Shown: positions 1 to 64,000 of the stretch, in pieces
Layout of the letters: each line of letters opens with the position of its first letter
Numbering within the stretch: the stretch's first letter is position 1
Virus record (IMG/VR): IMGVR_UViG_3300020595_000028
Coordinates: 4,955 to 68,954 of that record
DNA from: a virus
Length of the DNA stretch: 64,000 nt
Direction: 5' to 3' (one strand)
The notes under the pieces: model-generated
What the model saw: the letters and a program-made list of their open reading frames with translations, nothing else
The model's database searches: none
What the model was told of the DNA's origin: nothing
Program-made: the position numbers and the translations under genes

Positions 1-3000
1 GGTCTTGAAGTTCAGGTATAGCCAGGAACTCAGGGTCGTTAACAGTACGTTTAGCGATTTCATCGTATAGACGTTGTTTCTTAGATGTCTGTAAAACGTT
101 AGACAACTCAGCTGACGCCCTATCACCAGTAGATAAAGAGATAATCTGCGCCCCAGAGGAACTAGCATCATTCTCAATCATCATCTTGGTTTTGTACTGT
201 CGAAGCTTTCTAACTTCAGCAGTAGTATAGAGTGTCTTATCTAAAGGTACTTTACCTTCCATGTGTCGGTGTATACGAGTATACTCTAACGCAAGACGAG
301 CAAGCTTGCCCACCTCAACATCCTCTGTAGCAGCTACAAGGGAGTTAGATAGGAACTCTTTGATACGTCTGTCTGGCTGAGTAGTACTCATCATCAGGTT
401 GCCAATTTCTAGAAGGTTCTTTTCTTCAGCTTTAAAAGCATTGAGACGACCTTTAACAGTCAGAGTGTCTAGGGGGCTACCAATCAAGGCACCAATCTGT
501 GTCTGCAGTTCTTCTACAGCATCAGGGTTAATTGATACTGGTTTAGCTGTGTTTAAGAACGGACGGACTGCTTCACCCTTAGTAGGTGTAAGTAGTCCAC
601 GGTGATAAACACGACCACGGAAGTCAACAGAAACATCAACAGAGAAAGATTGATTACGTTGCCTATAGTACTTAGCTGTAGCTAAAACACCACGACCATC
701 ATTCCCACGAGACATGAATAGTTTCTTCATCTCGTTTACAGAGTCCCACTTAGCGGCTTCACCTCGTTTATCATTAAAGTATATAAGACGTTCTGTGAAG
801 TCAAAGAACTCAGGGTCAACCTCATACTTAACAGAGTTAGCATGGTTCATCATCTGAGCCATACCTCTATCAATCTGATTAGGGTCGTAGTCGGCATAAA
901 CCTTTTCTGAGACTACAGGCATCTTAGTCTTACGACCACGAGCATCATAGAACTCTTTAGAGCCAGCCCTAGCATAAACCTTATTACGATTATCTGCATA
1001 ACCAAAGCGTCGAGCAATACGAGCCTTTTCCGCAGCAATCTGTAGCTGTTTCATAGGGCCGTTAATGATGCTGATTTGACGAGTAACATTAACACCACGC
1101 AGGGACTTATCACCGATAGGTCTGCCTGTGTTCAAGTCTTTAGGAGAAGAGGTTCCAATGTCACGAATGACTGTAGTTCTAATCATGCCCTGTTTCTCAA
1201 GGGAGTTGATTATTCTACTACCGTCTTTGTGGAACTCTTTGAGTCCCTTCGAGCGGAATGGGTTTAAATCACCTAGTTCTTCGTCGAACATCTGACCAAT
1301 CTTAATAGCCAACATGTCATAATCAGCACCTTCAGCTGTAGCAATAGACTGCATAGCCTTGGAAGTAGCTTTAGTAACTTTGTCCTTGAGTGTTTCTTTT
1401 GCTGTCTTTCTTTTTCTAGCAAATAAAAACTCTCTATCAAGTAACTCTCGTTTAACGCCTCTATACTTGGCAATCTGTTCAGTAAACCAAGAGTCAGAAG
1501 GTGTCTTCTTTTCAAAAAGCTTTTCTAACTTACGCTTAGTCTTTACACCGGGGATTGCGGTAATGAGCTTTGCCTTTAGTTCTTTGGCAGAAGGATAGCG
1601 TTTAATAATAGGTTGCGTGTAAGCAGCAATAGGTGCCTTAACATTAAAATAGGCTTTGTTAGCCAGTTTAGCGCCGTAAGTCCCTTGCCAAGTCTCAATA
1701 TAGCGGTTATCAGCAATCTGAGAATCAATAAGTTCAGAGATTGTGTAGCGCTTATTCAGAATAAATACTTCAGGGTCATTAGCTAACTTAGTAGTTAGGC
1801 CACCGAATAACTTACCTCTATCCGCAGAACGGTTAAACATAAGTGTACCTAAGTCCTGAACAGAGTTCAAAGTAAACTTGCGGAATACAGAAGTAGGCTT
1901 GCCCCAAGGTTCACCAGAGTTATTAGAGCGTGTAAACGTTTGGCGTAACACATCAGTAACAACAGAACGCTGGTTGATAGAAACATCACGACCTAAGTCT
2001 TTAACAAATTTGTCGATGTACTTCTTTTGTTGACTTGTGAGTACAGTACTCTCAGCAACTTTAGCAAGACGCTCAGCTAGAATGTCAGGTTCTTGAATCT
2101 GAATATGACGGCCAGCACCACTAGTATAGTCAGCACCCTCTGCATTGAACACAGCACCTTCACGATTAGACTTAAATGAACGCCTACTGCCTTGCTTCTG
2201 AGACAAAGAGTTTCCTTTGAAGTCAGTCAAAGCAAGTGCCTGAGAGTTCTCAGCAGCATCGTTCTTAAAGTGCGCACGAAGGGCAGCAGTGTGAGCTTTA
2301 GAAGCCATTAACTCTTCAGGAGTAGAGAACCCTAGAGTAATGTTACTTTCGTTATCAGCTGTAGGGCGTTTAACAGTTGTGTTAGCACGACGCATTAGAC
2401 CACGAATAGACAAAGCTTTACCAGCAGGGGAAACAAACTCAGAGGCTTTTAGTTTTCCACGTTGGAAAAGAGAAGCTTGACGTTCACCACCTAGTTGTTT
2501 AATCTGTACATCTGTAGACTGACGACGTAGCCAGCTTGTGTAGTCTTTAATCTTTGAAGGTTGGCCTGTTAGTTCTGAAGGATTAATGTTCTTCAGGTTA
2601 CGAGCTTTAATGTTCTTAGAGTTAACTTGTTCTAGTTCTTCTTTACTCTTAACAACAGGCACCAAGGTAGAACGACAGTTCCAGTGTAAAGGGGGCTGAT
2701 AACGCTTGTCATCAATCTTATACACTTGGCCGTTATGATGAGTACAGATTGGGCTTGTCTTACCATCTAGGATGGCAGTGAACATGTAGCCAGAAAGTAC
2801 TTCAGCGTTAGCTTCCATAACTTGATTCATAGCATCTGTCTGTGTTGTAGTAATAGAGGTTCTAGTCAGTGTCCTAGCTTGGTGCTCAGTAATCTTAGTT
2901 GTCTTCAAAACATCTGCGATGATTTCATTCTGAGTTAAACCTTTAGCTAAACCGCCTTTAACTTTAGTCTGGATACGGACCAGTTCACCAGAGCCAATAT

Positions 3001-3373
3001 TCTTCATATTGCCTTTTAGTGTGCGTGAGCCTTTAATCTGTGGTCCAGTTATTTCTGCCAATAGCTCTTTAGTCTTTGGCTTTTGTGTTCTATAGAACTT
3101 CTTAATTTCAGAATCAAGATTGTTCTTATGAAAGACCTTCTGTGAGTTGGAGAACTCTGACAAACTCTTAGAAGTATGAGCTTGGAGTTCTTTAGTGAAG
3201 CGTGTTACTTCGGGTTTCACATTGGCTCGTATATCCCCTTTCAGGAGGTCTTTTAAATTATTTCTATGCTGTTTAAGGATTGTACGGTTGCCCTTCTGGA
3301 CACCATTTTCATATAGACGGACGTCGCCAGCATGGTCAACAATCCTGTCAAATATCTTTTCGTTAATAGACAT
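1..3373 (-). CDS. MuF/SPP1 gp7-like head morphogenesis domain fused to a T7-like single-subunit RNA polymerase (3'-truncated by window edge; >=1124 aa)
   Basis: Manually translated: ATG at 3373 after GGAGAG RBS, no in-frame stop down to base 2. N-terminal MuF motifs ARTLTRTS, FTAILDGKTSPIC, PPLHWNCRSTLVP (~2660-2790), WLRRQS..Q..LG. C-terminal RNAP motifs VDFRGRVY (605-628) and motif A NDASSSGAQIISLSTGD (122-172). Confidence 0.88.
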   Translation of the reverse strand, partial: MSINEKIFDRIVDHAGDVRLYENGVQKGNRTILKQHRNNLKDLLKGDIRANVKPEVTRFTKELQAHTSKSLSEFSNSQKVFHKNNLDSEIKKFYRTQKPKTKELLAEITGPQIKGSRTLKGNMKNIGSGELVRIQTKVKGGLAKGLTQNEIIADVLKTTKITEHQARTLTRTSITTTQTDAMNQVMEANAEVLSGYMFTAILDGKTSPICTHHNGQVYKIDDKRYQPPLHWNCRSTLVPVVKSKEELEQVNSKNIKARNLKNINPSELTGQPSKIKDYTSWLRRQSTDVQIKQLGGERQASLFQRGKLKASEFVSPAGKALSIRGLMRRANTTVKRPTADNESNITLGFSTPEELMASKAHTAALRAHFKNDAAENSQALALTDFKGNSLSQKQGSRRSFKSNREGAVFNAEGADYTSGAGRHIQIQEPDILAERLAKVAESTVLTSQQKKYIDKFVKDLGRDVSINQRSVVTDVLRQTFTRSNNSGEPWGKPTSVFRKFTLNSVQDLGTLMFNRSADRGKLFGGLTTKLANDPEVFILNKRYTISELIDSQIADNRYIETWQGTYGAKLANKAYFNVKAPIAAYTQPIIKRYPSAKELKAKLITAIPGVKTKRKLEKLFEKKTPSDSWFTEQIAKYRGVKRELLDREFLFARKRKTAKETLKDKVTKATSKAMQSIATAEGADYDMLAIKIGQMFDEELGDLNPFRSKGLKEFHKDGSRIINSLEKQGMIRTTVIRDIGTSSPKDLNTGRPIGDKSLRGVNVTRQISIINGPMKQLQIAAEKARIARRFGYADNRNKVYARAGSKEFYDARGRKTKMPVVSEKVYADYDPNQIDRGMAQMMNHANSVKYEVDPEFFDFTERLIYFNDKRGEAAKWDSVNEMKKLFMSRGNDGRGVLATAKYYRQRNQSFSVDVSVDFRGRVYHRGLLTPTKGEAVRPFLNTAKPVSINPDAVEELQTQIGALIGSPLDTLTVKGRLNAFKAEEKNLLEIGNLMMSTTQPDRRIKEFLSNSLVAATEDVEVGKLARLALEYTRIHRHMEGKVPLDKTLYTTAEVRKLRQYKTKMMIENDASSSGAQIISLSTGDRASAELSNVLQTSKKQRLYDEIAKRTVNDPEFLAIPELQD

Positions 3374-3412
3374 TAGTCTCTCCATTACTATACTTCGTGG
3401 ATGTAGGTGGAA

Positions 3413-3437
3413 GGCACCCCCGCCGAAGCGGGAGTCC
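3413..3437 (-). terminator. GC-rich UUCG hairpin between portal and MuF-RNAP gene (weak U-tract; attenuator or processing site)
   Basis: Minus strand GGACTCCCGC-TTCG-GCGGGGGTGCC. Confidence 0.45.
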
Positions 3438-3525
3438 TTTTATTTGGTGCTAATTAGAGAATTGAACTCTTCTTCTCTGTGGTATGACGCCTGTGATACC
3501 TTTGAGACCGCGAACCTGCGTTAGC

Positions 3526-5100
3526 TTATTCTTCGTCTAACTTAAGTTCATCTTCTTTTAGCTCTGGGTTAGCAACTAAAGGGTCAGTCTGAATCGCTTG
3601 GATAGCCTCTTCATCGTCGTAGTCAGCAGGTAGGAAGTCATTGTACTTCGCAATGTTGACAAACGTATCACGAGAAATAATACCACCTTGGTACCATTCA
3701 GATACAAGACGCATAGCACCTTCGCCACCAACAGTAGCTGCAAAGTCAGCAGAGAGTTGGAATTCGATGTCGTTACCTGTGTAGTCCGTGTCATACTTCC
3801 AGTTTATCATAAAGGCTAGAATCTCTTGCATAGTACCAGAAATCTTAGCGTTCATTGTACCTAACTGAGCAGTCTGAGAAGCGTTACGAATCTCTAGAGC
3901 AACACCTGAAGCGGCTTGTTCTGGAGACAACATGCGGATACCCATCTTGGCCATCTCTTCGACGGTAGATTGAATAGCACGGTCCATATCCGCTAAAGCC
4001 CCCGTAGGTGTTTCTAGCACAGTAATGGATTCGTCTTTGCGAACACGGAGCCAAGTACCAAGACCTGCGCCGACTAGTTCTTCAAACTCTTCGTCAGTCA
4101 TGTCAGACTGCACCACTGGTGTATAGGTGGCCGCACCGTATAGTAGGTGGTTACGACGAGACACTTTGTTGTAGAGTGATACTTCTCTGTCAATCAATGG
4201 CATAAGCACTGGCTCAACAGGCTCAAGTTGCCCATTCAAAGGGAACGCGGGAACGCGGTCCAGACGCTGACCAAACTTCATTGGGTATACTGTGTCATAC
4301 AACTGGAAGCCACCATCAGCGGAGTCTTCGTACTCTTGTTGAATAACACCGTTAAGTGCTTCTACTTCGTGAGAGCCATGAGACTTCTTGTAGTAGTCAA
4401 GAACCAAGAAACCCTGTTCATCAAGGTAGTGGTCACAAACAGTATCTACATAGTTAGGGTGCCAAGGATTATCATCGCTGTATTCTTCGCTGATATAACG
4501 AGTAGTCCAACGGCTAAGAGTCTTAACACGAGTAACTGGGTGAGTCTTAACCTGTACGTTAATAACATTCTCTGCTTTAATCAGAACAGGATAAGGAGAA
4601 ATAGTCATACGCTCTTCAGGAGTCATATTCTCTAGTTCATCGTCTGATACTGTTGGACGGTCAATGTAGACCCAAGCACGAGAAGTTTGTAGCTCTTCCC
4701 AGATAGCAGCATCCAAGAAGTTAAACAAAGAAGCACCATCAAGAGTAATATCCTTAGTAATCCAATCATAAGCATCTTCACTAAGTTCTTCAGGGAGAGT
4801 CAAGGTTGATGGTTTACGTAGCAAAGCACTAATCAGCACACGAGCATACTGAGTTGTTAGACCCGGAAGCTCTGCTTCTGATTTATAAAAGTCATACTGT
4901 GGTTGTGACATACTAGGAGAGAAGGGTAGTAGCAAGTTAGAGTAATCACGCTCGATATACTCATCATGTGCTTTAGCGTGGGCTTCACCCTGCAGTACTG
5001 CGCGAGCTTTCTTCCATAATGGTTTTAGTGACAAGTACGAAGCACTGGGGGTCTCTACACCACGCTTCTGTGTATTAGCAGCTGTTTTAACTAGCGACAT
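3526..5100 (-). CDS. Portal protein (DUF4055-like siphovirus portal)
   Basis: 524 aa; directly upstream of MuF; motifs SGVALEIRNASQTAQL and WYQGGIISRDTF typical of this portal family. Confidence 0.8.
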   Translation of the reverse strand: MSLVKTAANTQKRGVETPSASYLSLKPLWKKARAVLQGEAHAKAHDEYIERDYSNLLLPFSPSMSQPQYDFYKSEAELPGLTTQYARVLISALLRKPSTLTLPEELSEDAYDWITKDITLDGASLFNFLDAAIWEELQTSRAWVYIDRPTVSDDELENMTPEERMTISPYPVLIKAENVINVQVKTHPVTRVKTLSRWTTRYISEEYSDDNPWHPNYVDTVCDHYLDEQGFLVLDYYKKSHGSHEVEALNGVIQQEYEDSADGGFQLYDTVYPMKFGQRLDRVPAFPLNGQLEPVEPVLMPLIDREVSLYNKVSRRNHLLYGAATYTPVVQSDMTDEEFEELVGAGLGTWLRVRKDESITVLETPTGALADMDRAIQSTVEEMAKMGIRMLSPEQAASGVALEIRNASQTAQLGTMNAKISGTMQEILAFMINWKYDTDYTGNDIEFQLSADFAATVGGEGAMRLVSEWYQGGIISRDTFVNIAKYNDFLPADYDDEEAIQAIQTDPLVANPELKEDELKLDEE

Positions 5101-5234
5101 ATTATTACCTCATTAAGTAGTTAATCAGGCATGATGCCTTTATGTTGTTGTTGTATAGTTATTATATTAAAAGATACCCAATAACAAAGGTATCCTTAAA
5201 TATAATTATAGTTATATTATAGGGGAGACTGGGG

Positions 5235-5253
5235 TCATTATTCCGCCCTATTT
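5235..5253 (-). promoter_or_regulatory. Class II phage promoter-like repeat AAT(A/G)GGGCGGAATAATGA, upstream of portal
   Basis: 14-nt core GGGCGGAATAATGA identical at 5235, 5346, 29272, 40196 and 50818, always upstream of minus-strand operons. Confidence 0.75.
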
Positions 5254-5261
5254 TTTCCGAT

Positions 5262-5340
5262 AAAAAGAAGGTAAGCCTGCTAGGTAATCCCAGCAGACTT
5301 TCTTGATTCGAGGACTGTCAGACTTGAGAGCCTGTCCCCT
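5262..5340 (-). ncRNA. Candidate ~80-nt two-hairpin small RNA between tandem class II promoters
   Basis: Begins just after promoter 5346. Stem1 GGGGAC/GTCCTC encloses AGGCT/AGTCT; stem2 AAGTCTGCTGGG-ATTA-CCTAGCAGGCTT is followed by a U-rich tail. Confidence 0.4.
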
Positions 5341-5345
5341 TATTA

Positions 5346-5364
5346 TCATTATTCCGCCCTATTT
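5346..5364 (-). promoter_or_regulatory. Class II phage promoter-like repeat, just after endolysin stop
   Basis: AAATAGGGCGGAATAATGAT. Confidence 0.75.
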
Positions 5365-5365
5365 A

Positions 5366-5911
5366 TTATTTTTTTGGAATCTCAAAGTGAGGTCCGTCAA
5401 TAAATGGTTTTCGTCCTTGTTTTCTTCGAGTTGCCACATAATCATGGTTAGCCTCTTCAGCGTCCTTGTCATTTAACAAATGAGTCCAAGCTGCACCCCA
5501 ACGGATGGTAACATCCAACTCACGGGCAGCCTCTGCGAAGGCTTGAGCGATAGTAATGTAGTGTTCTAAGTCCCAAGTTACCTCACCATCCACATAAGCA
5601 ACTACGTCGATAGCCATACCGTCTTGGTGACGAGAATAACGTACCTGTGTCTTGCCTGTAGCTAGAAGTTGGTTCTGTTCATGCTGTGTACGTAGACCGC
5701 AAGTAATCCCGAAGTCAATCGAGCTATACGTGAGGGCTAAGCGTGCTACTGCTACAAGGCTCTCGTTTACATCGACAAGTTTAACCTCAGAGCGATTCCC
5801 AAACTTCCAGCCATAGGTTTCAACTGGAGTAATACCTTTTAGGTAGCTTGGGGCTGTATCGTCTTTACTGAACATAGAAGTCAGTTTATCTTGTAATTTT
5901 GTAAACTTCAT
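5366..5911 (-). CDS. Endolysin, M15 family L-Ala-D-Glu peptidase
   Basis: GLRT..EQ..L, SRH.DG.A.D and DGPHFE zinc-peptidase motifs. Confidence 0.85.
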   Translation of the reverse strand: MKFTKLQDKLTSMFSKDDTAPSYLKGITPVETYGWKFGNRSEVKLVDVNESLVAVARLALTYSSIDFGITCGLRTQHEQNQLLATGKTQVRYSRHQDGMAIDVVAYVDGEVTWDLEHYITIAQAFAEAARELDVTIRWGAAWTHLLNDKDAEEANHDYVATRRKQGRKPFIDGPHFEIPKK

Positions 5912-5912
5912 T

Positions 5913-6305
5913 TTATTGTTTCCACTTATCTACCATCTTCTCACCAGAGCGACCAACGATATAACCACCAACACCAATTTGTAGAAGGTTCCACAGTTCA
6001 GCAGGCAAGTCAATGGCGTAGTCAGAACCTACAAAAAGGTTCAGTACAGGGAAGAACAAGTAGTTCATAGCTACGATTGCGATGATAACCATCATCAATA
6101 GAGGACGCCAAGTAGCAGTCAACCAGTGACCAGACTTAGCTTCTTCCAGAACAATCTTACCACGAAGTGATTCAAGACTGTCTGTATGTTCTAGTAGAGC
6201 TAGTTTAATCTCTTTCTCTACATCCATGCTCTTGTCACCGTCGGGGATAAGGCGTTTAACCAAATCCCCAACGATGGGAGCAAGTACTGTTATTAGTGCG
6301 CCCAT
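5913..6305 (-). CDS. Holin, GTA-type 3TM family
   Basis: WRPLLM..., LWNLLQIGVGGYIVGRSGEK; adjacent to endolysin. Confidence 0.8.
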   Translation of the reverse strand: MGALITVLAPIVGDLVKRLIPDGDKSMDVEKEIKLALLEHTDSLESLRGKIVLEEAKSGHWLTATWRPLLMMVIIAIVAMNYLFFPVLNLFVGSDYAIDLPAELWNLLQIGVGGYIVGRSGEKMVDKWKQ

Positions 6306-6327
6306 AATTTTCTCCTATGTTTATTAT

Positions 6328-6543
6328 TTATGATAAAGCCTCTAGTTTATCTCGGATAGCAAGCAAAAGCTCACCATCTTCTGGCCCAGAGTAAGCACTG
6401 TTGAGCACCAAGGCGTAGTCGCCTACATTCTGGAAAAGGCCTTCTGCGAGTTCTTCAAACACCTTAAATGAAACATTGGTAATGTTTGTCTCGTGGTTAG
6501 AACTCATATTTTTTACACGAATAGTCTTGTTGGTTAAATCCAT
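6328..6543 (-). CDS. Hypothetical protein
   Basis: ORF with RBS in the tail operon. Confidence 0.55.
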   Translation of the reverse strand: MDLTNKTIRVKNMSSNHETNITNVSFKVFEELAEGLFQNVGDYALVLNSAYSGPEDGELLLAIRDKLEALS

Positions 6544-6558
6544 TGAGTTTTCCTTTAG

Positions 6559-7134
6559 TTAGGCGTACCGCCAAACGTTCAAAGTCCAATCTACGTCTAC
6601 GATTGGAGTTATTAGGTTAGTTGTATCAAAAAGGTTCATCCTAGCCCTCATGTTTCCTGATAAGGAGCCTCGCTCATTTCTAGTAGCAGTACTGTGACTA
6701 CTAGATACTTGTTCCCACATGTTAGTGTTTAGCTTTAGAATGAGCTTGGTTTGCGTAATCCCTGCAGTTAAGAAGGTTACAGCAACATCAACAGGACCTG
6801 CAGCGGAGACGCCTATCTGAAGGGGGGTGGAGAGTGGCATCATGGCCCCGTTGTAAGAATCAACAAAGTTAGCATTCTGTACTTCTGTTAGAGAAGCTCT
6901 TAGTTGGATTACGTCTTTAGTAGTGTCGATAGTTGTACCTAAAGAAATTCTAACTTCTTGGTCGAAGTAACTTGTCCAGACTTTCTGAGTTTGTCCGGTG
7001 GGTTGGTTTGGAACCCTAACGTTTGTACCACTTTGAGTGTAGCGCAGGTACATTAACCTGTCGTCGCCGTTGAACTTGGTAGTACCAACAGCATTTGTTA
7101 TTTCAACTTGACTTGCAGTTACTTTGAGAGTCAT
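6559..7134 (-). CDS. Putative tail-tip/receptor-binding accessory protein
   Basis: Beta-rich; N-terminus resembles that of 7131..8030 (N.VG...F..D.); follows tail tip genes. Confidence 0.5.
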   Translation of the reverse strand: MTLKVTASQVEITNAVGTTKFNGDDRLMYLRYTQSGTNVRVPNQPTGQTQKVWTSYFDQEVRISLGTTIDTTKDVIQLRASLTEVQNANFVDSYNGAMMPLSTPLQIGVSAAGPVDVAVTFLTAGITQTKLILKLNTNMWEQVSSSHSTATRNERGSLSGNMRARMNLFDTTNLITPIVDVDWTLNVWRYA

Positions 7135-8030
7135 GGTGTCACCGCCAAATCAACACCTACAGGGTCGCCGTATAGCACTAGGTGTGGGGTTGAACTTGAC
7201 CAAGGGATAACTTCACTACCTACTCTTGATAGTATTCTACTACGGCGGTTAACTCCGTAATTTATTGAACCACCATTTTTTTGGTCATGCCAGCTGTAGC
7301 TTGTGCTTCGTATATCAGGGAAGTTTACTCGGAAAGTTTGCCCTGAACCGACTACTTGCGCTAAATCAGAAGATTCTATGGTATACCCCGCATGACAACC
7401 CATGACATAGTTGAGACTGCTCGTAACCATATAAGTGTATGCTTCAAGGCCGAAGTACACACCAAGGGTATCGCTAGTCTCATCAGACTGCGCTGTAAAA
7501 CTATGTCTACTCGAACCATTAGTAGAGGCCCACATAACTGTGTAGTCCTCAACATCGTTTTTATTCATGTCTCGTAGAGTATAACTATTCATTCCAATAG
7601 GGAATGTAAGTACCAACTCCCGCCCCGCAGCAGGGGCACGGTAAGGGTCGTTCACAACTGCTTTTGCAGGCACGTAGTTAAAGAAGTTAGCTCGTGTTAA
7701 AGCCCCGTTGGGAATCCCTAAACCTGCATTAGAGAAATTACGATAAACATTGGTAGAAAGACCGTAAGAGCTAGGTGCCGAGACAAACTTCATGTTCCCC
7801 GAAGGGTCAAACCCCACTGCGTTTGCGACAGAGTGTGTTGATTGGTAGTTACCTGTGTTGTCGTTTCTTACAGGGACGTTGCGGCTTTGTCTTCGATAGC
7901 CAGCAAATTTGAAATTCCCTGACGATGTTGTTTTTACGTATTTGTCGTTGGAGTCAAAGGTGACCCCTCCAACGTTATTTCTTGTTCTAATCCTGTTAGA
8001 CTCGATTTGAATTCTATCAACCAAGGACAT
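7131..8030 (-). CDS. Putative tail-tip/receptor-binding protein
   Basis: Ser/Thr/Asn-rich, position after central tail tip. Confidence 0.5.
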   Translation of the reverse strand: MSLVDRIQIESNRIRTRNNVGGVTFDSNDKYVKTTSSGNFKFAGYRRQSRNVPVRNDNTGNYQSTHSVANAVGFDPSGNMKFVSAPSSYGLSTNVYRNFSNAGLGIPNGALTRANFFNYVPAKAVVNDPYRAPAAGRELVLTFPIGMNSYTLRDMNKNDVEDYTVMWASTNGSSRHSFTAQSDETSDTLGVYFGLEAYTYMVTSSLNYVMGCHAGYTIESSDLAQVVGSGQTFRVNFPDIRSTSYSWHDQKNGGSINYGVNRRSRILSRVGSEVIPWSSSTPHLVLYGDPVGVDLAVTP

Positions 8031-8514
8031 ACACCTTTACTGTAATTGTTGTTGCGGGCATGTTTGTGGTAGATGCCATCCCTATTGATGTCAGCTGTAT
8101 TGAACTGCCACTGTTGCTTGCATAAATTTGTCTATTCCAAGCAGTTCCACTCGCCACAACCACTGAGTCAGGGGAAACTTCAGAGTTATACTCTAACAGC
8201 AAAGACAAAGGGTTGGAGACCGAGGAAGTTCCAAGGGTTTCTGATTGAACCTTCGGAGTGGCAATAGCAATGTTGTAAGTATTACAGGAGCCACCATCGA
8301 TGGTGTTTACATTCCTGGCATAAGCAGGGAAAGTTACAGTACCTGATATCTCGTCTTGGATATCTAGATAGTTTAACGCTGAGTGGAATCTAATTTTATT
8401 TAAATCTGCGGTTGGGTCTGCGCAGAGGGTTTCTAACGCAGCACCTGTAACGGAACTATCAACAATCATAAGATTACCGGAGGAACCGCTCGTGTAGAGT
8501 GTTCTAGTTACCAT
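8017..8514 (-). CDS. Putative tail protein
   Basis: Operon position; Thr/Ser-rich. Confidence 0.5.
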   Translation of the reverse strand: MVTRTLYTSGSSGNLMIVDSSVTGAALETLCADPTADLNKIRFHSALNYLDIQDEISGTVTFPAYARNVNTIDGGSCNTYNIAIATPKVQSETLGTSSVSNPLSLLLEYNSEVSPDSVVVASGTAWNRQIYASNSGSSIQLTSIGMASTTNMPATTITVKVYVLG

Positions 8515-9046
8515 AGTTATAGTACCTCACATTGTTGTAATTATTTAAGTAGGTGGAGCTACGGCGAGTAGATAGCTCACCTCTGTGATGACAAAGAATG
8601 AAATCTAAACTCTCAAAGACGCAGATGTGGGTTGCCCCGTTGCTGTCTTCGTAGGTAGCGATTGAGTGTTGTTGAGGGTTGTCAATAGAGACAAATCCCC
8701 AGTCCACTAATTTAGAAACTTGGTAGCCATAGGTGTACCCCTCTAGGTATTCTCTGAAGGTAAGGGCGAGCAAGGTTTGCTCAAGAGTAGAGTTGTAGAC
8801 ACCGTCTAGATAGCGAGAGCAAAGCAAGACGCAATCATTGCGCCTCACCTTGTAAGTCTTTCCGAGAAGGTTGTTCGGAGAGGGTATGATTTGAACTTTA
8901 CGCTCAAAATTATTTAAGTAAATAACACCCTCTCCTAACACGTTTGAGAGCGTGTATTCACCATCCTCTTTTAGCAACAACTCTCCATTAAACACTGTAA
9001 ACTTTGTGTTCAATGGGAGTGCGTTTAATTCTTGATAGCTATGCAC
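8504..9046 (-). CDS. NlpC/P60-like tail assembly protein (lambda gpK-like); likely GTG start at 9046
   Basis: LLGKTY....DC..LC..Y and THICVF...ILCHH motifs; GGGG RBS before GTG. Confidence 0.6.
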   Translation of the reverse strand: MHSYQELNALPLNTKFTVFNGELLLKEDGEYTLSNVLGEGVIYLNNFERKVQIIPSPNNLLGKTYKVRRNDCVLLCSRYLDGVYNSTLEQTLLALTFREYLEGYTYGYQVSKLVDWGFVSIDNPQQHSIATYEDSNGATHICVFESLDFILCHHRGELSTRRSSTYLNNYNNVRYYNYGN

Positions 9047-9056
9047 TGTGTACCCC

Positions 9057-11573
9057 TTACGTACTAATTGTGATTGTTTTATTGTTAAGGTCGATAACGA
9101 AGTTGCCATCTGCGCTAGAAAGAGTTCCCGCAGTCATTGCACCAATGTTACTTGAGATGGCAGACACAGTGGTCACTTCTATCTTGTCAGCGGTCACAGT
9201 TCCGTTCACCATAAGACCCCCATCAATAAACTCTGCTTGCTGAGTCCAACTGGTGTTGGCGTTATTACGAACATATCCTGTAGCATCATCTGTAGTGTTG
9301 TTGAGTACGATACGGTCCCCCGCTGCTACAGCTAGTCCTGTAGAGGTAACGAAGAACGCATTGACAGCAACGTCAGATAGGCCAGAGGTCGAAGCAGATG
9401 TTCCTGTTTCATAACGCCACCAACCAGCACCTCGTACCCCAGCTACTCCATCAGCACCATCGTTACCGTCTGGACCAGTTGGACCTATAAAGGAAGCAAA
9501 GGTAATGCCAGAGGTGATAGGTAGTGTCGGGGTTTCCCCATCATAGGAGTAGTAGGCTACAAACGTGTTAGAGCCTAAAGTGTAGCTCTGAGTGTTTGTG
9601 GTTTCATCGATAGTGTCCGCATAAATAACAGCTACTTTACCAACAGTCTTTAGTTGGATAGCGTTGTCTTCAACTAGTAAACGGTTAGAAAGAGTTCCAA
9701 CAGGAGATTTTGAACGGATAGAGAAGTCATAAGTACCTGTGACAAGGCCTACAATATCAAAAGTAGTTACACGGGTAGAACCAAGGGTTTGCCACGTAGC
9801 ACCGTTATCATTTGAAATCTCAACAAGGTACTCTGTTGCAGAGACATCATCTGCAGCGGTCCAAGTAAGTTTACCGGAGCCTGTACCAAAGTTATCTACC
9901 GTTGTTGAGTCAAAAGCGCCAGAAGTGGGTGCTTCTAAATTAAAGTCAAAAGTAGGCTGAACTGCATAAGCAATGTCATCTGCGACATTCCAAGCCAAGC
10001 TTGTGTGGTCAAAACGATAGACTGTCAGGTCTACAGTAAGGTCATTCTTGACAGCAATAGTCTCAACCCGATAGACGTCAGAATCAAGGCCAGCAACATC
10101 AGACTGCAGGTTAATAAAATCACCAGGCTCAAGGTTCAAACCCTTCTTAGACACTGTTAGCTTTACAGTAAAGATTGAGCGAGCCCTGCGCACGCTGTGT
10201 TCAGCCATTGCCAAAGCGTGATAAGGGTCTGTAATACCGTCTGAGTTGAAATCTGCTTGGAACGGCTGGTTGTTGTCTTCTGTCAGGTACTGGTTATGTA
10301 CTGCACTATAAGAAGGTGGCCAAGTCATAGTGTCTTCTTTAAAGTCTTCATGTTCATTCAGAAAGTTGACAGTAGCTTGGTTTAAACGGCTTGAAGCATC
10401 AGGCCACGAAATCTCAATATTATCTCTTGTAATATCGTCATCGGTAAAATAATGACCAGAATCAACCAGAGCGTTTAGCGCAGTTTCATCTGAAGGATAC
10501 TCTACAAGAAGCTTATACTTACCTTCTGAAGACCAAGTAAGCTCCGCTAGACCCATTGTGCTCATAATACGCTCAATGTTATCGCGAATCTTATCGCCAG
10601 TGTCTAGTGAGATGTTGCATTCATACAAAGGGAGAGGGCGGGTGGCTGTTAAATTGGTTTCAACCCAAACAGTTTTATTCCAATACCAGTACTGGTCTGA
10701 AGCCGTAGTGTACCAAAGCTCATTTTCATAAGTGTGCTTTTCCAAGTTAGTTGGACGAGACCCTAGGTCGGCAACAGTGTGAACTCTCTTTTGCCCGTTT
10801 ACTTTCCCACTCACTGAGAGGTTTGTTGCAACGATTGTATCACAAACGTTAGCAGCATCGTAGAAAGACTTAAGGTCAATGCCATCTGCTGAGAGACCAC
10901 GTCCAAAGTCAGAGTTTGTTAGGTAATCAAGTAGGCAAAGAGCAGGGTTGTTTGAGTAAACAAAGTCGGTGCTCAGAGTATAAACTCCCGCAGTTTCCTT
11001 AACCCAACGAACCTTACGACCCTTTACAAGGAACTCCATTGAAGGGACACCGTTGTAGTTGTAGTCTTCACGGTTTAGTTGGAAGGATGCCGCTGCGTGA
11101 GCAGCCCCTGTGAAGCGGTTAGTAGCTGCAAACCCGTTAGCTGTAGAGATGGCGTCTGCTGTTCCGCCTGAGACATGAGTGCGAATACGGTGTTTAAACT
11201 TTTCAACGCTAGAGTTGTAGTCGTTGTCGTTAACCTTTACCCACTGAACACCCTCAATACCTTCTGCGCACAGAGCGTACTCAACGTTTAAGTATTCATT
11301 CTTTGAGCCAGAACGGCTAGTGTTAGCAAACCCTTTAGCGAAAGACTTATCAGAGTTATCAGAAGCGGAAACAAAGCTATTCTTAACCTTGTGTCCAGTT
11401 GCAACTCCACCTAGAACTGCTTTGCCGTAAACAACAGGTAGGCTAGAAGCCTCTCCTGAAACAGTTATATTGAAGCCTTTACGTTTGTCGGCTTCTCTCT
11501 TCATCTTGTTTTGTTGTGAAATTTGATATGCCGTAGAGGCAATAAACATAAATACTTGGAATACAACACCCAT
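9057..11573 (-). CDS. Central tail tip / host-specificity protein (gpJ-like) with FN3 domain
   Basis: LPVVYGK, YSNNPALCLLDYL...GRGL, LEPGDFI motifs, FN3-like segment, short collagen-like G-x-x repeat. Confidence 0.85.
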   Translation of the reverse strand: MGVVFQVFMFIASTAYQISQQNKMKREADKRKGFNITVSGEASSLPVVYGKAVLGGVATGHKVKNSFVSASDNSDKSFAKGFANTSRSGSKNEYLNVEYALCAEGIEGVQWVKVNDNDYNSSVEKFKHRIRTHVSGGTADAISTANGFAATNRFTGAAHAAASFQLNREDYNYNGVPSMEFLVKGRKVRWVKETAGVYTLSTDFVYSNNPALCLLDYLTNSDFGRGLSADGIDLKSFYDAANVCDTIVATNLSVSGKVNGQKRVHTVADLGSRPTNLEKHTYENELWYTTASDQYWYWNKTVWVETNLTATRPLPLYECNISLDTGDKIRDNIERIMSTMGLAELTWSSEGKYKLLVEYPSDETALNALVDSGHYFTDDDITRDNIEISWPDASSRLNQATVNFLNEHEDFKEDTMTWPPSYSAVHNQYLTEDNNQPFQADFNSDGITDPYHALAMAEHSVRRARSIFTVKLTVSKKGLNLEPGDFINLQSDVAGLDSDVYRVETIAVKNDLTVDLTVYRFDHTSLAWNVADDIAYAVQPTFDFNLEAPTSGAFDSTTVDNFGTGSGKLTWTAADDVSATEYLVEISNDNGATWQTLGSTRVTTFDIVGLVTGTYDFSIRSKSPVGTLSNRLLVEDNAIQLKTVGKVAVIYADTIDETTNTQSYTLGSNTFVAYYSYDGETPTLPITSGITFASFIGPTGPDGNDGADGVAGVRGAGWWRYETGTSASTSGLSDVAVNAFFVTSTGLAVAAGDRIVLNNTTDDATGYVRNNANTSWTQQAEFIDGGLMVNGTVTADKIEVTTVSAISSNIGAMTAGTLSSADGNFVIDLNNKTITIST

Positions 11574-12133
11574 TAGATTTTGCCCCACTTTACTGAAACT
11601 GATTTGTCTTTAAATATTGCATCGAAGGAAGTATCCGATGAACTCCGTTGGTCCATGCCGTTTTTAGAAGTAATAAAGGAGCGAACCATGTCAAGGTCAG
11701 CCATAGGGGAGGTTCCTTCAATAACCGCTAGCTTCTGTTCGAAGTCATTTGTTATCGTTGGTTTGTCCACAAAACCTTTGTAAACGGACAACACATCGTC
11801 AGTGCCTAACAGTGGGTCTCCGTTAGTATCTAAAAGAGAAACAAAAACACTAATAGGTTTCCCAATAACGTTTGCTTTAAACTCAGCACCCATAGTGTCT
11901 AGCACCTCAGAAATAACCACTTTATAAGACTCTCGGTCTACTACAGACGAGAACTTAGGTGGGTCAAACTCGTAAAGACCGCCATCGGCGAGATACGTGT
12001 TACCATCAAAGACCAAGTCTCTGTGGAAGGATGTAAAGTAGTAATCTTGAACAAACTCTAACTTGATTAAGAAAGCGAACTGGATAAAGTCGCTGTCAAG
12101 TACTGTTTGTGCTGCAGTTGAAAACTGTCTCAT
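11573..12133 (-). CDS. Tail hub/minor tail protein (gpL/DUF2163-like)
   Basis: DLVFDGNTYL, YKGFVD, C-terminal VKWG; between Dit and tip. Confidence 0.7.
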   Translation of the reverse strand: MRQFSTAAQTVLDSDFIQFAFLIKLEFVQDYYFTSFHRDLVFDGNTYLADGGLYEFDPPKFSSVVDRESYKVVISEVLDTMGAEFKANVIGKPISVFVSLLDTNGDPLLGTDDVLSVYKGFVDKPTITNDFEQKLAVIEGTSPMADLDMVRSFITSKNGMDQRSSSDTSFDAIFKDKSVSVKWGKI

Positions 12134-12735
12134 TATAATGCCTCTATAACTGAGATGGTCCCTGCATTTGAGAGAACGCCATCTGAAAAAGTAATACCTG
12201 TTTGGTTGTTAATATCCCTGTAAAACGAAAATGTAGCAAGTTCTCTACACCGAATAGTGTGGGAGTTATTTACATCCTTACGAAGTTTAGGGTAGAAACC
12301 TACCGTAGATGTGCCAGACAATATTACATCACTAGTTGTGATATAAATCTTATCGTGGTTAGAGAACTTAAAGAAGGAACCCTTTGGAAGTAACCCAACG
12401 TTATTACCAGCGGCAATAAGCATTGTGGTAGCCCCTGCAGAAACGGGAGCTGCTAAAGAAAAGCTCGAACTACTAATCGTTGTCTTAGCGGCTACTTCAG
12501 GAAGCTGTGGCATAATCATTGTCTGTACAGTGTGATTATCAGCTGCGGAGCCAAGAAAGATATCCACTTGGGTTTCTGTAGTTCCTATTGTGTTGAAACT
12601 CAACTCCCAACGTTGTACATCTTGGTTTGCTCTTTGTTTCTTTAGAGACACTGTATCTACTTCGTAAACAGGCTCGTTTGAGATGATAGTGAAGGGTGCT
12701 AAGATTTGTGCACCGTTGAAATAATAGACTGACAT
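12133..12735 (-). CDS. Distal tail protein (Dit)-like
   Basis: QRWELSF, G.FFKFSNHDKIY..., FYPKLR, IEAL C-terminus. Confidence 0.65.
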   Translation of the reverse strand: MSVYYFNGAQILAPFTIISNEPVYEVDTVSLKKQRANQDVQRWELSFNTIGTTETQVDIFLGSAADNHTVQTMIMPQLPEVAAKTTISSSSFSLAAPVSAGATTMLIAAGNNVGLLPKGSFFKFSNHDKIYITTSDVILSGTSTVGFYPKLRKDVNNSHTIRCRELATFSFYRDINNQTGITFSDGVLSNAGTISVIEAL

Positions 12736-12737
12736 GG

Positions 12738-13178
12738 TTAGCTCCTAATAGGTCTGGCAAGCACCAACAAGTGCCGCTCTAAAAAGTTGGTCTGGCGTCT
12801 GCGCCTAGTACCTGTATTGTTTTCTTCTGTTGAGACCCAAAAATCTCCATCGTTTATCATAGCACCATCCTCAAAGGCTATATCGCCTAACAGGGGTCGC
12901 TTGTTTTTAATTAGTTGGTAGCCACAATACTCCATGTACTGTGGCAGTGTATAGCCTTGCTTCCACAAAGCCCGTACAAATTCTTCGGTAGTGTTCCAGT
13001 TAAAGTTAATATAGTCTCTAGCTTTAGACTCGCCTCTAAGTTCTAAGTCGTACTCAGCAAGCAAAGCGAAACAGTCATTAACATTTCTGGTATAATTCTC
13101 ACAACGTTCAGTCATAGAGTCTATTGTCCAAGAAGCTCGTTGTAGTGCTTCCGACATCTCTTTCTCAGTATAATACAT
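12738..13178 (-). CDS. NlpC/P60-like tail-associated protein
   Basis: Y...NDCFAL and P.LGDIAF motifs. Confidence 0.55.
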   Translation of the reverse strand: MYYTEKEMSEALQRASWTIDSMTERCENYTRNVNDCFALLAEYDLELRGESKARDYINFNWNTTEEFVRALWKQGYTLPQYMEYCGYQLIKNKRPLLGDIAFEDGAMINDGDFWVSTEENNTGTRRRRQTNFLERHLLVLARPIRS

Positions 13179-13207
13179 TCTCTCTCCTATAGAGTGCCAC
13201 AGAGAGC

Positions 13208-13256
13208 ACGCCTAAGACCCCCTCGATGGTTCCTACCATCAAGAGAGCCTAAACGT
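13208..13256 (-). other. Long G.U-rich RNA hairpin (possible RNase III/processing site)
   Basis: ACGTTTAGGCTCTCTTGATGGT-AGGA-ACCATCGAGGGGGTCTTAGGCGT pairs fully only with G.U on the minus strand. Confidence 0.55.
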
Positions 13257-13268
13257 CTTCTAAGTGCC

Positions 13269-14009
13269 TTACATGCGTTCTTCTATGAAGAGGCGTACTA
13301 GGTCAGCAACAATGTCGCTACGTACAATATCTTCAACACCAAACTGGATAACTGGTAGTTCAATACCTGCTTGGTTTACTTTACGTGCGAAGCGCACTAG
13401 GTCAGCCCCATCTTTCACATCGGATTGTGCAGGGTCTCCCATCAATACTAGTTTTGTATTCTCACCAATACGAGTTGTAATGGCTTTAATCTCGTCCATA
13501 TTAAGGTTCTGGGCTTCATCAACAAGAACAAGAGCGTTCTCATAAGAGCGTCCACGAATAGTTTCAATAGGTTGGATTTCGATTTGGCCCTGAGTAAGCA
13601 TGTATTCGTACTTACCTTTACCGAAGGCTTTAGTAAGCACTTCAAGCATTGGCATAAGCCAAGGTGTCATCTTTTCTTCGATAGTCCCTGGGAAGTGGCC
13701 CAAGGATTTACCAGTAGGAACGTTAGCTCGTGTTAATACAATCTTCTTGTATTTACCCTTCATAAAGAGTTGAGCAACGGTGCCAGCAGAGCAGTAAGTC
13801 TTTCCTGTACCAGCACAACCCATAGTTACCGTGATTGGACACTCTTTAATAGCGTTAATCAGGTCATCTTGCTTTTCATTCTTAGGCAAGAGATGGAAGT
13901 TGGTTGGTTGATGTGAGTAGTTCCCAGCTTTACGGGCGTTCTCTTCACGCATATACTTTGGCATACGTGCATCTTTTTTAACGGAATAGCGAGACTGTTT
14001 CTTGGACAT
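13269..14009 (-). CDS. phoH: PhoH-like ATPase
   Basis: GCAGTGKT Walker A, LGHFPG..EEK..PW, RGRS, DEAQN, TRIGEN, GDPAQSD, DIVRS. Confidence 0.92.
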   Translation of the reverse strand: MSKKQSRYSVKKDARMPKYMREENARKAGNYSHQPTNFHLLPKNEKQDDLINAIKECPITVTMGCAGTGKTYCSAGTVAQLFMKGKYKKIVLTRANVPTGKSLGHFPGTIEEKMTPWLMPMLEVLTKAFGKGKYEYMLTQGQIEIQPIETIRGRSYENALVLVDEAQNLNMDEIKAITTRIGENTKLVLMGDPAQSDVKDGADLVRFARKVNQAGIELPVIQFGVEDIVRSDIVADLVRLFIEERM

Positions 14010-14092
14010 GAAAGATTCCTTGTTAGTGTTAAATTATTGGGGTGAGCAGGGCCATTACAGCCCCGCTGTTTTTCTCTTGTTATTGTAAGGGC

Positions 14093-14452
14093 TTAGTGGG
14101 CCACAGTTAGGCCAGCAGGTTGTACCGCTGCCAGTTCCTCTGGGGTTGTAGCTGCATCAATAGCCGGGTCGGTAGGTGCATCACGCAGAGTTTGTTTGTC
14201 AGCAGTAATCTGTGTGGTGTCAGCACCAGTTTCGAGTGCCTTCATAAAGGCTGTATCCAGTGCAGCCAGAGGCTCTGCACGAGCTTGACGTATCTTGTCA
14301 CGCCAGATGTCTCTTGCTGCTGCCATGTCCACAGAGATAACCCCTACGTCTGTATCAGCTTCCCAAGCACCACGGAAGGTACGTTCGGCTGGTAGTGTGT
14401 AGTCTGCGGCGTCATATTCTGTTGCGCCAATCTTGATTAATGTTTGTGTCAT
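14093..14452 (-). CDS. Tail fibre assembly-like protein
   Basis: RTFRGAW, IR..R...LA.LD..F..ALE..., KQ.LRD.P; follows fibre gene. Confidence 0.55.
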   Translation of the reverse strand: MTQTLIKIGATEYDAADYTLPAERTFRGAWEADTDVGVISVDMAAARDIWRDKIRQARAEPLAALDTAFMKALETGADTTQITADKQTLRDAPTDPAIDAATTPEELAAVQPAGLTVAH

Positions 14453-14856
14453 GCTGCTATCCTCCAAGCATTACGAAACGACCTGTCAGAGGGTACGTCT
14501 TCTGTTTTGACAATCTTGAACACCGGTCTGTTGTATTCCTTTGACCAGATGTGACGAGGGATGTCCTTCATTACGAGATACTCAATGGCCTCCTCCTCTG
14601 TGAGAGGGCCAATGCGAGGTGCTTTCCACTGTGCCGCGCTTTTATCGGGGTCATGCTTAAAGGTGTCGTGACGACCCTCTGCGATGGCTTGCTGCTCATC
14701 ATCTTGCAATGCCCAGTAGACGGATATAGGTGGCAGTAGCCCCGCCTTGGCTTCTTCAAGCCAGTTGTCACTAGGGACAAGCACACAGGCAGGTTGCTCT
14801 GGTTGCTCTGGGTCTTCAAAGATTACACGATAATTGCTCATGCTACTGATTTCCAA
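14449..14856 (-). CDS. Tail-fibre-associated hypothetical protein
   Basis: KDIP...VPSDRSFRNAW motif; sits directly after fibre gene. Confidence 0.5.
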   Translation of the reverse strand: MEISSMSNYRVIFEDPEQPEQPACVLVPSDNWLEEAKAGLLPPISVYWALQDDEQQAIAEGRHDTFKHDPDKSAAQWKAPRIGPLTEEEAIEYLVMKDIPRHIWSKEYNRPVFKIVKTEDVPSDRSFRNAWRIAA

Positions 14857-17800
14857 CAGTTGTTACAGTCTGGTAAGTCCTGTCAGTCAGCTCGCCGAGT
14901 ATGTTATTTATACCAACTGCAACACTACTAGTTGCGAAAGAATATGCGTTCGCAAAGCTATCTGAACTCCCTACGGTATTAGCACTAGACCCCGACGCAG
15001 CAAAGCTTGCGTTTGAATAAAGGTTAGTGAAGTTTATACGAAAGTCTCCAGTGCCGAGGTCAGTAATACTGCTTACGTTTCCACTATCCCGAATAGATAC
15101 AGTAGATTGGCCATTGAAGTTCACCCAAGCTCTTGGGAAGAAAACCTTTGTCCCCGAAGAAGTCCTGATATCTTCCACATCAATAATATCATTACCATTC
15201 ATGTCCAAATTACCGCTGCTGTCGATACGCATGGCTTCTACGTTGCTAATGCGCCAGATATGGTCTGTAGCCCCATTGGCATCCTTGTCAATGAGGTAGT
15301 CGTTCGACACGTAGGCGCTTGTGGACGTGCGGGTTTGGATACGAAAGCTACCGTCATCAAGGCTAAACTGAGTTTGCTGATAAGCGGCGTCCGTATTCGT
15401 TTCGTCAAGGATAAGGGTCGGGTACGTAGCCGAGATTTGGAGGACACCCGCTGGCGAATCTGTCCCAATCCCAACATTACCATTGCTGTCGATGCGCATG
15501 CGTTCTGCGCCGTTAGTGCGGAGCTTAACATTATCTTGACCCACAACCTCAAGGCCGTCATCACCTCTGTTTAACTGTAAGTAGTTGCCATCGTCTGTTG
15601 CACTGTCGTGGTCTAGGTAAATACGAGGGTTGCCACCCGCCGAGCCAAAGTCAACTTTAAGGTTTCCTTCAACGTGCAGCTTTTCTTCAGGCGAATCTGT
15701 ACCTATGCCGACCTGTCCGTTGCTGTCGATGCGCATACGTTCTGAGTTGTCAGTTCTAAACCGCATAGCGTCAGTGCTGTGGTCATAGGAAAGCTGACCA
15801 ACGTCTTCATCGTCAGGGTCAGAGAAGTTGATATTCGAGAAGTTATTCGCACCTGCAAGAATATCAATCTGCATAGACCCATCACGGGTGAATACAGCCT
15901 CAGTTGAAGCACTTGGTGACCAAGTAATCGCAGGGACAGAAAAGCCAGCAATAAGTTGCGGAGGTGTCCCAGAGGTCAGGTTGGTAAGGTTTGCGCTTCC
16001 AGCAACACTATCGCCGAGTATAGTTTGACCGTCTACTGTGAGAGTAGCTTCAGGCGAATCTGTACCAATCCCAACCTTACCGTTGCTGTCGATGCGCATG
16101 CGTTCAATCAAGCCTGAACCACCACTTCTTGTTTTTACAGAGAAATAGCCACGGCGGTCAGCATCTGTAGCGTTTTCCTTATTGCCCTCAATACGAGCAA
16201 ACGTGTTTTCGCTTGTACCTGTGTAATACGCCGCTAGGTCTAATGCGCCACCAACGTCTTGTGCTACTGTTGATGTGTCCAGAATGCGGGTTGACACCCC
16301 AGCTCCGTGAACGTCTAATTTACTTGTTGGCGTACTCGTACCAATCCCAACATTACCGCTGCTGTCGATAAGCATGGCTCCCTGCGTGCCGTTAGTCGAA
16401 AACACCATGTTGTTTGTGGAGTGTTCGTAGCGGATTTCACCTGTGTCAGAATCCTCAGTATCGCCAAACTCAATGAAGCCGATTCCGTCATTCGGGGTCA
16501 GCAACCGAAGTCGGGAGTCGTTATCCGCAGCAGCTTCAATGAGAACAACAGGGGAGTTGTCGGAATAAATATGCAGTTCTTCGGCAGGAGAACTCGTCCC
16601 AATCCCCAAAGACTCAGCACTCGCATCCCAGAAGAACTTTGGCGTGGTGCCTGTGTCCTCGTAGAAGCTGATGTCGCCGTTGCCGTTGATAAGCATGGCT
16701 TCTGAGCCGTCTGTCTCAAAGGCGATGTTTGACTGTGCAGCAGCAGAGTTGTTGTCGTAGTCCGCTGAAAGGGTTAACCCCCTTTTTGCTTTGATATAAG
16801 AACTATCACCAGAGAAGTTCTCCAACTCAATGGCATCAGCAATCCCTGCTGCGTTATTTGAGACAGTCAGCCCATCGCTGGTGATAGTCCCAGTGACGTC
16901 TACACCTGTGCTGGTGGTGGCGAGTTTGATGCCGTTAGTTGCGTCTGGGTGATAAAGGTAAGTAGCACTGCCATCAACACCTCGAAAATAGTTAGTGTTG
17001 TCAACAGCTCTTAAACGCAGGTCTGAGCCTTCAATTACAAGAAGACCCGTGTTAGCGCCAAGTATATAACTAGCTGTTCCAGAATCGTAAATCTGTAACC
17101 CAGTGCCGAAGATGGCTTTGTCGTTGTCACCGAAGGACAAATCACCAGTCATGGTATCGCCAGCTACTTCAACATAACGAGCATCACCAATAGTTTGAAC
17201 TTCTGTTTCAAGAGAAGCAGTGGTGGCTAGGTTAGAGGCATTACCAATAAAGATGTCACCGTCATCAAGGTTGGGGGTATCGTTGGCACGACCCGCGCCA
17301 GTAACCATGATAGAGCCGTTGGAAGCGTGTACTTTGATTACTTTACCGATGTTCTGAATAAGGTTCCCAGAACCAGGAGGAGCAGTAGTGGTTAGACCCC
17401 CTGTAGCGCCAATGTAAAGTGTGTCACCCTCAGAGAAAGCTGAGGTATCAAAACCTTTAACAAAACCAGTAAGAACAAGGCTGCCCTCTGCTTCATCTGC
17501 AAGTGTGCTTGTTAGAACCCCCACTGCTGGCATACTAGCTGCAGTATCTGCACGGGCCGCTTGGACTTCCATAGCTTGTCCCGCTGTACCGCTTTGGTAT
17601 ACAGGGGTGCCAATAGCCAGAGTGCCTCCAGAAACATTCTTACAGGTTTCTGAGATAGAGGTTGCGTTTACAGCAGCAACAGGCCCAAGGTTTATAGTTT
17701 GGACTACACCTCCTGCTGCGTTAGAAACTTCAATAATCAAGTTATCATTAGAATCGAAGTAAGCATCGGACACTGAGTTGCCGGAAGAGCCTTGGCCCCC

Positions 17801-17887
17801 TGTGCGAGACAGAGAGAGGTTAAGGTCTTGTACGACTGTGTTTATTAGAAATTCATTATTATTAACTGATACGGTGTACTGTGACAT
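14843..17887 (-). CDS. Tail fibre protein with repeated (E)RMRIDS(N/S)G.VGIGT(D/S)(S/T)P units
   Basis: 1014 aa; at least 5 shaft repeats; C-terminal AWVNFNG...SSITD.GTG.F.INF domain. Confidence 0.85.
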   Translation of the reverse strand: MSQYTVSVNNNEFLINTVVQDLNLSLSRTGGQGSSGNSVSDAYFDSNDNLIIEVSNAAGGVVQTINLGPVAAVNATSISETCKNVSGGTLAIGTPVYQSGTAGQAMEVQAARADTAASMPAVGVLTSTLADEAEGSLVLTGFVKGFDTSAFSEGDTLYIGATGGLTTTAPPGSGNLIQNIGKVIKVHASNGSIMVTGAGRANDTPNLDDGDIFIGNASNLATTASLETEVQTIGDARYVEVAGDTMTGDLSFGDNDKAIFGTGLQIYDSGTASYILGANTGLLVIEGSDLRLRAVDNTNYFRGVDGSATYLYHPDATNGIKLATTSTGVDVTGTITSDGLTVSNNAAGIADAIELENFSGDSSYIKAKRGLTLSADYDNNSAAAQSNIAFETDGSEAMLINGNGDISFYEDTGTTPKFFWDASAESLGIGTSSPAEELHIYSDNSPVVLIEAAADNDSRLRLLTPNDGIGFIEFGDTEDSDTGEIRYEHSTNNMVFSTNGTQGAMLIDSSGNVGIGTSTPTSKLDVHGAGVSTRILDTSTVAQDVGGALDLAAYYTGTSENTFARIEGNKENATDADRRGYFSVKTRSGGSGLIERMRIDSNGKVGIGTDSPEATLTVDGQTILGDSVAGSANLTNLTSGTPPQLIAGFSVPAITWSPSASTEAVFTRDGSMQIDILAGANNFSNINFSDPDDEDVGQLSYDHSTDAMRFRTDNSERMRIDSNGQVGIGTDSPEEKLHVEGNLKVDFGSAGGNPRIYLDHDSATDDGNYLQLNRGDDGLEVVGQDNVKLRTNGAERMRIDSNGNVGIGTDSPAGVLQISATYPTLILDETNTDAAYQQTQFSLDDGSFRIQTRTSTSAYVSNDYLIDKDANGATDHIWRISNVEAMRIDSSGNLDMNGNDIIDVEDIRTSSGTKVFFPRAWVNFNGQSTVSIRDSGNVSSITDLGTGDFRINFTNLYSNASFAASGSSANTVGSSDSFANAYSFATSSVAVGINNILGELTDRTYQTVTTVGNQ

Positions 17888-18330
17888 TATACCACCTCTG
17901 TTGGGCTATACCGGACTTCGACTAGGCCGCGAAGGGGTTTCCAAATTAGCTGCTCGTTGCCTACACCGGGGTCTCTAATCTCTAGACCAATAAAACCATA
18001 AACAGGTTTATCAGGGATAGGTGTGGTGGCCCAAGAATCAATTAAGTCTTCCGGTATGACAATATCAAAAACGTTATCAGTTGAAACGGTATCAATAATA
18101 TCTAAAGTTGTAATTGTTGGGTTTGTTGCTGCAGTTGCTGGCAACGCGCCAGTGTCTTGAACGTTATTTGCTTCAATAACTTTAGCTGTGATAGTGTAAC
18201 CCGCAAGGTTAGTTACCCAGCCAATTGTAAGAGAAATCCGTGTTTGTTCTCCTTCAATAATAGAGACGAGAACGCTTCCATCATCGGTAATTAAGTCCTT
18301 GGACCTAGAAGTAATCTTTGAACGTGCCAT
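17887..18330 (-). CDS. Putative baseplate/fibre adaptor protein (BppU-like)
   Basis: NLAGYTITAKV and position upstream of fibre. Confidence 0.45.
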   Translation of the reverse strand: MARSKITSRSKDLITDDGSVLVSIIEGEQTRISLTIGWVTNLAGYTITAKVIEANNVQDTGALPATAATNPTITTLDIIDTVSTDNVFDIVIPEDLIDSWATTPIPDKPVYGFIGLEIRDPGVGNEQLIWKPLRGLVEVRYSPTEVV

Positions 18331-18451
18331 AATAGTTCCTTTCTGCCGAACCTCAGTTGGGCTAGTAAGTTGGTTGTTAATTTGTGTTTATTAGTTATTG
18401 CCTAATACTTTCATTAATACATTCCCTAATATATTATTGGAAATATTAGGT

Positions 18452-18475
18452 ACACGCCCCCCGAAGGGGACGCGC
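18452..18475 (-). terminator. UUCG hairpin after large virion protein
   Basis: GCGCGTCCCC-TTCG-GGGGGCGTGT. Confidence 0.5.
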
Positions 18476-18489
18476 AATTTTTATTTTAG

Positions 18490-21400
18490 TTAAGGTGTAT
18501 CAGTAACCAAGTCACCAGTAACAAAGTTATAACCAGTCAAAGGCGCAGAGCCTTCGATATCAGCTATAGTTGTTACAGAGGACTCTATCTCATAGTAGTG
18601 TGCAGGGGCTACAGCCAATAGGCTTAAGTCCTGTGTAGCACCACTGTTATAGATAGTCGCAACGTTAGCAGTTTGGTTTGAATTCCAAATAGCCACTTGG
18701 TTAATTATACCATCGTAGTAATTGTTGTGTACGTTAGACGCTCTACCAATACGATAGATGTTGTCGCTTGGGTTAGCACCACTTATAGCGCCATCGTAAC
18801 CACTATTAGAAGCAACACCAATCTTAAACTTGTTAACACCATCAACAAAGATATTAAACCTACCATAGTAAGCTCCAGATTGATTAGGGTCAACTCCAGT
18901 AGTTCCACCATCAAAAGTAATCATTACATGTTGCCAAGTATTGTTTACAAAAGAGTTAGCGGCTACCAGTATGATGTTATCATAAACAGTACCGTAGTTT
19001 AGTACTAGGGTAGTTCCACCTGATTGCTTTAGAGTAATAGCTCCACCATTGTAATCATCTCCTGCACCATAAACCATTAAGGTCTGAGTGCCTGTATTTG
19101 ATGTATCTGGTTTAACCCACATAGAGATAGTCCAAGCGCTACCGTCACCATTTGTTGCTCGTTCTAGAGCAGTCATGTTGACAGGGTTGCCTTGAAGCCA
19201 GTTGGTTGAACCATCTAAAGACAAAGACTTAGTGTTAGTGTAGGTTGGTACTGTTACGTTGATAGTCACAGTGAAGTTAGTAATACCACCGATAGCATTA
19301 GCAGCTTTACAGTTAATGACATAGGAGTCAGTTGAACCGTTATGTGCTGGTGCTGTACCAATGAACTGACCGTTTACTTGACCCAGTACTGCCCAAGCAG
19401 GAGCATCACTTTCGCCATACATGTTAACAATGTCAGAGTTAGCGTCTAGAGCAATCTGGAAGTTAAATGCCGTGTTCTCTTCAACAGTGAAAGACTGATT
19501 AGAAACATCTGGAGCAAACGTCAGGTTAGGCTGTGAGCCACCTGTAATAGACTGCTTAGACAACACAGGAATAGAATAGTAAGCACGGTTGCCTTTAACA
19601 CCAAAGAATAGGTGTAGAGGAGTAACGCCGTCGCCATCAGCTTTACGTGTAGCAATCTTAACATTAGCGTCTTCATCATAGAGTGTGATTGTGTTGTCGG
19701 CTGTATAGCGTAAGCTAAACATACCCTGAATAACGCCAGCGCCTCCATCTCTGTATTGGTTCAGACTTGCCGCATAGAAGTAATCAGGCGCGTTTGTATT
19801 TGCATCCCAATCAGAAACCCCAACATCAGTATCAAATAAGATAGCTTCGTTAGTTTGATATCTGAATGTGCCGTCTAACTGTTCTTCAGCTGTAGCAACA
19901 CCTGTCGCGGCGGCTGTGTAGTCAGTACCAAAGAAATCACCTTGGCCTACTTCATCAAGCATAAACATAATCTTCTCACCGGGGAGAATAGAGATGTTAG
20001 ACTTAAGCACTGTGTGGTCTAGGATGCCGTTGATAATACCTGCTTCAGTCCCAGCAAAATCGTGTACAATTTCCCAAAGGAAAGAAGTAGAGTCGATAAT
20101 ACCGTTAGGGAAGGTTGAGTTGTTGAATCCACCAAACTGTAGGTTGAACTCAGTGACACCCAAAGAGATAGTTGTCTTAGCTACGATAACTTCAGTACCA
20201 CCAGACAAATCCATCAGAGTCAAATGACCATCATTGCCGAAGCGGATAGACATAGGCGCATTGTTAGTAGCTGTATAGCCACTCGCGTGATAGGTTGTTA
20301 CATCTGTGTTAGTAGAGCTTGTGAACTTACCAGTGCCGTTAGCATAGCTAAACACTGTGTTCCAGTTACCAGCGGTTGCTTGGTCTGTGTAAGAAGTCGC
20401 TACTTCAGCGCCATCCCAGATACCCAAACGAAGTTGATTACCTGTGTCCATGTTGAACTTGAACTCTTGTCCACGTTGCAGCTTCTGACCAAAGTAGTAC
20501 GGACCTTGTAATCGCAACTCAGTACCACCAACTAGGGTAGTATTGATAGCGTTTGAAGCGACAGGTTCGTTAGCGTTAGTACCGTAGGAAATGTACCACT
20601 GGTCATTAACCGCACTCATTGTAGAGCCGTTAATCATGTTAGTAGCATCGATTGTTACTGTTGAACCATCGCTCATAGTAAGTACTAAGTCAGAACCAAC
20701 AATAGCACCACTAGCAACAAAGCTGTTAGTGTCTACACCCAGAGTACTAATATCTACTGTGTAGGAGGTAGCGTCAGCTAAACTAATAGTGAGGTTGTCC
20801 TCTGATAACAGAAAGCCAGTTACAGGATTACCCTGAGAAGCAAAGCTTAGAGTGTTAGTGAACAAGTTGTTAAGTTCTGTTACAGCAGTGTTCAATACAG
20901 AGTTTACTAAAGAACCGTTGATGCTTACAGCGGAGACTGGCAGGGATTCAATAAGAATCTTAGCGCCATCTTTAACCATAATCTTAATCTCAGTACCATT
21001 AGCAATAGCTTGTATTGTGTTAATGTTATGAGGAATAAGCATCTGTGAACCTACCGCCAAGGACAGGTCTTTAAGCAAGATAGAAGAACCTGTAGAGTCA
21101 ACACTAAAGTCCATAGCCTTATACTTAAGGTAAGGAGAGATTAGCTCTAGGTCTTTATCTTCAAACAAACGGTTGTGTACTGTTGCTTGGTAGCGTAGCA
21201 AACCAGTGTTAGGGTCTACAGTGTCACCTTGACGAACTTGGAAGATGCCTAAGTCAGCGTCAGTAGCGTTGTCTACCTTGTGGATTTCAGCAAACAACGT
21301 AGTACCAGCACGAACATCAACAGGGTGGTCAAAGAACCACTCAATGACGTCACCGGGGTAGATGTTAGCACCAGCAGAAGAACGAGCAGCAGCACGAGGA

Positions 21401-21927
21401 AGTTCCTGCATGTAAACCTGACGACCGTTAATTGTAATGCGGTACTCAAGACGTACTTCTGGACCAACAGCTTCAGCAGCAGTGGTAGTGATACCAAGGC
21501 CAGAGATGTTAATGCCAAAGTAGTTATTACCAGCATAACCAACAGAGGTCAGAGGGTCTGGTGCGCCACCGAGAGGCAGAGAGAACATGTCAGTATAGAC
21601 ACGCCCACTTGGAGGGATGAACCCTGTGCTGTCTCTGTTAGCTGTTATAGACTGGTCTTTAAGTCCACCCCACATAGGGAAGAAGTTAATGTCACTTGAT
21701 AGGTTGGTGAAGTAAATGTTCTCTGAACCAGAAGACATCTTGTGCTGTTCACCGAGGTACAGTGAGTTAAGTGTTGTTTCAATAGCTTTAGTAGAGGTAA
21801 GCCGACGAGTGTTTTCATCGTAGTTCCAGTGGGATAGGAATTCCTGTTGGTCTGTTGTTAGACCAGTACCAGTAATACCACCACCACCAGTGCTAGGAAT
21901 CATATTTGAGAATACATTTTCTGACAT
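18490..21927 (-). CDS. Large virion structural protein with C-terminal LamG/concanavalin-like domain
   Basis: 1145 aa; KSLSLDG, WTISMWVKP, WQHVMITFDG, YDGIINQVAIWN. Confidence 0.7.
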   Translation of the reverse strand: MSENVFSNMIPSTGGGGITGTGLTTDQQEFLSHWNYDENTRRLTSTKAIETTLNSLYLGEQHKMSSGSENIYFTNLSSDINFFPMWGGLKDQSITANRDSTGFIPPSGRVYTDMFSLPLGGAPDPLTSVGYAGNNYFGINISGLGITTTAAEAVGPEVRLEYRITINGRQVYMQELPRAAARSSAGANIYPGDVIEWFFDHPVDVRAGTTLFAEIHKVDNATDADLGIFQVRQGDTVDPNTGLLRYQATVHNRLFEDKDLELISPYLKYKAMDFSVDSTGSSILLKDLSLAVGSQMLIPHNINTIQAIANGTEIKIMVKDGAKILIESLPVSAVSINGSLVNSVLNTAVTELNNLFTNTLSFASQGNPVTGFLLSEDNLTISLADATSYTVDISTLGVDTNSFVASGAIVGSDLVLTMSDGSTVTIDATNMINGSTMSAVNDQWYISYGTNANEPVASNAINTTLVGGTELRLQGPYYFGQKLQRGQEFKFNMDTGNQLRLGIWDGAEVATSYTDQATAGNWNTVFSYANGTGKFTSSTNTDVTTYHASGYTATNNAPMSIRFGNDGHLTLMDLSGGTEVIVAKTTISLGVTEFNLQFGGFNNSTFPNGIIDSTSFLWEIVHDFAGTEAGIINGILDHTVLKSNISILPGEKIMFMLDEVGQGDFFGTDYTAAATGVATAEEQLDGTFRYQTNEAILFDTDVGVSDWDANTNAPDYFYAASLNQYRDGGAGVIQGMFSLRYTADNTITLYDEDANVKIATRKADGDGVTPLHLFFGVKGNRAYYSIPVLSKQSITGGSQPNLTFAPDVSNQSFTVEENTAFNFQIALDANSDIVNMYGESDAPAWAVLGQVNGQFIGTAPAHNGSTDSYVINCKAANAIGGITNFTVTINVTVPTYTNTKSLSLDGSTNWLQGNPVNMTALERATNGDGSAWTISMWVKPDTSNTGTQTLMVYGAGDDYNGGAITLKQSGGTTLVLNYGTVYDNIILVAANSFVNNTWQHVMITFDGGTTGVDPNQSGAYYGRFNIFVDGVNKFKIGVASNSGYDGAISGANPSDNIYRIGRASNVHNNYYDGIINQVAIWNSNQTANVATIYNSGATQDLSLLAVAPAHYYEIESSVTTIADIEGSAPLTGYNFVTGDLVTDTP

Positions 21928-22217
21928 TAGCTATGCTCTGCGTAAAAGCACTCAGCTGAGTCACTAACAACAACCCGAAAGTAAGGGGCTATTACTATTT
22001 CTTCAATAGTGCTTGCTGTGTAGTTCTTAATAGTAGTCCAAGGGCCAGCACTTGTAAGCTTTGCTTGAAGGTCTACGGTGCCTGTTGTAATGTGAATTTG
22101 TACAACGCCCCGTCCGATTTTAGAGTCGTCGTTATAGTTGCCAAGTACTTCCAAAGAAGTGTATCCGCCAGTGTAGACGTTGTCGCTAGTGGCAAACTTA
22201 GATGCGTAATTAGCCAT
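21927..22217 (-). CDS. Small virion-associated hypothetical protein
   Basis: ORF with RBS, coupled to 18490..21927. Confidence 0.55.
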   Translation of the reverse strand: MANYASKFATSDNVYTGGYTSLEVLGNYNDDSKIGRGVVQIHITTGTVDLQAKLTSAGPWTTIKNYTASTIEEIVIAPYFRVVVSDSAECFYAEHS

Positions 22218-22241
22218 AGTTAGTCCTTAATGTTTGTTAGG

Positions 22242-22275
22242 TACCACAGCAAACCCCGTAGGGTTCACTGCGATA
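22242..22275 (-). other. 15-bp G.U-containing hairpin with UACG tetraloop
   Basis: TATCGCAGTGAACCC-TACG-GGGTTTGCTGTGGTA. Confidence 0.55.
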
Positions 22276-22282
22276 AGTTCTG

Positions 22283-22615
22283 TTACAACCAAAGCCTGCT
22301 TGGGCTATTTGGTGTAACTCCATAAAATTCGTCTATTGATTCAACAATAGTACGTTTCGTGTCGTTAAGTAAACGAATGTTTAAGTGCCAACCTGTTGCG
22401 GCTACCATCTCAGGGTAGTCCATACCATTAGCATCTGTAAGAGTAACGCCTGTGGCCTCATAGATAGTACCTATGACATCTATAGCGTAGTCAGCAGTGT
22501 TAGTTACTAACTCACCCTCTTCGTTGTAGAAGGCAGAGAGTACTGTAAGCATAGCAGCTTCGTTTGTTAGCTTAATGTAGAAGTCGTTCTTTGGTCCTAG
22601 TGCTTCGTCTATCAT
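22283..22615 (-). CDS. Hypothetical protein linked to head-spike fibre
   Basis: IDVIGTIY, GWHLNIR, P.SP.R.W; ATGA overlap with upstream gene. Confidence 0.55.
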   Translation of the reverse strand: MIDEALGPKNDFYIKLTNEAAMLTVLSAFYNEEGELVTNTADYAIDVIGTIYEATGVTLTDANGMDYPEMVAATGWHLNIRLLNDTKRTIVESIDEFYGVTPNSPSRLWL

Positions 22616-24270
22616 GTTGATGCCTCCGTAATACCAGCATCTGTGATGTCTTCATCCCACATACGGAACTGTCCGATTGTACCCATGAAAAGTTGCCCAA
22701 GCTCTAAGTCAGTAGATGACAAGGTAGGGAGACTCGTAGGGGTTGTGTTGGATGTCAGGAGTGTACCCTCGTGAGCGCCGTTGATGAACGTAGAGCCGTG
22801 ACGACCAGCAAGGTTGAAAGGTACGTTAGTGCCAGAGGAATAGGCGTTATTTGCGCCAACAACTGAATCAATGCCAGAGGATGTAGACCCTTGTAGGAAC
22901 TGGGGTTGACCTGTTCTACTGCCTGACGTTGTAAACCTGTTATAGATAATGTTGTTATTGTCTACTCTCCAACGCCACGGTAAAGCTGTGTTGGTACTAC
23001 CACTATTAGCATACGTTATCTTGCCATCAATCTGGATAGACATGTTAGTGCTGTCATACGGCAGGTTAGCGGCAGGGACTGTTAGTGTCTCAGCAGCACG
23101 AGTTGCTGAAGCACCCGCTGTTGGGATGTAGCTTGATGGGGTTGCGCCAGCTTCGAGTTGTGCGTTTGTGACTGTACCTGAAACGGTTAATGTCAGAGTT
23201 CCCGCTGTTGGGGTAAACGTCAGATTAACTCGATTGTTCTCACCTGTACCTGTTCCAACCAGAGGCCCAGCAGTAGACACCCCAGATAAAGTAACTGTGC
23301 CTGTTCCTGTAAAGCTGATGGTATTAGCTACAGCAGCTACAGTAGCACTTTGAGTAGATAGTGTGCCAGAGTTCAACAACAGGTTAGTCCGAGCTTCACT
23401 CTCGTGGAGGATGCCTTCGTTAACCCAAGCAGAACCATTGTAGATGTGATGACCACGACGAGGGGAATAGACAGGAGTAGTTGTCGTTGGAACGTAGCTG
23501 CTAGCAGTGTCAGGGCTGGTTACCATGCCACCGAGGCCGCTTCGGAAGGAGTGTGGATAGGCGACTAGAACCCCAGACGTACCATCCCCTGTAAAGGTCT
23601 GTGAGCCGAAGGTGTTAACTTGAGACGTTTCACCTACCGAGAAGACTTCCTGTACCAGTGTTGAACTGGTTATTGAAAACCTGTACCAACCATTACCTAA
23701 ACTTGTTACTGTCGGGGATACGGAGCCAGTATCTAAAGACACAGTCCCGTCTGACAGATTGATAATCGCATATTTGTTGTTTGTTGTAGCAACCGAGAAG
23801 AAGTTATAACCATCTGCTTTGAGGTCTATAGTTACTGTTGTGATTGTGCCATTAACAAGATTACTGTTAACTTGAGTTTTGTAGAACCTGTGAAGCCCAC
23901 TAACAGTAGTCGGTGTTATCTTGAAGGCTGTTGGGTTGCCCTCAAAGTCATTCTGACCAGTCGTTACTGTCAGGGCATTATTAGTCCAATTAGCATTAGT
24001 TAAGTCACCACTATGGGTCAGAAGGTTATGCGGACGCCACTTTAGCAAGCCATCACTATCAACCATAGTTGCATTAGTGGAAGCTGTGTGAGTTATAGCA
24101 GAGGAGAAAGTAGTAGCTGCTCCACCTGTTTTGTATGTGTCTGTTTTAAAGTTAAAGACTAACTTCGGCTCGAAACCAAGAATAGCATCGGCGCTAGTGC
24201 TGCCTAATAAAATAGTGACTAGCTTATTGCGTTTTCTTCGTGTTAAGCCTAATCCTAAAGAATTAAACAT
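22612..24270 (-). CDS. Head-spike fibre-like carbohydrate-binding protein (RcGTA Rcc01080-like)
   Basis: ESEARTNLL, LGNGWYR, AQLEAGATPSSYIPT...TRAAE motifs; follows spike-base gene. Confidence 0.6.
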   Translation of the reverse strand: MFNSLGLGLTRRKRNKLVTILLGSTSADAILGFEPKLVFNFKTDTYKTGGAATTFSSAITHTASTNATMVDSDGLLKWRPHNLLTHSGDLTNANWTNNALTVTTGQNDFEGNPTAFKITPTTVSGLHRFYKTQVNSNLVNGTITTVTIDLKADGYNFFSVATTNNKYAIINLSDGTVSLDTGSVSPTVTSLGNGWYRFSITSSTLVQEVFSVGETSQVNTFGSQTFTGDGTSGVLVAYPHSFRSGLGGMVTSPDTASSYVPTTTTPVYSPRRGHHIYNGSAWVNEGILHESEARTNLLLNSGTLSTQSATVAAVANTISFTGTGTVTLSGVSTAGPLVGTGTGENNRVNLTFTPTAGTLTLTVSGTVTNAQLEAGATPSSYIPTAGASATRAAETLTVPAANLPYDSTNMSIQIDGKITYANSGSTNTALPWRWRVDNNNIIYNRFTTSGSRTGQPQFLQGSTSSGIDSVVGANNAYSSGTNVPFNLAGRHGSTFINGAHEGTLLTSNTTPTSLPTLSSTDLELGQLFMGTIGQFRMWDEDITDAGITEAST

Positions 24271-24278
24271 GATATTCC

Positions 24279-24539
24279 TTACCCGTATGCTACGATGCCA
24301 GTGGCAGTTGTTCCAGTTGAATAGATTTTAGTAATCTGTGCAGGGATTTCGTAGTAGTCAGGAACAGTCATTGTTACTGTATCTTCACCGATAGTGTCAA
24401 ACTTAATAGTGCCACCAACAGTAACGTATACTGTCAAAGCACGGAAAGCCAACGGGTTAGCGTCAGAAGGGGTTACGTTCGCAACACGGCGAGCTGGAGT
24501 AGCCAAGCCCATGTTAAAGTGTTCGTTTAGTATTGCCAT
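24279..24539 (-). CDS. Head-spike base protein (RcGTA Rcc01079-like)
   Basis: 86 aa; VTPSD, RAL.VY..GG, IP..I.KI..TGTTATGIVA pattern. Confidence 0.7.
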   Translation of the reverse strand: MAILNEHFNMGLATPARRVANVTPSDANPLAFRALTVYVTVGGTIKFDTIGEDTVTMTVPDYYEIPAQITKIYSTGTTATGIVAYG

Positions 24540-24636
24540 TGTTATGGTCCTTTATGTTAGTTGTTATCAGGGATGGGTCTTATATAAAATATAGTAGTAT
24601 TATAAATGCCCCCCAAGGGAGGGGGACACCTTAATA

Positions 24637-25491
24637 TTACTTACGCTTGTTACGAGGGTCTTTAGAAACAGGCTTCTTCATGAACTTAGAAGCTTGACCA
24701 CGTTCCAAAGGAGTTGCGCCAATCGCCTTCATAGTCTTATTAAGGCTATTAACGCTCTTAACTTTAGCAGCGTTCTTCTTCTTAACTTGGCTACGCAGTC
24801 TAGCTGTGTTGTTAGTGCGGCCCTTCATAGACTTAGATGCCTTAGCAACCGCACCTTTAGCAGACTTAACTCCAGCTTTAACTTTAGCTTTAACAATACG
24901 AGACTTACGCACTACTGCCTTCTTAGCCCGAAGAGCGTTTGTGCTAGGCTTAGCTGTAGCACGAGCCTTGGCAACACCTCTTTCGGCTTTTCTTTCAAGA
25001 TTACCAACACTGCGACGAGCGTTACGTACAGACTTGCCAGTTTTAGACTTAAGCGTGCTAGTGGCTCTGCTGACAGCCTTACCCGCTGCGGAATTACGAA
25101 CTGAGCTTTTGGCTTTACTTTTACTCTTCATAGCAGAAGACTTAACTTTAGCGACTGTACGCTTGGCTTTAACCACAGAGATACGAGCTTTAGACTTAGC
25201 CTTGTTGCTAGTAATACGAGCCTTCTTAGAGACTGTAGACTTAACGCTAGCAATCTTCTTCTTGGCCATTTGGCGCTTCTTCAGAGCAGAGGTTGTAGAA
25301 CCTGTTGCTTTGTTGTAAGCCTTGTTAAGTTTAATCTTAGCCTTGCTGATAGCCATTCCGCCTTGACGCTTACGCTTCATAGCAGAAGCTTTAACAGCCT
25401 TCATTAGTGCTGCCTTACGGGCAGACGTCATTTTATAAGCGGAGCTACCGAAAGACGTGGCCTTTGCTTTAGCGCGGTTGTATAGTGACAT
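24637..25491 (-). CDS. Lys/Ala/Ser/Arg-rich histone H1-like basic protein
   Basis: 284 aa, almost no acidic residues, low complexity; downstream of terminase. Confidence 0.65.
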   Translation of the reverse strand: MSLYNRAKAKATSFGSSAYKMTSARKAALMKAVKASAMKRKRQGGMAISKAKIKLNKAYNKATGSTTSALKKRQMAKKKIASVKSTVSKKARITSNKAKSKARISVVKAKRTVAKVKSSAMKSKSKAKSSVRNSAAGKAVSRATSTLKSKTGKSVRNARRSVGNLERKAERGVAKARATAKPSTNALRAKKAVVRKSRIVKAKVKAGVKSAKGAVAKASKSMKGRTNNTARLRSQVKKKNAAKVKSVNSLNKTMKAIGATPLERGQASKFMKKPVSKDPRNKRK

Positions 25492-25675
25492 GTTCTTTTT
25501 CTTTCTTATTGCAGGAGACTACAAACTCATATCTTGATTGTATAGAGTTCAAATAGTCAGTTGTTGTTTGTTGTAGTTGTTTACAAGCCTCTTCAGACTC
25601 AGTGGACATGGGATGCCAACCATCTTGGATAGTAGCTTCACCATTAATAATGAACAAGATAACAAGATACCACAT
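25469..25675 (-). CDS. Hypothetical protein
   Basis: 68 aa, two Cys, coupled to terL stop. Confidence 0.5.
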   Translation of the reverse strand: MWYLVILFIINGEATIQDGWHPMSTESEEACKQLQQTTTDYLNSIQSRYEFVVSCNKKEKEHVTIQPR

Positions 25676-27006
25676 TAGAAGCCGAAGCCTCTAGTTGTTA
25701 CCTTAGTACCACCTCGCACAGGGAATAAATACTCCACAGCATATCTTAGACCATCTGTCCAGTGTTCAACACCTTCTTTCTTACAGATAGTAGCTGTGTC
25801 AGGGTTACTCTCTACCCATGCGGTTCGTTCAATAGATTTAATAGTATTCACACAACGTGGATGAACATACATATCGATGTCCCCATTAGCGTTCTTGAAC
25901 TTCTTATTAATAGCAGCAACACTATCAATAATAGGAGGTGCCTTACTATGCGCTCTTGTCTGTATACCTTCAGCTTGTAGAATGCTAAAGTCTGTACGTC
26001 CAACAGCAGCAGAGGACTTCCTAGCCTTCCCACTAGGGTCAGGGTAAGAGATAATGCGGTGTCCACGATACTTGTCTGCCAGCGTCCTAGCTAGAGTCTC
26101 TGTATCTGGGTGTCCCTGCATCTCGTCTAGTATGTGTATCTGATTGCCTCTTAGGGCAAATACACAGGATGCCATTATGCCAACGTTAAAGTCGATAGCA
26201 ACATGAACATCTTCACCTGTCTCAAAAGTGGGTAGGTCTTTGTCGATATGCTCTTTACGGTTAAACGTATAGAACACAGTATTACCAGAGTCTTCGAAGC
26301 TAGCCGTATACTCTCTGGCAAATTTCAATGGGTCCAGCGTTAGCTTAACCCGCTCAATCTCATCATCATCGAGATAAGGAGAGTCTTGATAAGTGTAGTG
26401 ATAGCTCTTCCATTGGTTATCAGCATCCTGACGATTAAACATTTCATAGAAATAGTTGTAACCCATAGGTGTACTAATAATAAGAGCCTTCCCCGGTTTG
26501 GCATTATACTTGTCAGCGTTCTTCTTAGACCAACGAGTAGCAATACAAGGTTGAATAACTGATTCCCAAGATTCCTTGAGTGATGTACCAGCACCTTTCC
26601 AAGAGCATACCTCATCGGCTACTACGAAATACTGACCAGTACCACGCATACGTTCTGAAGCCTCATAAGACCAAATCTTTAGCTGTACATTGCCAGGAAA
26701 CCAGAAGGTTCCAGCTACTCGTGATGACTTAATAGCGTGTTCTTCCATACCTAACTGATAGGCTAGTAGGGGATAATAGATATCCACAGCTTGTGCGTAA
26801 GTAGGCGCGATGATTGCTACATTCTTGTTAGGTACGTCGTCATCTAACTCCATTAGCTCTTGTACAGCAATAACAGCAGCACAGGCAGCTAGGTAAGACT
26901 TACCAAAACCACGAGAAGCATTAACTACAGCATACCGTGTATCATCTTCTAAAAATAGGTCATGTATAATGTCTGACTGACCCTCATGGAGAATAACCTC
27001 ATCCAT
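25675..27006 (-). CDS. terL: Terminase large subunit
   Basis: ASRGFGKS Walker A, VVADE Walker B, IISTPMG, AIDFN nuclease, HWTDGLRY. Confidence 0.92.
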   Translation of the reverse strand: MDEVILHEGQSDIIHDLFLEDDTRYAVVNASRGFGKSYLAACAAVIAVQELMELDDDVPNKNVAIIAPTYAQAVDIYYPLLAYQLGMEEHAIKSSRVAGTFWFPGNVQLKIWSYEASERMRGTGQYFVVADEVCSWKGAGTSLKESWESVIQPCIATRWSKKNADKYNAKPGKALIISTPMGYNYFYEMFNRQDADNQWKSYHYTYQDSPYLDDDEIERVKLTLDPLKFAREYTASFEDSGNTVFYTFNRKEHIDKDLPTFETGEDVHVAIDFNVGIMASCVFALRGNQIHILDEMQGHPDTETLARTLADKYRGHRIISYPDPSGKARKSSAAVGRTDFSILQAEGIQTRAHSKAPPIIDSVAAINKKFKNANGDIDMYVHPRCVNTIKSIERTAWVESNPDTATICKKEGVEHWTDGLRYAVEYLFPVRGGTKVTTRGFGF

Positions 27007-27018
27007 TGTTGTTCCTCT

Positions 27019-27285
27019 TTACCACTTAACCTTATTAGCCCAGTAAGCAGCACTCATCTTGCCTTTAGCAATATTAGTAGCATGTCTAGCTTTAAAGTTT
27101 TTATTACGTTTACTACCGTCAGCAGAGCCTTTAGCCCCTTGTTTACCGAAACGGATAGTCTTGATTGTTGAGCCTACTTTAGCAACAACAACATGTGATT
27201 TAGTTTTATGTCCGGGAGTGGCCTTAGGTTTGTTATAACCACTAACACCAGCACGAGTTAGTCTAGAGTCTTTCTTAACAGCCAT
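27019..27285 (-). CDS. Small basic conserved phage protein
   Basis: IRFGKQG...FKARH...SAAYWA.KVKW; likely start MAVKK at 27285. Confidence 0.6.
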   Translation of the reverse strand: MAVKKDSRLTRAGVSGYNKPKATPGHKTKSHVVVAKVGSTIKTIRFGKQGAKGSADGSKRNKNFKARHATNIAKGKMSAAYWANKVKW

Positions 27286-27308
27286 TAGTCTTTGTCCTCT
27301 TTTTTTTT

Positions 27309-27566
27309 TCAATAGCTCAAGTAAACCCACCACCGAGGGTCTTTGAGTATCCCCGCCATCTCCTCCCCCCTTTCACCAACAAACTTTGTGGTTTCTGTAG
27401 GTCTCAATAAGAATCTGTCATCTTCCCAGACAGACTTACCAGAGTGCCACTGGGTGTTGTCCTCCGCTAGAAGACTTGCGTTTTCTCTGTCGTCACCCAT
27501 ACGAATACTGTCCCAATCAGGGTGTTGAGTTCCGTCTTTCTTTTCTATGTAGATATTAACACCCAT
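27309..27566 (-). CDS. Hypothetical protein
   Basis: ORF between terS and terL. Confidence 0.5.
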   Translation of the reverse strand: MGVNIYIEKKDGTQHPDWDSIRMGDDRENASLLAEDNTQWHSGKSVWEDDRFLLRPTETTKFVGERGEEMAGILKDPRWWVYLSY

Positions 27567-27956
27567 CTATAAGTTCCTCTCGTCAGGTTTATCCCCCTTA
27601 CTCTTTGGCGGTTTCTTCGAAACCCCTGTAAGCTTAATAGCCATAGGCTTCTTAGTAGTGACTTCCTGCTCAATCTTCTCAGGAACTTTCTTATAGCCAT
27701 ACTGCATAAGGTTGTTAATGAGTGTTCCCTTAGTAGCGATTAACTGAGCATAAGCACCAGAGCCAATACGGACAGTACCGTCAGCAATAGCCTTGTCAAT
27801 CTCTTGGTATTGTTTAACCATCTCTTCGATAGGGTCGAAACCAAGTTCCTCAAGTTTCTTTACAGAAGCCATAGAATTAATGTTCTTAGAGCCTTTAGGA
27901 CGACCAGCGCCCTCGCGTTTACCGCCGACTTTATTCTTACGGTTATCTACTCTCAT
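27567..27956 (-). CDS. Terminase small subunit (probable)
   Basis: GGKREGAGRPKGSKN N-terminus, FDPIE, helical; upstream of terL. Confidence 0.7.
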   Translation of the reverse strand: MRVDNRKNKVGGKREGAGRPKGSKNINSMASVKKLEELGFDPIEEMVKQYQEIDKAIADGTVRIGSGAYAQLIATKGTLINNLMQYGYKKVPEKIEQEVTTKKPMAIKLTGVSKKPPKSKGDKPDERNL

Positions 27957-28094
27957 TTGGACCTCCTTTTGGTCTGTAGAAATATTTCGATTGAAGATAC
28001 TTTTTCATAAGAAAAAATAGTTGTTAATTATAAATAAGTTAAAAAGCTTACCATCTAAACCCTTAAAGTTATTTAAGAAAAAAACAGCGAAGAT

Positions 28095-28337
28095 TTACTC
28101 CTCGCTATCTTTCTTAGTATTTGACTCTGTTAGAGTCTCTTTAGCACGTCGTAGAATAGCGTTCTCAGCCATTAACACCTCAATCTGTCGCTGTAAAGAG
28201 CTTACAGTGTCGTCATAAGCCTTCTTGTTAAGAGCCATACTACGGAACAGTCCCATGAGTCCTGCCGCCACTACAACTAAGAAGATTCCTAGAGAGGGCG
28301 GTAGGTATTTCATAAGGATAGAAGCTTCAGCTATCAT
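28095..28337 (-). CDS. Membrane protein with coiled-coil tail
   Basis: One TM segment followed by a heptad region. Confidence 0.5.
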   Translation of the reverse strand: MIAEASILMKYLPPSLGIFLVVVAAGLMGLFRSMALNKKAYDDTVSSLQRQIEVLMAENAILRRAKETLTESNTKKDSEE

Positions 28338-28780
28338 TCCTCCCCCTCCTGTGGTGGTTCACCAAGAAGAAATCCGTAAACATAGAAGCTACATAAGCAG
28401 TAGGGTAAAGCAATAGCAGTGATTAGGTTCCATCCACCTAGCTCTTGAAAAGCAGAGATAGAGATGGTCACCCAAGCAGTAGTAGCCATTAAGTTAAAGA
28501 CACGTCGTTGTACTGTTCCACTATAGTAGATTTGGCAAGCACCCAAGGTGAAAGCCATCCAAGCCCAGAGGAAGTTGTTGACAGCCAAAGTCTCAGCGTG
28601 AAACCCATAACCACCACCAACGAGCATAGTGAAAGAAATAAACCAGAAACCCATACCAGAAGCTTGTTCAAGACCTCTACCATAGTAAGTAATAGCAGTA
28701 GAGTCATTATTAGCTTCACGGTCCGCAGTTAAAGAGTGAACTCTAGCATCTACTGCGAGTCCGATTTTATTAAGGTCCAT
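28334..28780 (-). CDS. Multi-pass membrane protein
   Basis: About 4 hydrophobic segments. Confidence 0.55.
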   Translation of the reverse strand: MDLNKIGLAVDARVHSLTADREANNDSTAITYYGRGLEQASGMGFWFISFTMLVGGGYGFHAETLAVNNFLWAWMAFTLGACQIYYSGTVQRRVFNLMATTAWVTISISAFQELGGWNLITAIALPYCLCSFYVYGFLLGEPPQEGEE

Positions 28781-29019
28781 GAGAAAATTACCATAGTTAG
28801 AGTGTTAAAGAAGAACCATATATAGTTACTAAAGTCACGACCCCAGACATTACCAGACAACCAAGAAGAGAACCATGTGGACTGAGCCACCATGTAAATA
28901 CCAGTAGTAAGTATTACCAACATAGTTATAGGTTTCTTATCAGAGAGTTTAGAAGAGCCGAAGAGTAGCACACCAGTAGCAAGCATAAAGGGTATGATGT
29001 CGATGTAATGATGAAACAT
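28750..29019 (-). CDS. 3-TM membrane protein
   Basis: Three hydrophobic segments; first gene after promoter 29272. Confidence 0.55.
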   Translation of the reverse strand: MFHHYIDIIPFMLATGVLLFGSSKLSDKKPITMLVILTTGIYMVAQSTWFSSWLSGNVWGRDFSNYIWFFFNTLTMVIFSWTLIKSDSQ

Positions 29020-29271
29020 GTGCGATATTCCTTAGTCATAAAGGAAATCCTAGTCTTGTAGTCAGGTTCTTTAGGAGTTAGCCTGCCATATTTAAAGATA
29101 TATTTAAGAACATTTAGAAAGAAAGGTATTCTTAAAACTATAAAGTTCTTATGATACTACAAACAAAAACAATATGTCTTTAATGTTATGTATGCTAAGA
29201 ACTCTAGAAAAGAGTGAGAGATTTATCTCTTCCCCCTACCCCCATAGTCCCCCTTCCCCAAGGGGGGTCTA

Positions 29272-29289
29272 TCATTATTCCGCCCCATT
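29272..29289 (-). promoter_or_regulatory. Class II phage promoter-like repeat, start of late (packaging/structural) region
   Basis: AATGGGGCGGAATAATGAT, directly after a terminator. Confidence 0.75.
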
Positions 29290-29310
29290 TATTATCTCAT
29301 ATAATTATAG

Positions 29311-29410
29311 AAAAAAAAAAATATAGTACCTCCTCCCAACACCCCCTCAACCATCCCGTAAGTACTCGTGAGAGTACTCGCAGGACAGAAGAAGAGATGC
29401 TGGGAGGAGG
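29311..29410 (-). terminator. Very long G.U-rich hairpin plus U-tract ending the replication region
   Basis: CCTCCTCCCAGCATCTCTTC pairs with GAGGGGGTGTTGGGAGGAGG, inner GAGTACTC-TCAC-GAGTACTT, then T10. Confidence 0.7.
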
Positions 29411-29418
29411 CTATGGGG

Positions 29419-29880
29419 CTATTTCTTCCAGTGTGATAGACACACCAGTTCTACTTCTTCTGGGTTAGGTTTCTTAGAGACCTCTTCCCAGTATTCTTCA
29501 GCTACTACAACAACAGGGTAGTAACCTTCTTCTATAAACCCAACATGATGAGTCTGTTCATAACGGTACATAGAGTAAGGAAGGCCACCAATAACTCTTG
29601 TTAGGTTAGCTGCCTTCTGTTCTATGGGGTCTGTTACTATGAACTCTTTAGTCATATCTTTCCAGAGATACGTGATAAGCTCACTAGTGAAGTCATCAAC
29701 ACCATAGATAGCGATTAGACTTAAGTCCCGATAGTCTTTCTTGAACTGTTCTTTAGCAGTATCAGGGCGGGGCTTAAGCTTAATCTTATGGGGTTTCTTG
29801 TCGGTAGACCCTTTAGGGCGTCCCGGTTTCTTCTTCTCAGTATCCATACATAAGCTCCTCATGTAGTTCAGAGTAACCAC
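29419..29880 (-). CDS. Hypothetical protein with AT-hook-like KPGRPKGS
   Basis: ORF track; start probably MDTEKK. Confidence 0.55.
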   Translation of the reverse strand: MVTLNYMRSLCMDTEKKKPGRPKGSTDKKPHKIKLKPRPDTAKEQFKKDYRDLSLIAIYGVDDFTSELITYLWKDMTKEFIVTDPIEQKAANLTRVIGGLPYSMYRYEQTHHVGFIEEGYYPVVVVAEEYWEEVSKKPNPEEVELVCLSHWKK

Positions 29881-30070
29881 CTTTTAGTTCAAATATCTGA
29901 GGTACTGTCTTTAGCTCCATATCATCTACTAAGAAGTGTTTCCAGACAGCATCAGTAATACTATCTCCAGAAGTAATATCTACATAGACGTACTTCTTAC
30001 CTTGGGCCTCTAGTAGTTCTTTTGCTTTGTCACAATAAGGACAGTTCTGCCGACCAATAACAAGATACAT
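29837..30070 (-). CDS. Glutaredoxin
   Basis: CPYC active site, TVPQIF, GGY. Confidence 0.9.
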   Translation of the reverse strand: MYLVIGRQNCPYCDKAKELLEAQGKKYVYVDITSGDSITDAVWKHFLVDDMELKTVPQIFELKGGYSELHEELMYGY

Positions 30071-30072
30071 GT

Positions 30073-30279
30073 TTAGCCCTCTTCGTCAGTTGCTTCTTCT
30101 TCTGCATCGTCAATAGCCAACATAAACCCTTCAGCGAAGAATTCGAAGAGCATGTCTTCAATGCTAGCGGAAGTGTCCATTTCGTACTCTTCGATAAAGT
30201 CTGTGAAGGCTTCTTCAATAACATCTTCTAGTGAAGTGTCTAGGTCTTTAGTGATTACATCAGTCATAATATTCTCCAA
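30073..30279 (-). CDS. Highly acidic small protein
   Basis: D/E-rich 68 aa. Confidence 0.55.
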   Translation of the reverse strand: MENIMTDVITKDLDTSLEDVIEEAFTDFIEEYEMDTSASIEDMLFEFFAEGFMLAIDDAEEEATDEEG

Positions 30280-30295
30280 ATTAATTTATAGGTGG

Positions 30296-30478
30296 TTACT
30301 TAGTTTCTTGTCCACGGTTATCTTTATCTTCTTTAAGCCATACTAGGCGGTCGATGTCAGCACGATTAATACCGATATCATTTAGCTCATGGTCTGTTAG
30401 TTGGTTCAGTTGTTTAATAGCCTTGCGATGTTCCCGCCAAGTAGCTAGGAAGTTAACGTATCTCCAAAACATTGTCAT
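30296..30478 (-). CDS. DUF1127 (YjiS-like) protein
   Basis: WREHRKAIKQLNQLTDHELNDIGINRADI matches the DUF1127 pattern. Confidence 0.85.
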   Translation of the reverse strand: MTMFWRYVNFLATWREHRKAIKQLNQLTDHELNDIGINRADIDRLVWLKEDKDNRGQETK

Positions 30479-30849
30479 TAGTCAATTACCCCATCTCTCT
30501 TAAGTTCTAAAAATTGCCTAGCTTGATAAGGGATAATCCCCTTTTCTTCAGACACTCTGTCAACCTCGTCCTCAAACTTTAACTGCGCTTCCTCCTCTGA
30601 ATTTAGCTTACGGTACCCTGTGGCTGAGACAGAAGGGCTTCCCAAATCGTCTTCGTAATCCTCGTAGTTAGATTCAAACCGTAAGCTGCAATTCTCTAAA
30701 CCCCCCGCTTCAGCCTTTTTAATTAATGCAGTCCCTACGTCAAAAACTTCTTGGGGTGTCATGGTTTCCCAATCCCGAAAGGTGTAAGACCCAGCCGATT
30801 TAACCTCTTTCCAAACCCTATAGTCTTTGTAATTTTTTTCATCAGTCAT
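30478..30849 (-). CDS. Hypothetical protein
   Basis: Likely start MTDEKN. Confidence 0.5.
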   Translation of the reverse strand: MTDEKNYKDYRVWKEVKSAGSYTFRDWETMTPQEVFDVGTALIKKAEAGGLENCSLRFESNYEDYEDDLGSPSVSATGYRKLNSEEEAQLKFEDEVDRVSEEKGIIPYQARQFLELKRDGVID

Positions 30850-31103
30850 TCTAGTTCTCCTCTGATTTCTGCCATAGCAGTACATAACATATCTAATAAT
30901 TCTTCAGTGTCTTGATGGGTTGTTGCTGTTAGCAGCTTGCCATCCTTTACGAGTATGACAATAGCTTCACAATCGTTATCTTCAACAACATCTAGCACTT
31001 CATCTATAGTAGAATATAGAGGGTGTTCTTCTACTTTGTCTTGTGCTTCTATTTTAACACGGTTGGCTTCTTTAAAGTCAATAAGACTCACCACGTCTGA
31101 CAT
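30846..31103 (-). CDS. Hypothetical protein
   Basis: MSDVVSLIDFK start. Confidence 0.5.
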   Translation of the reverse strand: MSDVVSLIDFKEANRVKIEAQDKVEEHPLYSTIDEVLDVVEDNDCEAIVILVKDGKLLTATTHQDTEELLDMLCTAMAEIRGELE

Positions 31104-31362
31104 TGTAGACTCCTCCATTCTGTTCTAGTTTATAATCTTCATACGGTGCTACAACACACCGATAGTGTTCAAGAGCTGCACCTTGCAATGCACCCATCAT
31201 CCCTTCCATATCAGCATAACAAGGACGCTTATTACAAGCACACTCGTAGTAGTTCTGAATTAAGGTAGCAATCATGTATTGCAGTTCACCACCATCTTGA
31301 GGCGTGACATGACTAATCTGTTCATCTATTTGAACACGGTCTTGTGGGGTGATATAAGGCAT
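31078..31362 (-). CDS. Conserved phage hypothetical protein
   Basis: MPYI...GELQY..., EHYR.VVAPYED.K..NGGVY. Confidence 0.6.
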   Translation of the reverse strand: MPYITPQDRVQIDEQISHVTPQDGGELQYMIATLIQNYYECACNKRPCYADMEGMMGALQGAALEHYRCVVAPYEDYKLEQNGGVYNVRRGESY

Positions 31363-31479
31363 TTAAGCTCCTAGCCAGTTGATTATTTGTAGTGAAACAT
31401 AGACACAACCCACAAAGGCTGCACCTCGAAGTGCTAGCCCCAAGGTAAATCCAAGTACTTTAGCTGCGGTAATCATAAG

Positions 31480-32184
31480 TTATTTTCCTGTTTTAGTTTG
31501 CATTTGTACACGCTCTCGACGAACGAGTTCACGCATTTCATAGGGGTCTACTACTTCATCAATAATGTTGAAGTCAAAGGCTTCTGTGGCGTGTAGCCAT
31601 ACGTCAGTTGGGCCTAGTAGTTTGTCACGGATAAGAGCACGGGATAGACCTGTGCACTGTTCATAGTGGTTAACCATCCACTCAGAGGTTTGTTCGAAGG
31701 ACTTCATACGACCATAAAGTTCGTGTTCCTTACCCCCTGCCCCTGCCGCGTACTGGTGCGACATGATTTGAGCGGAGGAAGAGGCCATACGGTGTTCACC
31801 AGACATCAGAGTAAGAATACCACACGAGGCTGCAAGGCCAGTAGCGAAAGTATCTACAGGGATGAGTGAGGAGAACATAGTGTCAATAAGAGTTAAGCAG
31901 CTATCAATACGACCCCCCGGAGAGTTAATCATTAGGGTGATACGTTCAGGGGCCAGCTCCTCTTCCATAGAGTTGTATTCCATAATGGCATGAACCAAGG
32001 GCATTACAGTCTCTTGCTTGAAGCTGTCTGACAACATGATGACACCTGCCTCACGCATGTAAGTGCCGGGTTGTGCCATTACTGGTGGTGTTTTAACTTC
32101 TTCTACTGTCTTAGCTGGAGCCTTTTTAACAGGCGCTTTCTTAGCTGGTGTTTTCTTAGGTGTCGCTGCGATAAAGTTAAACAT
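31480..32184 (-). CDS. ClpP-family serine protease
   Basis: ITLMINSPGG, GLAASCG (catalytic Ser), IMSHQ (His), DVWL...EA.....ID. Confidence 0.85.
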   Translation of the reverse strand: MFNFIAATPKKTPAKKAPVKKAPAKTVEEVKTPPVMAQPGTYMREAGVIMLSDSFKQETVMPLVHAIMEYNSMEEELAPERITLMINSPGGRIDSCLTLIDTMFSSLIPVDTFATGLAASCGILTLMSGEHRMASSSAQIMSHQYAAGAGGKEHELYGRMKSFEQTSEWMVNHYEQCTGLSRALIRDKLLGPTDVWLHATEAFDFNIIDEVVDPYEMRELVRRERVQMQTKTGK

Positions 32185-32194
32185 AAATTATTCC

Positions 32195-33160
32195 TTACTT
32201 GATTTTTGCTTCAAACTCACGAAGACGTTTGTATACTGATAGTAGCTCAATAATAGTTGACCATGACTTGAAGAGATACATCATAGAGCCTTCTACACGC
32301 CCAAAGGCACGAAGGATTTGCTGCATAACACCAAGGCTAATAGCGCCAGAAACGATAGCTGGGGCAAGGACAACATAACCTACAAGAACATTAGCCTGTA
32401 GGCAGGATAAGCGTGCTACATTAAACCACATGTAACGGAAGTAGTTTTTGTAGTGAATCTGACGAACATCATCGAAGATTTCGTTCAGGGTCTTTGGACG
32501 AATAGTATCATCGTCTTCCGCTTTAACCAGTACTTTACGGTAAGCAGCTTCTTTGGCTTGGATATCATATTCGATATTAACCAGACGCAAGAGCTGACCT
32601 ACAACTAGAAGTACTACAGTAATACCTGCAGACCAGATAATCGCAGAAGCTACTAGACCATACTGCCACTCTCCGAAGAAAGTAACGGTTAGGCCTTGTG
32701 ATAGCCCCATGAGAATCGGGAAGAAGGCAATTAGAACCATGATAGACTCTACAAAGCTAGTACCGAGACCTTCCATGATACGAGAGAACTTTACAGTATC
32801 TTCTTGTACACGTTGGGAAGCGCCCTCGATGTGACGAGCCTTGTGGAATAAATCGTGGTAACGCTCAGTCATAGAAGTTCTCCAACGGAACAACCAATGC
32901 TGAGTAAAGAAAGCTACTGCAAGAGCTACAGCGATGTAGACAGCAGCAATCTTAAAGAAAGTTAGTAACTCTGCATAGTAAGCAGTAAGAGTAATATCAC
33001 CCTCACCTTTCAGAGCTTGTTGAATCATATCATAGAAACCTCCGAACCATTCGTTAATCTGAACGTCCAGCTGTACTTGATACCATAGTGTTGCGATAAT
33101 AACCGCAGCACCTGCCCAAGACCATAGTAACCATTTGCGAGTTGTAAAGAAAGAAAACAT
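32195..33160 (-). CDS. SbmA/BacA-family peptide transporter
   Basis: QVQLDVQINEWFG.FYD.IQ.AL, FRWRTSM, IEGASQRVQEDT.KF, WSTIIELLSVYKRLREFE. Confidence 0.88.
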   Translation of the reverse strand: MFSFFTTRKWLLWSWAGAAVIIATLWYQVQLDVQINEWFGGFYDMIQQALKGEGDITLTAYYAELLTFFKIAAVYIAVALAVAFFTQHWLFRWRTSMTERYHDLFHKARHIEGASQRVQEDTVKFSRIMEGLGTSFVESIMVLIAFFPILMGLSQGLTVTFFGEWQYGLVASAIIWSAGITVVLLVVGQLLRLVNIEYDIQAKEAAYRKVLVKAEDDDTIRPKTLNEIFDDVRQIHYKNYFRYMWFNVARLSCLQANVLVGYVVLAPAIVSGAISLGVMQQILRAFGRVEGSMMYLFKSWSTIIELLSVYKRLREFEAKIK

Positions 33161-33768
33161 TAGCGAGCACCTCCGTCAAAGATTTCGTACATATAGTCAG
33201 CACGACTCCAAGGTGTTTCTGTCTCATATAGTTTACGTAGTTGTGCAGTATCATTGATAACGATGAACTTACGTGGGGTAGTCTTCTGTAGTAGCGTAGT
33301 AGCGAAGTCTATTGTAACACCTACTTCTAGTAAGTACTTAGACATGTCGTTATAGGCTACACCGAAGTTTTGTGTTATTTGTAGCATAGTAGCCATAGTG
33401 GTTATTTTACTCAAGTAAGGAGCGTGGAACCAAAGTTCACCATCAACAATGACCTTTTTACCAGCTAGTGCAGCAAAGGCACAGGCAGATATACATTTCT
33501 TATCGACTGGGATGATGACGTTAGACCCTTCAGCTTTAATCAGTTTACCAATTCGCAAACCAGCATAGTAGTTTCCACCTTGGCCGTGCATTATTACATT
33601 AAGAACTTCATTATCTTTATTAACACGATAAACTTGGCTGGCTTGATTCATAGTGGTTTGGCCAGTAATAGTCATAGTCTTAGTAGCGTCGTCCCAGAGC
33701 ACAGCAGCGGAAGCGACAGTAGCAGAAGTAATAGTAAGTGCAATAGCAGTTATAATTGATTTAAACAT
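33160..33768 (-). CDS. Secreted ClpP/crotonase-fold protein (COG3904-like)
   Basis: Signal peptide; GGN...GL.IG..I, CISAC..A..AG, FHAPY. Confidence 0.6.
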   Translation of the reverse strand: MFKSIITAIALTITSATVASAAVLWDDATKTMTITGQTTMNQASQVYRVNKDNEVLNVIMHGQGGNYYAGLRIGKLIKAEGSNVIIPVDKKCISACAFAALAGKKVIVDGELWFHAPYLSKITTMATMLQITQNFGVAYNDMSKYLLEVGVTIDFATTLLQKTTPRKFIVINDTAQLRKLYETETPWSRADYMYEIFDGGAR

Positions 33769-33825
33769 TTGTTTTCCTTTCGGGGTTGGAGCAGTTTATA
33801 CACTTACTCAGGTGTTATAGTTTAT

Positions 33826-34215
33826 TTATTTCTCGTTACCCAACATGTAGTGTTTTTCCTCGTAGGTTTCAACGGAGTGACAGTTAGCACAAAGAATCCT
33901 GCATTTAGCCAGCTCTTCTTTTATCCTATTTTTACTCCACCAAGGCTTATAAGCGCCACTGTGCTTGTAGTCACCTATCTTGGGTTCTAAATGGGCCATG
34001 TGTAAAGCAGCGCGGTGAGAAGGGTGTCCAGCACATTCAAGATTAGAACAACCCTTAATAACTTTCCACCTGCCCACAAGAGCGGTCATCTTCTGACGAT
34101 AAGCCCTTTGGTTAGTATTAGCACATTCCTTACACAAGGTATGCTTATTGGTTTTAGACTTGTTTGAGAACAGGTCTGAGGACTTAACTTCATTACATTG
34201 TCTACAAGTTATCAT
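33826..34215 (-). CDS. HNH endonuclease
   Basis: CxxC pairs, HL.P, EELAKCRILCANCH. Confidence 0.75.
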   Translation of the reverse strand: MITCRQCNEVKSSDLFSNKSKTNKHTLCKECANTNQRAYRQKMTALVGRWKVIKGCSNLECAGHPSHRAALHMAHLEPKIGDYKHSGAYKPWWSKNRIKEELAKCRILCANCHSVETYEEKHYMLGNEK

Positions 34216-34230
34216 AATATTTTCCTTTAT

Positions 34231-36102
34231 TTACAAGATATCGCAGCCTCCTCCGCCGCAAGCTAAGGTCTGACTTCCTTCAGTAGTATCTTCCTTCTCG
34301 TAGTTAGATAGTAGTTCAAAGTCAACATCAGGCATTGCCAAGACTGCAGCTTCGAATACTTCCTTAGTACAAGGTTGATACGGCGCTTGTTGGTACGTAT
34401 GTTCTGAGTATGGTAGAAAGCTAACTCCAGTAATGAAGTCAAAGTTCTTATAACACCAATCACCAACTTCTAGCCATTCATCCTCTTTAACATAAACAGT
34501 AACAGACACAGAGTGTTCAGCCCAGTGCTTCTTGTATAGCAACCAGTTTTCTAGTTGTTCAATAGCTGTTTGTTCACTAGCTAGGGTAGCGCCTTCAGGT
34601 GACTTGATAGGGAATGAGAACACAGTAGTCTTACTTGGGTTCATTGCATCAGGTTCACTAGGAACCCCTGCTTCTTTCATAAACGTTGTTAGTGGGTCGT
34701 TGTTGGCTTGTCGGACGGTTCTAATATAGTAGGGAGAGAAACGTCCATGTATGCCAGAACTACTATCAACAAGTTGACTAACAGTACCACTAGGCTTAAT
34801 GGTAGTGATAGCTGTAGCAGGGTTAATACCAAGTTTTTGAGCGTATTCAACGTTTACTTTCTCCGAGTGAGCCTTCAAGCGTTCTAGCATATCAGGGTCT
34901 GGGTTGCGTAGGATTTTACAATCTTGAATACCTGTCAAGGACACACCGAGTAGGCGCTCTTCTTCACAGTTCTTCTGCCATACTTTACGGACGTATTTGA
35001 AGTCAGTAAGTGAAGCTTGTAGTGTTCCAAGGATAGTTGCCATCTTGATTTTGCGGGCGAGGTCTTCTTCAGTATCATTAACACGAGCAACAACCTCTGA
35101 GAGGTTACATAGTTGTCCAGAACGTAGCGCAATTTCTGCACATGGGTTTAAGCCCACAATCTGTGAACCATCACGACGGGTGGGTGCCATGTCCTGTAAA
35201 CCATAACGGGACACAATACCTCGCTCGCCAGAGCCAGACTTTACAAGAGACAACCACTCATCCATGAACACAGTCATAGGTGGTTTGTTCTCATAGACAG
35301 CTGAGTTGTTAGCCAGGGCGCGGTGTGCAGTGGTTTCCCACCAACGACCAGACTTAGCATCACGTACTTCAGGGTCTCCTAAGTCAGACAGAGATATGAG
35401 AGCAGAGCGACGTACACCGCCAACTACTACAACCTCTGCAATCTTACATACCAAGTCATGTACTTCAATAGGACGAAGTTTACGACCAGCAGCATTGCGG
35501 AACATTGCCTCAGTAAAGTCCATAAGTTCTTTAAGAGGCCCAGGTCCACTAGCACGACCCCCCATAGTCTTGAGTCGAGCGCCTTCAGGACGCACCTTAG
35601 AGTAATCCCAAGAATGGATGTTACCAAGGTATAGTTCTGCTACTTGCTTCCGAAGGGCCTTGGCCCAACCTTCAGCACTATCTTCTACCGCAATAACTCT
35701 ATCAGACTTGTTGAAGGAGTCATTGATGATTGGTAGCTTATTTACTGACGCAGCTTCTGCAGAGAAACCAACACCTGTACCTGACATCAAGATATATAGA
35801 ATCTCGTCAAACACTCGTATATGGTCTACTGCTGTGAAGCTACAATTATAACCTCGAAACGGATTCTTGTTGAGAGCATCACCGGCGGCCCAGAGCGCCC
35901 TCATAGACGGCATTACTTCACGTTTCTTAATAGAATCAGTCAGCTCATTAAACTCGACGTCAGTGATGATATTGTTGCTCACCCGCTCACGCCAAAAGTT
36001 AATAAGTCTCTCTACTGTCTCATCCCAGGATTCACGACGACCTTCACCGCCTAGATATCGAGAGTAACGAGATTTGTGAATAAACTGTTCATAGTTGTTC
36101 AT
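34231..36102 (-). CDS. nrdJ: Class II (B12-dependent) ribonucleotide reductase
   Basis: MPSMRAL, YNCSF, GGVRRSA, NPCAEI, TIKPSGTVS, C-terminal CGGGGC; no beta subunit nearby. Confidence 0.9.
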   Translation of the reverse strand: MNNYEQFIHKSRYSRYLGGEGRRESWDETVERLINFWRERVSNNIITDVEFNELTDSIKKREVMPSMRALWAAGDALNKNPFRGYNCSFTAVDHIRVFDEILYILMSGTGVGFSAEAASVNKLPIINDSFNKSDRVIAVEDSAEGWAKALRKQVAELYLGNIHSWDYSKVRPEGARLKTMGGRASGPGPLKELMDFTEAMFRNAAGRKLRPIEVHDLVCKIAEVVVVGGVRRSALISLSDLGDPEVRDAKSGRWWETTAHRALANNSAVYENKPPMTVFMDEWLSLVKSGSGERGIVSRYGLQDMAPTRRDGSQIVGLNPCAEIALRSGQLCNLSEVVARVNDTEEDLARKIKMATILGTLQASLTDFKYVRKVWQKNCEEERLLGVSLTGIQDCKILRNPDPDMLERLKAHSEKVNVEYAQKLGINPATAITTIKPSGTVSQLVDSSSGIHGRFSPYYIRTVRQANNDPLTTFMKEAGVPSEPDAMNPSKTTVFSFPIKSPEGATLASEQTAIEQLENWLLYKKHWAEHSVSVTVYVKEDEWLEVGDWCYKNFDFITGVSFLPYSEHTYQQAPYQPCTKEVFEAAVLAMPDVDFELLSNYEKEDTTEGSQTLACGGGGCDIL

Positions 36103-36112
36103 TTTTTATTCC

Positions 36113-36439
36113 TTAGTTATTTTTTAGTGATTCATATTGTGCTACAAGTGTAGCCTTGCTGTGACGACGGTCTAGCTCAACATCAAACTCTTCACGAGCA
36201 AGCGTTTCAATTTCACGCTTAGTCATGTCATCAAAGTCTACTTTAACTTCTTCTTCTACGATTTCTTCACACCCACCGTTGTGGTAAATGTCCCAATACT
36301 CCCAGCAGAATGTCTTTTCATCGTCAGACAACTTACTGTCATTTAAATAGATTTCTAGATGGTCTTTATTCTTAATAGCAAGTAGGATGAAATTATGAAA
36401 GTGTTCATAAGCTTTATTTAGTTCTGGTTTAATTTGCAT
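36113..36439 (-). CDS. Hypothetical protein with small C-terminal helical nucleic-acid-binding-like domain
   Basis: DDMTKREI...ELDRRHSKATLV. Confidence 0.5.
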   Translation of the reverse strand: MQIKPELNKAYEHFHNFILLAIKNKDHLEIYLNDSKLSDDEKTFCWEYWDIYHNGGCEEIVEEEVKVDFDDMTKREIETLAREEFDVELDRRHSKATLVAQYESLKNN

Positions 36440-36584
36440 TAGTTTGTTCCTTTGTTTTCTTTAGTTCAGCTTTGTAAGCAACCCAAGCAGCATCACGAGC
36501 ATCAGCAGTAGCCGCCCCAATAGCAAAGCAAGCAGCATCCAACTCAGCTTCAGCAGCAGCCTTCAGCTTTTCAAGTTTAGTCAT
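36429..36584 (-). CDS. Ala-rich mini-gene family member 1 (51 aa)
   Basis: Manually read: MTKLEKLKAAAEAELDAACFAIGAATADARDAAWVAYKAELKKTKEQTNAN. Confidence 0.6.
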   Translation of the reverse strand: MTKLEKLKAAAEAELDAACFAIGAATADARDAAWVAYKAELKKTKEQTNAN

Positions 36585-36595
36585 TAGAGTTCTCC

Positions 36596-36802
36596 TTAAT
36601 GTAATTTACGTTTAGGTAAAACGTCTAGTGCTTCGTGGGCGTACCAGTATAGCACTTGATTTTCTTCAGGGTCTTCATTATAATCTTCTACTGTGCCTTC
36701 AACAAAAGCAGCGACGTTAGGTGAGAGTTGTGATAAATTACACTTACCGTCCACTGCCATGTTGAGGATAATACTTATTAGGATTGCTTCTTGTTCTGTC
36801 AT
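36596..36802 (-). CDS. Hypothetical protein
   Basis: ORF with RBS. Confidence 0.5.
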   Translation of the reverse strand: MTEQEAILISIILNMAVDGKCNLSQLSPNVAAFVEGTVEDYNEDPEENQVLYWYAHEALDVLPKRKLH

Positions 36803-36866
36803 CGTGTAGACTCCCTAGCGTAAAGTAAAGTATACAACACTCTTGTGTTAACATTATCTTAATCAT

Positions 36867-38528
36867 TTAAACCCTCATAAACTGGCCTGAACCTTGGCTT
36901 TGGGCTTCTTCATCGTAGTCCTGTCCCTTAGTTAAACGTCCTGTTTTAAAGTCATACAGGAGCGCCCCAGAGGGTCCAGTAAGACCAGTATAACGACATT
37001 TGAGGACTTTTGTTTTAATAGTGTTTCTTTCAAGGTCATCGCCGCTGCCTACATTTCGAGCAAAGGCAATGATGTCCATGCTTATTTGTTTAATTGAACC
37101 AGAGCCACGGATATCATCCATAGATGGTAGTTTACCTTCTTCAAAGGACTTGCCCTTGTTGTCTGTCTTTCTTAAGTGACTAATCAGACCAATCCATACA
37201 TTATGCTTCTTTACTAATCGAAGCAAGTCATTCATAATTTTATCGATTGCTTCATTTCCTGTAAGACCTTCTGCACCTTCAGATGCCAGAATTGTAATGT
37301 GGTCAACAAAGAGGTACTTAGCCCCACTAAGACACATATACTCAAGAAAGTCCATAATAGACCCGTCAGAGATAGAGCCTTGATGGTCGAGAACAAGGAC
37401 TCTGTCTTCTCCGAATACTTTGTCATAACCTTCTTTAAGTTCATCTAGGGGTATTTCCTCCGCAGCGGGGTTTCGGTTTAAGGCCATGCCAGACATCTTA
37501 CGAGCAGTCTCAGCGGGAGATTCCTCAAGGGATACGATGCCGATTTTATCTTCTGTGGCATCAAGCAAGTGAACGGCAATCTCGCGTAGTAGCGTAGACT
37601 TACCTGAACCTGTACCTGACGTCCATAGAGTGATTTCACCGAAGCGCATACCCTTAAGCTTGTCATTTAACCCTTGCATAGATTCGGGGTAAGGAACAGA
37701 CTCAAGTTCGTTATAAGTTTCTAGTTGTGTCCACAAGTCTTCTTTAGTAAGAATACCTGCAGGGGTGTAGTCAGTAGCATCATAGACAGTCTTAAGAACC
37801 TTATCAGGGTCTTTGACCCAGAGGTCAGATGCATCTTTCTCTGAGGACTTGGCAATCTTAACTTTATCATAACCGATGATACGAGCAGCTTCTTTAGTAG
37901 CTTCACGACCAGCGTCATCATTATCAAGCCATAGGATTACTTCATCAAAGTTTCTAATCCAGTCCCGCTCCTCAATCAAGTCTTTGATAGAGGAAGCAGA
38001 ACGAAGTGATACAACAGGGTAGAAGGCTTTGTAGCGTTTATACCATGCGGATTGTACCGCCATAGCATCTAACTCACCTTCAGTAATCACCAAGCGTTTA
38101 CCGCCGTTGAATAGCTGTTGACCAAATAAACCACCCCGAACCTTACCTGCAGAGGTAAAGTCCTTGGGAAGCTTTCTTATTTTATAACCAGCTAACTCAT
38201 CCTCTTTAAAGTAAGGATAGTAGTGGCTGTCGATGTTCCCATCCATATCATAGGATACTCGAACACCGTAGTGTTGTGAGACCTGCTTAAAGATATTACG
38301 TTCTTTAAAGCCACGGCTAGGGAAGTCTTCTTGTATTTCACGTAGACTAGGCCCGTACGATACTGGCTCGAAGTCTGTATTAGTGCTTACCACGGTGATT
38401 CCCTCCTTTGGTGCTGGTCTAGATTTACGACAACTGAAGCAGAAGGTTGAGCCGTCTTCGTACAACTGTTTCGGGTCCGAACCACCACAGTCGTCACACG
38501 GCAAGTTTTTCTGTATGATTCGACCCAT
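36867..38528 (-). CDS. T7 gp4-like primase-helicase
   Basis: CxxC..CxxC zinc finger, ITEGELDAM TOPRIM, LDNDDAG, SGTGSGKST, LEE, DHI, SHLRK, RGSGSIKQ. Confidence 0.93.
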   Translation of the reverse strand: MGRIIQKNLPCDDCGGSDPKQLYEDGSTFCFSCRKSRPAPKEGITVVSTNTDFEPVSYGPSLREIQEDFPSRGFKERNIFKQVSQHYGVRVSYDMDGNIDSHYYPYFKEDELAGYKIRKLPKDFTSAGKVRGGLFGQQLFNGGKRLVITEGELDAMAVQSAWYKRYKAFYPVVSLRSASSIKDLIEERDWIRNFDEVILWLDNDDAGREATKEAARIIGYDKVKIAKSSEKDASDLWVKDPDKVLKTVYDATDYTPAGILTKEDLWTQLETYNELESVPYPESMQGLNDKLKGMRFGEITLWTSGTGSGKSTLLREIAVHLLDATEDKIGIVSLEESPAETARKMSGMALNRNPAAEEIPLDELKEGYDKVFGEDRVLVLDHQGSISDGSIMDFLEYMCLSGAKYLFVDHITILASEGAEGLTGNEAIDKIMNDLLRLVKKHNVWIGLISHLRKTDNKGKSFEEGKLPSMDDIRGSGSIKQISMDIIAFARNVGSGDDLERNTIKTKVLKCRYTGLTGPSGALLYDFKTGRLTKGQDYDEEAQSQGSGQFMRV

Positions 38529-38531
38529 AGA

Positions 38532-38717
38532 TTATTCCCCTCCAGATTCCCGTGCATAAACAATAGTAGCAGCGAACTCTGAGACTTCTTGTAAGATGAA
38601 GTATAGGATAAGTCCTGCAATAGCATTGAAGTCAAGAATCTCTAGGATTCCAAACAAGGAAAGAACTAGTATAGCTAGACTCATAATATAGGTGCCTGTA
38701 GCAATCATTCTAAGCAT
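38532..38717 (-). CDS. Small 2-TM membrane protein
   Basis: Hydrophobic 61 aa. Confidence 0.5.
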   Translation of the reverse strand: MLRMIATGTYIMSLAILVLSLFGILEILDFNAIAGLILYFILQEVSEFAATIVYARESGGE

Positions 38718-39463
38718 TATATTTCCTCTTTACTGATGAATTTAGCTTTCCAGCCATAGATTGTTTTCTTTTCACCCCTTGCGACACGGGCAACTGAGTC
38801 GTGGGCGCAGCCAATGAACTTGGCAGCGTCCTTTGAGTTGTTGAAGATGATTTCGCTATCACCTTTGTTAATCTGTATACGTTTAGCATTCCAACCCGCG
38901 TAGTCGTCTATGCCCCCTGGTACTAAGTTTTCTCTTAGCTTCGGGTTATTGGCAGGTTTACCGCGCTTAGCCTCGGCCATTAATGATTTGGTTCGCTCAC
39001 TAAAGTCTCTAGTTTCTTTAGGAATCCAGCGAACCGCACCTACTTGGCCGTTGTAGAATTGACGTTCACCATCTGGTAGTTTAGCAGTCATGACATCACA
39101 TTTAATCTGGAAGGCAATTTCAGCGTAATTAAGGCCACCTCGTGTGTTATAAAACTCCAAGATAACAAACTTAAATTTATCTTTGCCTAGACTTTTGATG
39201 TCATCGGTGAGGTGCTTTGAACTACCCATGTAGCTCTTCCAGTTAGTTGTTTTGCCGTAAGTCTTGCTAGACTTCTTCCCTAAGTGTACAGTCTGTTTTC
39301 GTCCAATATACAGTTTGCCTGTCTCTGTGTTCTCAACACAATAAACAAAACCATGAGCCTTCAGGGGGTCTTGGTCTAGTAAGTAGGGCATAATCTCCCA
39401 ATGCCCATACTCTTTGTTTGTGACGGAATTATCCATCATTTCAATCAGTAATTGCAGATTCAT
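38717..39463 (-). CDS. Free-standing GIY-YIG (Seg-like) homing endonuclease with NUMOD-like C-terminus
   Basis: GFVY...YIGRK, WK.Y.GSS, F.....AAKFIG...V.R..RG..K..YG. Confidence 0.8.
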   Translation of the reverse strand: MNLQLLIEMMDNSVTNKEYGHWEIMPYLLDQDPLKAHGFVYCVENTETGKLYIGRKQTVHLGKKSSKTYGKTTNWKSYMGSSKHLTDDIKSLGKDKFKFVILEFYNTRGGLNYAEIAFQIKCDVMTAKLPDGERQFYNGQVGAVRWIPKETRDFSERTKSLMAEAKRGKPANNPKLRENLVPGGIDDYAGWNAKRIQINKGDSEIIFNNSKDAAKFIGCAHDSVARVARGEKKTIYGWKAKFISKEEI

Positions 39464-40163
39464 AGTCTTCCCTCCGAATCTTAAAATGGTCGTTAATATG
39501 ACGCCAGATGTGAATTAGACGGCCATTGGCAATCATATATGAGTAACCTTCATCACCATAAACATCGTGGTAAGCACGGCATACTGCATCGCGCATTTCT
39601 TTATGAGTATACGCACCTTCGAGAAGCTTCTTGGCCTTCACTGGACCTACCTTTGGCAAGCCGGGGATTGCATCTACGGAATCGCCTTGGAGTACTTGTT
39701 GCCAGTAGAAGCGTTCGCCATACTCTTCACATATTTGATAAATCTTCTTTGTTCTAGGATTGTAGTGAGTTCCTGGAATACAATGTAAGTCTTTATCTAC
39801 TGATACAACAGCACGATTAATACCCGCTGCATCACATTCTAAAGCCCATACTCGTACTAGGTCATCAGCTTCACAGTTATCAGACTCTACAGAGCCTTCT
39901 AGTTTACTAGCCCAAGACTTCAAGTCATTAAACCACTCAGGTCTATTGTCTTTGGCTTTCTTCCGATTCCCTTTATAGTCAGGGAACAGGTCCAATCGAA
40001 AGTTGTCAGGACCACCAATGGCCATAACGTAGTCTGTAGTAAACAAGCCGTTAAGAACATCATCTACGAGTTCTTGGAACTTCTTCTTTCCTTCTTCTAG
40101 TGTTTCACTTTTCCATATAGCCATGTATACTAATACATCACCATCAATGATAGCCATAGTCAT
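39441..40163 (-). CDS. 5'-3' exonuclease/RNase H (T7 gp6-like)
   Basis: IDGD, YKGNR, EADD, DKDL, GDSVD.IPG..VGP.KA. Confidence 0.9.
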   Translation of the reverse strand: MTMAIIDGDVLVYMAIWKSETLEEGKKKFQELVDDVLNGLFTTDYVMAIGGPDNFRLDLFPDYKGNRKKAKDNRPEWFNDLKSWASKLEGSVESDNCEADDLVRVWALECDAAGINRAVVSVDKDLHCIPGTHYNPRTKKIYQICEEYGERFYWQQVLQGDSVDAIPGLPKVGPVKAKKLLEGAYTHKEMRDAVCRAYHDVYGDEGYSYMIANGRLIHIWRHINDHFKIRREDYESAITD

Positions 40164-40195
40164 AGTTATTCTCCTTTAATCAGGGAAGACCTTGG

Positions 40196-40213
40196 TCATT
40201 ATTCCGCCCCATT
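40196..40213 (-). promoter_or_regulatory. Class II phage promoter-like repeat upstream of exonuclease/primase
   Basis: AATGGGGCGGAATAATGAC. Confidence 0.75.
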
Positions 40214-40227
40214 TTTAGTCCTTATTT

Positions 40228-40512
40228 TTAACGCTTTCCGTTAACTTTTCGGTCCTCTAATTTAGCCACACCGTGCTTCATAACCTCCTCCAGAGTGTAT
40301 CCTCTAGTACGCGCTATCATCGTTAGATACCACAGGGTATCCGATAGCTCATCAATTATCTGTACGGTGCGCTTTTCGCCCTTACGCACCTCTGTGGTAC
40401 GCTCAGACATTACCTCACCTACCTCTGAAGCGAAGCCTGTGAACAAGGTTTCTTGTGTAGTTCCTCGTTCATAGAATTGAGCAATTTGGTGAGTGTAGAC
40501 TTTAGTCTGCAT
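40228..40512 (-). CDS. MazG-like NTP pyrophosphohydrolase
   Basis: SEVGEV, DELSDTLWY, KLEDR. Confidence 0.75.
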   Translation of the reverse strand: MQTKVYTHQIAQFYERGTTQETLFTGFASEVGEVMSERTTEVRKGEKRTVQIIDELSDTLWYLTMIARTRGYTLEEVMKHGVAKLEDRKVNGKR

Positions 40513-40723
40513 AGTAAGCCCCTTCAGGTGAGTTCATCGCCGCAACGATATCTTTAAGTTGTTGGTTAGACATTTCAATTAAGTCGTAGACTTCCATGTC
40601 GTCGCTCCATTGGCGAAAGAACACAGACTCAGCATCGATGATAACCTCTACATCGTTACATTTACCCTCTTGGTCAAGGGTGGTGATAATAGTATCTTCC
40701 GGCATGTGTTCTACAGTAAACAT
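40502..40723 (-). CDS. Conserved hypothetical protein
   Basis: MFTVEH...SPEGAY. Confidence 0.55.
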   Translation of the reverse strand: MFTVEHMPEDTIITTLDQEGKCNDVEVIIDAESVFFRQWSDDMEVYDLIEMSNQQLKDIVAAMNSPEGAYYAD

Positions 40724-40859
40724 TAAAAGGGTACCTCTCCGTTTTCATCTCTTGGGTCATTGAAATACCCCTTTGCCATAGTAGGGTCTTTTGGTTTAGG
40801 TTCTTCTTTTTCTACCTTTTCCACTATACCCATCTCTCTTAAGAATAGTTCTAGTTCAC

Positions 40860-41066
40860 TTACCATTTACGAACCTTCCAGTAAGCCCAGCAGCGCATAC
40901 AGTGGCCTTCACCACAGAAAGCATCTACAAATAGGCTTAAGTTTCGTTTACCGTTACGTTTAGCTTCGTGTTGACGGGCCGAGAAAGTCTGACCGATTGA
41001 GCCACCTAACAGAACGTTAAGTAGCATTGATAGTGCGATTCCAACTCTGTATAGATACTCAGTCAT
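40860..41066 (-). CDS. Conserved small phage protein
   Basis: LNVLLGG...TFSAR, HC...W; likely start MTEYL. Confidence 0.5.
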   Translation of the reverse strand: MTEYLYRVGIALSMLLNVLLGGSIGQTFSARQHEAKRNGKRNLSLFVDAFCGEGHCMRCWAYWKVRKW

Positions 41067-41068
41067 AA

Positions 41069-41428
41069 TTAATCTTCCTTTTGTGCGTCTGCTAGGGCTT
41101 GGTCGTAACCAGCCATGAATCCTTCTTCGTACTTGTCTTGGCACTTCTCAGAGTAACCTAACCCATAACCTTCTTCTTCACCGAAGATTTGGCCTTCGTC
41201 ATAGGCGTCTTCAAAGGCATCGAACTGACCATCAGAGAAGCCGTCTTCGTAGTGCATTTCAGCCTCTGTAGTATAGTTAGAGGACGCCGCCTCAATACAA
41301 TTAACTTCTGCTTTTTCAAGGATTAGTCGTAGTGCCCGTGTTAGTTGAATGTTTTCAAACTTAATCTCTGTGTAAAGCTTGTCGAATTCAAGTTCGATTG
41401 CGGTGCTGATTGAAATAGTTGCGCTCAT
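41069..41428 (-). CDS. Acidic protein with YxxG repeats
   Basis: YEDGFSDG, YDEG, YEEGF, GYDQA. Confidence 0.55.
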   Translation of the reverse strand: MSATISISTAIELEFDKLYTEIKFENIQLTRALRLILEKAEVNCIEAASSNYTTEAEMHYEDGFSDGQFDAFEDAYDEGQIFGEEEGYGLGYSEKCQDKYEEGFMAGYDQALADAQKED

Positions 41429-41661
41429 AGTGTATCTCCAATGATGTCTAGGTAGTGGATAAGGTCTAGGTCTTCTACTTCTTTACCGTCTGCGTACTCA
41501 CCTTCGAACTCCATGTCAACACCGAGAATATCGCCCCCAGTCATGTCATAGAGAACCATAGCAAGGTCTTCAGCGTCCTTTACAAGGAAGTCTACTTCGA
41601 TGAAGGTAACGCCCTCATCACTTTCGAACCAACCTGATACTGTGATATCTTTATAATCCAT
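41425..41661 (-). CDS. Acidic hypothetical protein
   Basis: ORF track, coupled overlaps. Confidence 0.5.
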   Translation of the reverse strand: MDYKDITVSGWFESDEGVTFIEVDFLVKDAEDLAMVLYDMTGGDILGVDMEFEGEYADGKEVEDLDLIHYLDIIGDTL

Positions 41662-42062
41662 TATAGTTCTCCTGTTGTTGTAAAGTATTGTTTAGTAGCT
41701 AGGACATAAGTCCAGTTCTTTAGAGTAGCGACTTCTGTTTTAGATACACGAACCATAGGCCCAACAATGTAAGTAGCACCGTCGTAGTAGCGAAGTGTAC
41801 AAGGTTGGCGGGTGTCTCCTGGGATTTCCAGAACAGAGTCTTGAGTATTGACATAGCCAGAAGGCTCTACAATGTCATAGAAGTCTTTCTCATTAACGAT
41901 ATAAGACGTCTCTAGTTCACCGTTGTAAGCCCCAATGCATTGAAACATAGAACCCTGCATTTCGCCTAGGGCACGTTGAGTGTCCATCAAGCGTAAGAAC
42001 TTAGCAGTAGTATGAACATCAGAGTTGTTGTCGATAGCGAAACAGATTTTATTGAGTTGCAT
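41661..42062 (-). CDS. Hypothetical protein
   Basis: G.Y.G..E.SY, Q.SVL motif. Confidence 0.55.
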   Translation of the reverse strand: MQLNKICFAIDNNSDVHTTAKFLRLMDTQRALGEMQGSMFQCIGAYNGELETSYIVNEKDFYDIVEPSGYVNTQDSVLEIPGDTRQPCTLRYYDGATYIVGPMVRVSKTEVATLKNWTYVLATKQYFTTTGEL

Positions 42063-42152
42063 TACTTATTTCCTTTTTCAAGTTCTTTAAGAAGTTTCGC
42101 CGCAATCATTGCTGACCGCGACGGCATTGGGCTTGCTGGTCCTCTAGTGGGT

Positions 42153-42455
42153 TTAGTTCCCATCTTTTCTATCCTTCCATACTTTATGATAAATTGTGGC
42201 CAATCCACGTTTGTCAGGGTGTTTGCGGACCCATAACCCAGTATCGGGTAGGAACTCTTTTCGGAAGTAGTTATCTAACTTACGATAACCTGTTCCTTGC
42301 TCTAAGTTGACCTGCATACACAAGTCATCAAACTCTGCATCTGACATAATGCTATCGTTCTCGTACTCATAAGCGTAGGCGGCAACGGACAAGCGTATCC
42401 GTAACCTCCGTTCTTTTGTTTCTGCTGGTCTGTATTTAACAAGGGTACTGGCCAT
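42153..42455 (-). CDS. Stand-alone NAD-dependent DNA ligase domain Ia-like protein
   Basis: AAYAYEY..DSIMSDAEFDDL resembles ligase Ia YY..D.P.ISDAEYD. Confidence 0.65.
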   Translation of the reverse strand: MASTLVKYRPAETKERRLRIRLSVAAYAYEYENDSIMSDAEFDDLCMQVNLEQGTGYRKLDNYFRKEFLPDTGLWVRKHPDKRGLATIYHKVWKDRKDGN

Positions 42456-42468
42456 CGTTAGAGTTCTC

Positions 42469-42615
42469 CTATTTTATCTTCTTCAGTTCAGCTTTGTAAG
42501 CAGTATAAGCGGCATCCCAAGCAGCATAAGCAGGATAACAAGCAGCACCACGAGCATCACGAGCAGCCCAATAAGCATCCCACCAAGCAGCCTCTAGCTC
42601 TTCTAGCTTAGTCAT
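42469..42615 (-). CDS. Ala-rich mini-gene family member 2 (48 aa)
   Basis: Manually read: MTKLEELEAAWWDAYWAARDARGAACYPAYAAWDAAYTAYKAELKKIK. Confidence 0.6.
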   Translation of the reverse strand: MTKLEELEAAWWDAYWAARDARGAACYPAYAAWDAAYTAYKAELKKIK

Positions 42616-42835
42616 TGGAGTTCTCCTCTTTTATCTTCTTTAGCTCGTCTTGGTAAGCAGCCCAAGCAGCATCAGCAGCAGCATCAAGGGCAGCGACAGC
42701 CTTCCAAGCAGCATCATCAGCAACATACTCATCATCAACAAATTCCGGCACAGCCAAAGCATCATAAACAGCAGCACGAGCAGCATCACGAGCAGCTTCA
42801 ACAGCCGCCTTCAGTTTTTCAAGTTTAGTCATCAT
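42608..42835 (-). CDS. Ala-rich mini-gene family member 3
   Basis: MTKLEKLKAA...AAWAAYQDELKKIKEENSND. Confidence 0.65.
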   Translation of the reverse strand: MMTKLEKLKAAVEAARDAARAAVYDALAVPEFVDDEYVADDAAWKAVAALDAAADAAWAAYQDELKKIKEENSND

Positions 42836-43077
42836 TCAACTACCTTTACCTTCTTACCTAAAGCCTCACTAATCTGAGCCATAGTCATTTCTACTGTAGG
42901 TGTCATACGCTCATTAAACTTTTCTTCTGATAAGCGTTGACCATTTAAGTAAAAAAACTTATCACCATTACTATACTCAACAGCTGGTCCATCTTCACGG
43001 TGGAGTTTATCACCCAAGCACCAAGTCTTGCCACCATCAGCATAAACTATAACTTCGTATTTGATATAATCAGTCAT
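42832..43077 (-). CDS. HREDGPA-repeat protein (1 repeat)
   Basis: KLHREDGPAVEY; paralog of 43775 and 44268 genes. Confidence 0.7.
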   Translation of the reverse strand: MTDYIKYEVIVYADGGKTWCLGDKLHREDGPAVEYSNGDKFFYLNGQRLSEEKFNERMTPTVEMTMAQISEALGKKVKVVE

Positions 43078-43144
43078 TTGTTTGTTCCTTTGTTTTCTTC
43101 AGTTCAGCTCTGTAAGCAGCCTTCAGTTTTTCAAGTTTATTCAT
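43070..43144 (-). pseudogene. Ala-rich family member collapsed to its conserved ends (24 aa)
   Basis: MNKLEKLKAAYRAELKKTKEQTND. Confidence 0.6.
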
Positions 43145-43292
43145 CCTGTATCTCCTTATTGTGTTTACGAAGTCTCTTGTTGTAGGCACGTTTGATTTTC
43201 TTTAATTGGCCTGCTCTCCATATGTAAAACTTACGTGCTTTAGTGAGAGCGCGATATTGCTCCCCTCCTTTCAGGGGTACTCTCTTACTCAT
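43137..43292 (-). CDS. Small basic protein (51 aa)
   Basis: Manually read: MSKRVPLKGGEQYRALTKARKFYIWRAGQLKKIKRAYNKRLRK... Confidence 0.55.
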   Translation of the reverse strand: MSKRVPLKGGEQYRALTKARKFYIWRAGQLKKIKRAYNKRLRKHNKEIQDE

Positions 43293-43471
43293 TCATCCAT
43301 TTCTTCAATGAAAAGGTTGCCAGAAGCATCACCTTCTTCAGACCAATCCCATTCAGAAAGACCTTCTTCGTGAAGTCGCTTGGCTTCTTCTTCAGAGCCA
43401 GCCTCAACATAGTAGCATTTCTGAACTGAGATTGTTTTGTATACAGCGAATGTTTTGATTGTATCAGCCAT
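43289..43471 (-). CDS. Small acidic hypothetical protein
   Basis: VEA.SEEEA motif. Confidence 0.55.
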   Translation of the reverse strand: MADTIKTFAVYKTISVQKCYYVEAGSEEEAKRLHEEGLSEWDWSEEGDASGNLFIEEMDE

Positions 43472-43606
43472 GTGTAGTTCTCCAAATATTTAATTGCTGA
43501 TTTAAGGTATTCTATGTTGTCTTCTGCCTTTCCACAAGTGAAACTTACGTGCCTTAGTGAGAGCATCATGCTCATCACCACCCTTCATAGGGATACGCTT
43601 GGTCAT
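43470..43606 (-). pseudogene. Chimeric remnant: truncated paralog of 43137..43292 joined to the 3' end of an EndoVII-like gene
   Basis: MTKRIPMKGGDEHDALTKARKF..., then in another frame ...LKSAIKYLENYT identical to the end of 44677..45159. Confidence 0.6.
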
Positions 43607-43787
43607 CGTCTACCTCCCAGTATCTACAGTAAAAATGCTCTCCACACGCATCAATCTCTTCCTGTGGATAACCTTCACTTACTAACCATTCCAGGGTGCT
43701 AGTAAGGTCGTCTGGCATAGGTTTAGGAAAACCATACTTCCAACCACTAGGTGGGTCACACATTAATACTTTACTCATCCTGTCCAA
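43575..43787 (-). CDS. Conserved small phage protein
   Basis: DPPSGWKYGFPK, WLV..GYP. Confidence 0.6.
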   Translation of the reverse strand: MDRMSKVLMCDPPSGWKYGFPKPMPDDLTSTLEWLVSEGYPQEEIDACGEHFYCRYWEVDDDQAYPYEGW

Positions 43788-44275
43788 CCTTCTACCTCAT
43801 ATAACGCATCTAACGCATCACGGAGAATAGCGTTGACCCCTTTAGTTAGAGCTATCTGAGTCATCTCAGGTGACATGTCAATCACAAGAGTGGCACTACC
43901 GTCATGACTGTTCTCACTAATCTCAGATACCTCGAACATAGGTTTACTTGAGGCAGTCTTTACAGTGGGGAGTGTACGAACACGATGCTCTGTTTCCGTA
44001 AGTTCCTCACCTTTTAAGTACCAACACTTAGTGCCATCAGCATGCTCAATAGCAGGACCATCTTCACGATGAAGATTACCGTTTAAGTACCACCGCTTAG
44101 TACCATTAGCCCACTCAATAGCAGGGCCGTCTTCACGATGAAGCTTATCGTTTAGGTACCAATACTTAGTACCATTAGCAAGCTCAATAGCAGGGCCGTC
44201 TTCACGATGAAGCTTATCGTTTAGGTACCAATACTTAGTACCATTAGCATTTACTTCTACTTCATACTTAATCAT
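43775..44275 (-). CDS. HREDGPA-repeat (MORN-like) protein, 3 x 23-aa repeats
   Basis: KYWYLNDKLHREDGPAIE.ANGT repeats, 69-bp DNA period. Confidence 0.75.
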   Translation of the reverse strand: MIKYEVEVNANGTKYWYLNDKLHREDGPAIELANGTKYWYLNDKLHREDGPAIEWANGTKRWYLNGNLHREDGPAIEHADGTKCWYLKGEELTETEHRVRTLPTVKTASSKPMFEVSEISENSHDGSATLVIDMSPEMTQIALTKGVNAILRDALDALYEVEGWTG

Positions 44276-44648
44276 TTTGTTTTACCTTTACGTTCTTACC
44301 TAAAGCCTCACAGATTTCTTCCATAGTCATCTCTACAGTAGGGTTAATCTTAGCTTTATGTTCTTCTTCCGTAAGTCCCTCATCGTTTAAGTACCACCAC
44401 TTACCACCATTAACATACTCAATAGCAGGACCATCTTCACGATGAAGCTTACCGTTTAGGTGCCACTCCTTATTACCATCAGCAAATTCAACAGCAGGAC
44501 CGTCTTCACGGTGACGCTTATCGTTTAAGAACCAATACTTATCACCATTAGCACTCTCAACAGCAGGACCATCCTCACGGTGACGCTTACCGTTAAGATA
44601 CCAATGCTTAGTGCCATTAGCATACACTTTTACTTCATACTTAATCAT
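44268..44648 (-). CDS. HREDGPA-repeat (MORN-like) protein, 3 x 23-aa repeats
   Basis: K.W.LN.K.HREDGPA.E repeats. Confidence 0.75.
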   Translation of the reverse strand: MIKYEVKVYANGTKHWYLNGKRHREDGPAVESANGDKYWFLNDKRHREDGPAVEFADGNKEWHLNGKLHREDGPAIEYVNGGKWWYLNDEGLTEEEHKAKINPTVEMTMEEICEALGKNVKVKQND

Positions 44649-44676
44649 TTTGTTTCTCCAATTTTGATTGTGTCAG

Positions 44677-45159
44677 TCATGTGTAGTTCTCCAAATATTT
44701 AATTGCTGATTTGAGTACAGTTATATCTTCTTTTAGCTGGCCAATCCCTGTATTACAGTGGTAGCACAAGATGCCTCTCACCCTACCTGTCGTGTGACAG
44801 TGGTCAACCGCAGAGGAGTCTGCTGACCAACCTTTACCCCAACCCTTCAGTTCGTCCTTGCAGATTGCACACTTGTTGTTTTGTGCGTCTACAATAACTT
44901 GCCTCTCAGGTACCGTCATGTTGTACTTGTTCTTACAATTAATACAACCTTCGCAGTAGCTGTAGTATCTGTAGTTCCCATTCTCCTTTCGTATAGTTGG
45001 GTTGCGTGGAGGATTTGTACAACCCTCCGAAACGCATTCTTTCAATACCCTTTCGGGGTTTAATACAGTTAAGTCTGTATGGGACCACTGTCTTGGGCTT
45101 TGCCCCTTTTTACATCCGCCTTTTTGGTTATCAGTGACATTCATAGTAATCATCTCCAA
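44677..45159 (-). CDS. Endonuclease VII-like (HNH-fold) endonuclease
   Basis: Q...CAIC, VDHCHTTGRVRGILCYHCN.GIG. Confidence 0.85.
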   Translation of the reverse strand: MEMITMNVTDNQKGGCKKGQSPRQWSHTDLTVLNPERVLKECVSEGCTNPPRNPTIRKENGNYRYYSYCEGCINCKNKYNMTVPERQVIVDAQNNKCAICKDELKGWGKGWSADSSAVDHCHTTGRVRGILCYHCNTGIGQLKEDITVLKSAIKYLENYT

Positions 45160-47005
45160 TTATACAATCGCCGCAAGTCATGATGTCTACACCCAAAGCT
45201 TTAGGTGCTTCTTCAAAACAGCGCATGATGATTTCTCTAGCTTGTTCTGCTTGGTCCTCACGAACTTCGTAAGTAACCTCGTCGTGGTAGAATAGTAGTA
45301 TGCTTTGGTCAAGACCAGCCTTAGCTAGCTCTTCCTCAATCATGATGATAGTATACTTCATAACAACAGCTTCAGCACCTTGAATGAGGTAGTTAAGTGC
45401 TTTGTGTTGTGACTCAGTGTAGATAGGTCTGTCATCTAGACCGGGAATGAATCCTTGTTGGTCTACGATGTTCTTAACCTTATCAATCAACGAACCCAGA
45501 GCAGGGAACGCAGCAGTGAACTTCTTCTTTAGTTTGTTACCCTCTCTGTCACTGACACCAAGGATAGAACCAAGCTTCTTACCACCTGCACCATAGAGGT
45601 ATGCAAAGATAAAGGGCTTAGCGTCGTTACGAGAACAACCGAGAATGTCTGCGTTCTTCTGGTGAATATCACCTTCAAGAACTTCTCGTGTATAGTTGTC
45701 GTCTCCCATGAAGTGAGCTAGTAGTCTAAGCTGACAACCAGCAGAGTCAGCACTAACAAGTTTATATCCTGGACGAGCTATGAATAGCTTTCTAATTTCA
45801 GGGCCGAGTACCGCTTTACCAGAAGGTAAGTTAGCGATAATCTTGTGTGTCTGGCGGAAGGTGGGGGTTCCTATGGAGAACACATCACCGTGTAGTCTTG
45901 AGTTCTCATCGATATGGGGGAACCAGCCCTTCATAATAGAATAACGACTACGTAGAGTATAGTACTCAGACAGAACTTCGCCTACCCTTCCGAGTGGTGC
46001 CAAGGAACTGTCGGACAACTTTGCTGAGACTTTGACGAACTGTCCATCGATTTTCTTCCAGTTCCATTCGTCTGGTTTCCATCCAATAGTGTAAAGATAC
46101 TCTTTGACAGTATTTGTGTTACCGACATCACCACCCACAAACTCAATGCGGCAATAAGGACCATCAACTGGGAGTTCTCTTGGAGTATCGATGCCAAGGT
46201 TACTGTCAGCAGGGATGCCAAACCAACGCTTAGTGTGACTATCAAGTTTGCCTGTCTTCGTAAACTTCGGAGACTTTGACGGTATTTCCGTTGGTATTCC
46301 ATCAGCTATTTCCTTTCTAGCCTTTACTACAGAACCATCAGGAGACGACACCATCTGACCTAGTAGGCCATTAATGTAAATCTCGTGAGAGTTCATACGT
46401 TCTTCTAAGGTCTTCATCAGAGCCTCTGCTGCTTCTTTGTCGAAGAGCCAGCCGTTCTGACACTGCTTAACCATGATGCGGTCCATCTCCATCTCAGAGC
46501 GCAAAGCCCCTAGAATAGCTTTAGAACCGAAGTGTTTAATAGCTACTTTGGTTTCCCGCAGTAGTTCTTTGTATACCTTTGTGCCAAGGAGAACATCTTG
46601 TTGCATGTACACAAACATGTCTTCGTTGTACTCTTCAAAGCCCCCTGTGTAGTCTCCCTTCTGGTCTCCGAAGAAGTTACCCCACTGTTTAAGTGAGTGG
46701 CCGAAGCCGAAGCGAGTGTAGCACAGAACCTGAGACATAACCTTAGTACACTGCACTGTAGCTTTAGGTTCCCAAGGCTTGTTGAAGTATATCTTAGATA
46801 GGATGTTAAGAGCAGGGATGTCGTAGCCAAAGGCGTTATGGGCTACAATAACTTTTGCTTTATCTAACAGGTCAAGGAACTCTTGTAATTGGCCTGGTTT
46901 AAACCAATATTCCTCTCCTGTATCTGCGTCTTGAGCACCAGCACAGTGGAAGGTGGTTAGTCCAGGCAACAAGTTGTTACCTTCGATATCAAATACAAGT
47001 TTCAT
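45131..47005 (-). CDS. DNA polymerase, family A (T7 gp5-like)
   Basis: FDIE exo I, AHN..YD, D..G.QLRLLAH motif A, R..AK.FIFAYLYG motif B, YHDE motif C. Confidence 0.93.
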   Translation of the reverse strand: MKLVFDIEGNNLLPGLTTFHCAGAQDADTGEEYWFKPGQLQEFLDLLDKAKVIVAHNAFGYDIPALNILSKIYFNKPWEPKATVQCTKVMSQVLCYTRFGFGHSLKQWGNFFGDQKGDYTGGFEEYNEDMFVYMQQDVLLGTKVYKELLRETKVAIKHFGSKAILGALRSEMEMDRIMVKQCQNGWLFDKEAAEALMKTLEERMNSHEIYINGLLGQMVSSPDGSVVKARKEIADGIPTEIPSKSPKFTKTGKLDSHTKRWFGIPADSNLGIDTPRELPVDGPYCRIEFVGGDVGNTNTVKEYLYTIGWKPDEWNWKKIDGQFVKVSAKLSDSSLAPLGRVGEVLSEYYTLRSRYSIMKGWFPHIDENSRLHGDVFSIGTPTFRQTHKIIANLPSGKAVLGPEIRKLFIARPGYKLVSADSAGCQLRLLAHFMGDDNYTREVLEGDIHQKNADILGCSRNDAKPFIFAYLYGAGGKKLGSILGVSDREGNKLKKKFTAAFPALGSLIDKVKNIVDQQGFIPGLDDRPIYTESQHKALNYLIQGAEAVVMKYTIIMIEEELAKAGLDQSILLFYHDEVTYEVREDQAEQAREIIMRCFEEAPKALGVDIMTCGDCIIGDDYYECH

Positions 47006-47196
47006 AAGATTTCCTAGCTTACTTGTGTTTCGGGTTTATTGGTCGTAGTATTCGTCTTGAACACGGTACTCTGCATCTCTAACCATGTCTAAGGCCATGT
47101 TAGCCTTGTGGACGGCTTGGTGTATAGAGATGTCGATGTTGCGCTCTCTGAGGCTCTCTGCGGCCTTACGGATGATACGTGAGTCAGGGGATACCT

Positions 47197-47418
47197 TCAT
47201 ACGAAATTTCCTTCTACAAAGTCAGGGTAGTCTTTTATGTCTCGATTTGCCCAAGCTAACTCGAACGCTTCGTCACAGTTAAACGCCTCGTGGTTGCCCC
47301 AGAGACGCTTAATGTAGGATTCGTACATCTTATCTACATCTTCTTGGGAGTACTCGAAAGGAATCAAGGAACCTTTAACAGCGTAGAATACTCTATTTGC
47401 TTCTTTCTCGTCAACCAT
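47197..47418 (-). CDS. Hypothetical protein
   Basis: ORF with RBS. Confidence 0.5.
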   Translation of the reverse strand: MVDEKEANRVFYAVKGSLIPFEYSQEDVDKMYESYIKRLWGNHEAFNCDEAFELAWANRDIKDYPDFVEGNFV

Positions 47419-47419
47419 G

Positions 47420-48091
47420 TTATCCTCCTTTGACAGTGTTAACTAACCTCGTTGCATACCATTCAATTTTCTTAGCGTCTTGTTCCATCGCATCTTTCTT
47501 ACCGACACGAAGGGTGTACTTAAGTATCTGACCTACAAGGTGTGCCTCTACGCCACTTAGGTGAGCAAGAGCCTTGTCACAAAGGTCCATATATTCGATA
47601 CCGTTAGGGTAGGCAGAGTAGTCTTCTTTGGAGAAGAGCTTGTAGTGTTTAGGGTTGATGATGGCCTCTTGTAGTGCTGCCTCCATATCAGAGAAGTCAC
47701 CGTGGAAGTCTGGCTTGTCGTCCGCTTCTTTGTAGCTTCTTGTCATAAAGTCTCCGTGGCTTTCCTGTGGTTCTACAACTTCCATGCCATCTGCTTCTTG
47801 TGCAATACGTCCGAGAATACGGTTCTTAAACATTTCTTCTTCCTCATCTGCTTCTTGCTGTTCGTTATATCGTAGGTTCATAAGATGTTCTGACCAACGC
47901 TGTATACCTTCAATATCGGTAATGTAGCGTAAAGCGCCAATATCGTTGTCTATTACTACAATTTCAACAAAGCCTAGTGACTTTCCATGATGAAACAAGT
48001 CGATAGCTTCTTGCCAGTTAGTAGTGTCGGAGGCGCATAGCCATTGGCTATAATCATCAAATACGGTGATTGTGTATTTGTAAGTTTCCAT
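47420..48091 (-). CDS. DUF3310 / T7 gp1.7-like C-terminal domain protein
   Basis: INPKHY, KY..R.GKKD...QD.KK..WY. Confidence 0.7.
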   Translation of the reverse strand: METYKYTITVFDDYSQWLCASDTTNWQEAIDLFHHGKSLGFVEIVVIDNDIGALRYITDIEGIQRWSEHLMNLRYNEQQEADEEEEMFKNRILGRIAQEADGMEVVEPQESHGDFMTRSYKEADDKPDFHGDFSDMEAALQEAIINPKHYKLFSKEDYSAYPNGIEYMDLCDKALAHLSGVEAHLVGQILKYTLRVGKKDAMEQDAKKIEWYATRLVNTVKGG

Positions 48092-48453
48092 TAGTAAGCT
48101 CCCATGATTGGTTTTTGATTTAGACCGAGACGCAATATAGCGTACTCAGCAGTATCTATAGGTTCTTCCGTATCCTTCACAACGAAAGAAGAATACTTAT
48201 AAGGGTTGTAGGTTATTGCCCTTGGTACTGTAGTGGTGTCTACTGCTTCTACAACATAACCAACTACAAAGGCATGGACATTCTTAGTCTTGTCATTAAT
48301 CACCTTCTCACGTCCTGCTTGTCGTACAACAAACTTTGGTGACTTTAGCACTACTGATTCGACATGACCTATGACTTTTCCATAGGTGTCTTTTTCACGG
48401 GATTGTAGTGAGAAGATGTTCTTGTGTAAGTTGAAGTAAGCTGCTACTTTCAT
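48091..48453 (-). CDS. Conserved phage hypothetical protein
   Basis: YFNLHK..FS, KNVHAFV.G, YNPYK. Confidence 0.6.
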   Translation of the reverse strand: MKVAAYFNLHKNIFSLQSREKDTYGKVIGHVESVVLKSPKFVVRQAGREKVINDKTKNVHAFVVGYVVEAVDTTTVPRAITYNPYKYSSFVVKDTEEPIDTAEYAILRLGLNQKPIMGAY

Positions 48454-48465
48454 TAGTAATGCTCC

Positions 48466-48906
48466 TTATAGTGAATAGTCAATTGCAGCATCAATAGCTG
48501 CCTGCAAAGAGTCGTGCACTTCTGTTGCCATAGCCGTCATAAACGGATTTAGCTTGTCATCGGGGTTTTTGAACATGATGATGATTTTGTTCTTCATATG
48601 TGAGAACATAACCTCCGCTGCTGTTCCTTGCGCCTTGGCGTTAGGGTGGTCACGCATGTCCGTCAACAACACCTCACAACGAGCAATGTCACGAAGGTCT
48701 TGTCGGAAGATGCGGTTAGCGATGTTGTCTGACAACCCTTTGTCATCTAGGCATTGTTCGTGGAAGCTAATCCGACGTGTAGGGTCTAGTACTGGGACAT
48801 CAGCAGCCGCGATTTGTTCGTGAGCAATGTCTCTCCAGCCTTTCATCTCATTTGCAGAGAAGCCAGCCATCGGGCCTGCTAGATATACGCCTTTAAGTAG
48901 TTTCAT
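48466..48906 (-). CDS. Nucleoside 2-deoxyribosyltransferase/N-glycosidase-like protein
   Basis: VYLAGPM, WR, DL.DI..C, GT..E. Confidence 0.8.
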   Translation of the reverse strand: MKLLKGVYLAGPMAGFSANEMKGWRDIAHEQIAAADVPVLDPTRRISFHEQCLDDKGLSDNIANRIFRQDLRDIARCEVLLTDMRDHPNAKAQGTAAEVMFSHMKNKIIIMFKNPDDKLNPFMTAMATEVHDSLQAAIDAAIDYSL

Positions 48907-49280
48907 AGTAAGTACTCCTTTGCTCTCTTGAGCGTTTCGTAATTATCATTAAAGTAACCAAGTCCCCTGTTACACTGGGCACAAATTACACCTCTAACCG
49001 CACCTGTGTGGTGACAGTGGTCAACCACAGCATCTCGTATGGTTCTGGTTTTATCCCCCTGCTCTACTCTACGCATCTCAGAGTTACAGATAACACAAGT
49101 CCAGCCAACAGATTCACCCATCGCGTCTCGCTCTGGTGTAGTAATGCCGTACTTGCTTTTTAGTTGGGAGCATACGTTACAGTCTTTGTAATGTATCTCG
49201 TGGCTGTTAGACCCTACTCTAGGCTCTGGTGTCTTATTCACGCAGCCAGCGTTATGGCATACATGATATTTACGTTTCAT
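48903..49280 (-). CDS. Endonuclease VII-like endonuclease
   Basis: KYGIT, CVIC, VDHCHHTGAVRGVICAQCNRGLG. Confidence 0.85.
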   Translation of the reverse strand: MKRKYHVCHNAGCVNKTPEPRVGSNSHEIHYKDCNVCSQLKSKYGITTPERDAMGESVGWTCVICNSEMRRVEQGDKTRTIRDAVVDHCHHTGAVRGVICAQCNRGLGYFNDNYETLKRAKEYLL

Positions 49281-49437
49281 ATTGTCACCTTTTCTTCTGT
49301 TATAGTTACTTTGTAAACTTCAGCACAGTCATCGTCTAGTGCGTGGAGAGCGATGTCTCGACAGTCTTCGTAATTACCTTCGTATTGAGGTGTACCGTCG
49401 AAGTATACTTCATAGTAGATTTCACGTACTTCCATAG

Positions 49438-50148
49438 TTATTTTCCTTTCATACGATTGTATTGATTGTAGTTAGAACCTGAACCTGTTTTTGTGATATG
49501 GTGCTTATGGTATCCTTCGTCTAAACTTTCTTTGTAGTCTAAGAGTGTTTCCCACAATTTATTGCGCCTATCTATTATGTGTTTTTTTATTACTTTAGGC
49601 TCTATCTCCCTAAGGTGATGTTTGAAGTCTTCGATGAGCGTATTAGGGTCGTCTACATCTTCTTCATATTTAACTAAAAAAGTATCTTTTCCAGGGGGTT
49701 TGCCCTCTAACCGGACGGGGTATCCGTAGTTGGCTTGTTTAGATAGCTTTGTTACATTGTACTCTTTTTGAAACTCAGTTACTTTATACACATAAATAAC
49801 TTCGATATGATTATAAACATAGTAACGCCTAGCGCAATGGAAATCCTTACCACAATAACCTGACAAGTTGTAGAGCGAGTTGCCCCATTCAGAACGACGC
49901 GCGGAGAGTAAGTCTCTTTCAAAAAACCTAACGCTGCGCATACACCCTCTAAAAACTATTTCTCTCTCAAGCAATCCAGAGTTGTAGTCTGCCCAGAACT
50001 CGTTGTTAGATGAGGACGCAATATAACCATCATCAATCTGGTAATTTACATGACTACCTATATATTGCCGACCTGTTTCTTTGTTTGTCCATATATAAAC
50101 AAAGGCTTGTTTTATGTCGTTTAGCCAACGCTTATGTTCCTTATCCAT
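49438..50148 (-). CDS. GIY-YIG-like homing endonuclease
   Basis: FVYIWTN..TG..YIGSH...DGY..SS; likely start MDKEH (track start lies inside terminator). Confidence 0.7.
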   Translation of the reverse strand: MDKEHKRWLNDIKQAFVYIWTNKETGRQYIGSHVNYQIDDGYIASSSNNEFWADYNSGLLEREIVFRGCMRSVRFFERDLLSARRSEWGNSLYNLSGYCGKDFHCARRYYVYNHIEVIYVYKVTEFQKEYNVTKLSKQANYGYPVRLEGKPPGKDTFLVKYEEDVDDPNTLIEDFKHHLREIEPKVIKKHIIDRRNKLWETLLDYKESLDEGYHKHHITKTGSGSNYNQYNRMKGK

Positions 50149-50166
50149 AATAGTCTCCAATTTGAT

Positions 50167-50194
50167 AAAAAAGGCCACCCCCGAAGGGATGACC
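50167..50194 (-). terminator. Rho-independent terminator after SSB
   Basis: GGTCATCCC-TTCG-GGGGTGGCC-TTTTTT. Confidence 0.85.
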
Positions 50195-50215
50195 GATTGA
50201 TTCGATTCTTAGTCG

Positions 50216-50755
50216 TTAAAAGTCCAAGTCATCCTCAATGTCGCCACCGAGCATGTCAGCATCAACGTCTTGGTTGTCTGCTACCTTGTTTACTTTAAAC
50301 TCTACTGGAGCGAAGCCACCTTGCTTTGGGGCAGCTTTGTATTCATTAAGTGTAGTAATCTGTACACCCATCAACATAGAAGCTACACCTTCTTTACCAG
50401 AGACATTGTAGTCATACTGGAATACAGAGAGGTTAGCAATAGAGCCGTTACCGATAGTAGAAGGGTCAACAGGTGACAAGTCACCAGCAACAACGTTTAC
50501 AGGTGCCATATCGGAACCATCACGCTTCTTAGACTTCTTCTTTAGGTTAGTGCGGTAGAATACACCATCGTCGTTCTCATCTGGAGTAACGCGAAGGTTC
50601 TGTTCTTTCCAAGACTTAGCCACAGCCTTGTCTTTAGTACGAATCTGAACTTCCCATGTAGGGTTCTCTTTGTCGAAGCGAGAGTTAGGGTTTGCTGGGT
50701 CTAGTTTAGCAAAGAAAAGTTCAACGTTAGACAGGATGATTGTGTTGTTAGCCAT
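50216..50755 (-). CDS. Single-stranded DNA-binding protein (T7 gp2.5-like)
   Basis: IGNGS, L.GVQI..L.EY, acidic tail ending DDLDF. Confidence 0.8.
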   Translation of the reverse strand: MANNTIILSNVELFFAKLDPANPNSRFDKENPTWEVQIRTKDKAVAKSWKEQNLRVTPDENDDGVFYRTNLKKKSKKRDGSDMAPVNVVAGDLSPVDPSTIGNGSIANLSVFQYDYNVSGKEGVASMLMGVQITTLNEYKAAPKQGGFAPVEFKVNKVADNQDVDADMLGGDIEDDLDF

Positions 50756-50817
50756 GATATTTCTTCCTTTTGGGATATATTTGAGATTTGTTTTGTGTGT
50801 GTTTGGACCAGTATTAG

Positions 50818-50836
50818 TCATTATTCCGCCCTATTT
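50818..50836 (-). promoter_or_regulatory. Class II phage promoter-like repeat, first copy downstream of RNAP gene
   Basis: AAATAGGGCGGAATAATGAC. Confidence 0.75.
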
Positions 50837-51034
50837 TGGGCCTTATTTTAATCGACGAAAGTCCACTCGCCGTAGTCTTCCATGTGTAGTTCTGCGTAGA
50901 ACTCATCGTCAGTCATAGGGTGAACCATGACCTTAATTACCTCTACCATAGGTACACCTGCTTCATCGCCATATTCGATGCCGATAATCTTTACAGTGTC
51001 GATAGTATCACCAAAGGCTACATTGCGGTATGAC

Positions 51035-53278
51035 TTAGGCAAAGGCGAAGTCGGATTGGATGATTTCTGAGACATCAAGATTTCCTTTTTCTGGGATTAA
51101 GTGTGCGGATTGCATCTGTTCAAAGATGTGTTCCAAGGGGTTTTTGTCGTATAGCTCTACAAAGTGCCTACGCACATCATAGAACGCTTGTTCCATGTTA
51201 CCAGCGTGACAACCGAAAGAGTCATGCACAACAGTAACAGGATAGTCTGTATCGTGGATAAACATAGACAAGTGTACTGCATCTAAGCTATGAACGATAT
51301 TAGGTGGTGCTGACTGTGTTTGTTTGTCTTTATTAAGTGTAGCATTTTCCCACAGAGTAAACTCTAGCTCCATGCGTACACCATTGTGTTTTAGCTTAAC
51401 AGTCTTATTAACACCCTTGCGATAGGCATGAACAAAAGGTAAACCCGTGATTATCTGGCGGAATGCGATAGGCTTGCCTGTAAAGACCTCGCCATCTTCG
51501 TCGTGCCACTCACGGTTATTCTCGTGTTCACCTAGAGCCTCAAACATACGCAGCATCTTAGCTGGACCTTCAAGCTCTCTATAGCAAGTCTCGTAAATCA
51601 TGTCGCCAAGATAGGCAGACCACGACTTGTGCTTATCTCGTAAGTAGGTTGAGATGTCGCGTGTATCATCGTGTACTTGTTCTACCATACCGTATTTAAC
51701 GGCACCGTAGCCTAGTGTCATAACGGGGCGCTTAACAGTCTTGCGCCATGTCTTAGGGTTCTTAATGTTGTACCAGTAGAGTGGTGCAAACTTCTTTAGA
51801 GCGTCTCGTTTAGCATTACCGAAAGCACTACGCCTTTGGATGGCCTGAGAGAACAACTCTGAACGAGAATTAACAGAGTGTTTATTTACCGATTGTTCCA
51901 ATGCTACGAAGTCATCATATAGTTCTTTAAATGCTTCGGCATTGCCCTCTTCTTCAAGAAGCTTTTCTGCATCAACGTTGACTTGCCCAATTACTTTGTC
52001 TGCAATAAACATGTATACATCACCTGGAAGGTCTTGTGGGACTAAGTTAACCAGTGGTGCTACAAGCTCATCTTTAGACATGGCGACTAGGTGTTGGACG
52101 CCGTTGTTAGAACCGTCAATGTAGATAGGTAGGCATGATGGGAAGTCTTCTGTGTTGTTACCTTCTCCAACCCAATCCTGTAGTAGTTTTAGTTCGTTGC
52201 AACATGCAAGGAAACAGAAAGGTTTGTCTGCATCCATCCAGTCGTCATTAACAATAGGGTCATTGACATAACTTATAATCTTGTCAAAGTTATCTTGAAC
52301 CCAAGTAGCACGGTCATCAAGCGAGACTTTGTCGTTGCCCCACATATTAGCCGTGTGTACTGATAGCCAGTAGTAACCGTTGTCTCCTAGAGGTATGGGC
52401 GCGTCGAGCAGTAGAAGCCCTTTGGCGTTGTCTGAGGATTGTTCATGTAGAAACGCAGTGTTAGGGTATATGCGACCACGAAAGTCAACATTATACAGAT
52501 GATAGAAAGCATTATTCAAGTTCCTTTCTGCTAACTTTTCGATAGCTCTTGCTTCGATTTCTAGTGATGCACGTTTGGTAGGGTCTACTTCTTTCTTAAA
52601 CTTAAAGGGTGTTTTCTTAGAAGTTAAGAAAGTACATTGTTTAAATACATCAAACACAAAGGGGTTAATGCTCCAACCTGTCTTGTTTAGTTTGTTCAAG
52701 GTTTCAATTAAGTACTCAGTACCCCCTTCTTTACAAGCAGCAATAGCATCTTCGTGGGGGGCTTTTTTAATAAGGGTGTATCCGCTCTCATGGTAGTATT
52801 TCCCAACAACCCAATCAGCAGGAGCTACGGGTGCAGGGAACATTTCGGTGCTGTCGTCCTCAATAGACTCCATCACGTTGTTTAAGGCTTCAGCATCTTC
52901 AACTCGAACATGGTAGGACGAGTGCTTGCTTAGTTTTCCGTTCTTCTTCTTCTTACGCTTCTTAACGATTGATACTATGTTGGTGTCGATGTAGGCTAAG
53001 AATATAAACCAACCGAGGTGGATTGCGTCTAATTCGTTAAACCTTAGTTTGTACTTTCTATTTATACTATTACCAACCGACGATAGAATGTTTGTTAATT
53101 CAGACATAACTTCGATTTTAGTAAGGATGTGTCCGTAGGTAAAACTTATCATCTCTTGGGGGTCTTTGTCGAACAAAGGCCAAGGGGTGTTACGCTTGTC
53201 AGGCTTCTCACCCTTTAAGTCCAGTAGATAACCTTGTCGTTCTTTAATGTTATCACAGAGGGTTCCCATCGCGTTCAT
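51035..53278 (-). CDS. T7-like single-subunit DNA-directed RNA polymerase
   Basis: DFRGRIY, DGSNNGVQH (motif A), RKTVKRPVMTLGYG (motif B), PNIVHSLDA, VHDSFG (motif C), C-terminal DFAFA as in T7. Confidence 0.95.
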   Translation of the reverse strand: MNAMGTLCDNIKERQGYLLDLKGEKPDKRNTPWPLFDKDPQEMISFTYGHILTKIEVMSELTNILSSVGNSINRKYKLRFNELDAIHLGWFIFLAYIDTNIVSIVKKRKKKKNGKLSKHSSYHVRVEDAEALNNVMESIEDDSTEMFPAPVAPADWVVGKYYHESGYTLIKKAPHEDAIAACKEGGTEYLIETLNKLNKTGWSINPFVFDVFKQCTFLTSKKTPFKFKKEVDPTKRASLEIEARAIEKLAERNLNNAFYHLYNVDFRGRIYPNTAFLHEQSSDNAKGLLLLDAPIPLGDNGYYWLSVHTANMWGNDKVSLDDRATWVQDNFDKIISYVNDPIVNDDWMDADKPFCFLACCNELKLLQDWVGEGNNTEDFPSCLPIYIDGSNNGVQHLVAMSKDELVAPLVNLVPQDLPGDVYMFIADKVIGQVNVDAEKLLEEEGNAEAFKELYDDFVALEQSVNKHSVNSRSELFSQAIQRRSAFGNAKRDALKKFAPLYWYNIKNPKTWRKTVKRPVMTLGYGAVKYGMVEQVHDDTRDISTYLRDKHKSWSAYLGDMIYETCYRELEGPAKMLRMFEALGEHENNREWHDEDGEVFTGKPIAFRQIITGLPFVHAYRKGVNKTVKLKHNGVRMELEFTLWENATLNKDKQTQSAPPNIVHSLDAVHLSMFIHDTDYPVTVVHDSFGCHAGNMEQAFYDVRRHFVELYDKNPLEHIFEQMQSAHLIPEKGNLDVSEIIQSDFAFA

Positions 53279-53455
53279 TAGCTATTCCTTCTAGGGGGGT
53301 GTGGACATGGTGCCAAAGAGACACTCCACAGGTTAAGGAGTCTATAACTATATTTAGTCTTCGAGTTTCCCTGAAATACCGAGGGCGCAAACGATTACAA
53401 AAAATACAGTCATCATAATTTAGTTACTTTCAAAAAAAAATAAGGGAAGTAAAAT

Positions 53456-53483
53456 GCCCCACCACCCCGAAGGGCAGCAGGGC
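53456..53483 (-). terminator. G.U-rich UUCG hairpin ending the early region
   Basis: GCCCTGCTGCCC-TTCG-GGGTGGTGGGGC followed by T-rich tract. Confidence 0.65.
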
Positions 53484-53497
53484 GATTGGGGGGGGGG

Positions 53498-53749
53498 TTA
53501 ACCGTTCATTCGTGGGTTGTTTGTGTCTAATGTCTTAACCCAGTTGTTGATGCTTGCTTCACAGCAACCAACGCGTGCTGCAGCTTGTTTTACAGTAATC
53601 TCGCGGTCTACGACTTGACTTGCGGTAGTAACACGGGTGCGGTTATCCCAAGCACGAGAGCCGTCTGTCTTTCGGTGTGGAAGACCCTGTGTTAGGATGT
53701 AGTTGGATTTTGTGAAAAAGCTATTGATGTTGTCGTTACGAGTAGCCAT
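53498..53749 (-). CDS. Helix-turn-helix DNA-binding protein
   Basis: TVKQAAARVGCCEASINNWV. Confidence 0.65.
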   Translation of the reverse strand: MATRNDNINSFFTKSNYILTQGLPHRKTDGSRAWDNRTRVTTASQVVDREITVKQAAARVGCCEASINNWVKTLDTNNPRMNG

Positions 53750-53903
53750 GTGGTATTCTCCGATATGAAAGATTGATTAGGTTTAGTCGTTTGTTACGTC
53801 TTGATAGGTATGACCCCATTTGGCGTCAATTGCTTTTACGAGTTCGCTAAAAGAAATAGAGTCCAAGAACTCTTTTGATTTACGATACTCTTTAAGTTGT
53901 TTC

Positions 53904-54134
53904 TTAGTCATTTGTTTCTTCCTTTTGTGTTTCCTTTAGCTCGGCCTCGTAAGCATCCAAAGCAGCATCAAGAGCATCCTCAACAGCATCATAATAAGCA
54001 TTCCAAGCATCACGAGCAGCAGTCTCAGCAGCATCAACAGCAGCATCACAAACAACCCAAGCAGCATCTAAAGCAGCCTCATAAGCAGCACAAGCAGCAT
54101 TACAAGCAGCCTTCAGTTCTTCTGGTTTAGTCAT
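53904..54134 (-). CDS. Ala-rich mini-gene family member 5
   Basis: MTKPEELKAA...DAYEAELKETQKEETND. Confidence 0.65.
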   Translation of the reverse strand: MTKPEELKAACNAACAAYEAALDAAWVVCDAAVDAAETAARDAWNAYYDAVEDALDAALDAYEAELKETQKEETND

Positions 54135-54294
54135 CTTCCTTATCCTTTGTCTTATTTAGCTCAGCTTCGTAAGCAGCCCAAGCAGCATCCCAAGCATCAG
54201 CGTAAGCATCATAAGCAACAGCATCATAAGCAACAGCATCATAAGCAGCCCAAGCATCAGCCTCAGCAGCCTTCAGCTCTTCTAGCCTAGTCAT
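54127..54294 (-). CDS. Ala-rich mini-gene family member 6
   Basis: MTRLEELKAA...AAWAAYEAELNKTKDKEDD. Confidence 0.65.
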   Translation of the reverse strand: MTRLEELKAAEADAWAAYDAVAYDAVAYDAYADAWDAAWAAYEAELNKTKDKEDD

Positions 54295-54472
54295 TTGTAG
54301 CTTCCTTTGCTTTTGGTGTACCCAGTAGAAGTAGCAAGATAATGCCACCGATAGGGAAGATGATGATGCTTAGAATAGCCCAAGCCATTCCGTTACGGTT
54401 ACGCTTTTCAGCCATAGTATGAATCAACCAACCTAGTAGACCCCAGACGATTAGTACAATAAGAATTTCCAT
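54287..54472 (-). CDS. Small 2-TM membrane protein
   Basis: A.KRNR..W..L..I.P; hydrophobic. Confidence 0.6.
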   Translation of the reverse strand: MEILIVLIVWGLLGWLIHTMAEKRNRNGMAWAILSIIIFPIGGIILLLLLGTPKAKEATND

Positions 54473-54517
54473 GATAGTTCTCCGATATGTTTTGAATGAA
54501 GTGGAAGTTAGTTTAGT

Positions 54518-54832
54518 TTAAGCGCTAGTGCCGCCGAATACTTTAAGGCAGTTTTGTAGCATAACCATACCGAATTGGGTTGGTTTAATGTTTGGGTACT
54601 CATAAGCTAGTTGAACAGTCTGAATAGCAAAGTTCATAATAGCAGGTTGGTCAGCACTACTATCAACAACAATGTCGATTGCATTAGTACGAGACAATCC
54701 TTTGTCACGAGCATCTGCGATGTTGAAAGCCATTACTGATATTGTAGTGCAGAACGGGACTGGTGGTTGTGCAGCCTGTGCAGTGGTTACAGTTAGAGTA
54801 AGTGCGATAGCGGCGATGATTGATTTAAACAT
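54518..54832 (-). CDS. Secreted protein (signal peptide, Cys pair)
   Basis: MFKSIIAAIAL...AQA. Confidence 0.6.
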   Translation of the reverse strand: MFKSIIAAIALTLTVTTAQAAQPPVPFCTTISVMAFNIADARDKGLSRTNAIDIVVDSSADQPAIMNFAIQTVQLAYEYPNIKPTQFGMVMLQNCLKVFGGTSA

Positions 54833-54856
54833 AGTTAGTCCTTTCAAGACTTTGAT

Positions 54857-54873
54857 TTCTTCGTTATAGAGGG
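54857..54873 (-). promoter_or_regulatory. Class I (early) promoter-like repeat CCCTCTATAACGAAGAA
   Basis: Identical at 54857, 56131 and 58099; each about 20-25 nt upstream of a start codon. Confidence 0.7.
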
Positions 54874-54889
54874 TTAGTTCTTCTCAGTC

Positions 54890-55264
54890 TTACCAGTCAT
54901 CACCTAGAGTGATTTGGTTGCTGTTTTTCGATTTGGTGTTTGCTATTTGAGCACGAAGTAGTTCAAGCTCAAGTTGTTCTCTTTCAAGCTGAATTTCCTG
55001 ACGCTTAATAGAGATGTCATACAGGCGGTTACAGTCTACTTTGCGTAGCTTCTTTTTACCTAATTGTATTTTATAGGTTGCCGACAAGGTTCCTTCATTT
55101 GTAGCAGTGTTAATGCTAGTTCCGAATTCCATTGTACGACCTGTGTCTTCGTTTTGTGAACAACCAGCACCGTTGCTAGTTTGGACATTGTAGCTATTTG
55201 CGGACGCCATTGATGATAAGGCGACTACAGACAATACTGATAATGCTAGGCTTACTTTCTTCAT
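54890..55264 (-). CDS. Secreted protein with coiled-coil C-terminus
   Basis: Signal peptide, C...C pair, heptads. Confidence 0.6.
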   Translation of the reverse strand: MKKVSLALSVLSVVALSSMASANSYNVQTSNGAGCSQNEDTGRTMEFGTSINTATNEGTLSATYKIQLGKKKLRKVDCNRLYDISIKRQEIQLEREQLELELLRAQIANTKSKNSNQITLGDDW

Positions 55265-55580
55265 AACCAACTCCTATTAGTTTTGAACATACAAGAAGCT
55301 TTCTTTGTCCTACAGACTTAAAGTCTATTGATACTTGCTTCTTGCTTTTGGGTTTCATTTTATAAGTTTCTTTAGAAGTCCTCCAACCATCAGCTGGAGA
55401 ACCATCTTTGTTTAGCACATAGACTTCCATAGTTATTGGGAAGCCATAATGGTTCTCTAGCTCGTAAGTCTTCGTATAGACCGGAGCAGGAGCATATTCA
55501 GTCTCAAACCCCGGCGACATAGAGTGCGCCGAGGAGAGAGCAGGTAACAGCAGCAGTACCATAGCTACAATATACTTCAT
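55194..55580 (-). CDS. Secreted Ig-fold/pilus-chaperone-like protein (tentative)
   Basis: Signal peptide then AH.M.P, L.N, beta-strand pattern, terminal Cys pair. Confidence 0.45.
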   Translation of the reverse strand: MKYIVAMVLLLLPALSSAHSMSPGFETEYAPAPVYTKTYELENHYGFPITMEVYVLNKDGSPADGWRTSKETYKMKPKSKKQVSIDFKSVGQRKLLVCSKLIGVGYEESKPSIISIVCSRLIINGVRK

Positions 55581-55581
55581 A

Positions 55582-56106
55582 TTACTGTAGGCAAGTTACT
55601 GTGTGATTGATTTTGTAATCCGTGTCGTCGGTGATGTTTAGTGTTTCATCTTCTGTCATAGTAGCTTTACCGCCAATTGAGAAGGTTACTTTAGTAACAC
55701 CGTTGCCGTTTTTCTTTAGATTACCAGCTGTCAGGCTGTTTGAGTTCCGGTTAGTAGTAGCATCATTCTTGCCTTTAACACTGATAGTAGACTGTGGAAG
55801 ATAGTTAACAACTACATCCGCTACATCTGTGTTGTTAGTAGTGCGTAGCTTGTTGTCAGACTCAACCTTTACATTGTTAGTATTACGAACCTTAAGAACA
55901 ACAACCGCGTTAGAAGTTGTATTCCAAGTCATAGTAGCATCGTCATAGGACATTGTGCCTGCTTGGTTCTTTTTAAACTGGCAGTCGCCAGAGCCGTGAA
56001 CTACACCAGAGTCGCCACCCCAAGTGGCAGTTCCTGAACCGTTGTTAGCGAAAGAAGCAGTAGCAGTTACAGAAGCGATGATAGCGGAGATTACGAGAGT
56101 TTTCAT
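55582..56106 (-). CDS. Secreted pilin-like beta protein (tentative)
   Basis: Signal peptide, G.V...C.F, G.M, Thr/Asn-rich, C-terminal TVTC. Confidence 0.45.
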   Translation of the reverse strand: MKTLVISAIIASVTATASFANNGSGTATWGGDSGVVHGSGDCQFKKNQAGTMSYDDATMTWNTTSNAVVVLKVRNTNNVKVESDNKLRTTNNTDVADVVVNYLPQSTISVKGKNDATTNRNSNSLTAGNLKKNGNGVTKVTFSIGGKATMTEDETLNITDDTDYKINHTVTCLQ

Positions 56107-56130
56107 AGTTAGTCCTTTCAAGACTTTGTT

Positions 56131-56147
56131 TTCTTCGTTATAGAGGG
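56131..56147 (-). promoter_or_regulatory. Class I (early) promoter-like repeat
   Basis: CCCTCTATAACGAAGAA. Confidence 0.7.
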
Positions 56148-56161
56148 TAGTATTTCCCCAC

Positions 56162-56566
56162 TTATTTGTAGGGTGTTTCGTTTGTGTAGAATAGGTGATT
56201 ACCTATCTTACCGTCGTACTCGTAGTGTTTAGTCCAGAAGGGTGAGACCTCCACAGAGTGGTAGTGTGTGGCTGTTAAGCCCAGTTGATTAGTACTACCA
56301 TCCAAGACGTCAGAGGCTAGCTCTTTGATGCCTCTCCAGGCCTGTCTGTCTAAGTATGACATACGAGTTGGGTCGTCATGGATGCCGTCGTGAGTCCAAG
56401 AGAATTGGTTCTTCTCCCAGACAACTTCACAAACAGTATCAGGGTAGCGTTTGTCTGCTACTCTGTTCAGTGTTACTTCAGCCACAGCGAGTTGACCATC
56501 AGTAGTTTCGTGACGTGCTTCAAAGAACACGTTAAGTGCCAAGCACATTGTTGCTGTCATAATCAT
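56162..56566 (-). CDS. SleB-like cell wall hydrolase (Hydrolase_2)
   Basis: CLALNVFFEAR.E...GQLAVAEV.LNRV, YP.TVC.VV...QFSW, IGNH.FY. Confidence 0.88.
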   Translation of the reverse strand: MIMTATMCLALNVFFEARHETTDGQLAVAEVTLNRVADKRYPDTVCEVVWEKNQFSWTHDGIHDDPTRMSYLDRQAWRGIKELASDVLDGSTNQLGLTATHYHSVEVSPFWTKHYEYDGKIGNHLFYTNETPYK

Positions 56567-56733
56567 TGTTATTCTCCATTCAAGGTTTTTGTAAGTTCTT
56601 CTAGATAAGTTTCAACTATCTCAGAGTAGCGGACATCAATGCCTTCTTCCCCTTCGTCATTTAATTCTGCCTCTTCTCTAGCCCAACTTAGTAGGGTCTG
56701 GAAGGTTAGTTGTAGTAGTTCACGTTCACTCAT

Positions 56734-56985
56734 TTACAAGTCCTCCACATAGTTTTCCCAATACTCTGTTTCCATCATAATCGTAGCTAGATTGATTACA
56801 TCTGGGTCAGGCTGTATTTGGTCTGGGTCTAAGTCTTCATCCTTGTAATAGTAGAAGTCTTCGAACTTAGGCTCTTCATAGATTTCAAGACAAGTGCCTT
56901 GCTCGTCTTTATGCAATTCAGCTTCACCAGGAGATACTAGTTCAGCGTAGACTGCTCTTCCATTGATTTCTACTTCATATTCCAT
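56734..56985 (-). CDS. Acidic hypothetical protein
   Basis: ORF track. Confidence 0.5.
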   Translation of the reverse strand: MEYEVEINGRAVYAELVSPGEAELHKDEQGTCLEIYEEPKFEDFYYYKDEDLDPDQIQPDPDVINLATIMMETEYWENYVEDL

Positions 56986-57398
56986 TATTTGAGTACTCCA
57001 TGTTTCTTTTCGATGTGTTCAACGACTTGTTTTACAGTAATGTCGTTCCGAAGAGGTTTAACAATAGCTTTACCTTCTGGGCCTTTCATTCTGATTTCTT
57101 TAACAAGAGCATCTTTCAAGATAATGTCTCCGTCGTCATTCTCCCACGCTGTAATAGCATAGACAGGCTTTTGACACCACATAACCAAGCGGTCAAATAG
57201 TATCTGTTGGCCCTTAGTTATAGGTGAGCCTTTGCGTTTCACTTCTATAAGAATTAGTGCTTTACCTTTTACATCGTAGCAAGCATCGATGTCGGTGAAG
57301 CCACCAACACCTGAGCAGCCTTGAAAGATAATAGCACGATTGAAGTATTCACGATTGCGGATTACTTGTGTATCGGTAGATTTTGTTACGTATGTCAT
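56985..57398 (-). CDS. PD-(D/E)XK nuclease-like protein
   Basis: TDID...LIEVK...GQ. Confidence 0.65.
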   Translation of the reverse strand: MTYVTKSTDTQVIRNREYFNRAIIFQGCSGVGGFTDIDACYDVKGKALILIEVKRKGSPITKGQQILFDRLVMWCQKPVYAITAWENDDGDIILKDALVKEIRMKGPEGKAIVKPLRNDITVKQVVEHIEKKHGVLK

Positions 57399-57402
57399 TC
57401 TA

Positions 57403-57666
57403 TTATCCTTTCTTTTTTTCTGTTTGAGTGCCTACAAGGTTTGAAACTAGAGCAAGAGCATCATAGACAAAGAAGCCTACAACAGTTGCTGTAGCCATTC
57501 CGTTAGAGGGGTCGTGAACAAGCAGAGACATAGCGAGACAACCTGAGCCTAAAGTGGGGTAAGGTTTGGCTATCCAGTCTTGGTTAGTTATTGCGTGAAA
57601 GATGGCTGCGAGAAGTACTCTGTACATTACGCCTAAAAGTGCTAAGCCTATCATTGTGGTCTCCAT
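57403..57666 (-). CDS. Membrane protein
   Basis: Three hydrophobic segments. Confidence 0.5.
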   Translation of the reverse strand: METTMIGLALLGVMYRVLLAAIFHAITNQDWIAKPYPTLGSGCLAMSLLVHDPSNGMATATVVGFFVYDALALVSNLVGTQTEKKKG

Positions 57667-57696
57667 TTCTGGTTAAGTTTGCAAAGCCCGTACAAT

Positions 57697-57990
57697 TCAT
57701 ACGGGGTGGACAGTAGCTACCTCAACGAAGCAGCTAGCGCGGTTTTCAAAGTAGTCACGAGGGAGTACCCACTCAGCAAAAGTGCCGTGGATAGCATCTC
57801 CCTCACATACACCACGGTATGCGTTGAAGTGAGCTGGAAGTTCATCCATCTCGATTTCTACAACAGCGCCTTTAGAGTATTTAGCAGCGTTGTCGAAAGA
57901 GTCAGTCCAGTGAGTTACGTCACGAGTCTGTGTGTCGAGAGCTAGTTCATTAGCTTCACGAATTGTAGTGCCTCTGTAGAATTTAAACAT
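57697..57990 (-). CDS. Putative ADP-ribosyltransferase-fold protein
   Basis: FYRG, HWT.S...A..Y, VVEI, AEWVL (R-S-E-like arrangement). Confidence 0.5.
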   Translation of the reverse strand: MFKFYRGTTIREANELALDTQTRDVTHWTDSFDNAAKYSKGAVVEIEMDELPAHFNAYRGVCEGDAIHGTFAEWVLPRDYFENRASCFVEVATVHPV

Positions 57991-58098
57991 TGTGTTCTCC
58001 TTTTGGTTTGATTAGCTGATGTGTGCGTCGATTGTAGCGATTAGTAGTACTGTGATAAAGCCGATTCCAACATATAGCATGGTAGTCTCCTTTTGGGT

Positions 58099-58115
58099 TT
58101 CTTCGTTATAGAGGG
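58099..58115 (-). promoter_or_regulatory. Class I (early) promoter-like repeat, first after TMP terminator
   Basis: CCCTCTATAACGAAGAA. Confidence 0.7.
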
Positions 58116-58161
58116 CTGTTTTCCCCCACTTTTTTAGCCCAAAAATAGTTCCGGTTTTGAT

Positions 58162-58189
58162 AAAAAAGGCCACCCCCGAAGGGATGACC
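58162..58189 (-). terminator. Rho-independent terminator after tape measure gene
   Basis: Identical to the 50167 terminator (34-bp identity, 58156-58189 vs 50161-50194). Confidence 0.85.
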
Positions 58190-58197
58190 ATTTAGTT

Positions 58198-61100
58198 TTA
58201 TCGTCTGTAGTTGTTCTCTTTGTTCTGAGCATTAACCCCACCAGCAATTTGAGGCATCATCTTGACAATCTCAGCACGAGTTTGACGTGATACGTCACCT
58301 TGCACATTGATGTTGAATGACTGTGTAGATTGACCATTGCCGCCATTTGCATGCATATTAGAAAGCTGGTTCTTAGATAGTACAACCTCTCCAGGCATCA
58401 GCATGGCAGGTACAGAGTCTTTCCCAGCTTGTGAGCCAGGAATATTGGGTACAGTACCGCCCTGAGAGAACCCAAGGAAAGCACCGAACGTGCCACCTGT
58501 AAGGGCGCTAAAGATGCCACCGCCTCCGCCAGAACCCAGTAGACCACTAAGTAGGTTACCACCGCCAGCACCCGCTCCACCGGAGAAGATACCTTTGATT
58601 CCTTCAAACATTTTGCCAAAGAAGCCAGTAATGCTAGACATAATGCCACCTTGAGCGCCGTCTTGTTTTGCTATGGAGCTACTAACAGCTGAAGTTGTCT
58701 TTTCACCAATACTATCACCAAAAGCATTGCTTCCAGCGAATAGTTTAGTTAGCCAACCACCTTTACCTGTTAGACCTTCGAAAAGGCTATCAGTAAAGCC
58801 ATCTACAAAGCTGTCAATGACCTTGCTTGTAAAGCTGTCTAAAAGACCGTGAACGAAGCCCTTGAAGTCGCCTGTCTTAAGCAGGGTAGACAAAGATGCC
58901 TTGAAGTCGTTCTTGAAGGCTTCAGCATAGCTCTCTGCTAACTCAGCTCGTGCTTTATTTTTTGAAAGGTCTCCAACAACTGTTGCCTTGTCTTCATCAG
59001 AAGCATTAATGTCTTCTAGGACAGCAAGTTGAGATTCAGAGGCGTTAGTTAGTTTCCGAAGTTGAGTGAGCAGTTTAGATGCTTGAAGATTACCAATATT
59101 GTCACCACGAGCAAGCGCCACTTCACGGGCCTCTCTGACTTGTTCAATCTGACCAGCTAGACCTCCATCAGAACGACCAATAGGCATGATGCCAGCGTTA
59201 ATCTTAGCCATAAAGCCGGGACCGAACTTTTGTACAGCTGATTGCTGCATAACAAATTCGCCATTAGACAACATCGCAGGGATGTCATCTGAGGTTCCTG
59301 TACCGGGGCCGTTAACGGCACCACCAGTGGCACGAGTAATGAAGTCTTGTTTGCGGAAGGTTGAGTCTTGATTAGCCCCAACATAAAGACGAGCTTCAAT
59401 CATTTTAGAAAAGCCGTCAGCAGATTTTTGTATAGCTGTTGCAGTATTACCTACTGCCTTCTCTAGCTTTTCTAGTACGGCAGTGTTGTTATCTACTTTT
59501 GCAATTTGCTCAATAAAAGCACGGCTGGCAGGGTCTAACGCATCAACCATAGCTTGTGAGCTATTTCGGACTTTAGCAAGAAGTGCTTTGCCCTCTGGGT
59601 CTTCACCGGAATTTACTTTTCCGATAGCGTCTCCGAATTCGCTGCGAGTGTTTTCATTACCAGCACCGACTAGACCTTTTAACCATTCAGGGAAGAGACC
59701 ATGAAAGATGGATTCAAATCCTTCCGCAATAGTAGCTTTAGCACTTTCCCAACCGTTAACAAAGAAGTCCTTTACAGCAACGCCCATTTCAGCAATCTTA
59801 GCGCGTAGTTCAGGGTTGTTAGAGATATCAAACCCTAGCCCCACAGCAGCACCTACAGCAGCGCCGATAGCTGTACCGACACCCGGAATGACACTCCCAA
59901 GTTGTGCGCCTATAACTAAACCAGCTGCAGCGCCATCGAGAGCCTCTCCCGCTCCACCGAGGGAGTCCTCAGGGATGAAAGCAGCAGTCATCTGTTGAGC
60001 TATCAAGCCCATAGTTGCGGCATTTGCGGCAAGCATACCACCACGCATAGCTTTACCAGCGCTTATGCCTATGTTTTCAAATCCAGTTCTAAAGGTCTTG
60101 CTTCTTGAAGCCAACTTGCCAGACCTTATCAGTCCGACTGAGATGCCATCTCTGATAAAGCCAACCGATTTAGCACCAAGAAATGCGCGTCCAATCTTCA
60201 TAGACATGCCAAGCGCAAGCTTAGACATAAACATAACTATTTTTGGGCTGATTAATAGTGCAGCAGCCAACCCTACGAAGACTCCCGCGATGTTGTCTAG
60301 TAGAGTGTTTCTTACTTCATCGCCAAACTCATCAAACTGAGGGTTCTTGATTTCAATTGCATCTCCGAAAGGGTCAAAGCTTGCAATGGTTGAAGTTGGA
60401 AAGAGTCCGTCTATAAAGCTCTTGCCCAGTTCTTTAGCTAGCGTGATTAGCCCTCTACCAATACTACCGACGAAGTCACCCTCACCGCCTTCAAGAACTT
60501 TCCGAATAGCTTCGCCAAGCCCCTGTGCAACGCTTTTAGCAGCTTCTACAAACCTAGGTTCATTCCCAAGGCTTCCAGCAGCAGCGATAACAGCGGTAAT
60601 GATGCCGCCTCTGAGCAACATTTTTCCGAACTTTTCGTTAAGTTTAGCCTTTAAAGCAACAGAAAAGCCAACCGCAATAGCAGCAGCCATGATGTTCTTA
60701 TTACCATCAAAGAACTCAATAATAGTATCACGAATGTTTCCGAGGTTCTTATACAGGTTTCTACCAAGTAGCTCAATACCAATAACCAAAGGTGAATCTT
60801 CTAGAAGTTCTCTAGCTCTTTTAATAGCGGCCTTTGCATTGGCGTAAAGGGGAGTATCTACCGTTTCTTCACCACCTGGTGTTTGAATTGTTTTAGTTAA
60901 AGCTAAGTTTTCTAAAGGTGGGAGGCTTTCAGAGAAAGTACCATAAGATTCTCTCATTCTGCGAAGAGTTTCACCAAACTTTGTTTCTACAGTTTGTAGC
61001 CCAGCAGGTGTGTTAATCTCTTTTACTGTTAAATAAGAATAAAAAGAATCCCAACGGGTTTCCAGGTTTTCAACAGTTGTATTCCACTCTTTGCTTATTT

Positions 61101-62820
61101 TGTCTATTGTTATCGCGAAGTCACTGTCTACAGTTTGTAGCCCAGCAGGTGTGTTAACCTGTGTTGTCATTAAGTAAGCGTAGAAAGAATCCCAACGGGT
61201 TTTCATGTTTTCAACAGTTTCACCCCACTTTAGGCTTATTGTGTCTAAACCGATTTTTAGGTTAGTATCAACTTCTTCTAACCCACCCGGAGTTTCAACT
61301 GTTTTAGTTGTTAGGAATTTTCTGAAGTTACCCCAAGCGTCTTTCATCTTCTCTATAGCGGAGTCAAACCCTGCGGAAAGAGAGTCCATAGTAATGTCTT
61401 CAAAGCTTAGTGTGTTGACGTAACCAACAAGGGCTTTCCAAGTAGTAGTAATAGACTTGTGTAAGTTAGAGAACACTCTTTTTAGAGTCTTCACCCAAGA
61501 TTCGATGTATTCTTTAGCAGCTATTAAGCCTTTACCCCAAGAACCTGTGTTGCCAATAGCGGCGGCACCGTTGTGTTCGTGGTTAATGTCAAAGATACCT
61601 GTCCAAAGGGAGTTACCAACGATTGCGGACCACAACCCCCAGAATAGGTCTTTTATAGTTGTAACAAAGCTAGTAACGGCCAGAATAGCAGCATCGAAAC
61701 CCTTAATAAAACCTTGTGATACATCAATAGGTTGAACAGTGAGAACATCTCCGAACTCATCGTACTTCGGAGGTTTCTTGAAAAAGTTTCTGATAGAAGC
61801 GTTAATGTCTGCTATCTTCTTTACAACCTTGTCTTTTAGTCTGTCTAGAGAACCTAGCAAGTTGTTTGCTAGTTGTTCTCCATCAATGTTTCCTGTAAAC
61901 AAATCACCTAAGAAAGTTTTTGTGTCTTCTACAAAGAAACGAATACGACCTGATAACAGTAGGAGTTGGGTGTCAACAATTAAAGCCCAAGTACCAATGT
62001 TTTCTCCGAAAGAACGAACAGCGTTGGTTGCAAGGAGAATACCCTTTTTGATATCACTAGATATCCCTAAAACCTTATCCATTTCTGAAATAGCACGAGT
62101 AAATTCATTCTTAAATACAGTCGATAAACCACCAACAGTAGCTTTCAAAAGCAAGTACTCGTCATCAATATCTTGAGCACCCTTGATAATAGCATCATAA
62201 ACAGCTTCAGCGGTAACAAGACCAGCCATAGCGCTTTCACGAAGTTTACCAAAAGGGATGCCCATACCTTCAGCAATAGCTTGTGCCAAACGAGGCATCT
62301 GTTCTAGTACTGAGTTCAATTCCTGACCCCGGAGCTGACCAGAGGCCAAGCCCTGACCAAGCTGAACAATAGCAGCTTTAGCAGACTCTGAACTAGAACC
62401 AGAGATAACACCCGCTTTTTGTACAGCTTCTGTTACAACTAAAAGTTCTTTAAGAGGTTTGTTCTGGTCTTTTAAAGCTAAACCAAAACGACTAAAGGTG
62501 TCCGCCGCAGCGCCAACATCAGAGCGAGAGCGAGCAGCAATGCTGAATAACTCTTTCATTACTGCATTGGTTTTAGCCATATCCCTAGTAACAAGGTTTA
62601 CACGGTTGCCCATGTTAGTCATGGCGTCAGAGGCTCTGACTATGCCTCTGGTTACACCACCAGCGGCAAAGGCTGCAGTAAGGCCTATAGCAAGTTTTTG
62701 AAATGTACTTGTAACACTTTTAGCTTGTTTGTCAATGTTACTGATAGAACGAGATAGCTTTCCCATTTCTGCAGTAGCTTGTCGTGAGTCTGCGCGTATC
62801 TTAATATTAACGCCAGTCAT
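58198..62820 (-). CDS. Tail tape measure protein
   Basis: Tape-measure domain QLGQGLASGQLRGQELNSVLEQMPRLA; two GG.V.G...DD/S.PAML..GE.V motifs; AGGAG RBS supports start 62820. Confidence 0.92.
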   Translation of the reverse strand: MTGVNIKIRADSRQATAEMGKLSRSISNIDKQAKSVTSTFQKLAIGLTAAFAAGGVTRGIVRASDAMTNMGNRVNLVTRDMAKTNAVMKELFSIAARSRSDVGAAADTFSRFGLALKDQNKPLKELLVVTEAVQKAGVISGSSSESAKAAIVQLGQGLASGQLRGQELNSVLEQMPRLAQAIAEGMGIPFGKLRESAMAGLVTAEAVYDAIIKGAQDIDDEYLLLKATVGGLSTVFKNEFTRAISEMDKVLGISSDIKKGILLATNAVRSFGENIGTWALIVDTQLLLLSGRIRFFVEDTKTFLGDLFTGNIDGEQLANNLLGSLDRLKDKVVKKIADINASIRNFFKKPPKYDEFGDVLTVQPIDVSQGFIKGFDAAILAVTSFVTTIKDLFWGLWSAIVGNSLWTGIFDINHEHNGAAAIGNTGSWGKGLIAAKEYIESWVKTLKRVFSNLHKSITTTWKALVGYVNTLSFEDITMDSLSAGFDSAIEKMKDAWGNFRKFLTTKTVETPGGLEEVDTNLKIGLDTISLKWGETVENMKTRWDSFYAYLMTTQVNTPAGLQTVDSDFAITIDKISKEWNTTVENLETRWDSFYSYLTVKEINTPAGLQTVETKFGETLRRMRESYGTFSESLPPLENLALTKTIQTPGGEETVDTPLYANAKAAIKRARELLEDSPLVIGIELLGRNLYKNLGNIRDTIIEFFDGNKNIMAAAIAVGFSVALKAKLNEKFGKMLLRGGIITAVIAAAGSLGNEPRFVEAAKSVAQGLGEAIRKVLEGGEGDFVGSIGRGLITLAKELGKSFIDGLFPTSTIASFDPFGDAIEIKNPQFDEFGDEVRNTLLDNIAGVFVGLAAALLISPKIVMFMSKLALGMSMKIGRAFLGAKSVGFIRDGISVGLIRSGKLASRSKTFRTGFENIGISAGKAMRGGMLAANAATMGLIAQQMTAAFIPEDSLGGAGEALDGAAAGLVIGAQLGSVIPGVGTAIGAAVGAAVGLGFDISNNPELRAKIAEMGVAVKDFFVNGWESAKATIAEGFESIFHGLFPEWLKGLVGAGNENTRSEFGDAIGKVNSGEDPEGKALLAKVRNSSQAMVDALDPASRAFIEQIAKVDNNTAVLEKLEKAVGNTATAIQKSADGFSKMIEARLYVGANQDSTFRKQDFITRATGGAVNGPGTGTSDDIPAMLSNGEFVMQQSAVQKFGPGFMAKINAGIMPIGRSDGGLAGQIEQVREAREVALARGDNIGNLQASKLLTQLRKLTNASESQLAVLEDINASDEDKATVVGDLSKNKARAELAESYAEAFKNDFKASLSTLLKTGDFKGFVHGLLDSFTSKVIDSFVDGFTDSLFEGLTGKGGWLTKLFAGSNAFGDSIGEKTTSAVSSSIAKQDGAQGGIMSSITGFFGKMFEGIKGIFSGGAGAGGGNLLSGLLGSGGGGGIFSALTGGTFGAFLGFSQGGTVPNIPGSQAGKDSVPAMLMPGEVVLSKNQLSNMHANGGNGQSTQSFNINVQGDVSRQTRAEIVKMMPQIAGGVNAQNKENNYRR

Positions 62821-62840
62821 ATGTATTCTCCTAAATAAAT

Positions 62841-62893
62841 AAAAAAAAGCCCCTAACAGTGAGATTCCGTATTGCGGAAACACCATCAGGGGC
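62841..62893 (-). terminator. Long hairpin plus T8 directly upstream of TMP RBS
   Basis: GCCCCTGATGGTG...CACTGTTAGGGGC-TTTTTTTT. Confidence 0.7.
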
Positions 62894-62903
62894 GATTATC
62901 ATA

Positions 62904-63230
62904 TTAGACAGGGGTGATTAAACCAATTGTTGATAGTACTTGTTCAATAAAGTACCTAGGGGCTTGTTGTGAGTGCCCACTGTTTAGAGCTGAGATGTGT
63001 TCTACCCTGTTGAGTATAGAGCCACTGAGGAAACGACCTCTGGTGCTTCTCTCAACAACATGTAACCACCCTTCACGAGCTTCTCCTGTATCAACAGGCG
63101 TTACTATCTTGAGTTGTGCGGTTGCGTAAAGTATGCGCTTTGTTATTTCAACGTTACCGAGTTTGAAAACCTCTCTCTCGACACGCTTCATTTCTTTCTC
63201 GAAGTTAACTACTTCCAAAGAGACTTTCAT
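62904..63230 (-). CDS. HK97 gp10-like neck/tail-completion protein
   Basis: TPVDTGEAR.GW, LN.GHSQQAP..FIE. Confidence 0.8.
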   Translation of the reverse strand: MKVSLEVVNFEKEMKRVEREVFKLGNVEITKRILYATAQLKIVTPVDTGEAREGWLHVVERSTRGRFLSGSILNRVEHISALNSGHSQQAPRYFIEQVLSTIGLITPV

Positions 63231-63574
63231 TTCTTCTCCATCCAAGGCGGTGTCCAGCCGGAACCATCCTTATCTGAGGAGGCCATCATCATTTCTAAGA
63301 ATTTACCTTTAGGTAGACTCTTAATTTCAGCTGGAATGTTATCTTTAAGTTGTTTAAGTGACGCAAACACAGTACCGGGTTCACCCTTGTAGCCTTGTGC
63401 TTGTAACAATAAAAATGTTCTTTGGTCTTCTCGCCAACCTAAAGGTCGCTTGTTGAAGAACTGCCCCCACCTCATAAGTTCCTCTTGTGGCATCTCTAAT
63501 AAGAGTTGATACACAGGAATCCCAAGGGCGAAGGCAATTTCATATAGAGACTCTTCGGAGTGAGTTAGTTTCCC
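63227..63574 (-). CDS. Tail assembly chaperone C-terminal part (gpT-like), reached by -1 frameshift
   Basis: The -1 frame after GGGAAAC reads LTHSEESLYEIAFALGIPVYQLL...W..FF..RP.GWREDQR. Confidence 0.75.
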   Translation of the reverse strand, partial: GKLTHSEESLYEIAFALGIPVYQLLLEMPQEELMRWGQFFNKRPLGWREDQRTFLLLQAQGYKGEPGTVFASLKQLKDNIPAEIKSLPKGKFLEMMMASSDKDGSGWTPPWMEKK

Positions 63575-63864
63575 TCAGTTCCTCCCAGGCCGGACACTCG
63601 CATAACATGCGTAGATAGTTCGGTAAGCTCAGCCAAAGGGAAGCTGTCGAAGTCTTCTGGGGATAGCTCTTCAGCCCCCACAACTGCGACTTTAATAATA
63701 TCACAAAGGAGTTTTAATTGAGCGTCGTCTGATTTAGACTTTTCAGCCTTAACAATCAGCTTCTGCAAATCCATAATTTTACCTACAGTCAATTTACGTA
63801 CTTCTACTTCGTCGCCCATGAAAGGGACTTTTTCGGATAGTTCTTTACCAACGAGATGTTTCAT
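63565..63864 (-). CDS. Tail assembly chaperone (gpG-like)
   Basis: 99 aa ending in GAG GGA AAC TAA slippery site; upstream of TMP. Confidence 0.8.
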   Translation of the reverse strand: MKHLVGKELSEKVPFMGDEVEVRKLTVGKIMDLQKLIVKAEKSKSDDAQLKLLCDIIKVAVVGAEELSPEDFDSFPLAELTELSTHVMRVSGLGGTEGN

Positions 63865-63876
63865 TGTAGTTGTTCC

Positions 63877-64000
63877 TTAATCTAATTTATCTTTTTCTGA
63901 GAATAGGTCAGAGTTGTTTGCTTGAAAGTCATCCAATAACTTGCGGACAGTGTGCAGTACAGAAAGGGTTTCCATAATCTCACGGCCAACAGCTGACTCA
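63877..64000 (-). CDS. Partial CDS (3' end), hypothetical
   Basis: Open frame ...GREIMETLSVLHTVRKLLDDFQANNSDLFSEKDKLD*. Confidence 0.5.
   Translation of the reverse strand, partial: ESAVGREIMETLSVLHTVRKLLDDFQANNSDLFSEKDKLD

What the first reader, a model, noticed from the sequence alone, without database searches (positions are those of the whole stretch)
1..3373. MuF head-morphogenesis protein fused to a second T7-like RNA polymerase: candidate virion-delivered RNAP
Seen: a stop-free minus-strand ORF missed by the track because it runs off the edge. It begins with a complete MuF/SPP1 gp7 domain (LDGKTSPIC, PPLHWNCRS) and later shows single-subunit RNAP motifs DFRGRVY (~aa 917) and motif A DASSSGAQ (~aa 1069). 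It sits in the canonical MuF slot right after the portal. Known: SPP1 gp7 is a low-copy portal- and DNA-associated head protein; MuF proteins are known to carry C-terminal toxin domains; N4 injects a T7-family virion RNAP, but as a separate giant protein. Inference: this siphovirus-type phage uses MuF as a packaging/injection tag for an RNAP, allowing host-independent immediate-early transcription. I do not know of a described example.
Basis: partly seen in the sequence, partly recalled or inferred. Interest (0 to 1): 0.95.

Follow-up and report, generated by a model that had tools for sequence, protein, structure and literature searches.

The report
Head-anchor protein fused to RNA polymerase
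A long-tailed marine phage joins its only portal-associated minor head protein (MuF) to a complete, apparently active T7-type RNA polymerase, so it probably carries its own transcription enzyme in the capsid to switch on early genes before a second, ordinary phage polymerase takes over.

Summary
The window cuts the gene. In the full 68,954-base record it is one stop-free ORF of 1483 aa, or 1479 aa from the likelier start at window 3373. It consists of a MuF/SPP1-gp7 domain, a roughly 170-aa conserved linker, and a whole T7-like single-subunit RNA polymerase. Motifs T/DxxGR, A, B and C are all present. The motif A and C aspartates and the motif B Lys/Tyr are invariant in 31 aligned relatives. 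The predicted fold matches T7 RNAP (Z about 29-31) better than N4 virion RNAP (Z about 18).

It is the genome's only MuF gene. It lies between portal and scaffold behind a late-type promoter motif. The phage also has a canonical 747-aa RNAP. The same fusion occurs in hundreds of uncultured phage contigs and in the cultured roseophages DSS3_VP1 and DSS3_PM1 (Naomviridae), where it is annotated only as a minor head protein.

An 18-nt early-region motif is conserved as far as DSS3_VP1, as is the fused enzyme's putative specificity loop. The second motif and the stand-alone enzyme's loop are lineage-specific. This fits a relay from injected to stand-alone polymerase.

Virion packaging and injection remain untested. 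Ten full-text searches found no description. This scan already noted the architecture in other genomes.

The parts
1..3373 (-). MuF-RNAP fusion gene, the part inside the window. The ORF is also open from an ATG at 3385. It continues 1067 nt beyond the left edge, to G000:C1:3888.
   Evidence: Full ORF is 1483 aa (P0002), or 1479 aa from the ATG at 3373. Motif B (G000:C1:4884-4928) and motif C (G000:C1:4137-4154) lie outside the window.
2285..3373 (-). MuF / SPP1 gp7-type head-morphogenesis domain (P0002 aa 5-367; Pfam core aa 138-241 = window 2663-2974)
   Evidence: Pfam Phage_Mu_F 58.7 bits, cut-off 29.6. phrog_241 head morphogenesis E 9.8e-54 over aa 5-367. It is the only PF04233 match in the genome.
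1748..2260 (-). Family-conserved linker region (aa 376-546): a low-confidence stretch followed by a helical segment, of unknown role
   Evidence: Relatives align from their aa 376-400 onward. A2 has invariant residues here. AF2 gives pLDDT below 50 at model residues 28-47 and helices after. The ESM Atlas gave no usable hit.
2..1747 (-). In-window part of the T7-like RNAP module (aa 547-1128): N-terminal domain, T/DxxGR (window 611-625) and motif A DASSSGAQ (window 146-169)
   Evidence: VIA-align places model residues 168-1103 on T7 RNAP residues 30-883, with Z 31.5 and 29.0. Foldseek finds T7 RNAP at E 2.2e-19. R925 and D1073 are invariant in 31 sequences.
3526..5100 (-). Portal protein gene, directly upstream
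   Evidence: phrog_145 portal E 6.8e-52. A same-strand ORF of at least 430 aa lies directly upstream of the fusion in all 36 of 36 relatives' loci that have a full 2-kb upstream flank. Fifteen of these were aligned and are 69-92% identical to the window portal.
5235..5359 (-). Two copies of the class II motif GGGCGGAATAATGA (5235-5248, 5346-5359) at the head of the portal / MuF-RNAP / head operon
   Evidence: Five exact copies in the window against 0.19 expected. The others are at 29272, 40196 and 50818. Flanks are shown.
51035..53278 (-). Stand-alone canonical T7-like RNAP, 747 aa, ending in ...DFAFA
   Evidence: PF00940 258.9 bits. phrog_414 E 3.2e-123. Only 20% identity over 130 aa to the fused RNAP. 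C-terminus shown.
54856..58115 (-). Early block with three exact copies of the class I motif CCCTCTATAACGAAGAAA (58098-58115, 56130-56147, 54856-54873), each 15-25 nt before an RBS and ATG, upstream of the stand-alone RNAP gene
   Evidence: Three copies against 0.09 expected. Flanks. The exact 18-mer occurs in 7 other IMG/VR contigs. Its 15-nt core is at the same place in DSS3_VP1.
58168..58189 (-). Hairpin plus T-run terminator directly after the tape-measure stop, ahead of the first class I motif. An identical copy lies at 50173-50194.
   Evidence: 12... 9-pair stem, TTTTTTATCA tail. One search shows it is letter-identical in DSS3_VP1 and four IMG/VR loci.

Best explanation
The gene encodes a capsid-internal, portal-associated minor head protein (MuF) whose C-terminal cargo is a catalytically competent T7-type DNA-dependent RNA polymerase.

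Proposed mechanism:
1. Late in infection the fusion is made from the portal/head operon, which follows class II motifs.
2. Its MuF part brings a few copies into the procapsid at the portal, as SPP1 gp7 does.
3. At the next infection it leaves the capsid with the DNA.
4. It transcribes the small early block marked by the class I motif (CCCTCTATAACGAAGAAA). This block starts right after the tape-measure terminator and leads into the gene for the stand-alone 747-aa RNAP.
5. The stand-alone RNAP then reads the class II motifs in front of the replication, portal/head and other modules.

Shown here: the architecture, intact and conserved catalytic motifs, the T7-like fold, the gene's position, uniqueness of MuF in the genome, co-occurrence with a second RNAP, the two motif classes and their different conservation.

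Inferred: packaging, ejection, and which polymerase reads which motif.
For: **Architecture and catalytic competence**
- Both domains score above Pfam cut-offs in one 1483-aa ORF.
- In 31 aligned family members these residues are invariant: R925 (T/DxxGR), E1071 and D1073 (motif A), K1138, K1141, Y1149 and G1150 (motif B), D1375, and D1398 (motif C).
- The AF2 model has pLDDT 83.2 and pTM 0.78.
- It matches T7 RNAP at Foldseek E 2.2e-19.
- VIA-align gives Z 31.5, and Z 29.0 with rmsd 2.9 over 517 residues. Model residues 173-1103 cover T7 residues 38-883.

**Link to the capsid**
- This is the only MuF gene in a record rated 100% complete.
- It lies between portal and scaffold/major head protein.
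- Two class II motifs precede the portal, so the polymerase is made with the head proteins.
- The same gene order is found in DSS3_VP1.
- Iyer et al. 2017 (PMC5512222, passages read) describe MuF proteins as head components whose fused enzymatic domains are likely delivered into the host.

**Conservation of the fusion**
- 311 proteins match the RNAP part at E<=1e-3. Of the best 120, 99 carry both Pfam domains. Another 15 carry PF04233 and match the RNAP part at full coverage.
- All 28 of 28 full-length members of A1 have MuF.
- 579 IMG/VR stretches encode a relative.

**Two-polymerase set-up**
- The genome has a canonical RNAP scoring 258.9 bits.
- Of 17 relatives' contigs of at least 20 kb, 10 also carry a stand-alone RNAP. 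These include all 5 contigs rated at least 55% complete.
- DSS3_VP1 has both polymerases.

**Promoter logic**
- Class I occurs 3 times, only upstream of the stand-alone RNAP gene.
- Class II occurs 5 times, only downstream of it.
- The class I core TCTATAAYGAAGAAA sits at the same place (tape-measure stop, hairpin, motif, first small gene) in DSS3_VP1. That phage's fusion protein is only 45% identical.
- Class II is kept only in close relatives: G001 has 4 copies and G008 has 3, while G006, G007 and DSS3_VP1 have none.
- The fused RNAP's putative specificity-loop segment is better conserved than the enzyme as a whole (63% against 47% versus DSS3_PM1).
- The stand-alone RNAP's equivalent segment is worse conserved than that enzyme as a whole (37% against 47% versus DSS3_VP1; 33% against 54% versus G007).
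- Sigma-70-like sites are not enriched in the early block: 11 found against 8.7 +/- 3.2 in shuffles.

**RNA-library contigs**
- Contigs from three marine metatranscriptome runs lie on the class I block and on the first class II unit.
Against: - No virion proteome, transcript 5' ends or enzymology exist for any member that I could see.
- The class I motif contains TATAAC, which is TATAAT in DSS3_VP1. That is a good bacterial -10 hexamer, so host RNA polymerase could start the early block.
- A protein of about 165 kDa must pass a siphovirus tail tube, presumably unfolded.
- In split forms the catalytic C-terminal piece lacks a MuF tag. Examples are EBPR siphovirus 1 gp47 + HNH + gp49, and N-terminal pieces of 1115-1182 aa with C-terminal pieces of 327-331 aa.
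- The loop-to-promoter assignment depends on positional homology to T7's specificity loop. That homology is recalled, not computed residue by residue.
- The RNA-library data are contigs, mostly from 90-99% similar relatives. They cannot show transcript starts or which enzyme made them.
Confidence: 0.68

Rival explanations
1. Host RNA polymerase starts infection from the class I elements, used as sigma-70-type promoters with a TATAAC/TATAAT -10. The MuF-fused polymerase is still injected but does something else. It might pull the genome into the cell by transcription, prime replication, or read only a subset of genes.
For: Class I holds a near-consensus -10 hexamer. T7 itself relies on host RNAP for its early genes and on transcription for genome entry (established knowledge, recalled).
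Against: The 18 nt are invariant in 3 of 3 window copies and in 10 further copies on 7 other contigs. The conserved flanks go well beyond a -10 hexamer and there is no TTGACA-like -35. None of the three sites is called by the sigma-70 scan, and the region shows no enrichment of such sites. The core is conserved between phages of presumably different hosts.
Confidence: 0.15
2. The fusion is not delivered. The RNAP acts late in the producing cell, either cleaved from MuF or tethered at the portal. It could serve as a late or packaging-coupled transcriptase or as a DNA-handling factor during head filling.
For: The gene is expressed with the late/head operon. A low-confidence, variable linker follows the MuF part and could be a cleavage site.
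Against: A stand-alone RNAP already serves the class II units, which include the head operon. A polymerase made only when heads are assembled has little left to transcribe. The fusion to MuF is kept in all 28 of 28 full-length members down to about 20% identity, which argues that physical linkage to the capsid matters.
Confidence: 0.1
3. The polymerase-like part is a non-catalytic DNA-binding or structural module that anchors the DNA end in the capsid, as SPP1 gp7 binds DNA.
For: Its sequence is very divergent from canonical RNAPs. PF00940 scores only 29.1 bits and there is no PDB hit by sequence.
Against: Both catalytic aspartates, the motif B Lys/Tyr and the T/DxxGR Arg are invariant across 31 sequences. 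The whole T7 fold, including the N-terminal domain, is retained.
Confidence: 0.04
4. Assembly chimera or read-through of two genes.
For: None beyond the window edge cutting the ORF.
Against: The same uninterrupted ORF occurs in two sequenced isolates, in 99 or more protein clusters and in IMG/VR contigs from many samples.
Confidence: 0.01

Closest known systems
Coliphage N4 virion RNA polymerase gp50 and the N4 polymerase relay (Schitoviridae)
   Same: Both are single-subunit, T7-superfamily RNAPs made late, carried in the capsid and (here, proposed) injected to transcribe early genes. In both, other polymerases then take over. In both phages the early enzyme is far more divergent than the second one. 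N4 facts come from the abstracts of PMC4496689 and PMC13434306 seen in the listing.
   Different: N4 gp50 is a separate protein of about 3500 aa with its own N- and C-terminal injection and encapsidation regions in a podovirus. Here the polymerase is a 1483-aa protein tagged with MuF in a siphovirus. The fold is nearer T7 (Z 29-31) than N4 mini-vRNAP (Z 17.7). The candidate promoter has no hairpin, whereas N4 vRNAP uses hairpin promoters (recalled). Iyer et al. 2017 state that N4-like vRNAP modules occur only in N4-like (pro)phages.
MuF-effector fusions: MuF polymorphic toxins and polyvalent-protein-like MuF fusions
   Same: An N-terminal MuF head domain is used as a carrier for a C-terminal enzymatic cargo that is thought to enter the host with the DNA (PMC5512222 passages; PMC11806420 passage on MuF-RelA_SpoT).
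   Different: The described cargos are toxins or small effectors such as RNases, 2H phosphoesterases, RelA/SpoT and ART. They are mostly in temperate phages and often have immunity genes. Here the cargo is a roughly 940-aa RNA polymerase in a lytic lineage. None of the 12 MuF relatives found in 185,579 species' genomes carries the RNAP part.
Thermus phage P23-45 tape-measure-fused virion RNAP
   Same: A virion RNAP is delivered as a fusion to a structural protein of a siphovirus. It transcribes pre-early genes, including the gene of a second, non-virion RNAP (abstract of PMC10770324, listing).
   Different: That enzyme is homologous to cellular (two-barrel) RNAPs and is fused to the tail tape measure. 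Here a T7-type enzyme is fused to the head protein MuF.
T7 RNA polymerase (Autographiviridae) and mitochondrial RNAPs
   Same: Closest fold over the whole enzyme (Z 27-31). Motifs T/DxxGR, A, B and C are shared.
   Different: Those enzymes are not virion proteins. The T7-type C-terminus ...FAFA is present in this phage's stand-alone RNAP but is replaced by a family-conserved ...DWYGIGP in the fused enzyme. Sequence similarity is marginal: PF00940 scores 29 bits and there is no PDB hit by phmmer.

Membership tests
Phage_Mu_F / SPP1 gp7 minor head protein family (PF04233) | Profile match above the curated threshold | tested here: met
   58.7 bits against a cut-off of 29.6, aa 138-241. phrog_241 head morphogenesis E 9.8e-54.
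Phage_Mu_F / SPP1 gp7 minor head protein family (PF04233) | Gene placed directly after the portal gene in the head module | tested here: met
   The order is portal, this gene, scaffold, major head protein. DSS3_VP1 has the same order. So do 36 of 36 relatives' loci with a full upstream flank.
Phage_Mu_F / SPP1 gp7 minor head protein family (PF04233) | Low-copy presence in the capsid, bound to the portal, released with the DNA | not testable with these tools
   This needs virion mass spectrometry or cryo-EM. No such data were seen for any member.
T7-like single-subunit DNA-dependent RNA polymerase (PF00940) | Profile match above the curated threshold | tested here: met
   29.1 bits against a cut-off of 22, aa 1056-1443. 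26 of 31 aligned members match at E<=0.001.
T7-like single-subunit DNA-dependent RNA polymerase (PF00940) | Catalytic motifs: T/DxxGR, motif A Asp, motif B Lys...Tyr-Gly, motif C His-Asp | tested here: met
   DFRGR 921-925, D1073, K1138/K1141/Y1149/G1150 and H1397-D1398 are present. R925, D1073, K1138, K1141, Y1149, G1150 and D1398 are invariant in 31 sequences. Motif names and their T7 counterparts are recalled.
T7-like single-subunit DNA-dependent RNA polymerase (PF00940) | Whole-enzyme fold including the N-terminal domain | tested here: met
   VIA-align gives Z 31.5 (8dh5_M), and Z 29.0 with rmsd 2.9 over 517 residues (1s77_D). Model residues 173-1103 cover T7 residues 38-883.
T7-like single-subunit DNA-dependent RNA polymerase (PF00940) | Promoter-specific RNA synthesis | not testable with these tools
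   Only candidate promoters are available.
N4-like virion RNA polymerase (Schitoviridae gp50) | Giant (about 3500 aa) protein with flanking injection and encapsidation regions | tested here: not met
   The protein is 1483 aa. The N-terminus is MuF and nothing follows motif C except about 85 aa.
N4-like virion RNA polymerase (Schitoviridae gp50) | Polymerase domain closest to N4 mini-vRNAP | tested here: not met
   2po4 scores Z 17.7 and 3c46_A scores Z 17.9, against Z 29-31 for T7 RNAP. phrog_2166 gives only E 8.2e-5 over aa 846-932.
N4-like virion RNA polymerase (Schitoviridae gp50) | Hairpin-form early promoters | tested here: not met
   The three class I elements fold no better than shuffles as single-stranded DNA, with z -0.14, -0.63 and 0.02. 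That N4 uses hairpin promoters is recalled.
MuF polymorphic toxins | C-terminal toxin domain with adjacent immunity gene, usually in prophages | tested here: not met
   The cargo is an RNAP. The next gene is the scaffold. No prophage copy of the fusion was found in genome contigs.

The most novel reading that the evidence does not exclude
A large, globally distributed lineage of long-tailed phages, including the cultured Naomviridae, runs a transcription programme that never needs host RNA polymerase. A T7-type polymerase rides in the capsid as the cargo of the MuF head protein and is ejected with the DNA. It fires from a roughly 35-nt promoter conserved across the whole lineage and switches on a second, lineage-tuned phage polymerase. 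This would be a third, independent invention of a virion RNA polymerase, after N4 and the crAss/P23-45 type. It would also be the first case where MuF delivers an informational enzyme instead of a toxin.
Probability: 0.55. Interest if true: 0.85.

Novelty: new variant of a known kind. Interest (0 to 1): 0.77.

Why it matters
Virion-delivered RNA polymerases are known from few phage groups, and each has taught much about genome entry and host takeover. This case would show that the common MuF 'cargo slot' can carry a whole transcription enzyme. It would explain how an abundant marine and freshwater phage lineage starts infection. It would also supply two compact RNAP/promoter pairs, one conserved and one lineage-specific, of possible use as orthogonal expression tools. 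The idea is directly testable because two isolates, DSS3_VP1 and DSS3_PM1 on Ruegeria pomeroyi, are in culture. Their published descriptions that I could read do not mention the polymerase.

Tried and rejected
**Link to dU-DNA.** DSS3_VP1 and DSS3_PM1 replace dT by dU (PMC8323127, passages). I asked whether the virion RNAP goes with that, as in PBS/AR9-type phages. The window's genome has no dCMP/dCTP deaminase (PF00383) and no HD hydrolase (PF01966). Its DNA is held by 17 ordinary DNA runs. So no link is shown, and the idea was dropped as a general explanation.

No stable hairpin is predicted.

**Binding of the MuF part (aa 1-375) to the portal.** Complex prediction returned 'no answer' (score 0.00, controls not run). 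This counts neither for nor against binding.

**Solved relatives by sequence.** phmmer against the PDB gave 0 hits at E<=1. The fold search was needed.

**ESM Atlas for the linker (aa 340-546).** No usable hit.

**tRNA or known RNA in the 140-nt portal/MuF spacer.** DSS3_VP1 has tRNA-Asn there. ARAGORN found 0 genes in the whole window. Rfam gave 0 matches at E<=1 in 3300-3600.

**Prophage copies and hosts.** 12 loci were found in genome contigs. All match only the MuF part (query residues <=343).

**RNA libraries.**
- Runs X18-X20 are contigs only, so no transcript starts could be read (table 6: none).
- The listed pieces leave the tape-measure gene (about 58.7-61.3 kb) and most of the stand-alone RNAP gene without cover. 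The DNA run X1 covers all 30 bins.

**Literature.** Ten full-text searches found no paper describing a MuF-RNAP fusion.
- PMC8323127 has 0 occurrences of 'RNA polymerase', 'RNAP' or 'minor head' in its main text.
- PMC12697855 has 0.
- PMC12669031 has 0.
The annotation tables of PMC8323127 may name the domain or hold proteomics that I could not see.
- Subscription-only papers are not covered.

**Co-occurrence count.** I gave only the 17 contigs of at least 20 kb out of the 80 loci kept. The 7 without a stand-alone RNAP are fragments rated 30-48% complete.

**EBPR siphovirus 1.** This partial 54-kb record shows only the split fused form and no strong stand-alone RNAP.

Full report
**The observation**

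The window holds only the first 1128 codons of a minus-strand ORF that runs off its left edge. The window is bases 4955-68954 of a 68,954-base virus record rated 100% complete. I fetched the missing DNA. The ORF is G000:C1 3888..8339, 1483 aa without a stop.

The ones it could not see are intact just beyond the edge:
- motif B, KAAKNQNMVAFYGAG, at aa 1138-1152
- the pre-C block, NGNHSNDA, at aa 1369-1376
- motif C, IHDAFF, at aa 1396-1401

Pfam scores Phage_Mu_F at 58.7 bits (cut-off 29.6) and RNA_pol PF00940 at 29.1 bits (cut-off 22) in the one protein. PHROGs gives 'head morphogenesis' over aa 5-367 (E 9.8e-54) and 'RNA polymerase' (phrog_414, E 1.1e-24).

It has a GGAGAG 5 nt upstream. Relatives are 1479 aa long. 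The Atlas record starts there.

**Anatomy**

The search over 1.84 billion cluster representatives used aa 380-1483 as query. It found only 129 proteins at E<=0.001, of which 54 were at E<=1e-30. The full-length hits (1400-2100 aa) align from their own residue 376-400 onward. So the family-specific module begins right after MuF.

An AlphaFold2 model of aa 380-1483, built on a 31-row alignment, has mean pLDDT 83.2 and pTM 0.78.
- Foldseek's best solved match is T7 RNAP (3e2e_A, E 2.2e-19).
- VIA-align gives T7 RNAP Z 31.5 (8dh5_M), and Z 29.0 with rmsd 2.9 over 517 residues (1s77_D). Model residues 173-1103 cover T7 residues 38-883.
- Yeast and human mitochondrial RNAPs score Z 26-28.
- N4 RNAP II scores Z 18.3 and N4 mini-vRNAP scores Z 17.7.

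The protein therefore has three parts:
- MuF, about aa 1-370
- a conserved linker of about 170 aa, with a low-confidence stretch followed by helices
- a complete T7-type polymerase, including its N-terminal domain, at aa 547-1483

Across 31 aligned members, down to about 20% identity, these residues never change: R925 of T/DxxGR, E1071 and D1073 of motif A, K1138/K1141/Y1149/G1150 of motif B, D1375, and D1398 of motif C. The family also keeps its own C-terminus...DWYGIGP. This evidence points to an active polymerase and not to a relic.

**Context**

All large genes are on the minus strand. In the direction of transcription the order is as follows:
- tape measure (58198-62886)
- a block of small genes
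- stand-alone RNAP (51035-53278; PF00940 258.9 bits)
- DNA polymerase, primase-helicase and ribonucleotide reductase
- large terminase (25675-27006)
- tail and fibre genes, then endolysin
- portal (3526-5100)
- the fusion, then scaffold, major head protein, adaptor and major tail protein, wrapping round to the tape measure

The fusion is the only PF04233 match in the genome. The two polymerases are not recent duplicates. BLASTP finds 20% identity over 130 aa at E 5e-4. The stand-alone enzyme ends in the T7-like ...DFAFA.

**Distribution**

Using the RNAP part as query, 311 proteins scored E<=0.001 among 8000 candidates scored. Of the best 120:
- 99 carry both PF04233 and PF00940
- 15 carry PF04233 alone yet match the RNAP part over its full length
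- 6 carry PF00940 alone and are short (817-1180 aa)

A Pfam scan of alignment A1 found MuF in 28 of 31 rows. The three misses are my trimmed query and two fragments of about 800 aa. It found RNA_pol in 26 of 31 rows.

IMG/VR holds at least 579 stretches encoding a relative. One of the two search patterns is MuF-specific, so some may be plain MuF proteins. The 80 best were kept and most span residues 1-1483.

Among 50,697 phage records, only three cover at least 80% of the protein. They represent two phages: DSS3_PM1 (45.0% identity) and DSS3_VP1 (44.8%, present under two accessions). Both belong to Naomviridae, where the gene is annotated 'minor head protein-like protein' or 'head morphogenesis'.

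EBPR siphovirus 1 has the gene split by an HNH endonuclease gene, as gp47, gp48 and gp49. Similar N- and C-terminal pieces recur among the representatives.

In representative genomes of 185,579 bacterial and archaeal species, 12 loci match. All match only the MuF part. So the fusion belongs to a lytic, mostly uncultured lineage.

**A second polymerase goes with it**

I tested 17 relatives' contigs of at least 20 kb, chosen from the 80 loci kept. All 17 show the fused enzyme's weak PF00940 match. Ten also have a strong stand-alone RNAP (244-286 bits). These ten include all five contigs rated at least 55% complete. The seven without one are 30-48% complete. DSS3_VP1 has both.

**Candidate promoters**

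Earlier notes on this window pointed to two repeated motifs, and I checked them.

*Class I.* CCCTCTATAACGAAGAAA occurs three times exactly, against 0.09 expected by chance. All copies are on the coding strand, in the small-gene block upstream of the stand-alone RNAP gene. Each lies 15-25 nt before an RBS and ATG.

*Class II.* GGGCGGAATAATGA occurs five times exactly, against 0.19 expected. All copies are downstream of that gene, and two are just before the portal.

*The first class I copy.* It follows a hairpin plus T-run terminator placed directly after the tape-measure stop.

*Class I in other phages.*
- The exact class I 18-mer occurs on seven other IMG/VR contigs, ten copies in all, usually preceded by an AAAAGTGGGGAAA-like block.
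- Of five such contigs tested, the one long enough (47 kb) encodes the fusion at 79% identity. The other four are fragments of 8-15 kb.
- DSS3_VP1's fusion protein is only 45% identical. It has the 15-nt core TCTATAATGAAGAAA once, 74 nt after its tape-measure stop and 18 nt before its first small gene. It also has a letter-identical copy of the 22-nt terminator hairpin.

*Class II in other phages.* It is found only in the two close relatives tested (4 and 3 copies). It is absent from the three distant ones, including DSS3_VP1.

*No N4-type hairpin.* The class I elements do not fold as hairpins (z -0.14, -0.63 and 0.02). The region has no excess of sigma-70-like sites (11 against 8.7 +/- 3.2), and none of those sites coincides with a class I copy.

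From memory, the CTATA-purine-rich layout resembles the -5 to +6 part of T7/SP6-type promoters. This is a recollection and not a test.

**Which enzyme reads which motif**

Position gives one argument. The stand-alone enzyme cannot transcribe its own gene before it exists. Class I is the only repeated element ahead of that gene.

A second, independent argument comes from conservation. The beta-hairpin segment just before the NGNHxxD block is where T7 carries its specificity loop. That positional homology is recalled.

| Enzyme | Compared with | Loop segment identity | Overall identity |
|---|---|---|---|
| Fused RNAP | DSS3_PM1 | 63% | 47% (RNAP part) |
| Stand-alone RNAP | DSS3_VP1 | 37% | 47% |
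| Stand-alone RNAP | G007 | 33% | 54% |

A conserved loop goes with the conserved class I motif. A variable loop goes with the lineage-specific class II motif. This correlation is suggestive, not proof.

**Expression hints**

Seventeen DNA runs of marine samples hold the early region. Three RNA-library runs hold small shares of it. When laid on window 48000-64000, their contigs lie on the class I block (about 53.3-58.1 kb) and on the first class II unit (about 50.1-51.2 kb). These are contigs, mostly 90-99% alike to the window. They show that relatives' early regions are present in RNA libraries and nothing more.

**Mechanism**

My best reading, at 0.68, is a polymerase relay begun by a capsid-borne enzyme.
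1. The fusion is made with the head proteins.
2. Its MuF domain takes it into the procapsid at the portal. This rests on homology to SPP1 gp7 and the MuF-cargo fusions discussed by Iyer et al. 2017 (passages).
3. It is ejected with the DNA.
4. It starts transcription at class I.
5. The stand-alone RNAP then serves class II.

Steps 2-4 are inferred. The main rival, at 0.15, is that host RNA polymerase reads class I through its TATAAC/TATAAT hexamer.

**Comparison and novelty**

The design works like N4's virion RNAP but fails the membership tests for that family on size, domain set, closest fold and promoter form.

It shares its logic with two other systems:
- the tape-measure-fused virion RNAP of Thermus phage P23-45 (abstract), which uses a different polymerase fold and a different carrier
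- MuF-toxin fusions, which use the same carrier with a different cargo

Ten full-text searches found no description of a MuF-RNAP fusion. The three Naomviridae papers I could search do not contain 'RNA polymerase' in their main text. Supplements were closed and subscription journals are not covered.

This scan has already reported the same architecture in other genomes. My calls agree with those reports and add four points: the class I against class II conservation contrast, the loop analysis, the identical terminator, and the negative dU-DNA test.

I class it as a new variant of a known kind, with interest 0.77.

Noticed in passing
window 58168-58189 and 50173-50194 (minus); L097 5746-5767 (DSS3_VP1): A 22-nt hairpin (GGTCATCCCTTCGGGGGTGGCC) with a T-run occurs twice in the window. 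It is letter-identical after the tape-measure stop of roseophage DSS3_VP1 and in IMG/VR loci L009, L010 (twice), L011 and L014. The proteins of these phages are only about 45% identical. A generic terminator would not need this degree of conservation, so it may be a specific signal for a phage polymerase or an RNA-processing site.
   Followed up: partly
L006 4055-9428 (EBPR siphovirus 1 gp47-gp49); representatives P0136-P0145, P0150, P0159: The fused gene is repeatedly split between motif A and motif B/C. In EBPR siphovirus 1 the split is made by an HNH endonuclease gene. This leaves a catalytic C-terminal piece of about 330-430 aa without a MuF tag, reminiscent of the two-subunit N4 RNAP II.
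   Followed up: partly
window 3386-3525 (minus): The 140-nt spacer between portal and the fusion gene holds a GC-rich hairpin (CCCGC-TTCG-GCGGG) without a T-run. DSS3_VP1 has a tRNA-Asn at this spot, but here ARAGORN and Rfam find nothing. The hairpin could lower expression of the low-copy fusion protein.
   Followed up: partly
whole record G000: No dCMP/dCTP deaminase (PF00383) or HD hydrolase (PF01966) gene was found, unlike the dU-DNA roseophages of the same wider lineage. The phage DNA is present in many ordinary marine DNA libraries.
   Followed up: yes
window 50136-51203: The short unit made of a class II motif (50818), a 201-aa gene (50216-50821) and the identical hairpin (50173-50194) is among the stretches best covered by contigs of the RNA-library runs X18 and X20.
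   Followed up: no
window 53904-54348: Tandem, imperfect 9-12-nt periodic repeats (GCA GCA TCx units on the plus strand) lie inside two small early ORFs. They correspond to the Ala-rich mini-genes noted earlier on this window.
   Followed up: no

What the first reader, a model, noticed from the sequence alone, without database searches (positions are those of the whole stretch)
1..58115. Two polymerases and two promoter classes: a self-contained transcription cascade
Seen: two divergent T7-family RNAPs (MuF-fused at 1-3373; stand-alone at 51035-53278) and two unrelated intergenic repeats. CCCTCTATAACGAAGAA (3x) occurs only upstream of the stand-alone RNAP gene, in the early region. GGGCGGAATAATGA (5x) occurs only downstream of it, before SSB, exonuclease/primase, terminase and portal. 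All genes are co-oriented. Inference: the virion RNAP reads class I, the newly made RNAP reads class II, and class II drives the gene for the next virion RNAP. This is an N4-like logic reached independently in a long-tailed phage.
Basis: partly seen in the sequence, partly recalled or inferred. Interest (0 to 1): 0.88.

Follow-up and report, generated by a model that had tools for sequence, protein, structure and literature searches.

The report
Two-polymerase transcription relay in marine phage
A complete 69-kb long-tailed marine phage encodes two T7-type RNA polymerases, one fused to its capsid-docking MuF protein and one free, and each seems to have its own promoter class, so the phage may run its whole gene programme with little or no help from the host's polymerase.

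Summary
Both motifs are exact, co-oriented with the genes and far above chance: 3 and 5 copies against 0.19 expected. The genome has exactly two RNA_pol matches and one MuF match.

The free polymerase (RNAP2) reading class II is well supported. Class II has T7 promoter architecture. Its -12..-5 block exists in eight variants among relatives. Each variant is tied to one form of RNAP2's specificity-loop region. In recombinants the promoter is swapped between near-identical flanks. The variant does not follow similarity of the fused polymerase.

The fused polymerase (vRNAP) reading class I is inferred. Class I is a roughly 38-nt bipartite element with only two variants across those lineages, like the conserved loop region of vRNAP. 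Packaging, transcription starts and rifampicin resistance are untested.

The two motifs are not unrelated, because they share the core ATAAYGA. The logic has a precedent in a long-tailed phage, Thermus phage P23-45, though with unrelated enzymes.

I found no paper describing a MuF-fused T7-type polymerase. This scan has already noted the same design in other genomes.

The parts
1..3385 (-). Window part of the gene for the MuF-fused T7-family RNA polymerase (vRNAP). The full protein is 1483 aa and continues into genome bases 3888-4954, outside the window.
   Evidence: Translation. Pfam Phage_Mu_F at residues 138-241 and RNA_pol at 1056-1443, above cut-off. It is the only MuF match in the genome. 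D1073, K1141, Y1149, G1150 and D1398 are invariant in 12 aligned homologues. Fold matches: T7 RNAP E=3.9e-13; mitochondrial RNAP Z 16.7, T7 RNAP Z 13.9, DNA Pol I only Z 7.9.
3526..5100 (-). Portal-type protein (DUF4055), the first gene of the head operon, directly upstream of the MuF-RNAP gene.
   Evidence: Pfam DUF4055 E=8.1e-9. It occupies the same position as the annotated portal of DSS3_VP1.
5235..5248 (-). Class II promoter-like motif, the proximal copy of the tandem pair before the portal.
   Evidence: Exact copy, context. Tandem pairs about 110 nt apart stand before the portal in 16 related loci, each in that lineage's own variant.
5273..5300 (-). Terminator-like hairpin between the two tandem class II copies.
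   Evidence: 12-pair stem followed by a T-rich tail.
5346..5359 (-). Class II promoter-like motif, the distal copy of the tandem pair. It is followed by about 85 nt without an ORF.
29272..29285 (-). Class II promoter-like motif heading the operon of terminase, tail fibres, holin and endolysin.
   Evidence: Exact copy. Terminase_6N at 25675-27006. Tail proteins, holin and endolysin.
40196..40209 (-). Class II promoter-like motif, 32 nt before the exonuclease start. Primase-helicase and ribonucleotide reductase follow.
50818..50831 (-). Class II promoter-like motif about 200 nt after the RNAP2 stop, heading the gp2.5-like SSB gene.
   Evidence: A promoter-like block sits at the same position in 31 of 37 related loci within 420 nt. 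The other 6 loci have it 0.7-1.3 kb downstream.
50173..50194 (-). Intrinsic-terminator-like hairpin plus T6 after the SSB gene. It is identical to the hairpin after the tape measure gene.
51035..53278 (-). Stand-alone T7-family RNA polymerase (RNAP2), 747 aa.
   Evidence: Pfam RNA_pol E=6.1e-79. Motifs A, B and C are visible in the translation. It is 47% identical to the annotated RNA polymerase of DSS3_VP1.
53456..53483 (-). 12-pair hairpin with a T-rich tail between the early genes and the RNAP2 gene. It could act as an attenuator.
54857..54873 (-). Class I promoter-like motif, third copy. It heads genes for a signal-peptide protein, small membrane proteins, Ala-rich proteins and an HTH protein, and then RNAP2.
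56131..56147 (-). Class I promoter-like motif, second copy. It heads three genes for signal-peptide proteins. Its leader is a duplicate of the third copy's leader.
58099..58115 (-). Class I promoter-like motif, first copy. The conserved element extends about 20 nt further upstream (A-tract plus GTGGGGGAAA).
   Evidence: Position table from 35 distinct instances.
58168..58189 (-). Intrinsic-terminator-like hairpin plus T6 directly after the tape measure gene. It closes the late operon just before the first class I copy.
58198..62886 (-). Tail tape measure protein, the last gene of the late operon.
   Evidence: Pfam TMP_3 E=3.2e-53.

Best explanation
This is a complete genome of a marine siphovirus related to the Naomviridae. 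It runs a relay of two single-subunit RNA polymerases.

Step 1 (inferred). The 1483-aa MuF-RNAP fusion is built into the capsid at the portal through its MuF domain and leaves with the DNA.

Step 2 (inferred). It starts transcription at the three class I promoters that follow the terminator after the tape measure gene. The consensus is A5-[G/C]TG[G/A]G[G/A]AAA-N5-[C/G]C[C/A]TCTATAA[T/C]|GAAGAAA. These units carry small early genes and, after a possible attenuator hairpin, the gene for the free 747-aa polymerase.

Step 3 (supported by co-variation). The free polymerase reads the five class II promoters, AAAT[A/G]-GGGCGGAA-TAAT|GA. This has the T7 layout: an AT-rich block at -17..-13, a specificity block at -12..-5, an AT-rich melting block at -4..-1, and G at +1. 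These promoters head the SSB and DNA polymerase module, the exonuclease, primase and reductase module, the terminase, tail fibre and lysis module, and the operon running from portal through MuF-RNAP and capsid to tape measure. The last operon makes the polymerase for the next virion.

The start positions are predicted, not mapped.
For: Enzymes. The genome has two RNA_pol matches above cut-off and one MuF match. The catalytic residues of the fusion are invariant in 12 homologues down to 45% identity. Its fold matches T7 and mitochondrial RNAPs at Z 13.9-16.7, against Z 7.9 for DNA Pol I.

Layout. In circular order the genome reads: late terminator, 3 class I copies, RNAP2, 5 class II copies at module heads, then the late terminator again. 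Sigma-70-like sites are at or below shuffle expectation in all four scans: 20 against 30.3, 39 against 35.9, 19 against 20.5 and 21 against 25.3.

RNAP2 and class II.
- A promoter-like block sits between RNAP2 and the SSB gene in 31 of 37 related loci.
- Its -12..-5 block has eight variants (A-H). Each is multi-copy and sits at homologous places.
- Among 26 RNAP2 sequences, the 20-aa specificity-loop region has a median identity of 85% within a variant (43 pairs) and 25% between variants (282 pairs).
- L013 and L008 have flanks as close to this window as clade-A relatives (83%/95% and 69%/96%), but they carry the promoter of their own RNAP2 type.
- The class II variant does not follow vRNAP identity: 94% gives B, 84% gives C, 82% gives D, 80% gives A.

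Class I and vRNAP.
- 35 distinct instances in 24 loci show only two variants (CCC or GCA at -11..-9), across RNAP2 types A-D and F-H.
- Positions that my search pattern did not fix are conserved: A at -30..-26 in 29-35 of 35, C at -10 in 35 of 35, AA at +6/+7 in 35 of 35.
- The vRNAP segment that aligns with the specificity loop is 76-93% identical in six same-contig pairs, where the RNAP2 segment ranges from 42 to 100%.
- The base that would be sigma-70's key T at -7 is C in 3 of 3 copies here and in 7 of 35 instances overall.

DSS3_VP1, which has a different host, shows the same architecture.
Against: - No transcription start, virion proteome or rifampicin experiment exists for any member of the family.
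- In 28 of 35 instances class I contains a perfect TATAAT, so a host holoenzyme is not excluded.
- A hairpin with a T-rich tail lies between the last class I copy and the RNAP2 gene. If it terminates fully, RNAP2 would need another promoter.
- Co-variation is partly confounded by shared ancestry. One pair differs in promoter (L010 type C against L012 type D) at 73% overall identity, while OWN and L031 share a promoter at 69%. The determinant residues are therefore not pinned down.
- One contig (L073) holds a B-type tandem pair plus one exact F-type copy.
- The structure model is only moderate (pLDDT 69.1, pTM 0.54, 12 sequences).
- Two of the three class I copies here share a duplicated leader, so they are not independent.
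Confidence: 0.55

Rival explanations
1. Class I is read by the host RNA polymerase as a strong -10-type promoter, as in T7 early transcription. The MuF-fused polymerase has another task, such as pulling DNA in, priming, or reading sites that I did not find.
For: TATAAT is present in 28 of 35 class I instances. There is an A-tract upstream that could act like an UP element. No experiment ties vRNAP to class I.
Against: All 3 copies in this genome read TATAAC, which loses the T that sigma-70 needs at the last -10 position. No -35-like hexamer is present: GTGGGG lies 13 nt from the hexamer. Conservation extends well outside a -10 element, from -30 to +7, and persists between phages of different hosts, including DSS3_VP1 of Ruegeria. 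Sigma-70-like sites are not enriched anywhere. Under this reading a conserved, catalytically intact virion polymerase would have no recognisable promoter.
Confidence: 0.15
2. The MuF-RNAP is not delivered into the next cell, or is delivered but inactive there. It acts only inside the producing cell, for example as a late or auxiliary polymerase, and the early genes start by another route.
For: Packaging and ejection are inferred only from the MuF domain and the gene's place after the portal. No virion proteome was found.
Against: This is the only MuF protein in the genome, so a MuF role at the portal would fall to it. The papers I read treat MuF-fused domains as cargo delivered by phages (PMC5512222, passages; PMC5576092, passages). 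The fusion is kept in 59 IMG/VR loci and 192 cluster representatives.
Confidence: 0.12
3. Both motif classes are read by the free polymerase, perhaps with an early co-factor, or one class is not a promoter at all but, say, an RNA-processing site or the binding site of a regulator.
For: Both classes share the core ATAA[T/C]GA. Starts have not been mapped.
Against: The -11..-7 block is CCCTC in class I and GGCGG in class II. Class I stays the same in lineages whose RNAP2 loop region and class II block are entirely different. Both motifs lie only in intergenic spacers, on the coding strand, 30-135 nt before start codons or just after terminators.
Confidence: 0.08

Closest known systems
Coliphage N4 (Schitoviridae): virion RNAP gp50, then RNAPII gp15/gp16, then host RNAP
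   Same: A T7-family polymerase is carried in the virion and starts early transcription, and a second T7-family polymerase is made early and takes over. This comes from passages of PMC5512222, abstracts listed, and otherwise from recall.
   Different: N4's enzyme is about 3,500 aa and has no MuF domain. Its promoters are DNA hairpins, RNAPII is a heterodimer, late genes use host RNAP, and the virion is short-tailed (these points are recalled). Here the fusion is 1483 aa with MuF. A hairpin reading of class I is not supported. RNAP2 is a single 747-aa chain, class II also heads the late operons, and the phage has a tape measure protein.
Thermus phage P23-45: tape-measure-fused virion RNAP gp96 plus non-virion RNAP gp64
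   Same: It is a long-tailed phage. Its virion polymerase is fused to a structural protein and transcribes pre-early genes, including the gene for the second polymerase. Two distinct promoter motifs were found, and relatives without the fusion lack the first motif (PMC10770324, abstract and passages).
   Different: Both P23-45 enzymes are two-barrel polymerases related to cellular RNAPs, the fusion partner is the tape measure protein, and late genes use host RNAP. Here both enzymes are T7-type and the partner is MuF.
T7/SP6-type polymerase and promoter pairs (Autographiviridae)
   Same: RNAP2 matches Pfam RNA_pol strongly. Class II has the same 17+1 layout as the T7 promoter, and its specificity block changes together with the loop region of the enzyme. 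The T7 promoter layout and loop contacts are recalled.
   Different: T7 relies on host RNAP for early genes and has no virion polymerase. RNAP2 here is at most 31% identical to polymerases outside the Naomviridae-like group in the phage collection.
Roseophages DSS3_VP1 and DSS3_PM1 (Naomviridae), dU-DNA siphoviruses
   Same: The gene order is the same, running portal, large 'head morphogenesis' protein, capsid, tape measure, small genes, RNAP, DNA polymerase. Both polymerases are present at 45-47% identity. A class I-type motif follows the tape measure gene, and there is a multi-copy class II variant of its own.
   Different: No homologue of the DSS3_VP1 dCTP deaminase gene was found here by tblastn. 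A gene annotated 'phosphoesterase', which I only guessed to be its dTMP phosphatase, also found nothing. GC content is 43% and the genome is 69 kb rather than 75 kb. In the records the fused gene is annotated only as head morphogenesis or minor head protein.
MuF-fused cargo proteins (polymorphic MuF toxins; polyvalent proteins)
   Same: An N-terminal MuF module is followed by a C-terminal enzymatic domain thought to travel with the DNA (PMC5576092 and PMC5512222, passages).
   Different: The cargo here is a polymerase. 'Polymerase' occurs 0 times in PMC5576092. PMC5512222 states that N4-like virion RNAP modules occur only in N4-like phages.

Membership tests
T7-family single-subunit RNA polymerase (Pfam PF00940), stand-alone gene | Profile match above the curated cut-off, with motifs A, B and C intact | tested here: met
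   E=6.1e-79, 266 bits against a cut-off of 22. The motif A Asp, the motif B Lys..Tyr-Gly and the motif C His-Asp are visible in the translation.
T7-family single-subunit RNA polymerase (Pfam PF00940), MuF-fused gene | Profile match above the cut-off, conserved catalytic residues, polymerase fold | tested here: met
   29.1 bits and 32.5 bits against a cut-off of 22. D1073, K1141, Y1149, G1150, H1397 and D1398 are invariant in 12 sequences. Foldseek gives T7 RNAP at E=3.9e-13. VIA gives Z 13.9-16.7 for T7 and mitochondrial RNAPs against 7.9 for DNA Pol I. The model is of moderate quality (pLDDT 69.1).
MuF / SPP1 gp7 minor head protein (Pfam PF04233) | Profile match above the cut-off, and a gene placed directly after the portal | tested here: met
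   58.7 bits against a cut-off of 29.6, at residues 138-241. It is the only match in the genome. The gene follows the DUF4055 portal-type gene.
MuF / SPP1 gp7 minor head protein (Pfam PF04233) | Presence in the virion and release with the DNA | not testable with these tools
   No virion proteome of any relative was found. The main text of PMC8323127 has none, and its supplements were closed.
N4-like (Schitoviridae) virion RNAP system | Hairpin-form early promoters | tested here: not met
   In the 71 distinct contexts printed, GAGA upstream elements occur with both CCC and GCA downstream blocks, so there is no compensatory pairing. The possible stems are only 3-4 bp with 7-9-nt loops.
N4-like (Schitoviridae) virion RNAP system | A giant virion RNAP of about 3,500 aa and a heterodimeric RNAPII | tested here: not met
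   The fusion is 1483 aa and RNAP2 is a single 747-aa ORF. The N4 sizes are recalled or taken from abstracts.
T7-type promoter (class II) | AT-rich block at -17..-13, specificity block at -12..-5 that changes with the enzyme's specificity loop, AT-rich block at -4..-1, and G at +1 | tested here: inconclusive
   The sequence layout fits, and the block co-varies with the loop region. The start site is predicted, not mapped. The T7 layout itself is recalled.
Naomviridae (family of DSS3_VP1) | Shared gene order and core proteins | tested here: met
   Synteny with NC_055826.1. RNAP2 is 47% identical and the vRNAP domain 47%. The formal demarcation criteria were not applied.
Naomviridae (family of DSS3_VP1) | dU-DNA pathway genes (Dcd, Dtm) | tested here: inconclusive
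   The DSS3_VP1 deaminase (gp070), queried by tblastn against the whole genome, gave no hit at E<=1e-3. A gene annotated 'phosphoesterase' (gp041), which I only guessed to be Dtm, also gave none. The paper calls Dtm an HD hydrolase and I did not verify which gene it is. No profile search was run.
P23-45-type virion RNAP | A two-barrel polymerase fused to the tape measure protein | tested here: not met
   Pfam finds only TMP_3 and a weak glycine zipper in the tape measure protein. Both polymerases here are T7-type.

The most novel reading that the evidence does not exclude
A widespread marine lineage of long-tailed phages (Naomviridae and their relatives) transcribes its entire genome without host RNA polymerase. 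It uses two T7-type enzymes. One rides into the cell on the portal-bound MuF protein and reads a nearly invariant 38-nt promoter. The other exists in at least eight natural, mutually exclusive pairs of polymerase and promoter, and recombination exchanges these pairs as cassettes. That would make MuF a delivery vehicle for a polymerase, and the lineage a ready-made library of orthogonal polymerase-promoter pairs.
Probability: 0.35. Interest if true: 0.85.

Novelty: new variant of a known kind. Interest (0 to 1): 0.7.

Why it matters
Relays of a virion polymerase and a second polymerase are known from N4, the jumbo phages, crAss-like phages and P23-45. Each uses a different enzyme or carrier.

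Here the carrier would be MuF, a common portal-associated head protein. The enzyme is an ordinary-sized T7-type polymerase, and class II promoters also head the late operons. The phage might therefore need no host polymerase at all.

The design is not rare. I found 59 IMG/VR loci and 192 cluster representatives, and it occurs in the cultured roseophages DSS3_VP1 and DSS3_PM1, where the gene is annotated only as a head protein. It can thus be tested directly in a culturable system.

For the dU-DNA members, having their own polymerases would give a reason why a thymine-free genome can still be read. This parallels PBS2/AR9, a point I give from recall.

The eight class II variants, each tied to one form of the RNAP2 loop region and swapped between near-identical flanks, are a natural set of candidate orthogonal polymerase-promoter pairs for synthetic biology. 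They are also a clean system for studying how promoter specificity evolves.

Tried and rejected
In the contexts, GAGA upstream elements occur with both CCC and GCA, so there is no compensatory change. I rejected the idea.

Sigma-70 promoters. Four scans covering the window found no enrichment.

Other repeated motifs. An 11-mer count, a reading of all intergenic spacers and a search for weaker class II-like sites gave no third promoter-like class. They showed only TTCG-loop hairpins and coding repeats.

Metatranscriptomes. Contigs of three RNA runs from three studies (X18, X19, X20) lie on the early region, the SSB gene and the DNA polymerase gene. Their depth is zero or near zero in the bins over the tape measure gene, which the DNA run X1 covers evenly. 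Most of these contigs are 90-99% alike, so they come from relatives. One RNA contig spans the RNAP2 end, the class II site and the SSB gene (record 10). It shows neither read-through nor a start.

N4 mini-vRNAP. It does not appear among the entries listed, whereas N4 RNAPII gp16 does, at Z 13.7. I draw no conclusion from its absence.

phmmer of the whole fusion against PDB sequences gave only E of about 2, which is uninformative.

Pelagibacter phage Kolga has a free RNAP at 31% identity, a 633-aa MuF protein without a polymerase, and no class I element. It shows one AT-rich 2-mismatch hit that lacks the upstream element. This is a single case and a very different genome, so it is only weakly consistent.

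EBPR siphovirus 1 has the fusion, split by an HNH endonuclease gene, but it is a partial, GC-rich record and has no class I sequence of this type. It is uninformative.

dU-DNA. tblastn with DSS3_VP1 gp070 (deaminase) and gp041 ('phosphoesterase', which I only guessed to be Dtm) found nothing. The kinase gave one weak hit.

Literature searches that found no description of a MuF-fused or siphoviral T7-type virion polymerase:
- 'Naomviridae' (7 papers).
- 'DSS3_VP1' with 'RNA polymerase'.
- 'MuF' / 'virion RNA polymerase' / 'siphovirus'.
- 'roseophages' with 'deoxyuridine'.
- 'Kolga' / 'Pelagibacter phage' / 'RNA polymerase'.
- 'MuF' / 'RNA polymerase' / 'T7-like' / 'virion' (0 papers).
- 'two RNA polymerases' / 'single-subunit' / 'bacteriophage' / 'virion'.
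- 'gp7' / 'MuF' / 'RNA polymerase domain'.
The library lacks most subscription journals, and supplements were closed. An annotation table in the supplements of PMC8323127 could name the domain.

Full report
WHAT IS THERE

The window is bases 4955-68954 of a single 68,954-bp virus record, which CheckV rates 100% complete. Its two ends abut. Relatives read straight across the junction with about four extra bases (compare the last spacer with L094 and L008). The motif counts below therefore hold for a whole genome. All long ORFs lie on the minus strand. GC content is 43%.

The closest cultured phages are the roseophages DSS3_VP1 and DSS3_PM1 (Naomviridae), at 47% identity for the free polymerase. 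After them come Pelagibacter phages Kolga and Aegir at 31%. Gene order matches DSS3_VP1: portal, a very large 'head morphogenesis' protein, capsid, tape measure, small genes, RNA polymerase, DNA polymerase.

THE TWO POLYMERASES

The free enzyme lies at 51035-53278(-), is 747 aa, and matches Pfam RNA_pol at E=6.1e-79.

The other ORF starts at window 3385 and runs off the window. In full it is 1483 aa. It has a MuF domain at residues 138-241 (E=1.2e-15) and an RNA_pol match at 1056-1443 that passes Pfam's cut-off (29.1 bits against 22; 32.5 bits).
- In an alignment of 12 homologues down to 45% identity, the motif A aspartate (D1073), the motif B K1141, Y1149 and G1150, and the motif C H1397 and D1398 are invariant.
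- An AlphaFold model of residues 620-1483 is moderate (pLDDT 69.1, pTM 0.54).
- That model finds T7 RNAP first by Foldseek (E=3.9e-13).
- By VIA-align it finds mitochondrial RNAPs (Z up to 16.7), T7 RNAP (Z 13.9) and N4 RNAPII gp16 (Z 13.7). DNA polymerase I follows only at Z 7.9.

The two polymerases of this genome are barely alignable to each other (best BLASTP segment 20% identity, E=8e-4). The fusion is the only MuF protein in the genome, and it sits directly after the portal-type gene.

The fusion family is compact but not rare.
- 59 IMG/VR loci.
- 192 of 1.84 billion cluster representatives at E<=0.001.
- Only 4 of 50,697 phage records: two DSS3_VP1 records, DSS3_PM1 and EBPR siphovirus 1. 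All are annotated as head proteins.

THE MOTIFS

Both motifs are exact, lie on the coding strand and are intergenic. There are 3 class I copies and 5 class II copies, each against 0.19 expected. No further copy lies in the rest of the genome.

In transcription order the genome reads as follows.
1. The tape measure gene.
2. A hairpin plus T6 (58189-58168).
3. The first class I copy (58115).
4. Small genes and a SleB-like hydrolase.
5. The second class I copy (56147).
6. Three genes for signal-peptide proteins.
7. The third class I copy (54873).
8. More small genes.
9. A 12-pair hairpin (53483-53456).
10. The RNAP2 gene.
11. A class II copy (50831).
12. The gp2.5-like SSB gene, followed by the same hairpin plus T6 as after the tape measure gene (50194-50173).
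13. The nucleotide-metabolism genes and DNA polymerase.
14. A class II copy (40209).
15. Exonuclease, primase-helicase and ribonucleotide reductase.
16. A class II copy (29285).
17. Terminase, tail proteins, holin and endolysin.
18. Two class II copies in tandem (5359, 5248).
19. Portal, MuF-RNAP, capsid and tail genes, ending at the tape measure gene.

Sigma-70-like sites are at or below shuffle expectation throughout.

THE TWO CLASSES SHARE A CORE

Aligned on ATAA[T/C]GA, they read:
- class I: ...CCCTCT-ATAAYGA-AGAA
- class II: ...GGGCGGA-ATAATGA

If the G is taken as +1 (a prediction), class II becomes AAAT[A/G] (-17..-13), GGGCGGAA (-12..-5), TAAT (-4..-1) and G(+1)A. That is the layout of a T7 promoter as I recall it.

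Class I has no conserved AT block at -17..-13 of that kind. Instead it has a second element further upstream. A table of 35 distinct instances from 24 loci gives A5-[G/C]TG[G/A]G[G/A]AAA-N5-[C/G]C[C/A]TCTATAA[T/C]|GAAGAAA. My search pattern fixed positions -25..-20 and -8..+2, so their invariance is partly by construction. The unconstrained positions are also conserved: A at -30..-26 in 29-35 of 35, C at -10 in 35 of 35, AA at +6/+7 in 35 of 35.

WHO READS CLASS II

Among the 37 related loci with an RNAP2 gene, 31 have a promoter-like block within 420 nt after it, before the SSB gene. The other six have one 0.7-1.3 kb further on.

The AT-rich start and the end of the block (TAATGA, TTATGA or TAAAGA) are kept. 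The -12..-5 part comes in eight variants, which I labelled A to H. Each variant is multi-copy in its own lineage, lies on the coding strand and sits at homologous places: before the SSB gene, before the exonuclease gene, and as a tandem pair about 110 nt apart before the portal in 16 loci.

The segment of RNAP2 that aligns with T7's specificity loop changes with the variant. Over a 20-aa stretch in 26 sequences, median identity is 85% within a variant (43 pairs, minimum 55%) and 25% between variants (282 pairs, maximum 65%).

Shared ancestry alone could give this pattern, but recombinants break the confound.
- L013 has flanks as close to this window (83% upstream, 95% downstream) as clade-A relative L004 (83% and 93%), yet it carries the D-type promoter that fits its D-type RNAP2.
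- L008 has a 96% identical downstream flank and the B-type promoter of its B-type RNAP2.
- The class II variant does not follow the fused polymerase. Contigs whose vRNAP is 94%, 84%, 82%, 80% and 79% identical to this one carry B, C, D, A and A.

I take this as good evidence that the free polymerase reads class II.

There are caveats. L010 (type C) and L012 (type D) differ in promoter at 73% overall identity, while OWN and L031 share a promoter at 69%, so the decisive residues are not identified. One contig, L073, has a B-type tandem pair and one exact F-type copy.

WHO READS CLASS I

Class I shows only two variants (CCC or GCA at -11..-9, mostly with GTGGGG or GTGAGA upstream), across genomes whose RNAP2 types run from A to D and F to H. 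The free polymerase can therefore hardly be its reader.

That means either the host holoenzyme or the fused polymerase. The vRNAP segment that aligns with the specificity loop is nearly invariant in the 12-sequence alignment. In six same-contig pairs it is 76-93% identical, where the RNAP2 segment ranges from 42 to 100%. Its largest change is in the DSS3_VP1 pair, whose class I variant also differs.

Four points argue against the host.
- All three copies here read TATAAC, and 7 of 35 instances have C at that place.
- There is no -35-like hexamer. GTGGGG lies 13 nt from the hexamer.
- Conservation runs from -30 to +7.
- The element is shared with DSS3_VP1, a phage of Ruegeria.

An N4-like hairpin is not supported, because GAGA upstream elements occur with both downstream variants.

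This leaves the fused polymerase as the most economical reader. It remains an inference by exclusion.

DELIVERY

That the fusion is packaged and ejected rests on three things: its MuF domain, its being the only MuF protein, and its place after the portal. The papers I read describe SPP1 gp7 as bound to the portal in one or two copies per capsid. They treat MuF-fused domains as delivered cargo (PMC5576092, passages; PMC5512222, passages). Neither paper lists a polymerase as cargo. The second states that N4-like virion RNAP modules occur only in N4-like phages.

COMPARISON WITH WHAT IS KNOWN

The logic is that of N4. It is also that of Thermus phage P23-45, which is long-tailed. There a virion polymerase fused to the tape measure protein reads pre-early genes, including the gene of a second polymerase. 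Each enzyme has its own motif, and relatives without the fusion lack the first motif (PMC10770324, abstract and passages). The claim of a first N4-like relay in a long-tailed phage therefore does not stand.

Three things are new here. Both enzymes are T7-type. The carrier is MuF. Class II heads all replication, assembly and lysis operons, so no stage visibly needs the host enzyme.

The founding paper on Naomviridae contains 'RNA polymerase' and 'RNAP' 0 times in its main text (its other mentions of polymerases concern DNA polymerase). The 2025 paper on dU-DNA enzymes contains 'RNA polymerase', 'RNAP', 'promoter' and 'transcription' 0 times. Eight full-text searches found no description of the fusion. 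Supplements were closed.

This scan itself has already noted and followed up the same design in other genomes. I used those notes only as leads, and they are not independent evidence.

VERDICT

- The free polymerase reading class II is well supported by comparison of relatives.
- The virion polymerase reading class I, and its delivery, are plausible and untested.

This is a new variant of a known kind of system. It is widespread, and it can be tested in a cultured phage.

Noticed in passing
window 54873-56161: One metatranscriptome contig (X18) and two metagenome contigs (X1) join the third and second class I copies and skip the roughly 1.24-1.29 kb between them, which holds three signal-peptide genes. 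The duplicated promoter-plus-leader seems to serve as a recombination site that adds or drops an early gene cassette.
   Followed up: partly
window 5262-5345, and 16 related loci: The tandem class II pair before the portal is about 110 nt apart and encloses an ORF-free stretch ending in a 12-pair hairpin with a T-rich tail. The arrangement is kept in relatives of variants A, B, C and D. It may encode a short abundant RNA or act as an attenuator.
   Followed up: partly
L107 and L079 (vRNAP); L032, L035 and L039 (RNAP2), with longer match spans also in L033 and L036-L038; JF412302.1 gp47-gp49: In several relatives the genes of both polymerases are interrupted. The tblastn match spans about 0.5-1 kb more than the ORF, and in EBPR siphovirus 1 an HNH endonuclease gene lies between the two halves of the fusion. 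This suggests introns, inteins or homing elements that target the polymerases.
   Followed up: no
window 53904-54348, 42456-42800, 36440-36570 and about 43125: A family of small ORFs is built from repeated Ala/Asp/Trp-rich units. Their DNA repeats are the most frequent 11-mers in the genome. No function is known.
   Followed up: no
window 58168-58189 and 50173-50194; also 18451-18476, 24609-24625, about 3400-3440 and genome bases 1-161: A family of G+C-rich hairpins, mostly with TTCG loops, follows major genes. Two of them are identical 22-mers with a T6 tail. They are likely terminators or RNA-stabilising ends for the phage polymerases.
   Followed up: partly
L073:911 against L073:8137 and 8245: One contig carries a B-type tandem promoter pair and one exact F-type promoter. 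It may be a leftover of recombination or a sign of relaxed specificity.
   Followed up: no
window 48903-49280, 44677-45159, 38717-39463 and 33826-34215: Four free-standing endonuclease genes (two endonuclease VII/HNH-like, one GIY-YIG-like, one HNH) are scattered through the replication module. This fits the heavy recombination seen among relatives.
   Followed up: no
window 54518-56566: The early region encodes a SleB-like cell-wall hydrolase and four proteins with signal peptides. The true lysis pair (holin at 5913-6305, endolysin at 5366-5911) lies elsewhere. The early exported proteins might act in superinfection exclusion or envelope remodelling.
   Followed up: no
whole genome: tblastn found no homologue of the DSS3_VP1 dCTP deaminase gene. 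A gene annotated 'phosphoesterase', which I only guessed to be its dTMP phosphatase, also found nothing. This relative may therefore carry ordinary thymine DNA, though only tblastn was tried.
   Followed up: partly
window 29200-29270: Directly after the class II copy at 29285 comes a run of G-tracts, and then about 250 nt of AT-rich sequence without an ORF before the next gene.
   Followed up: no
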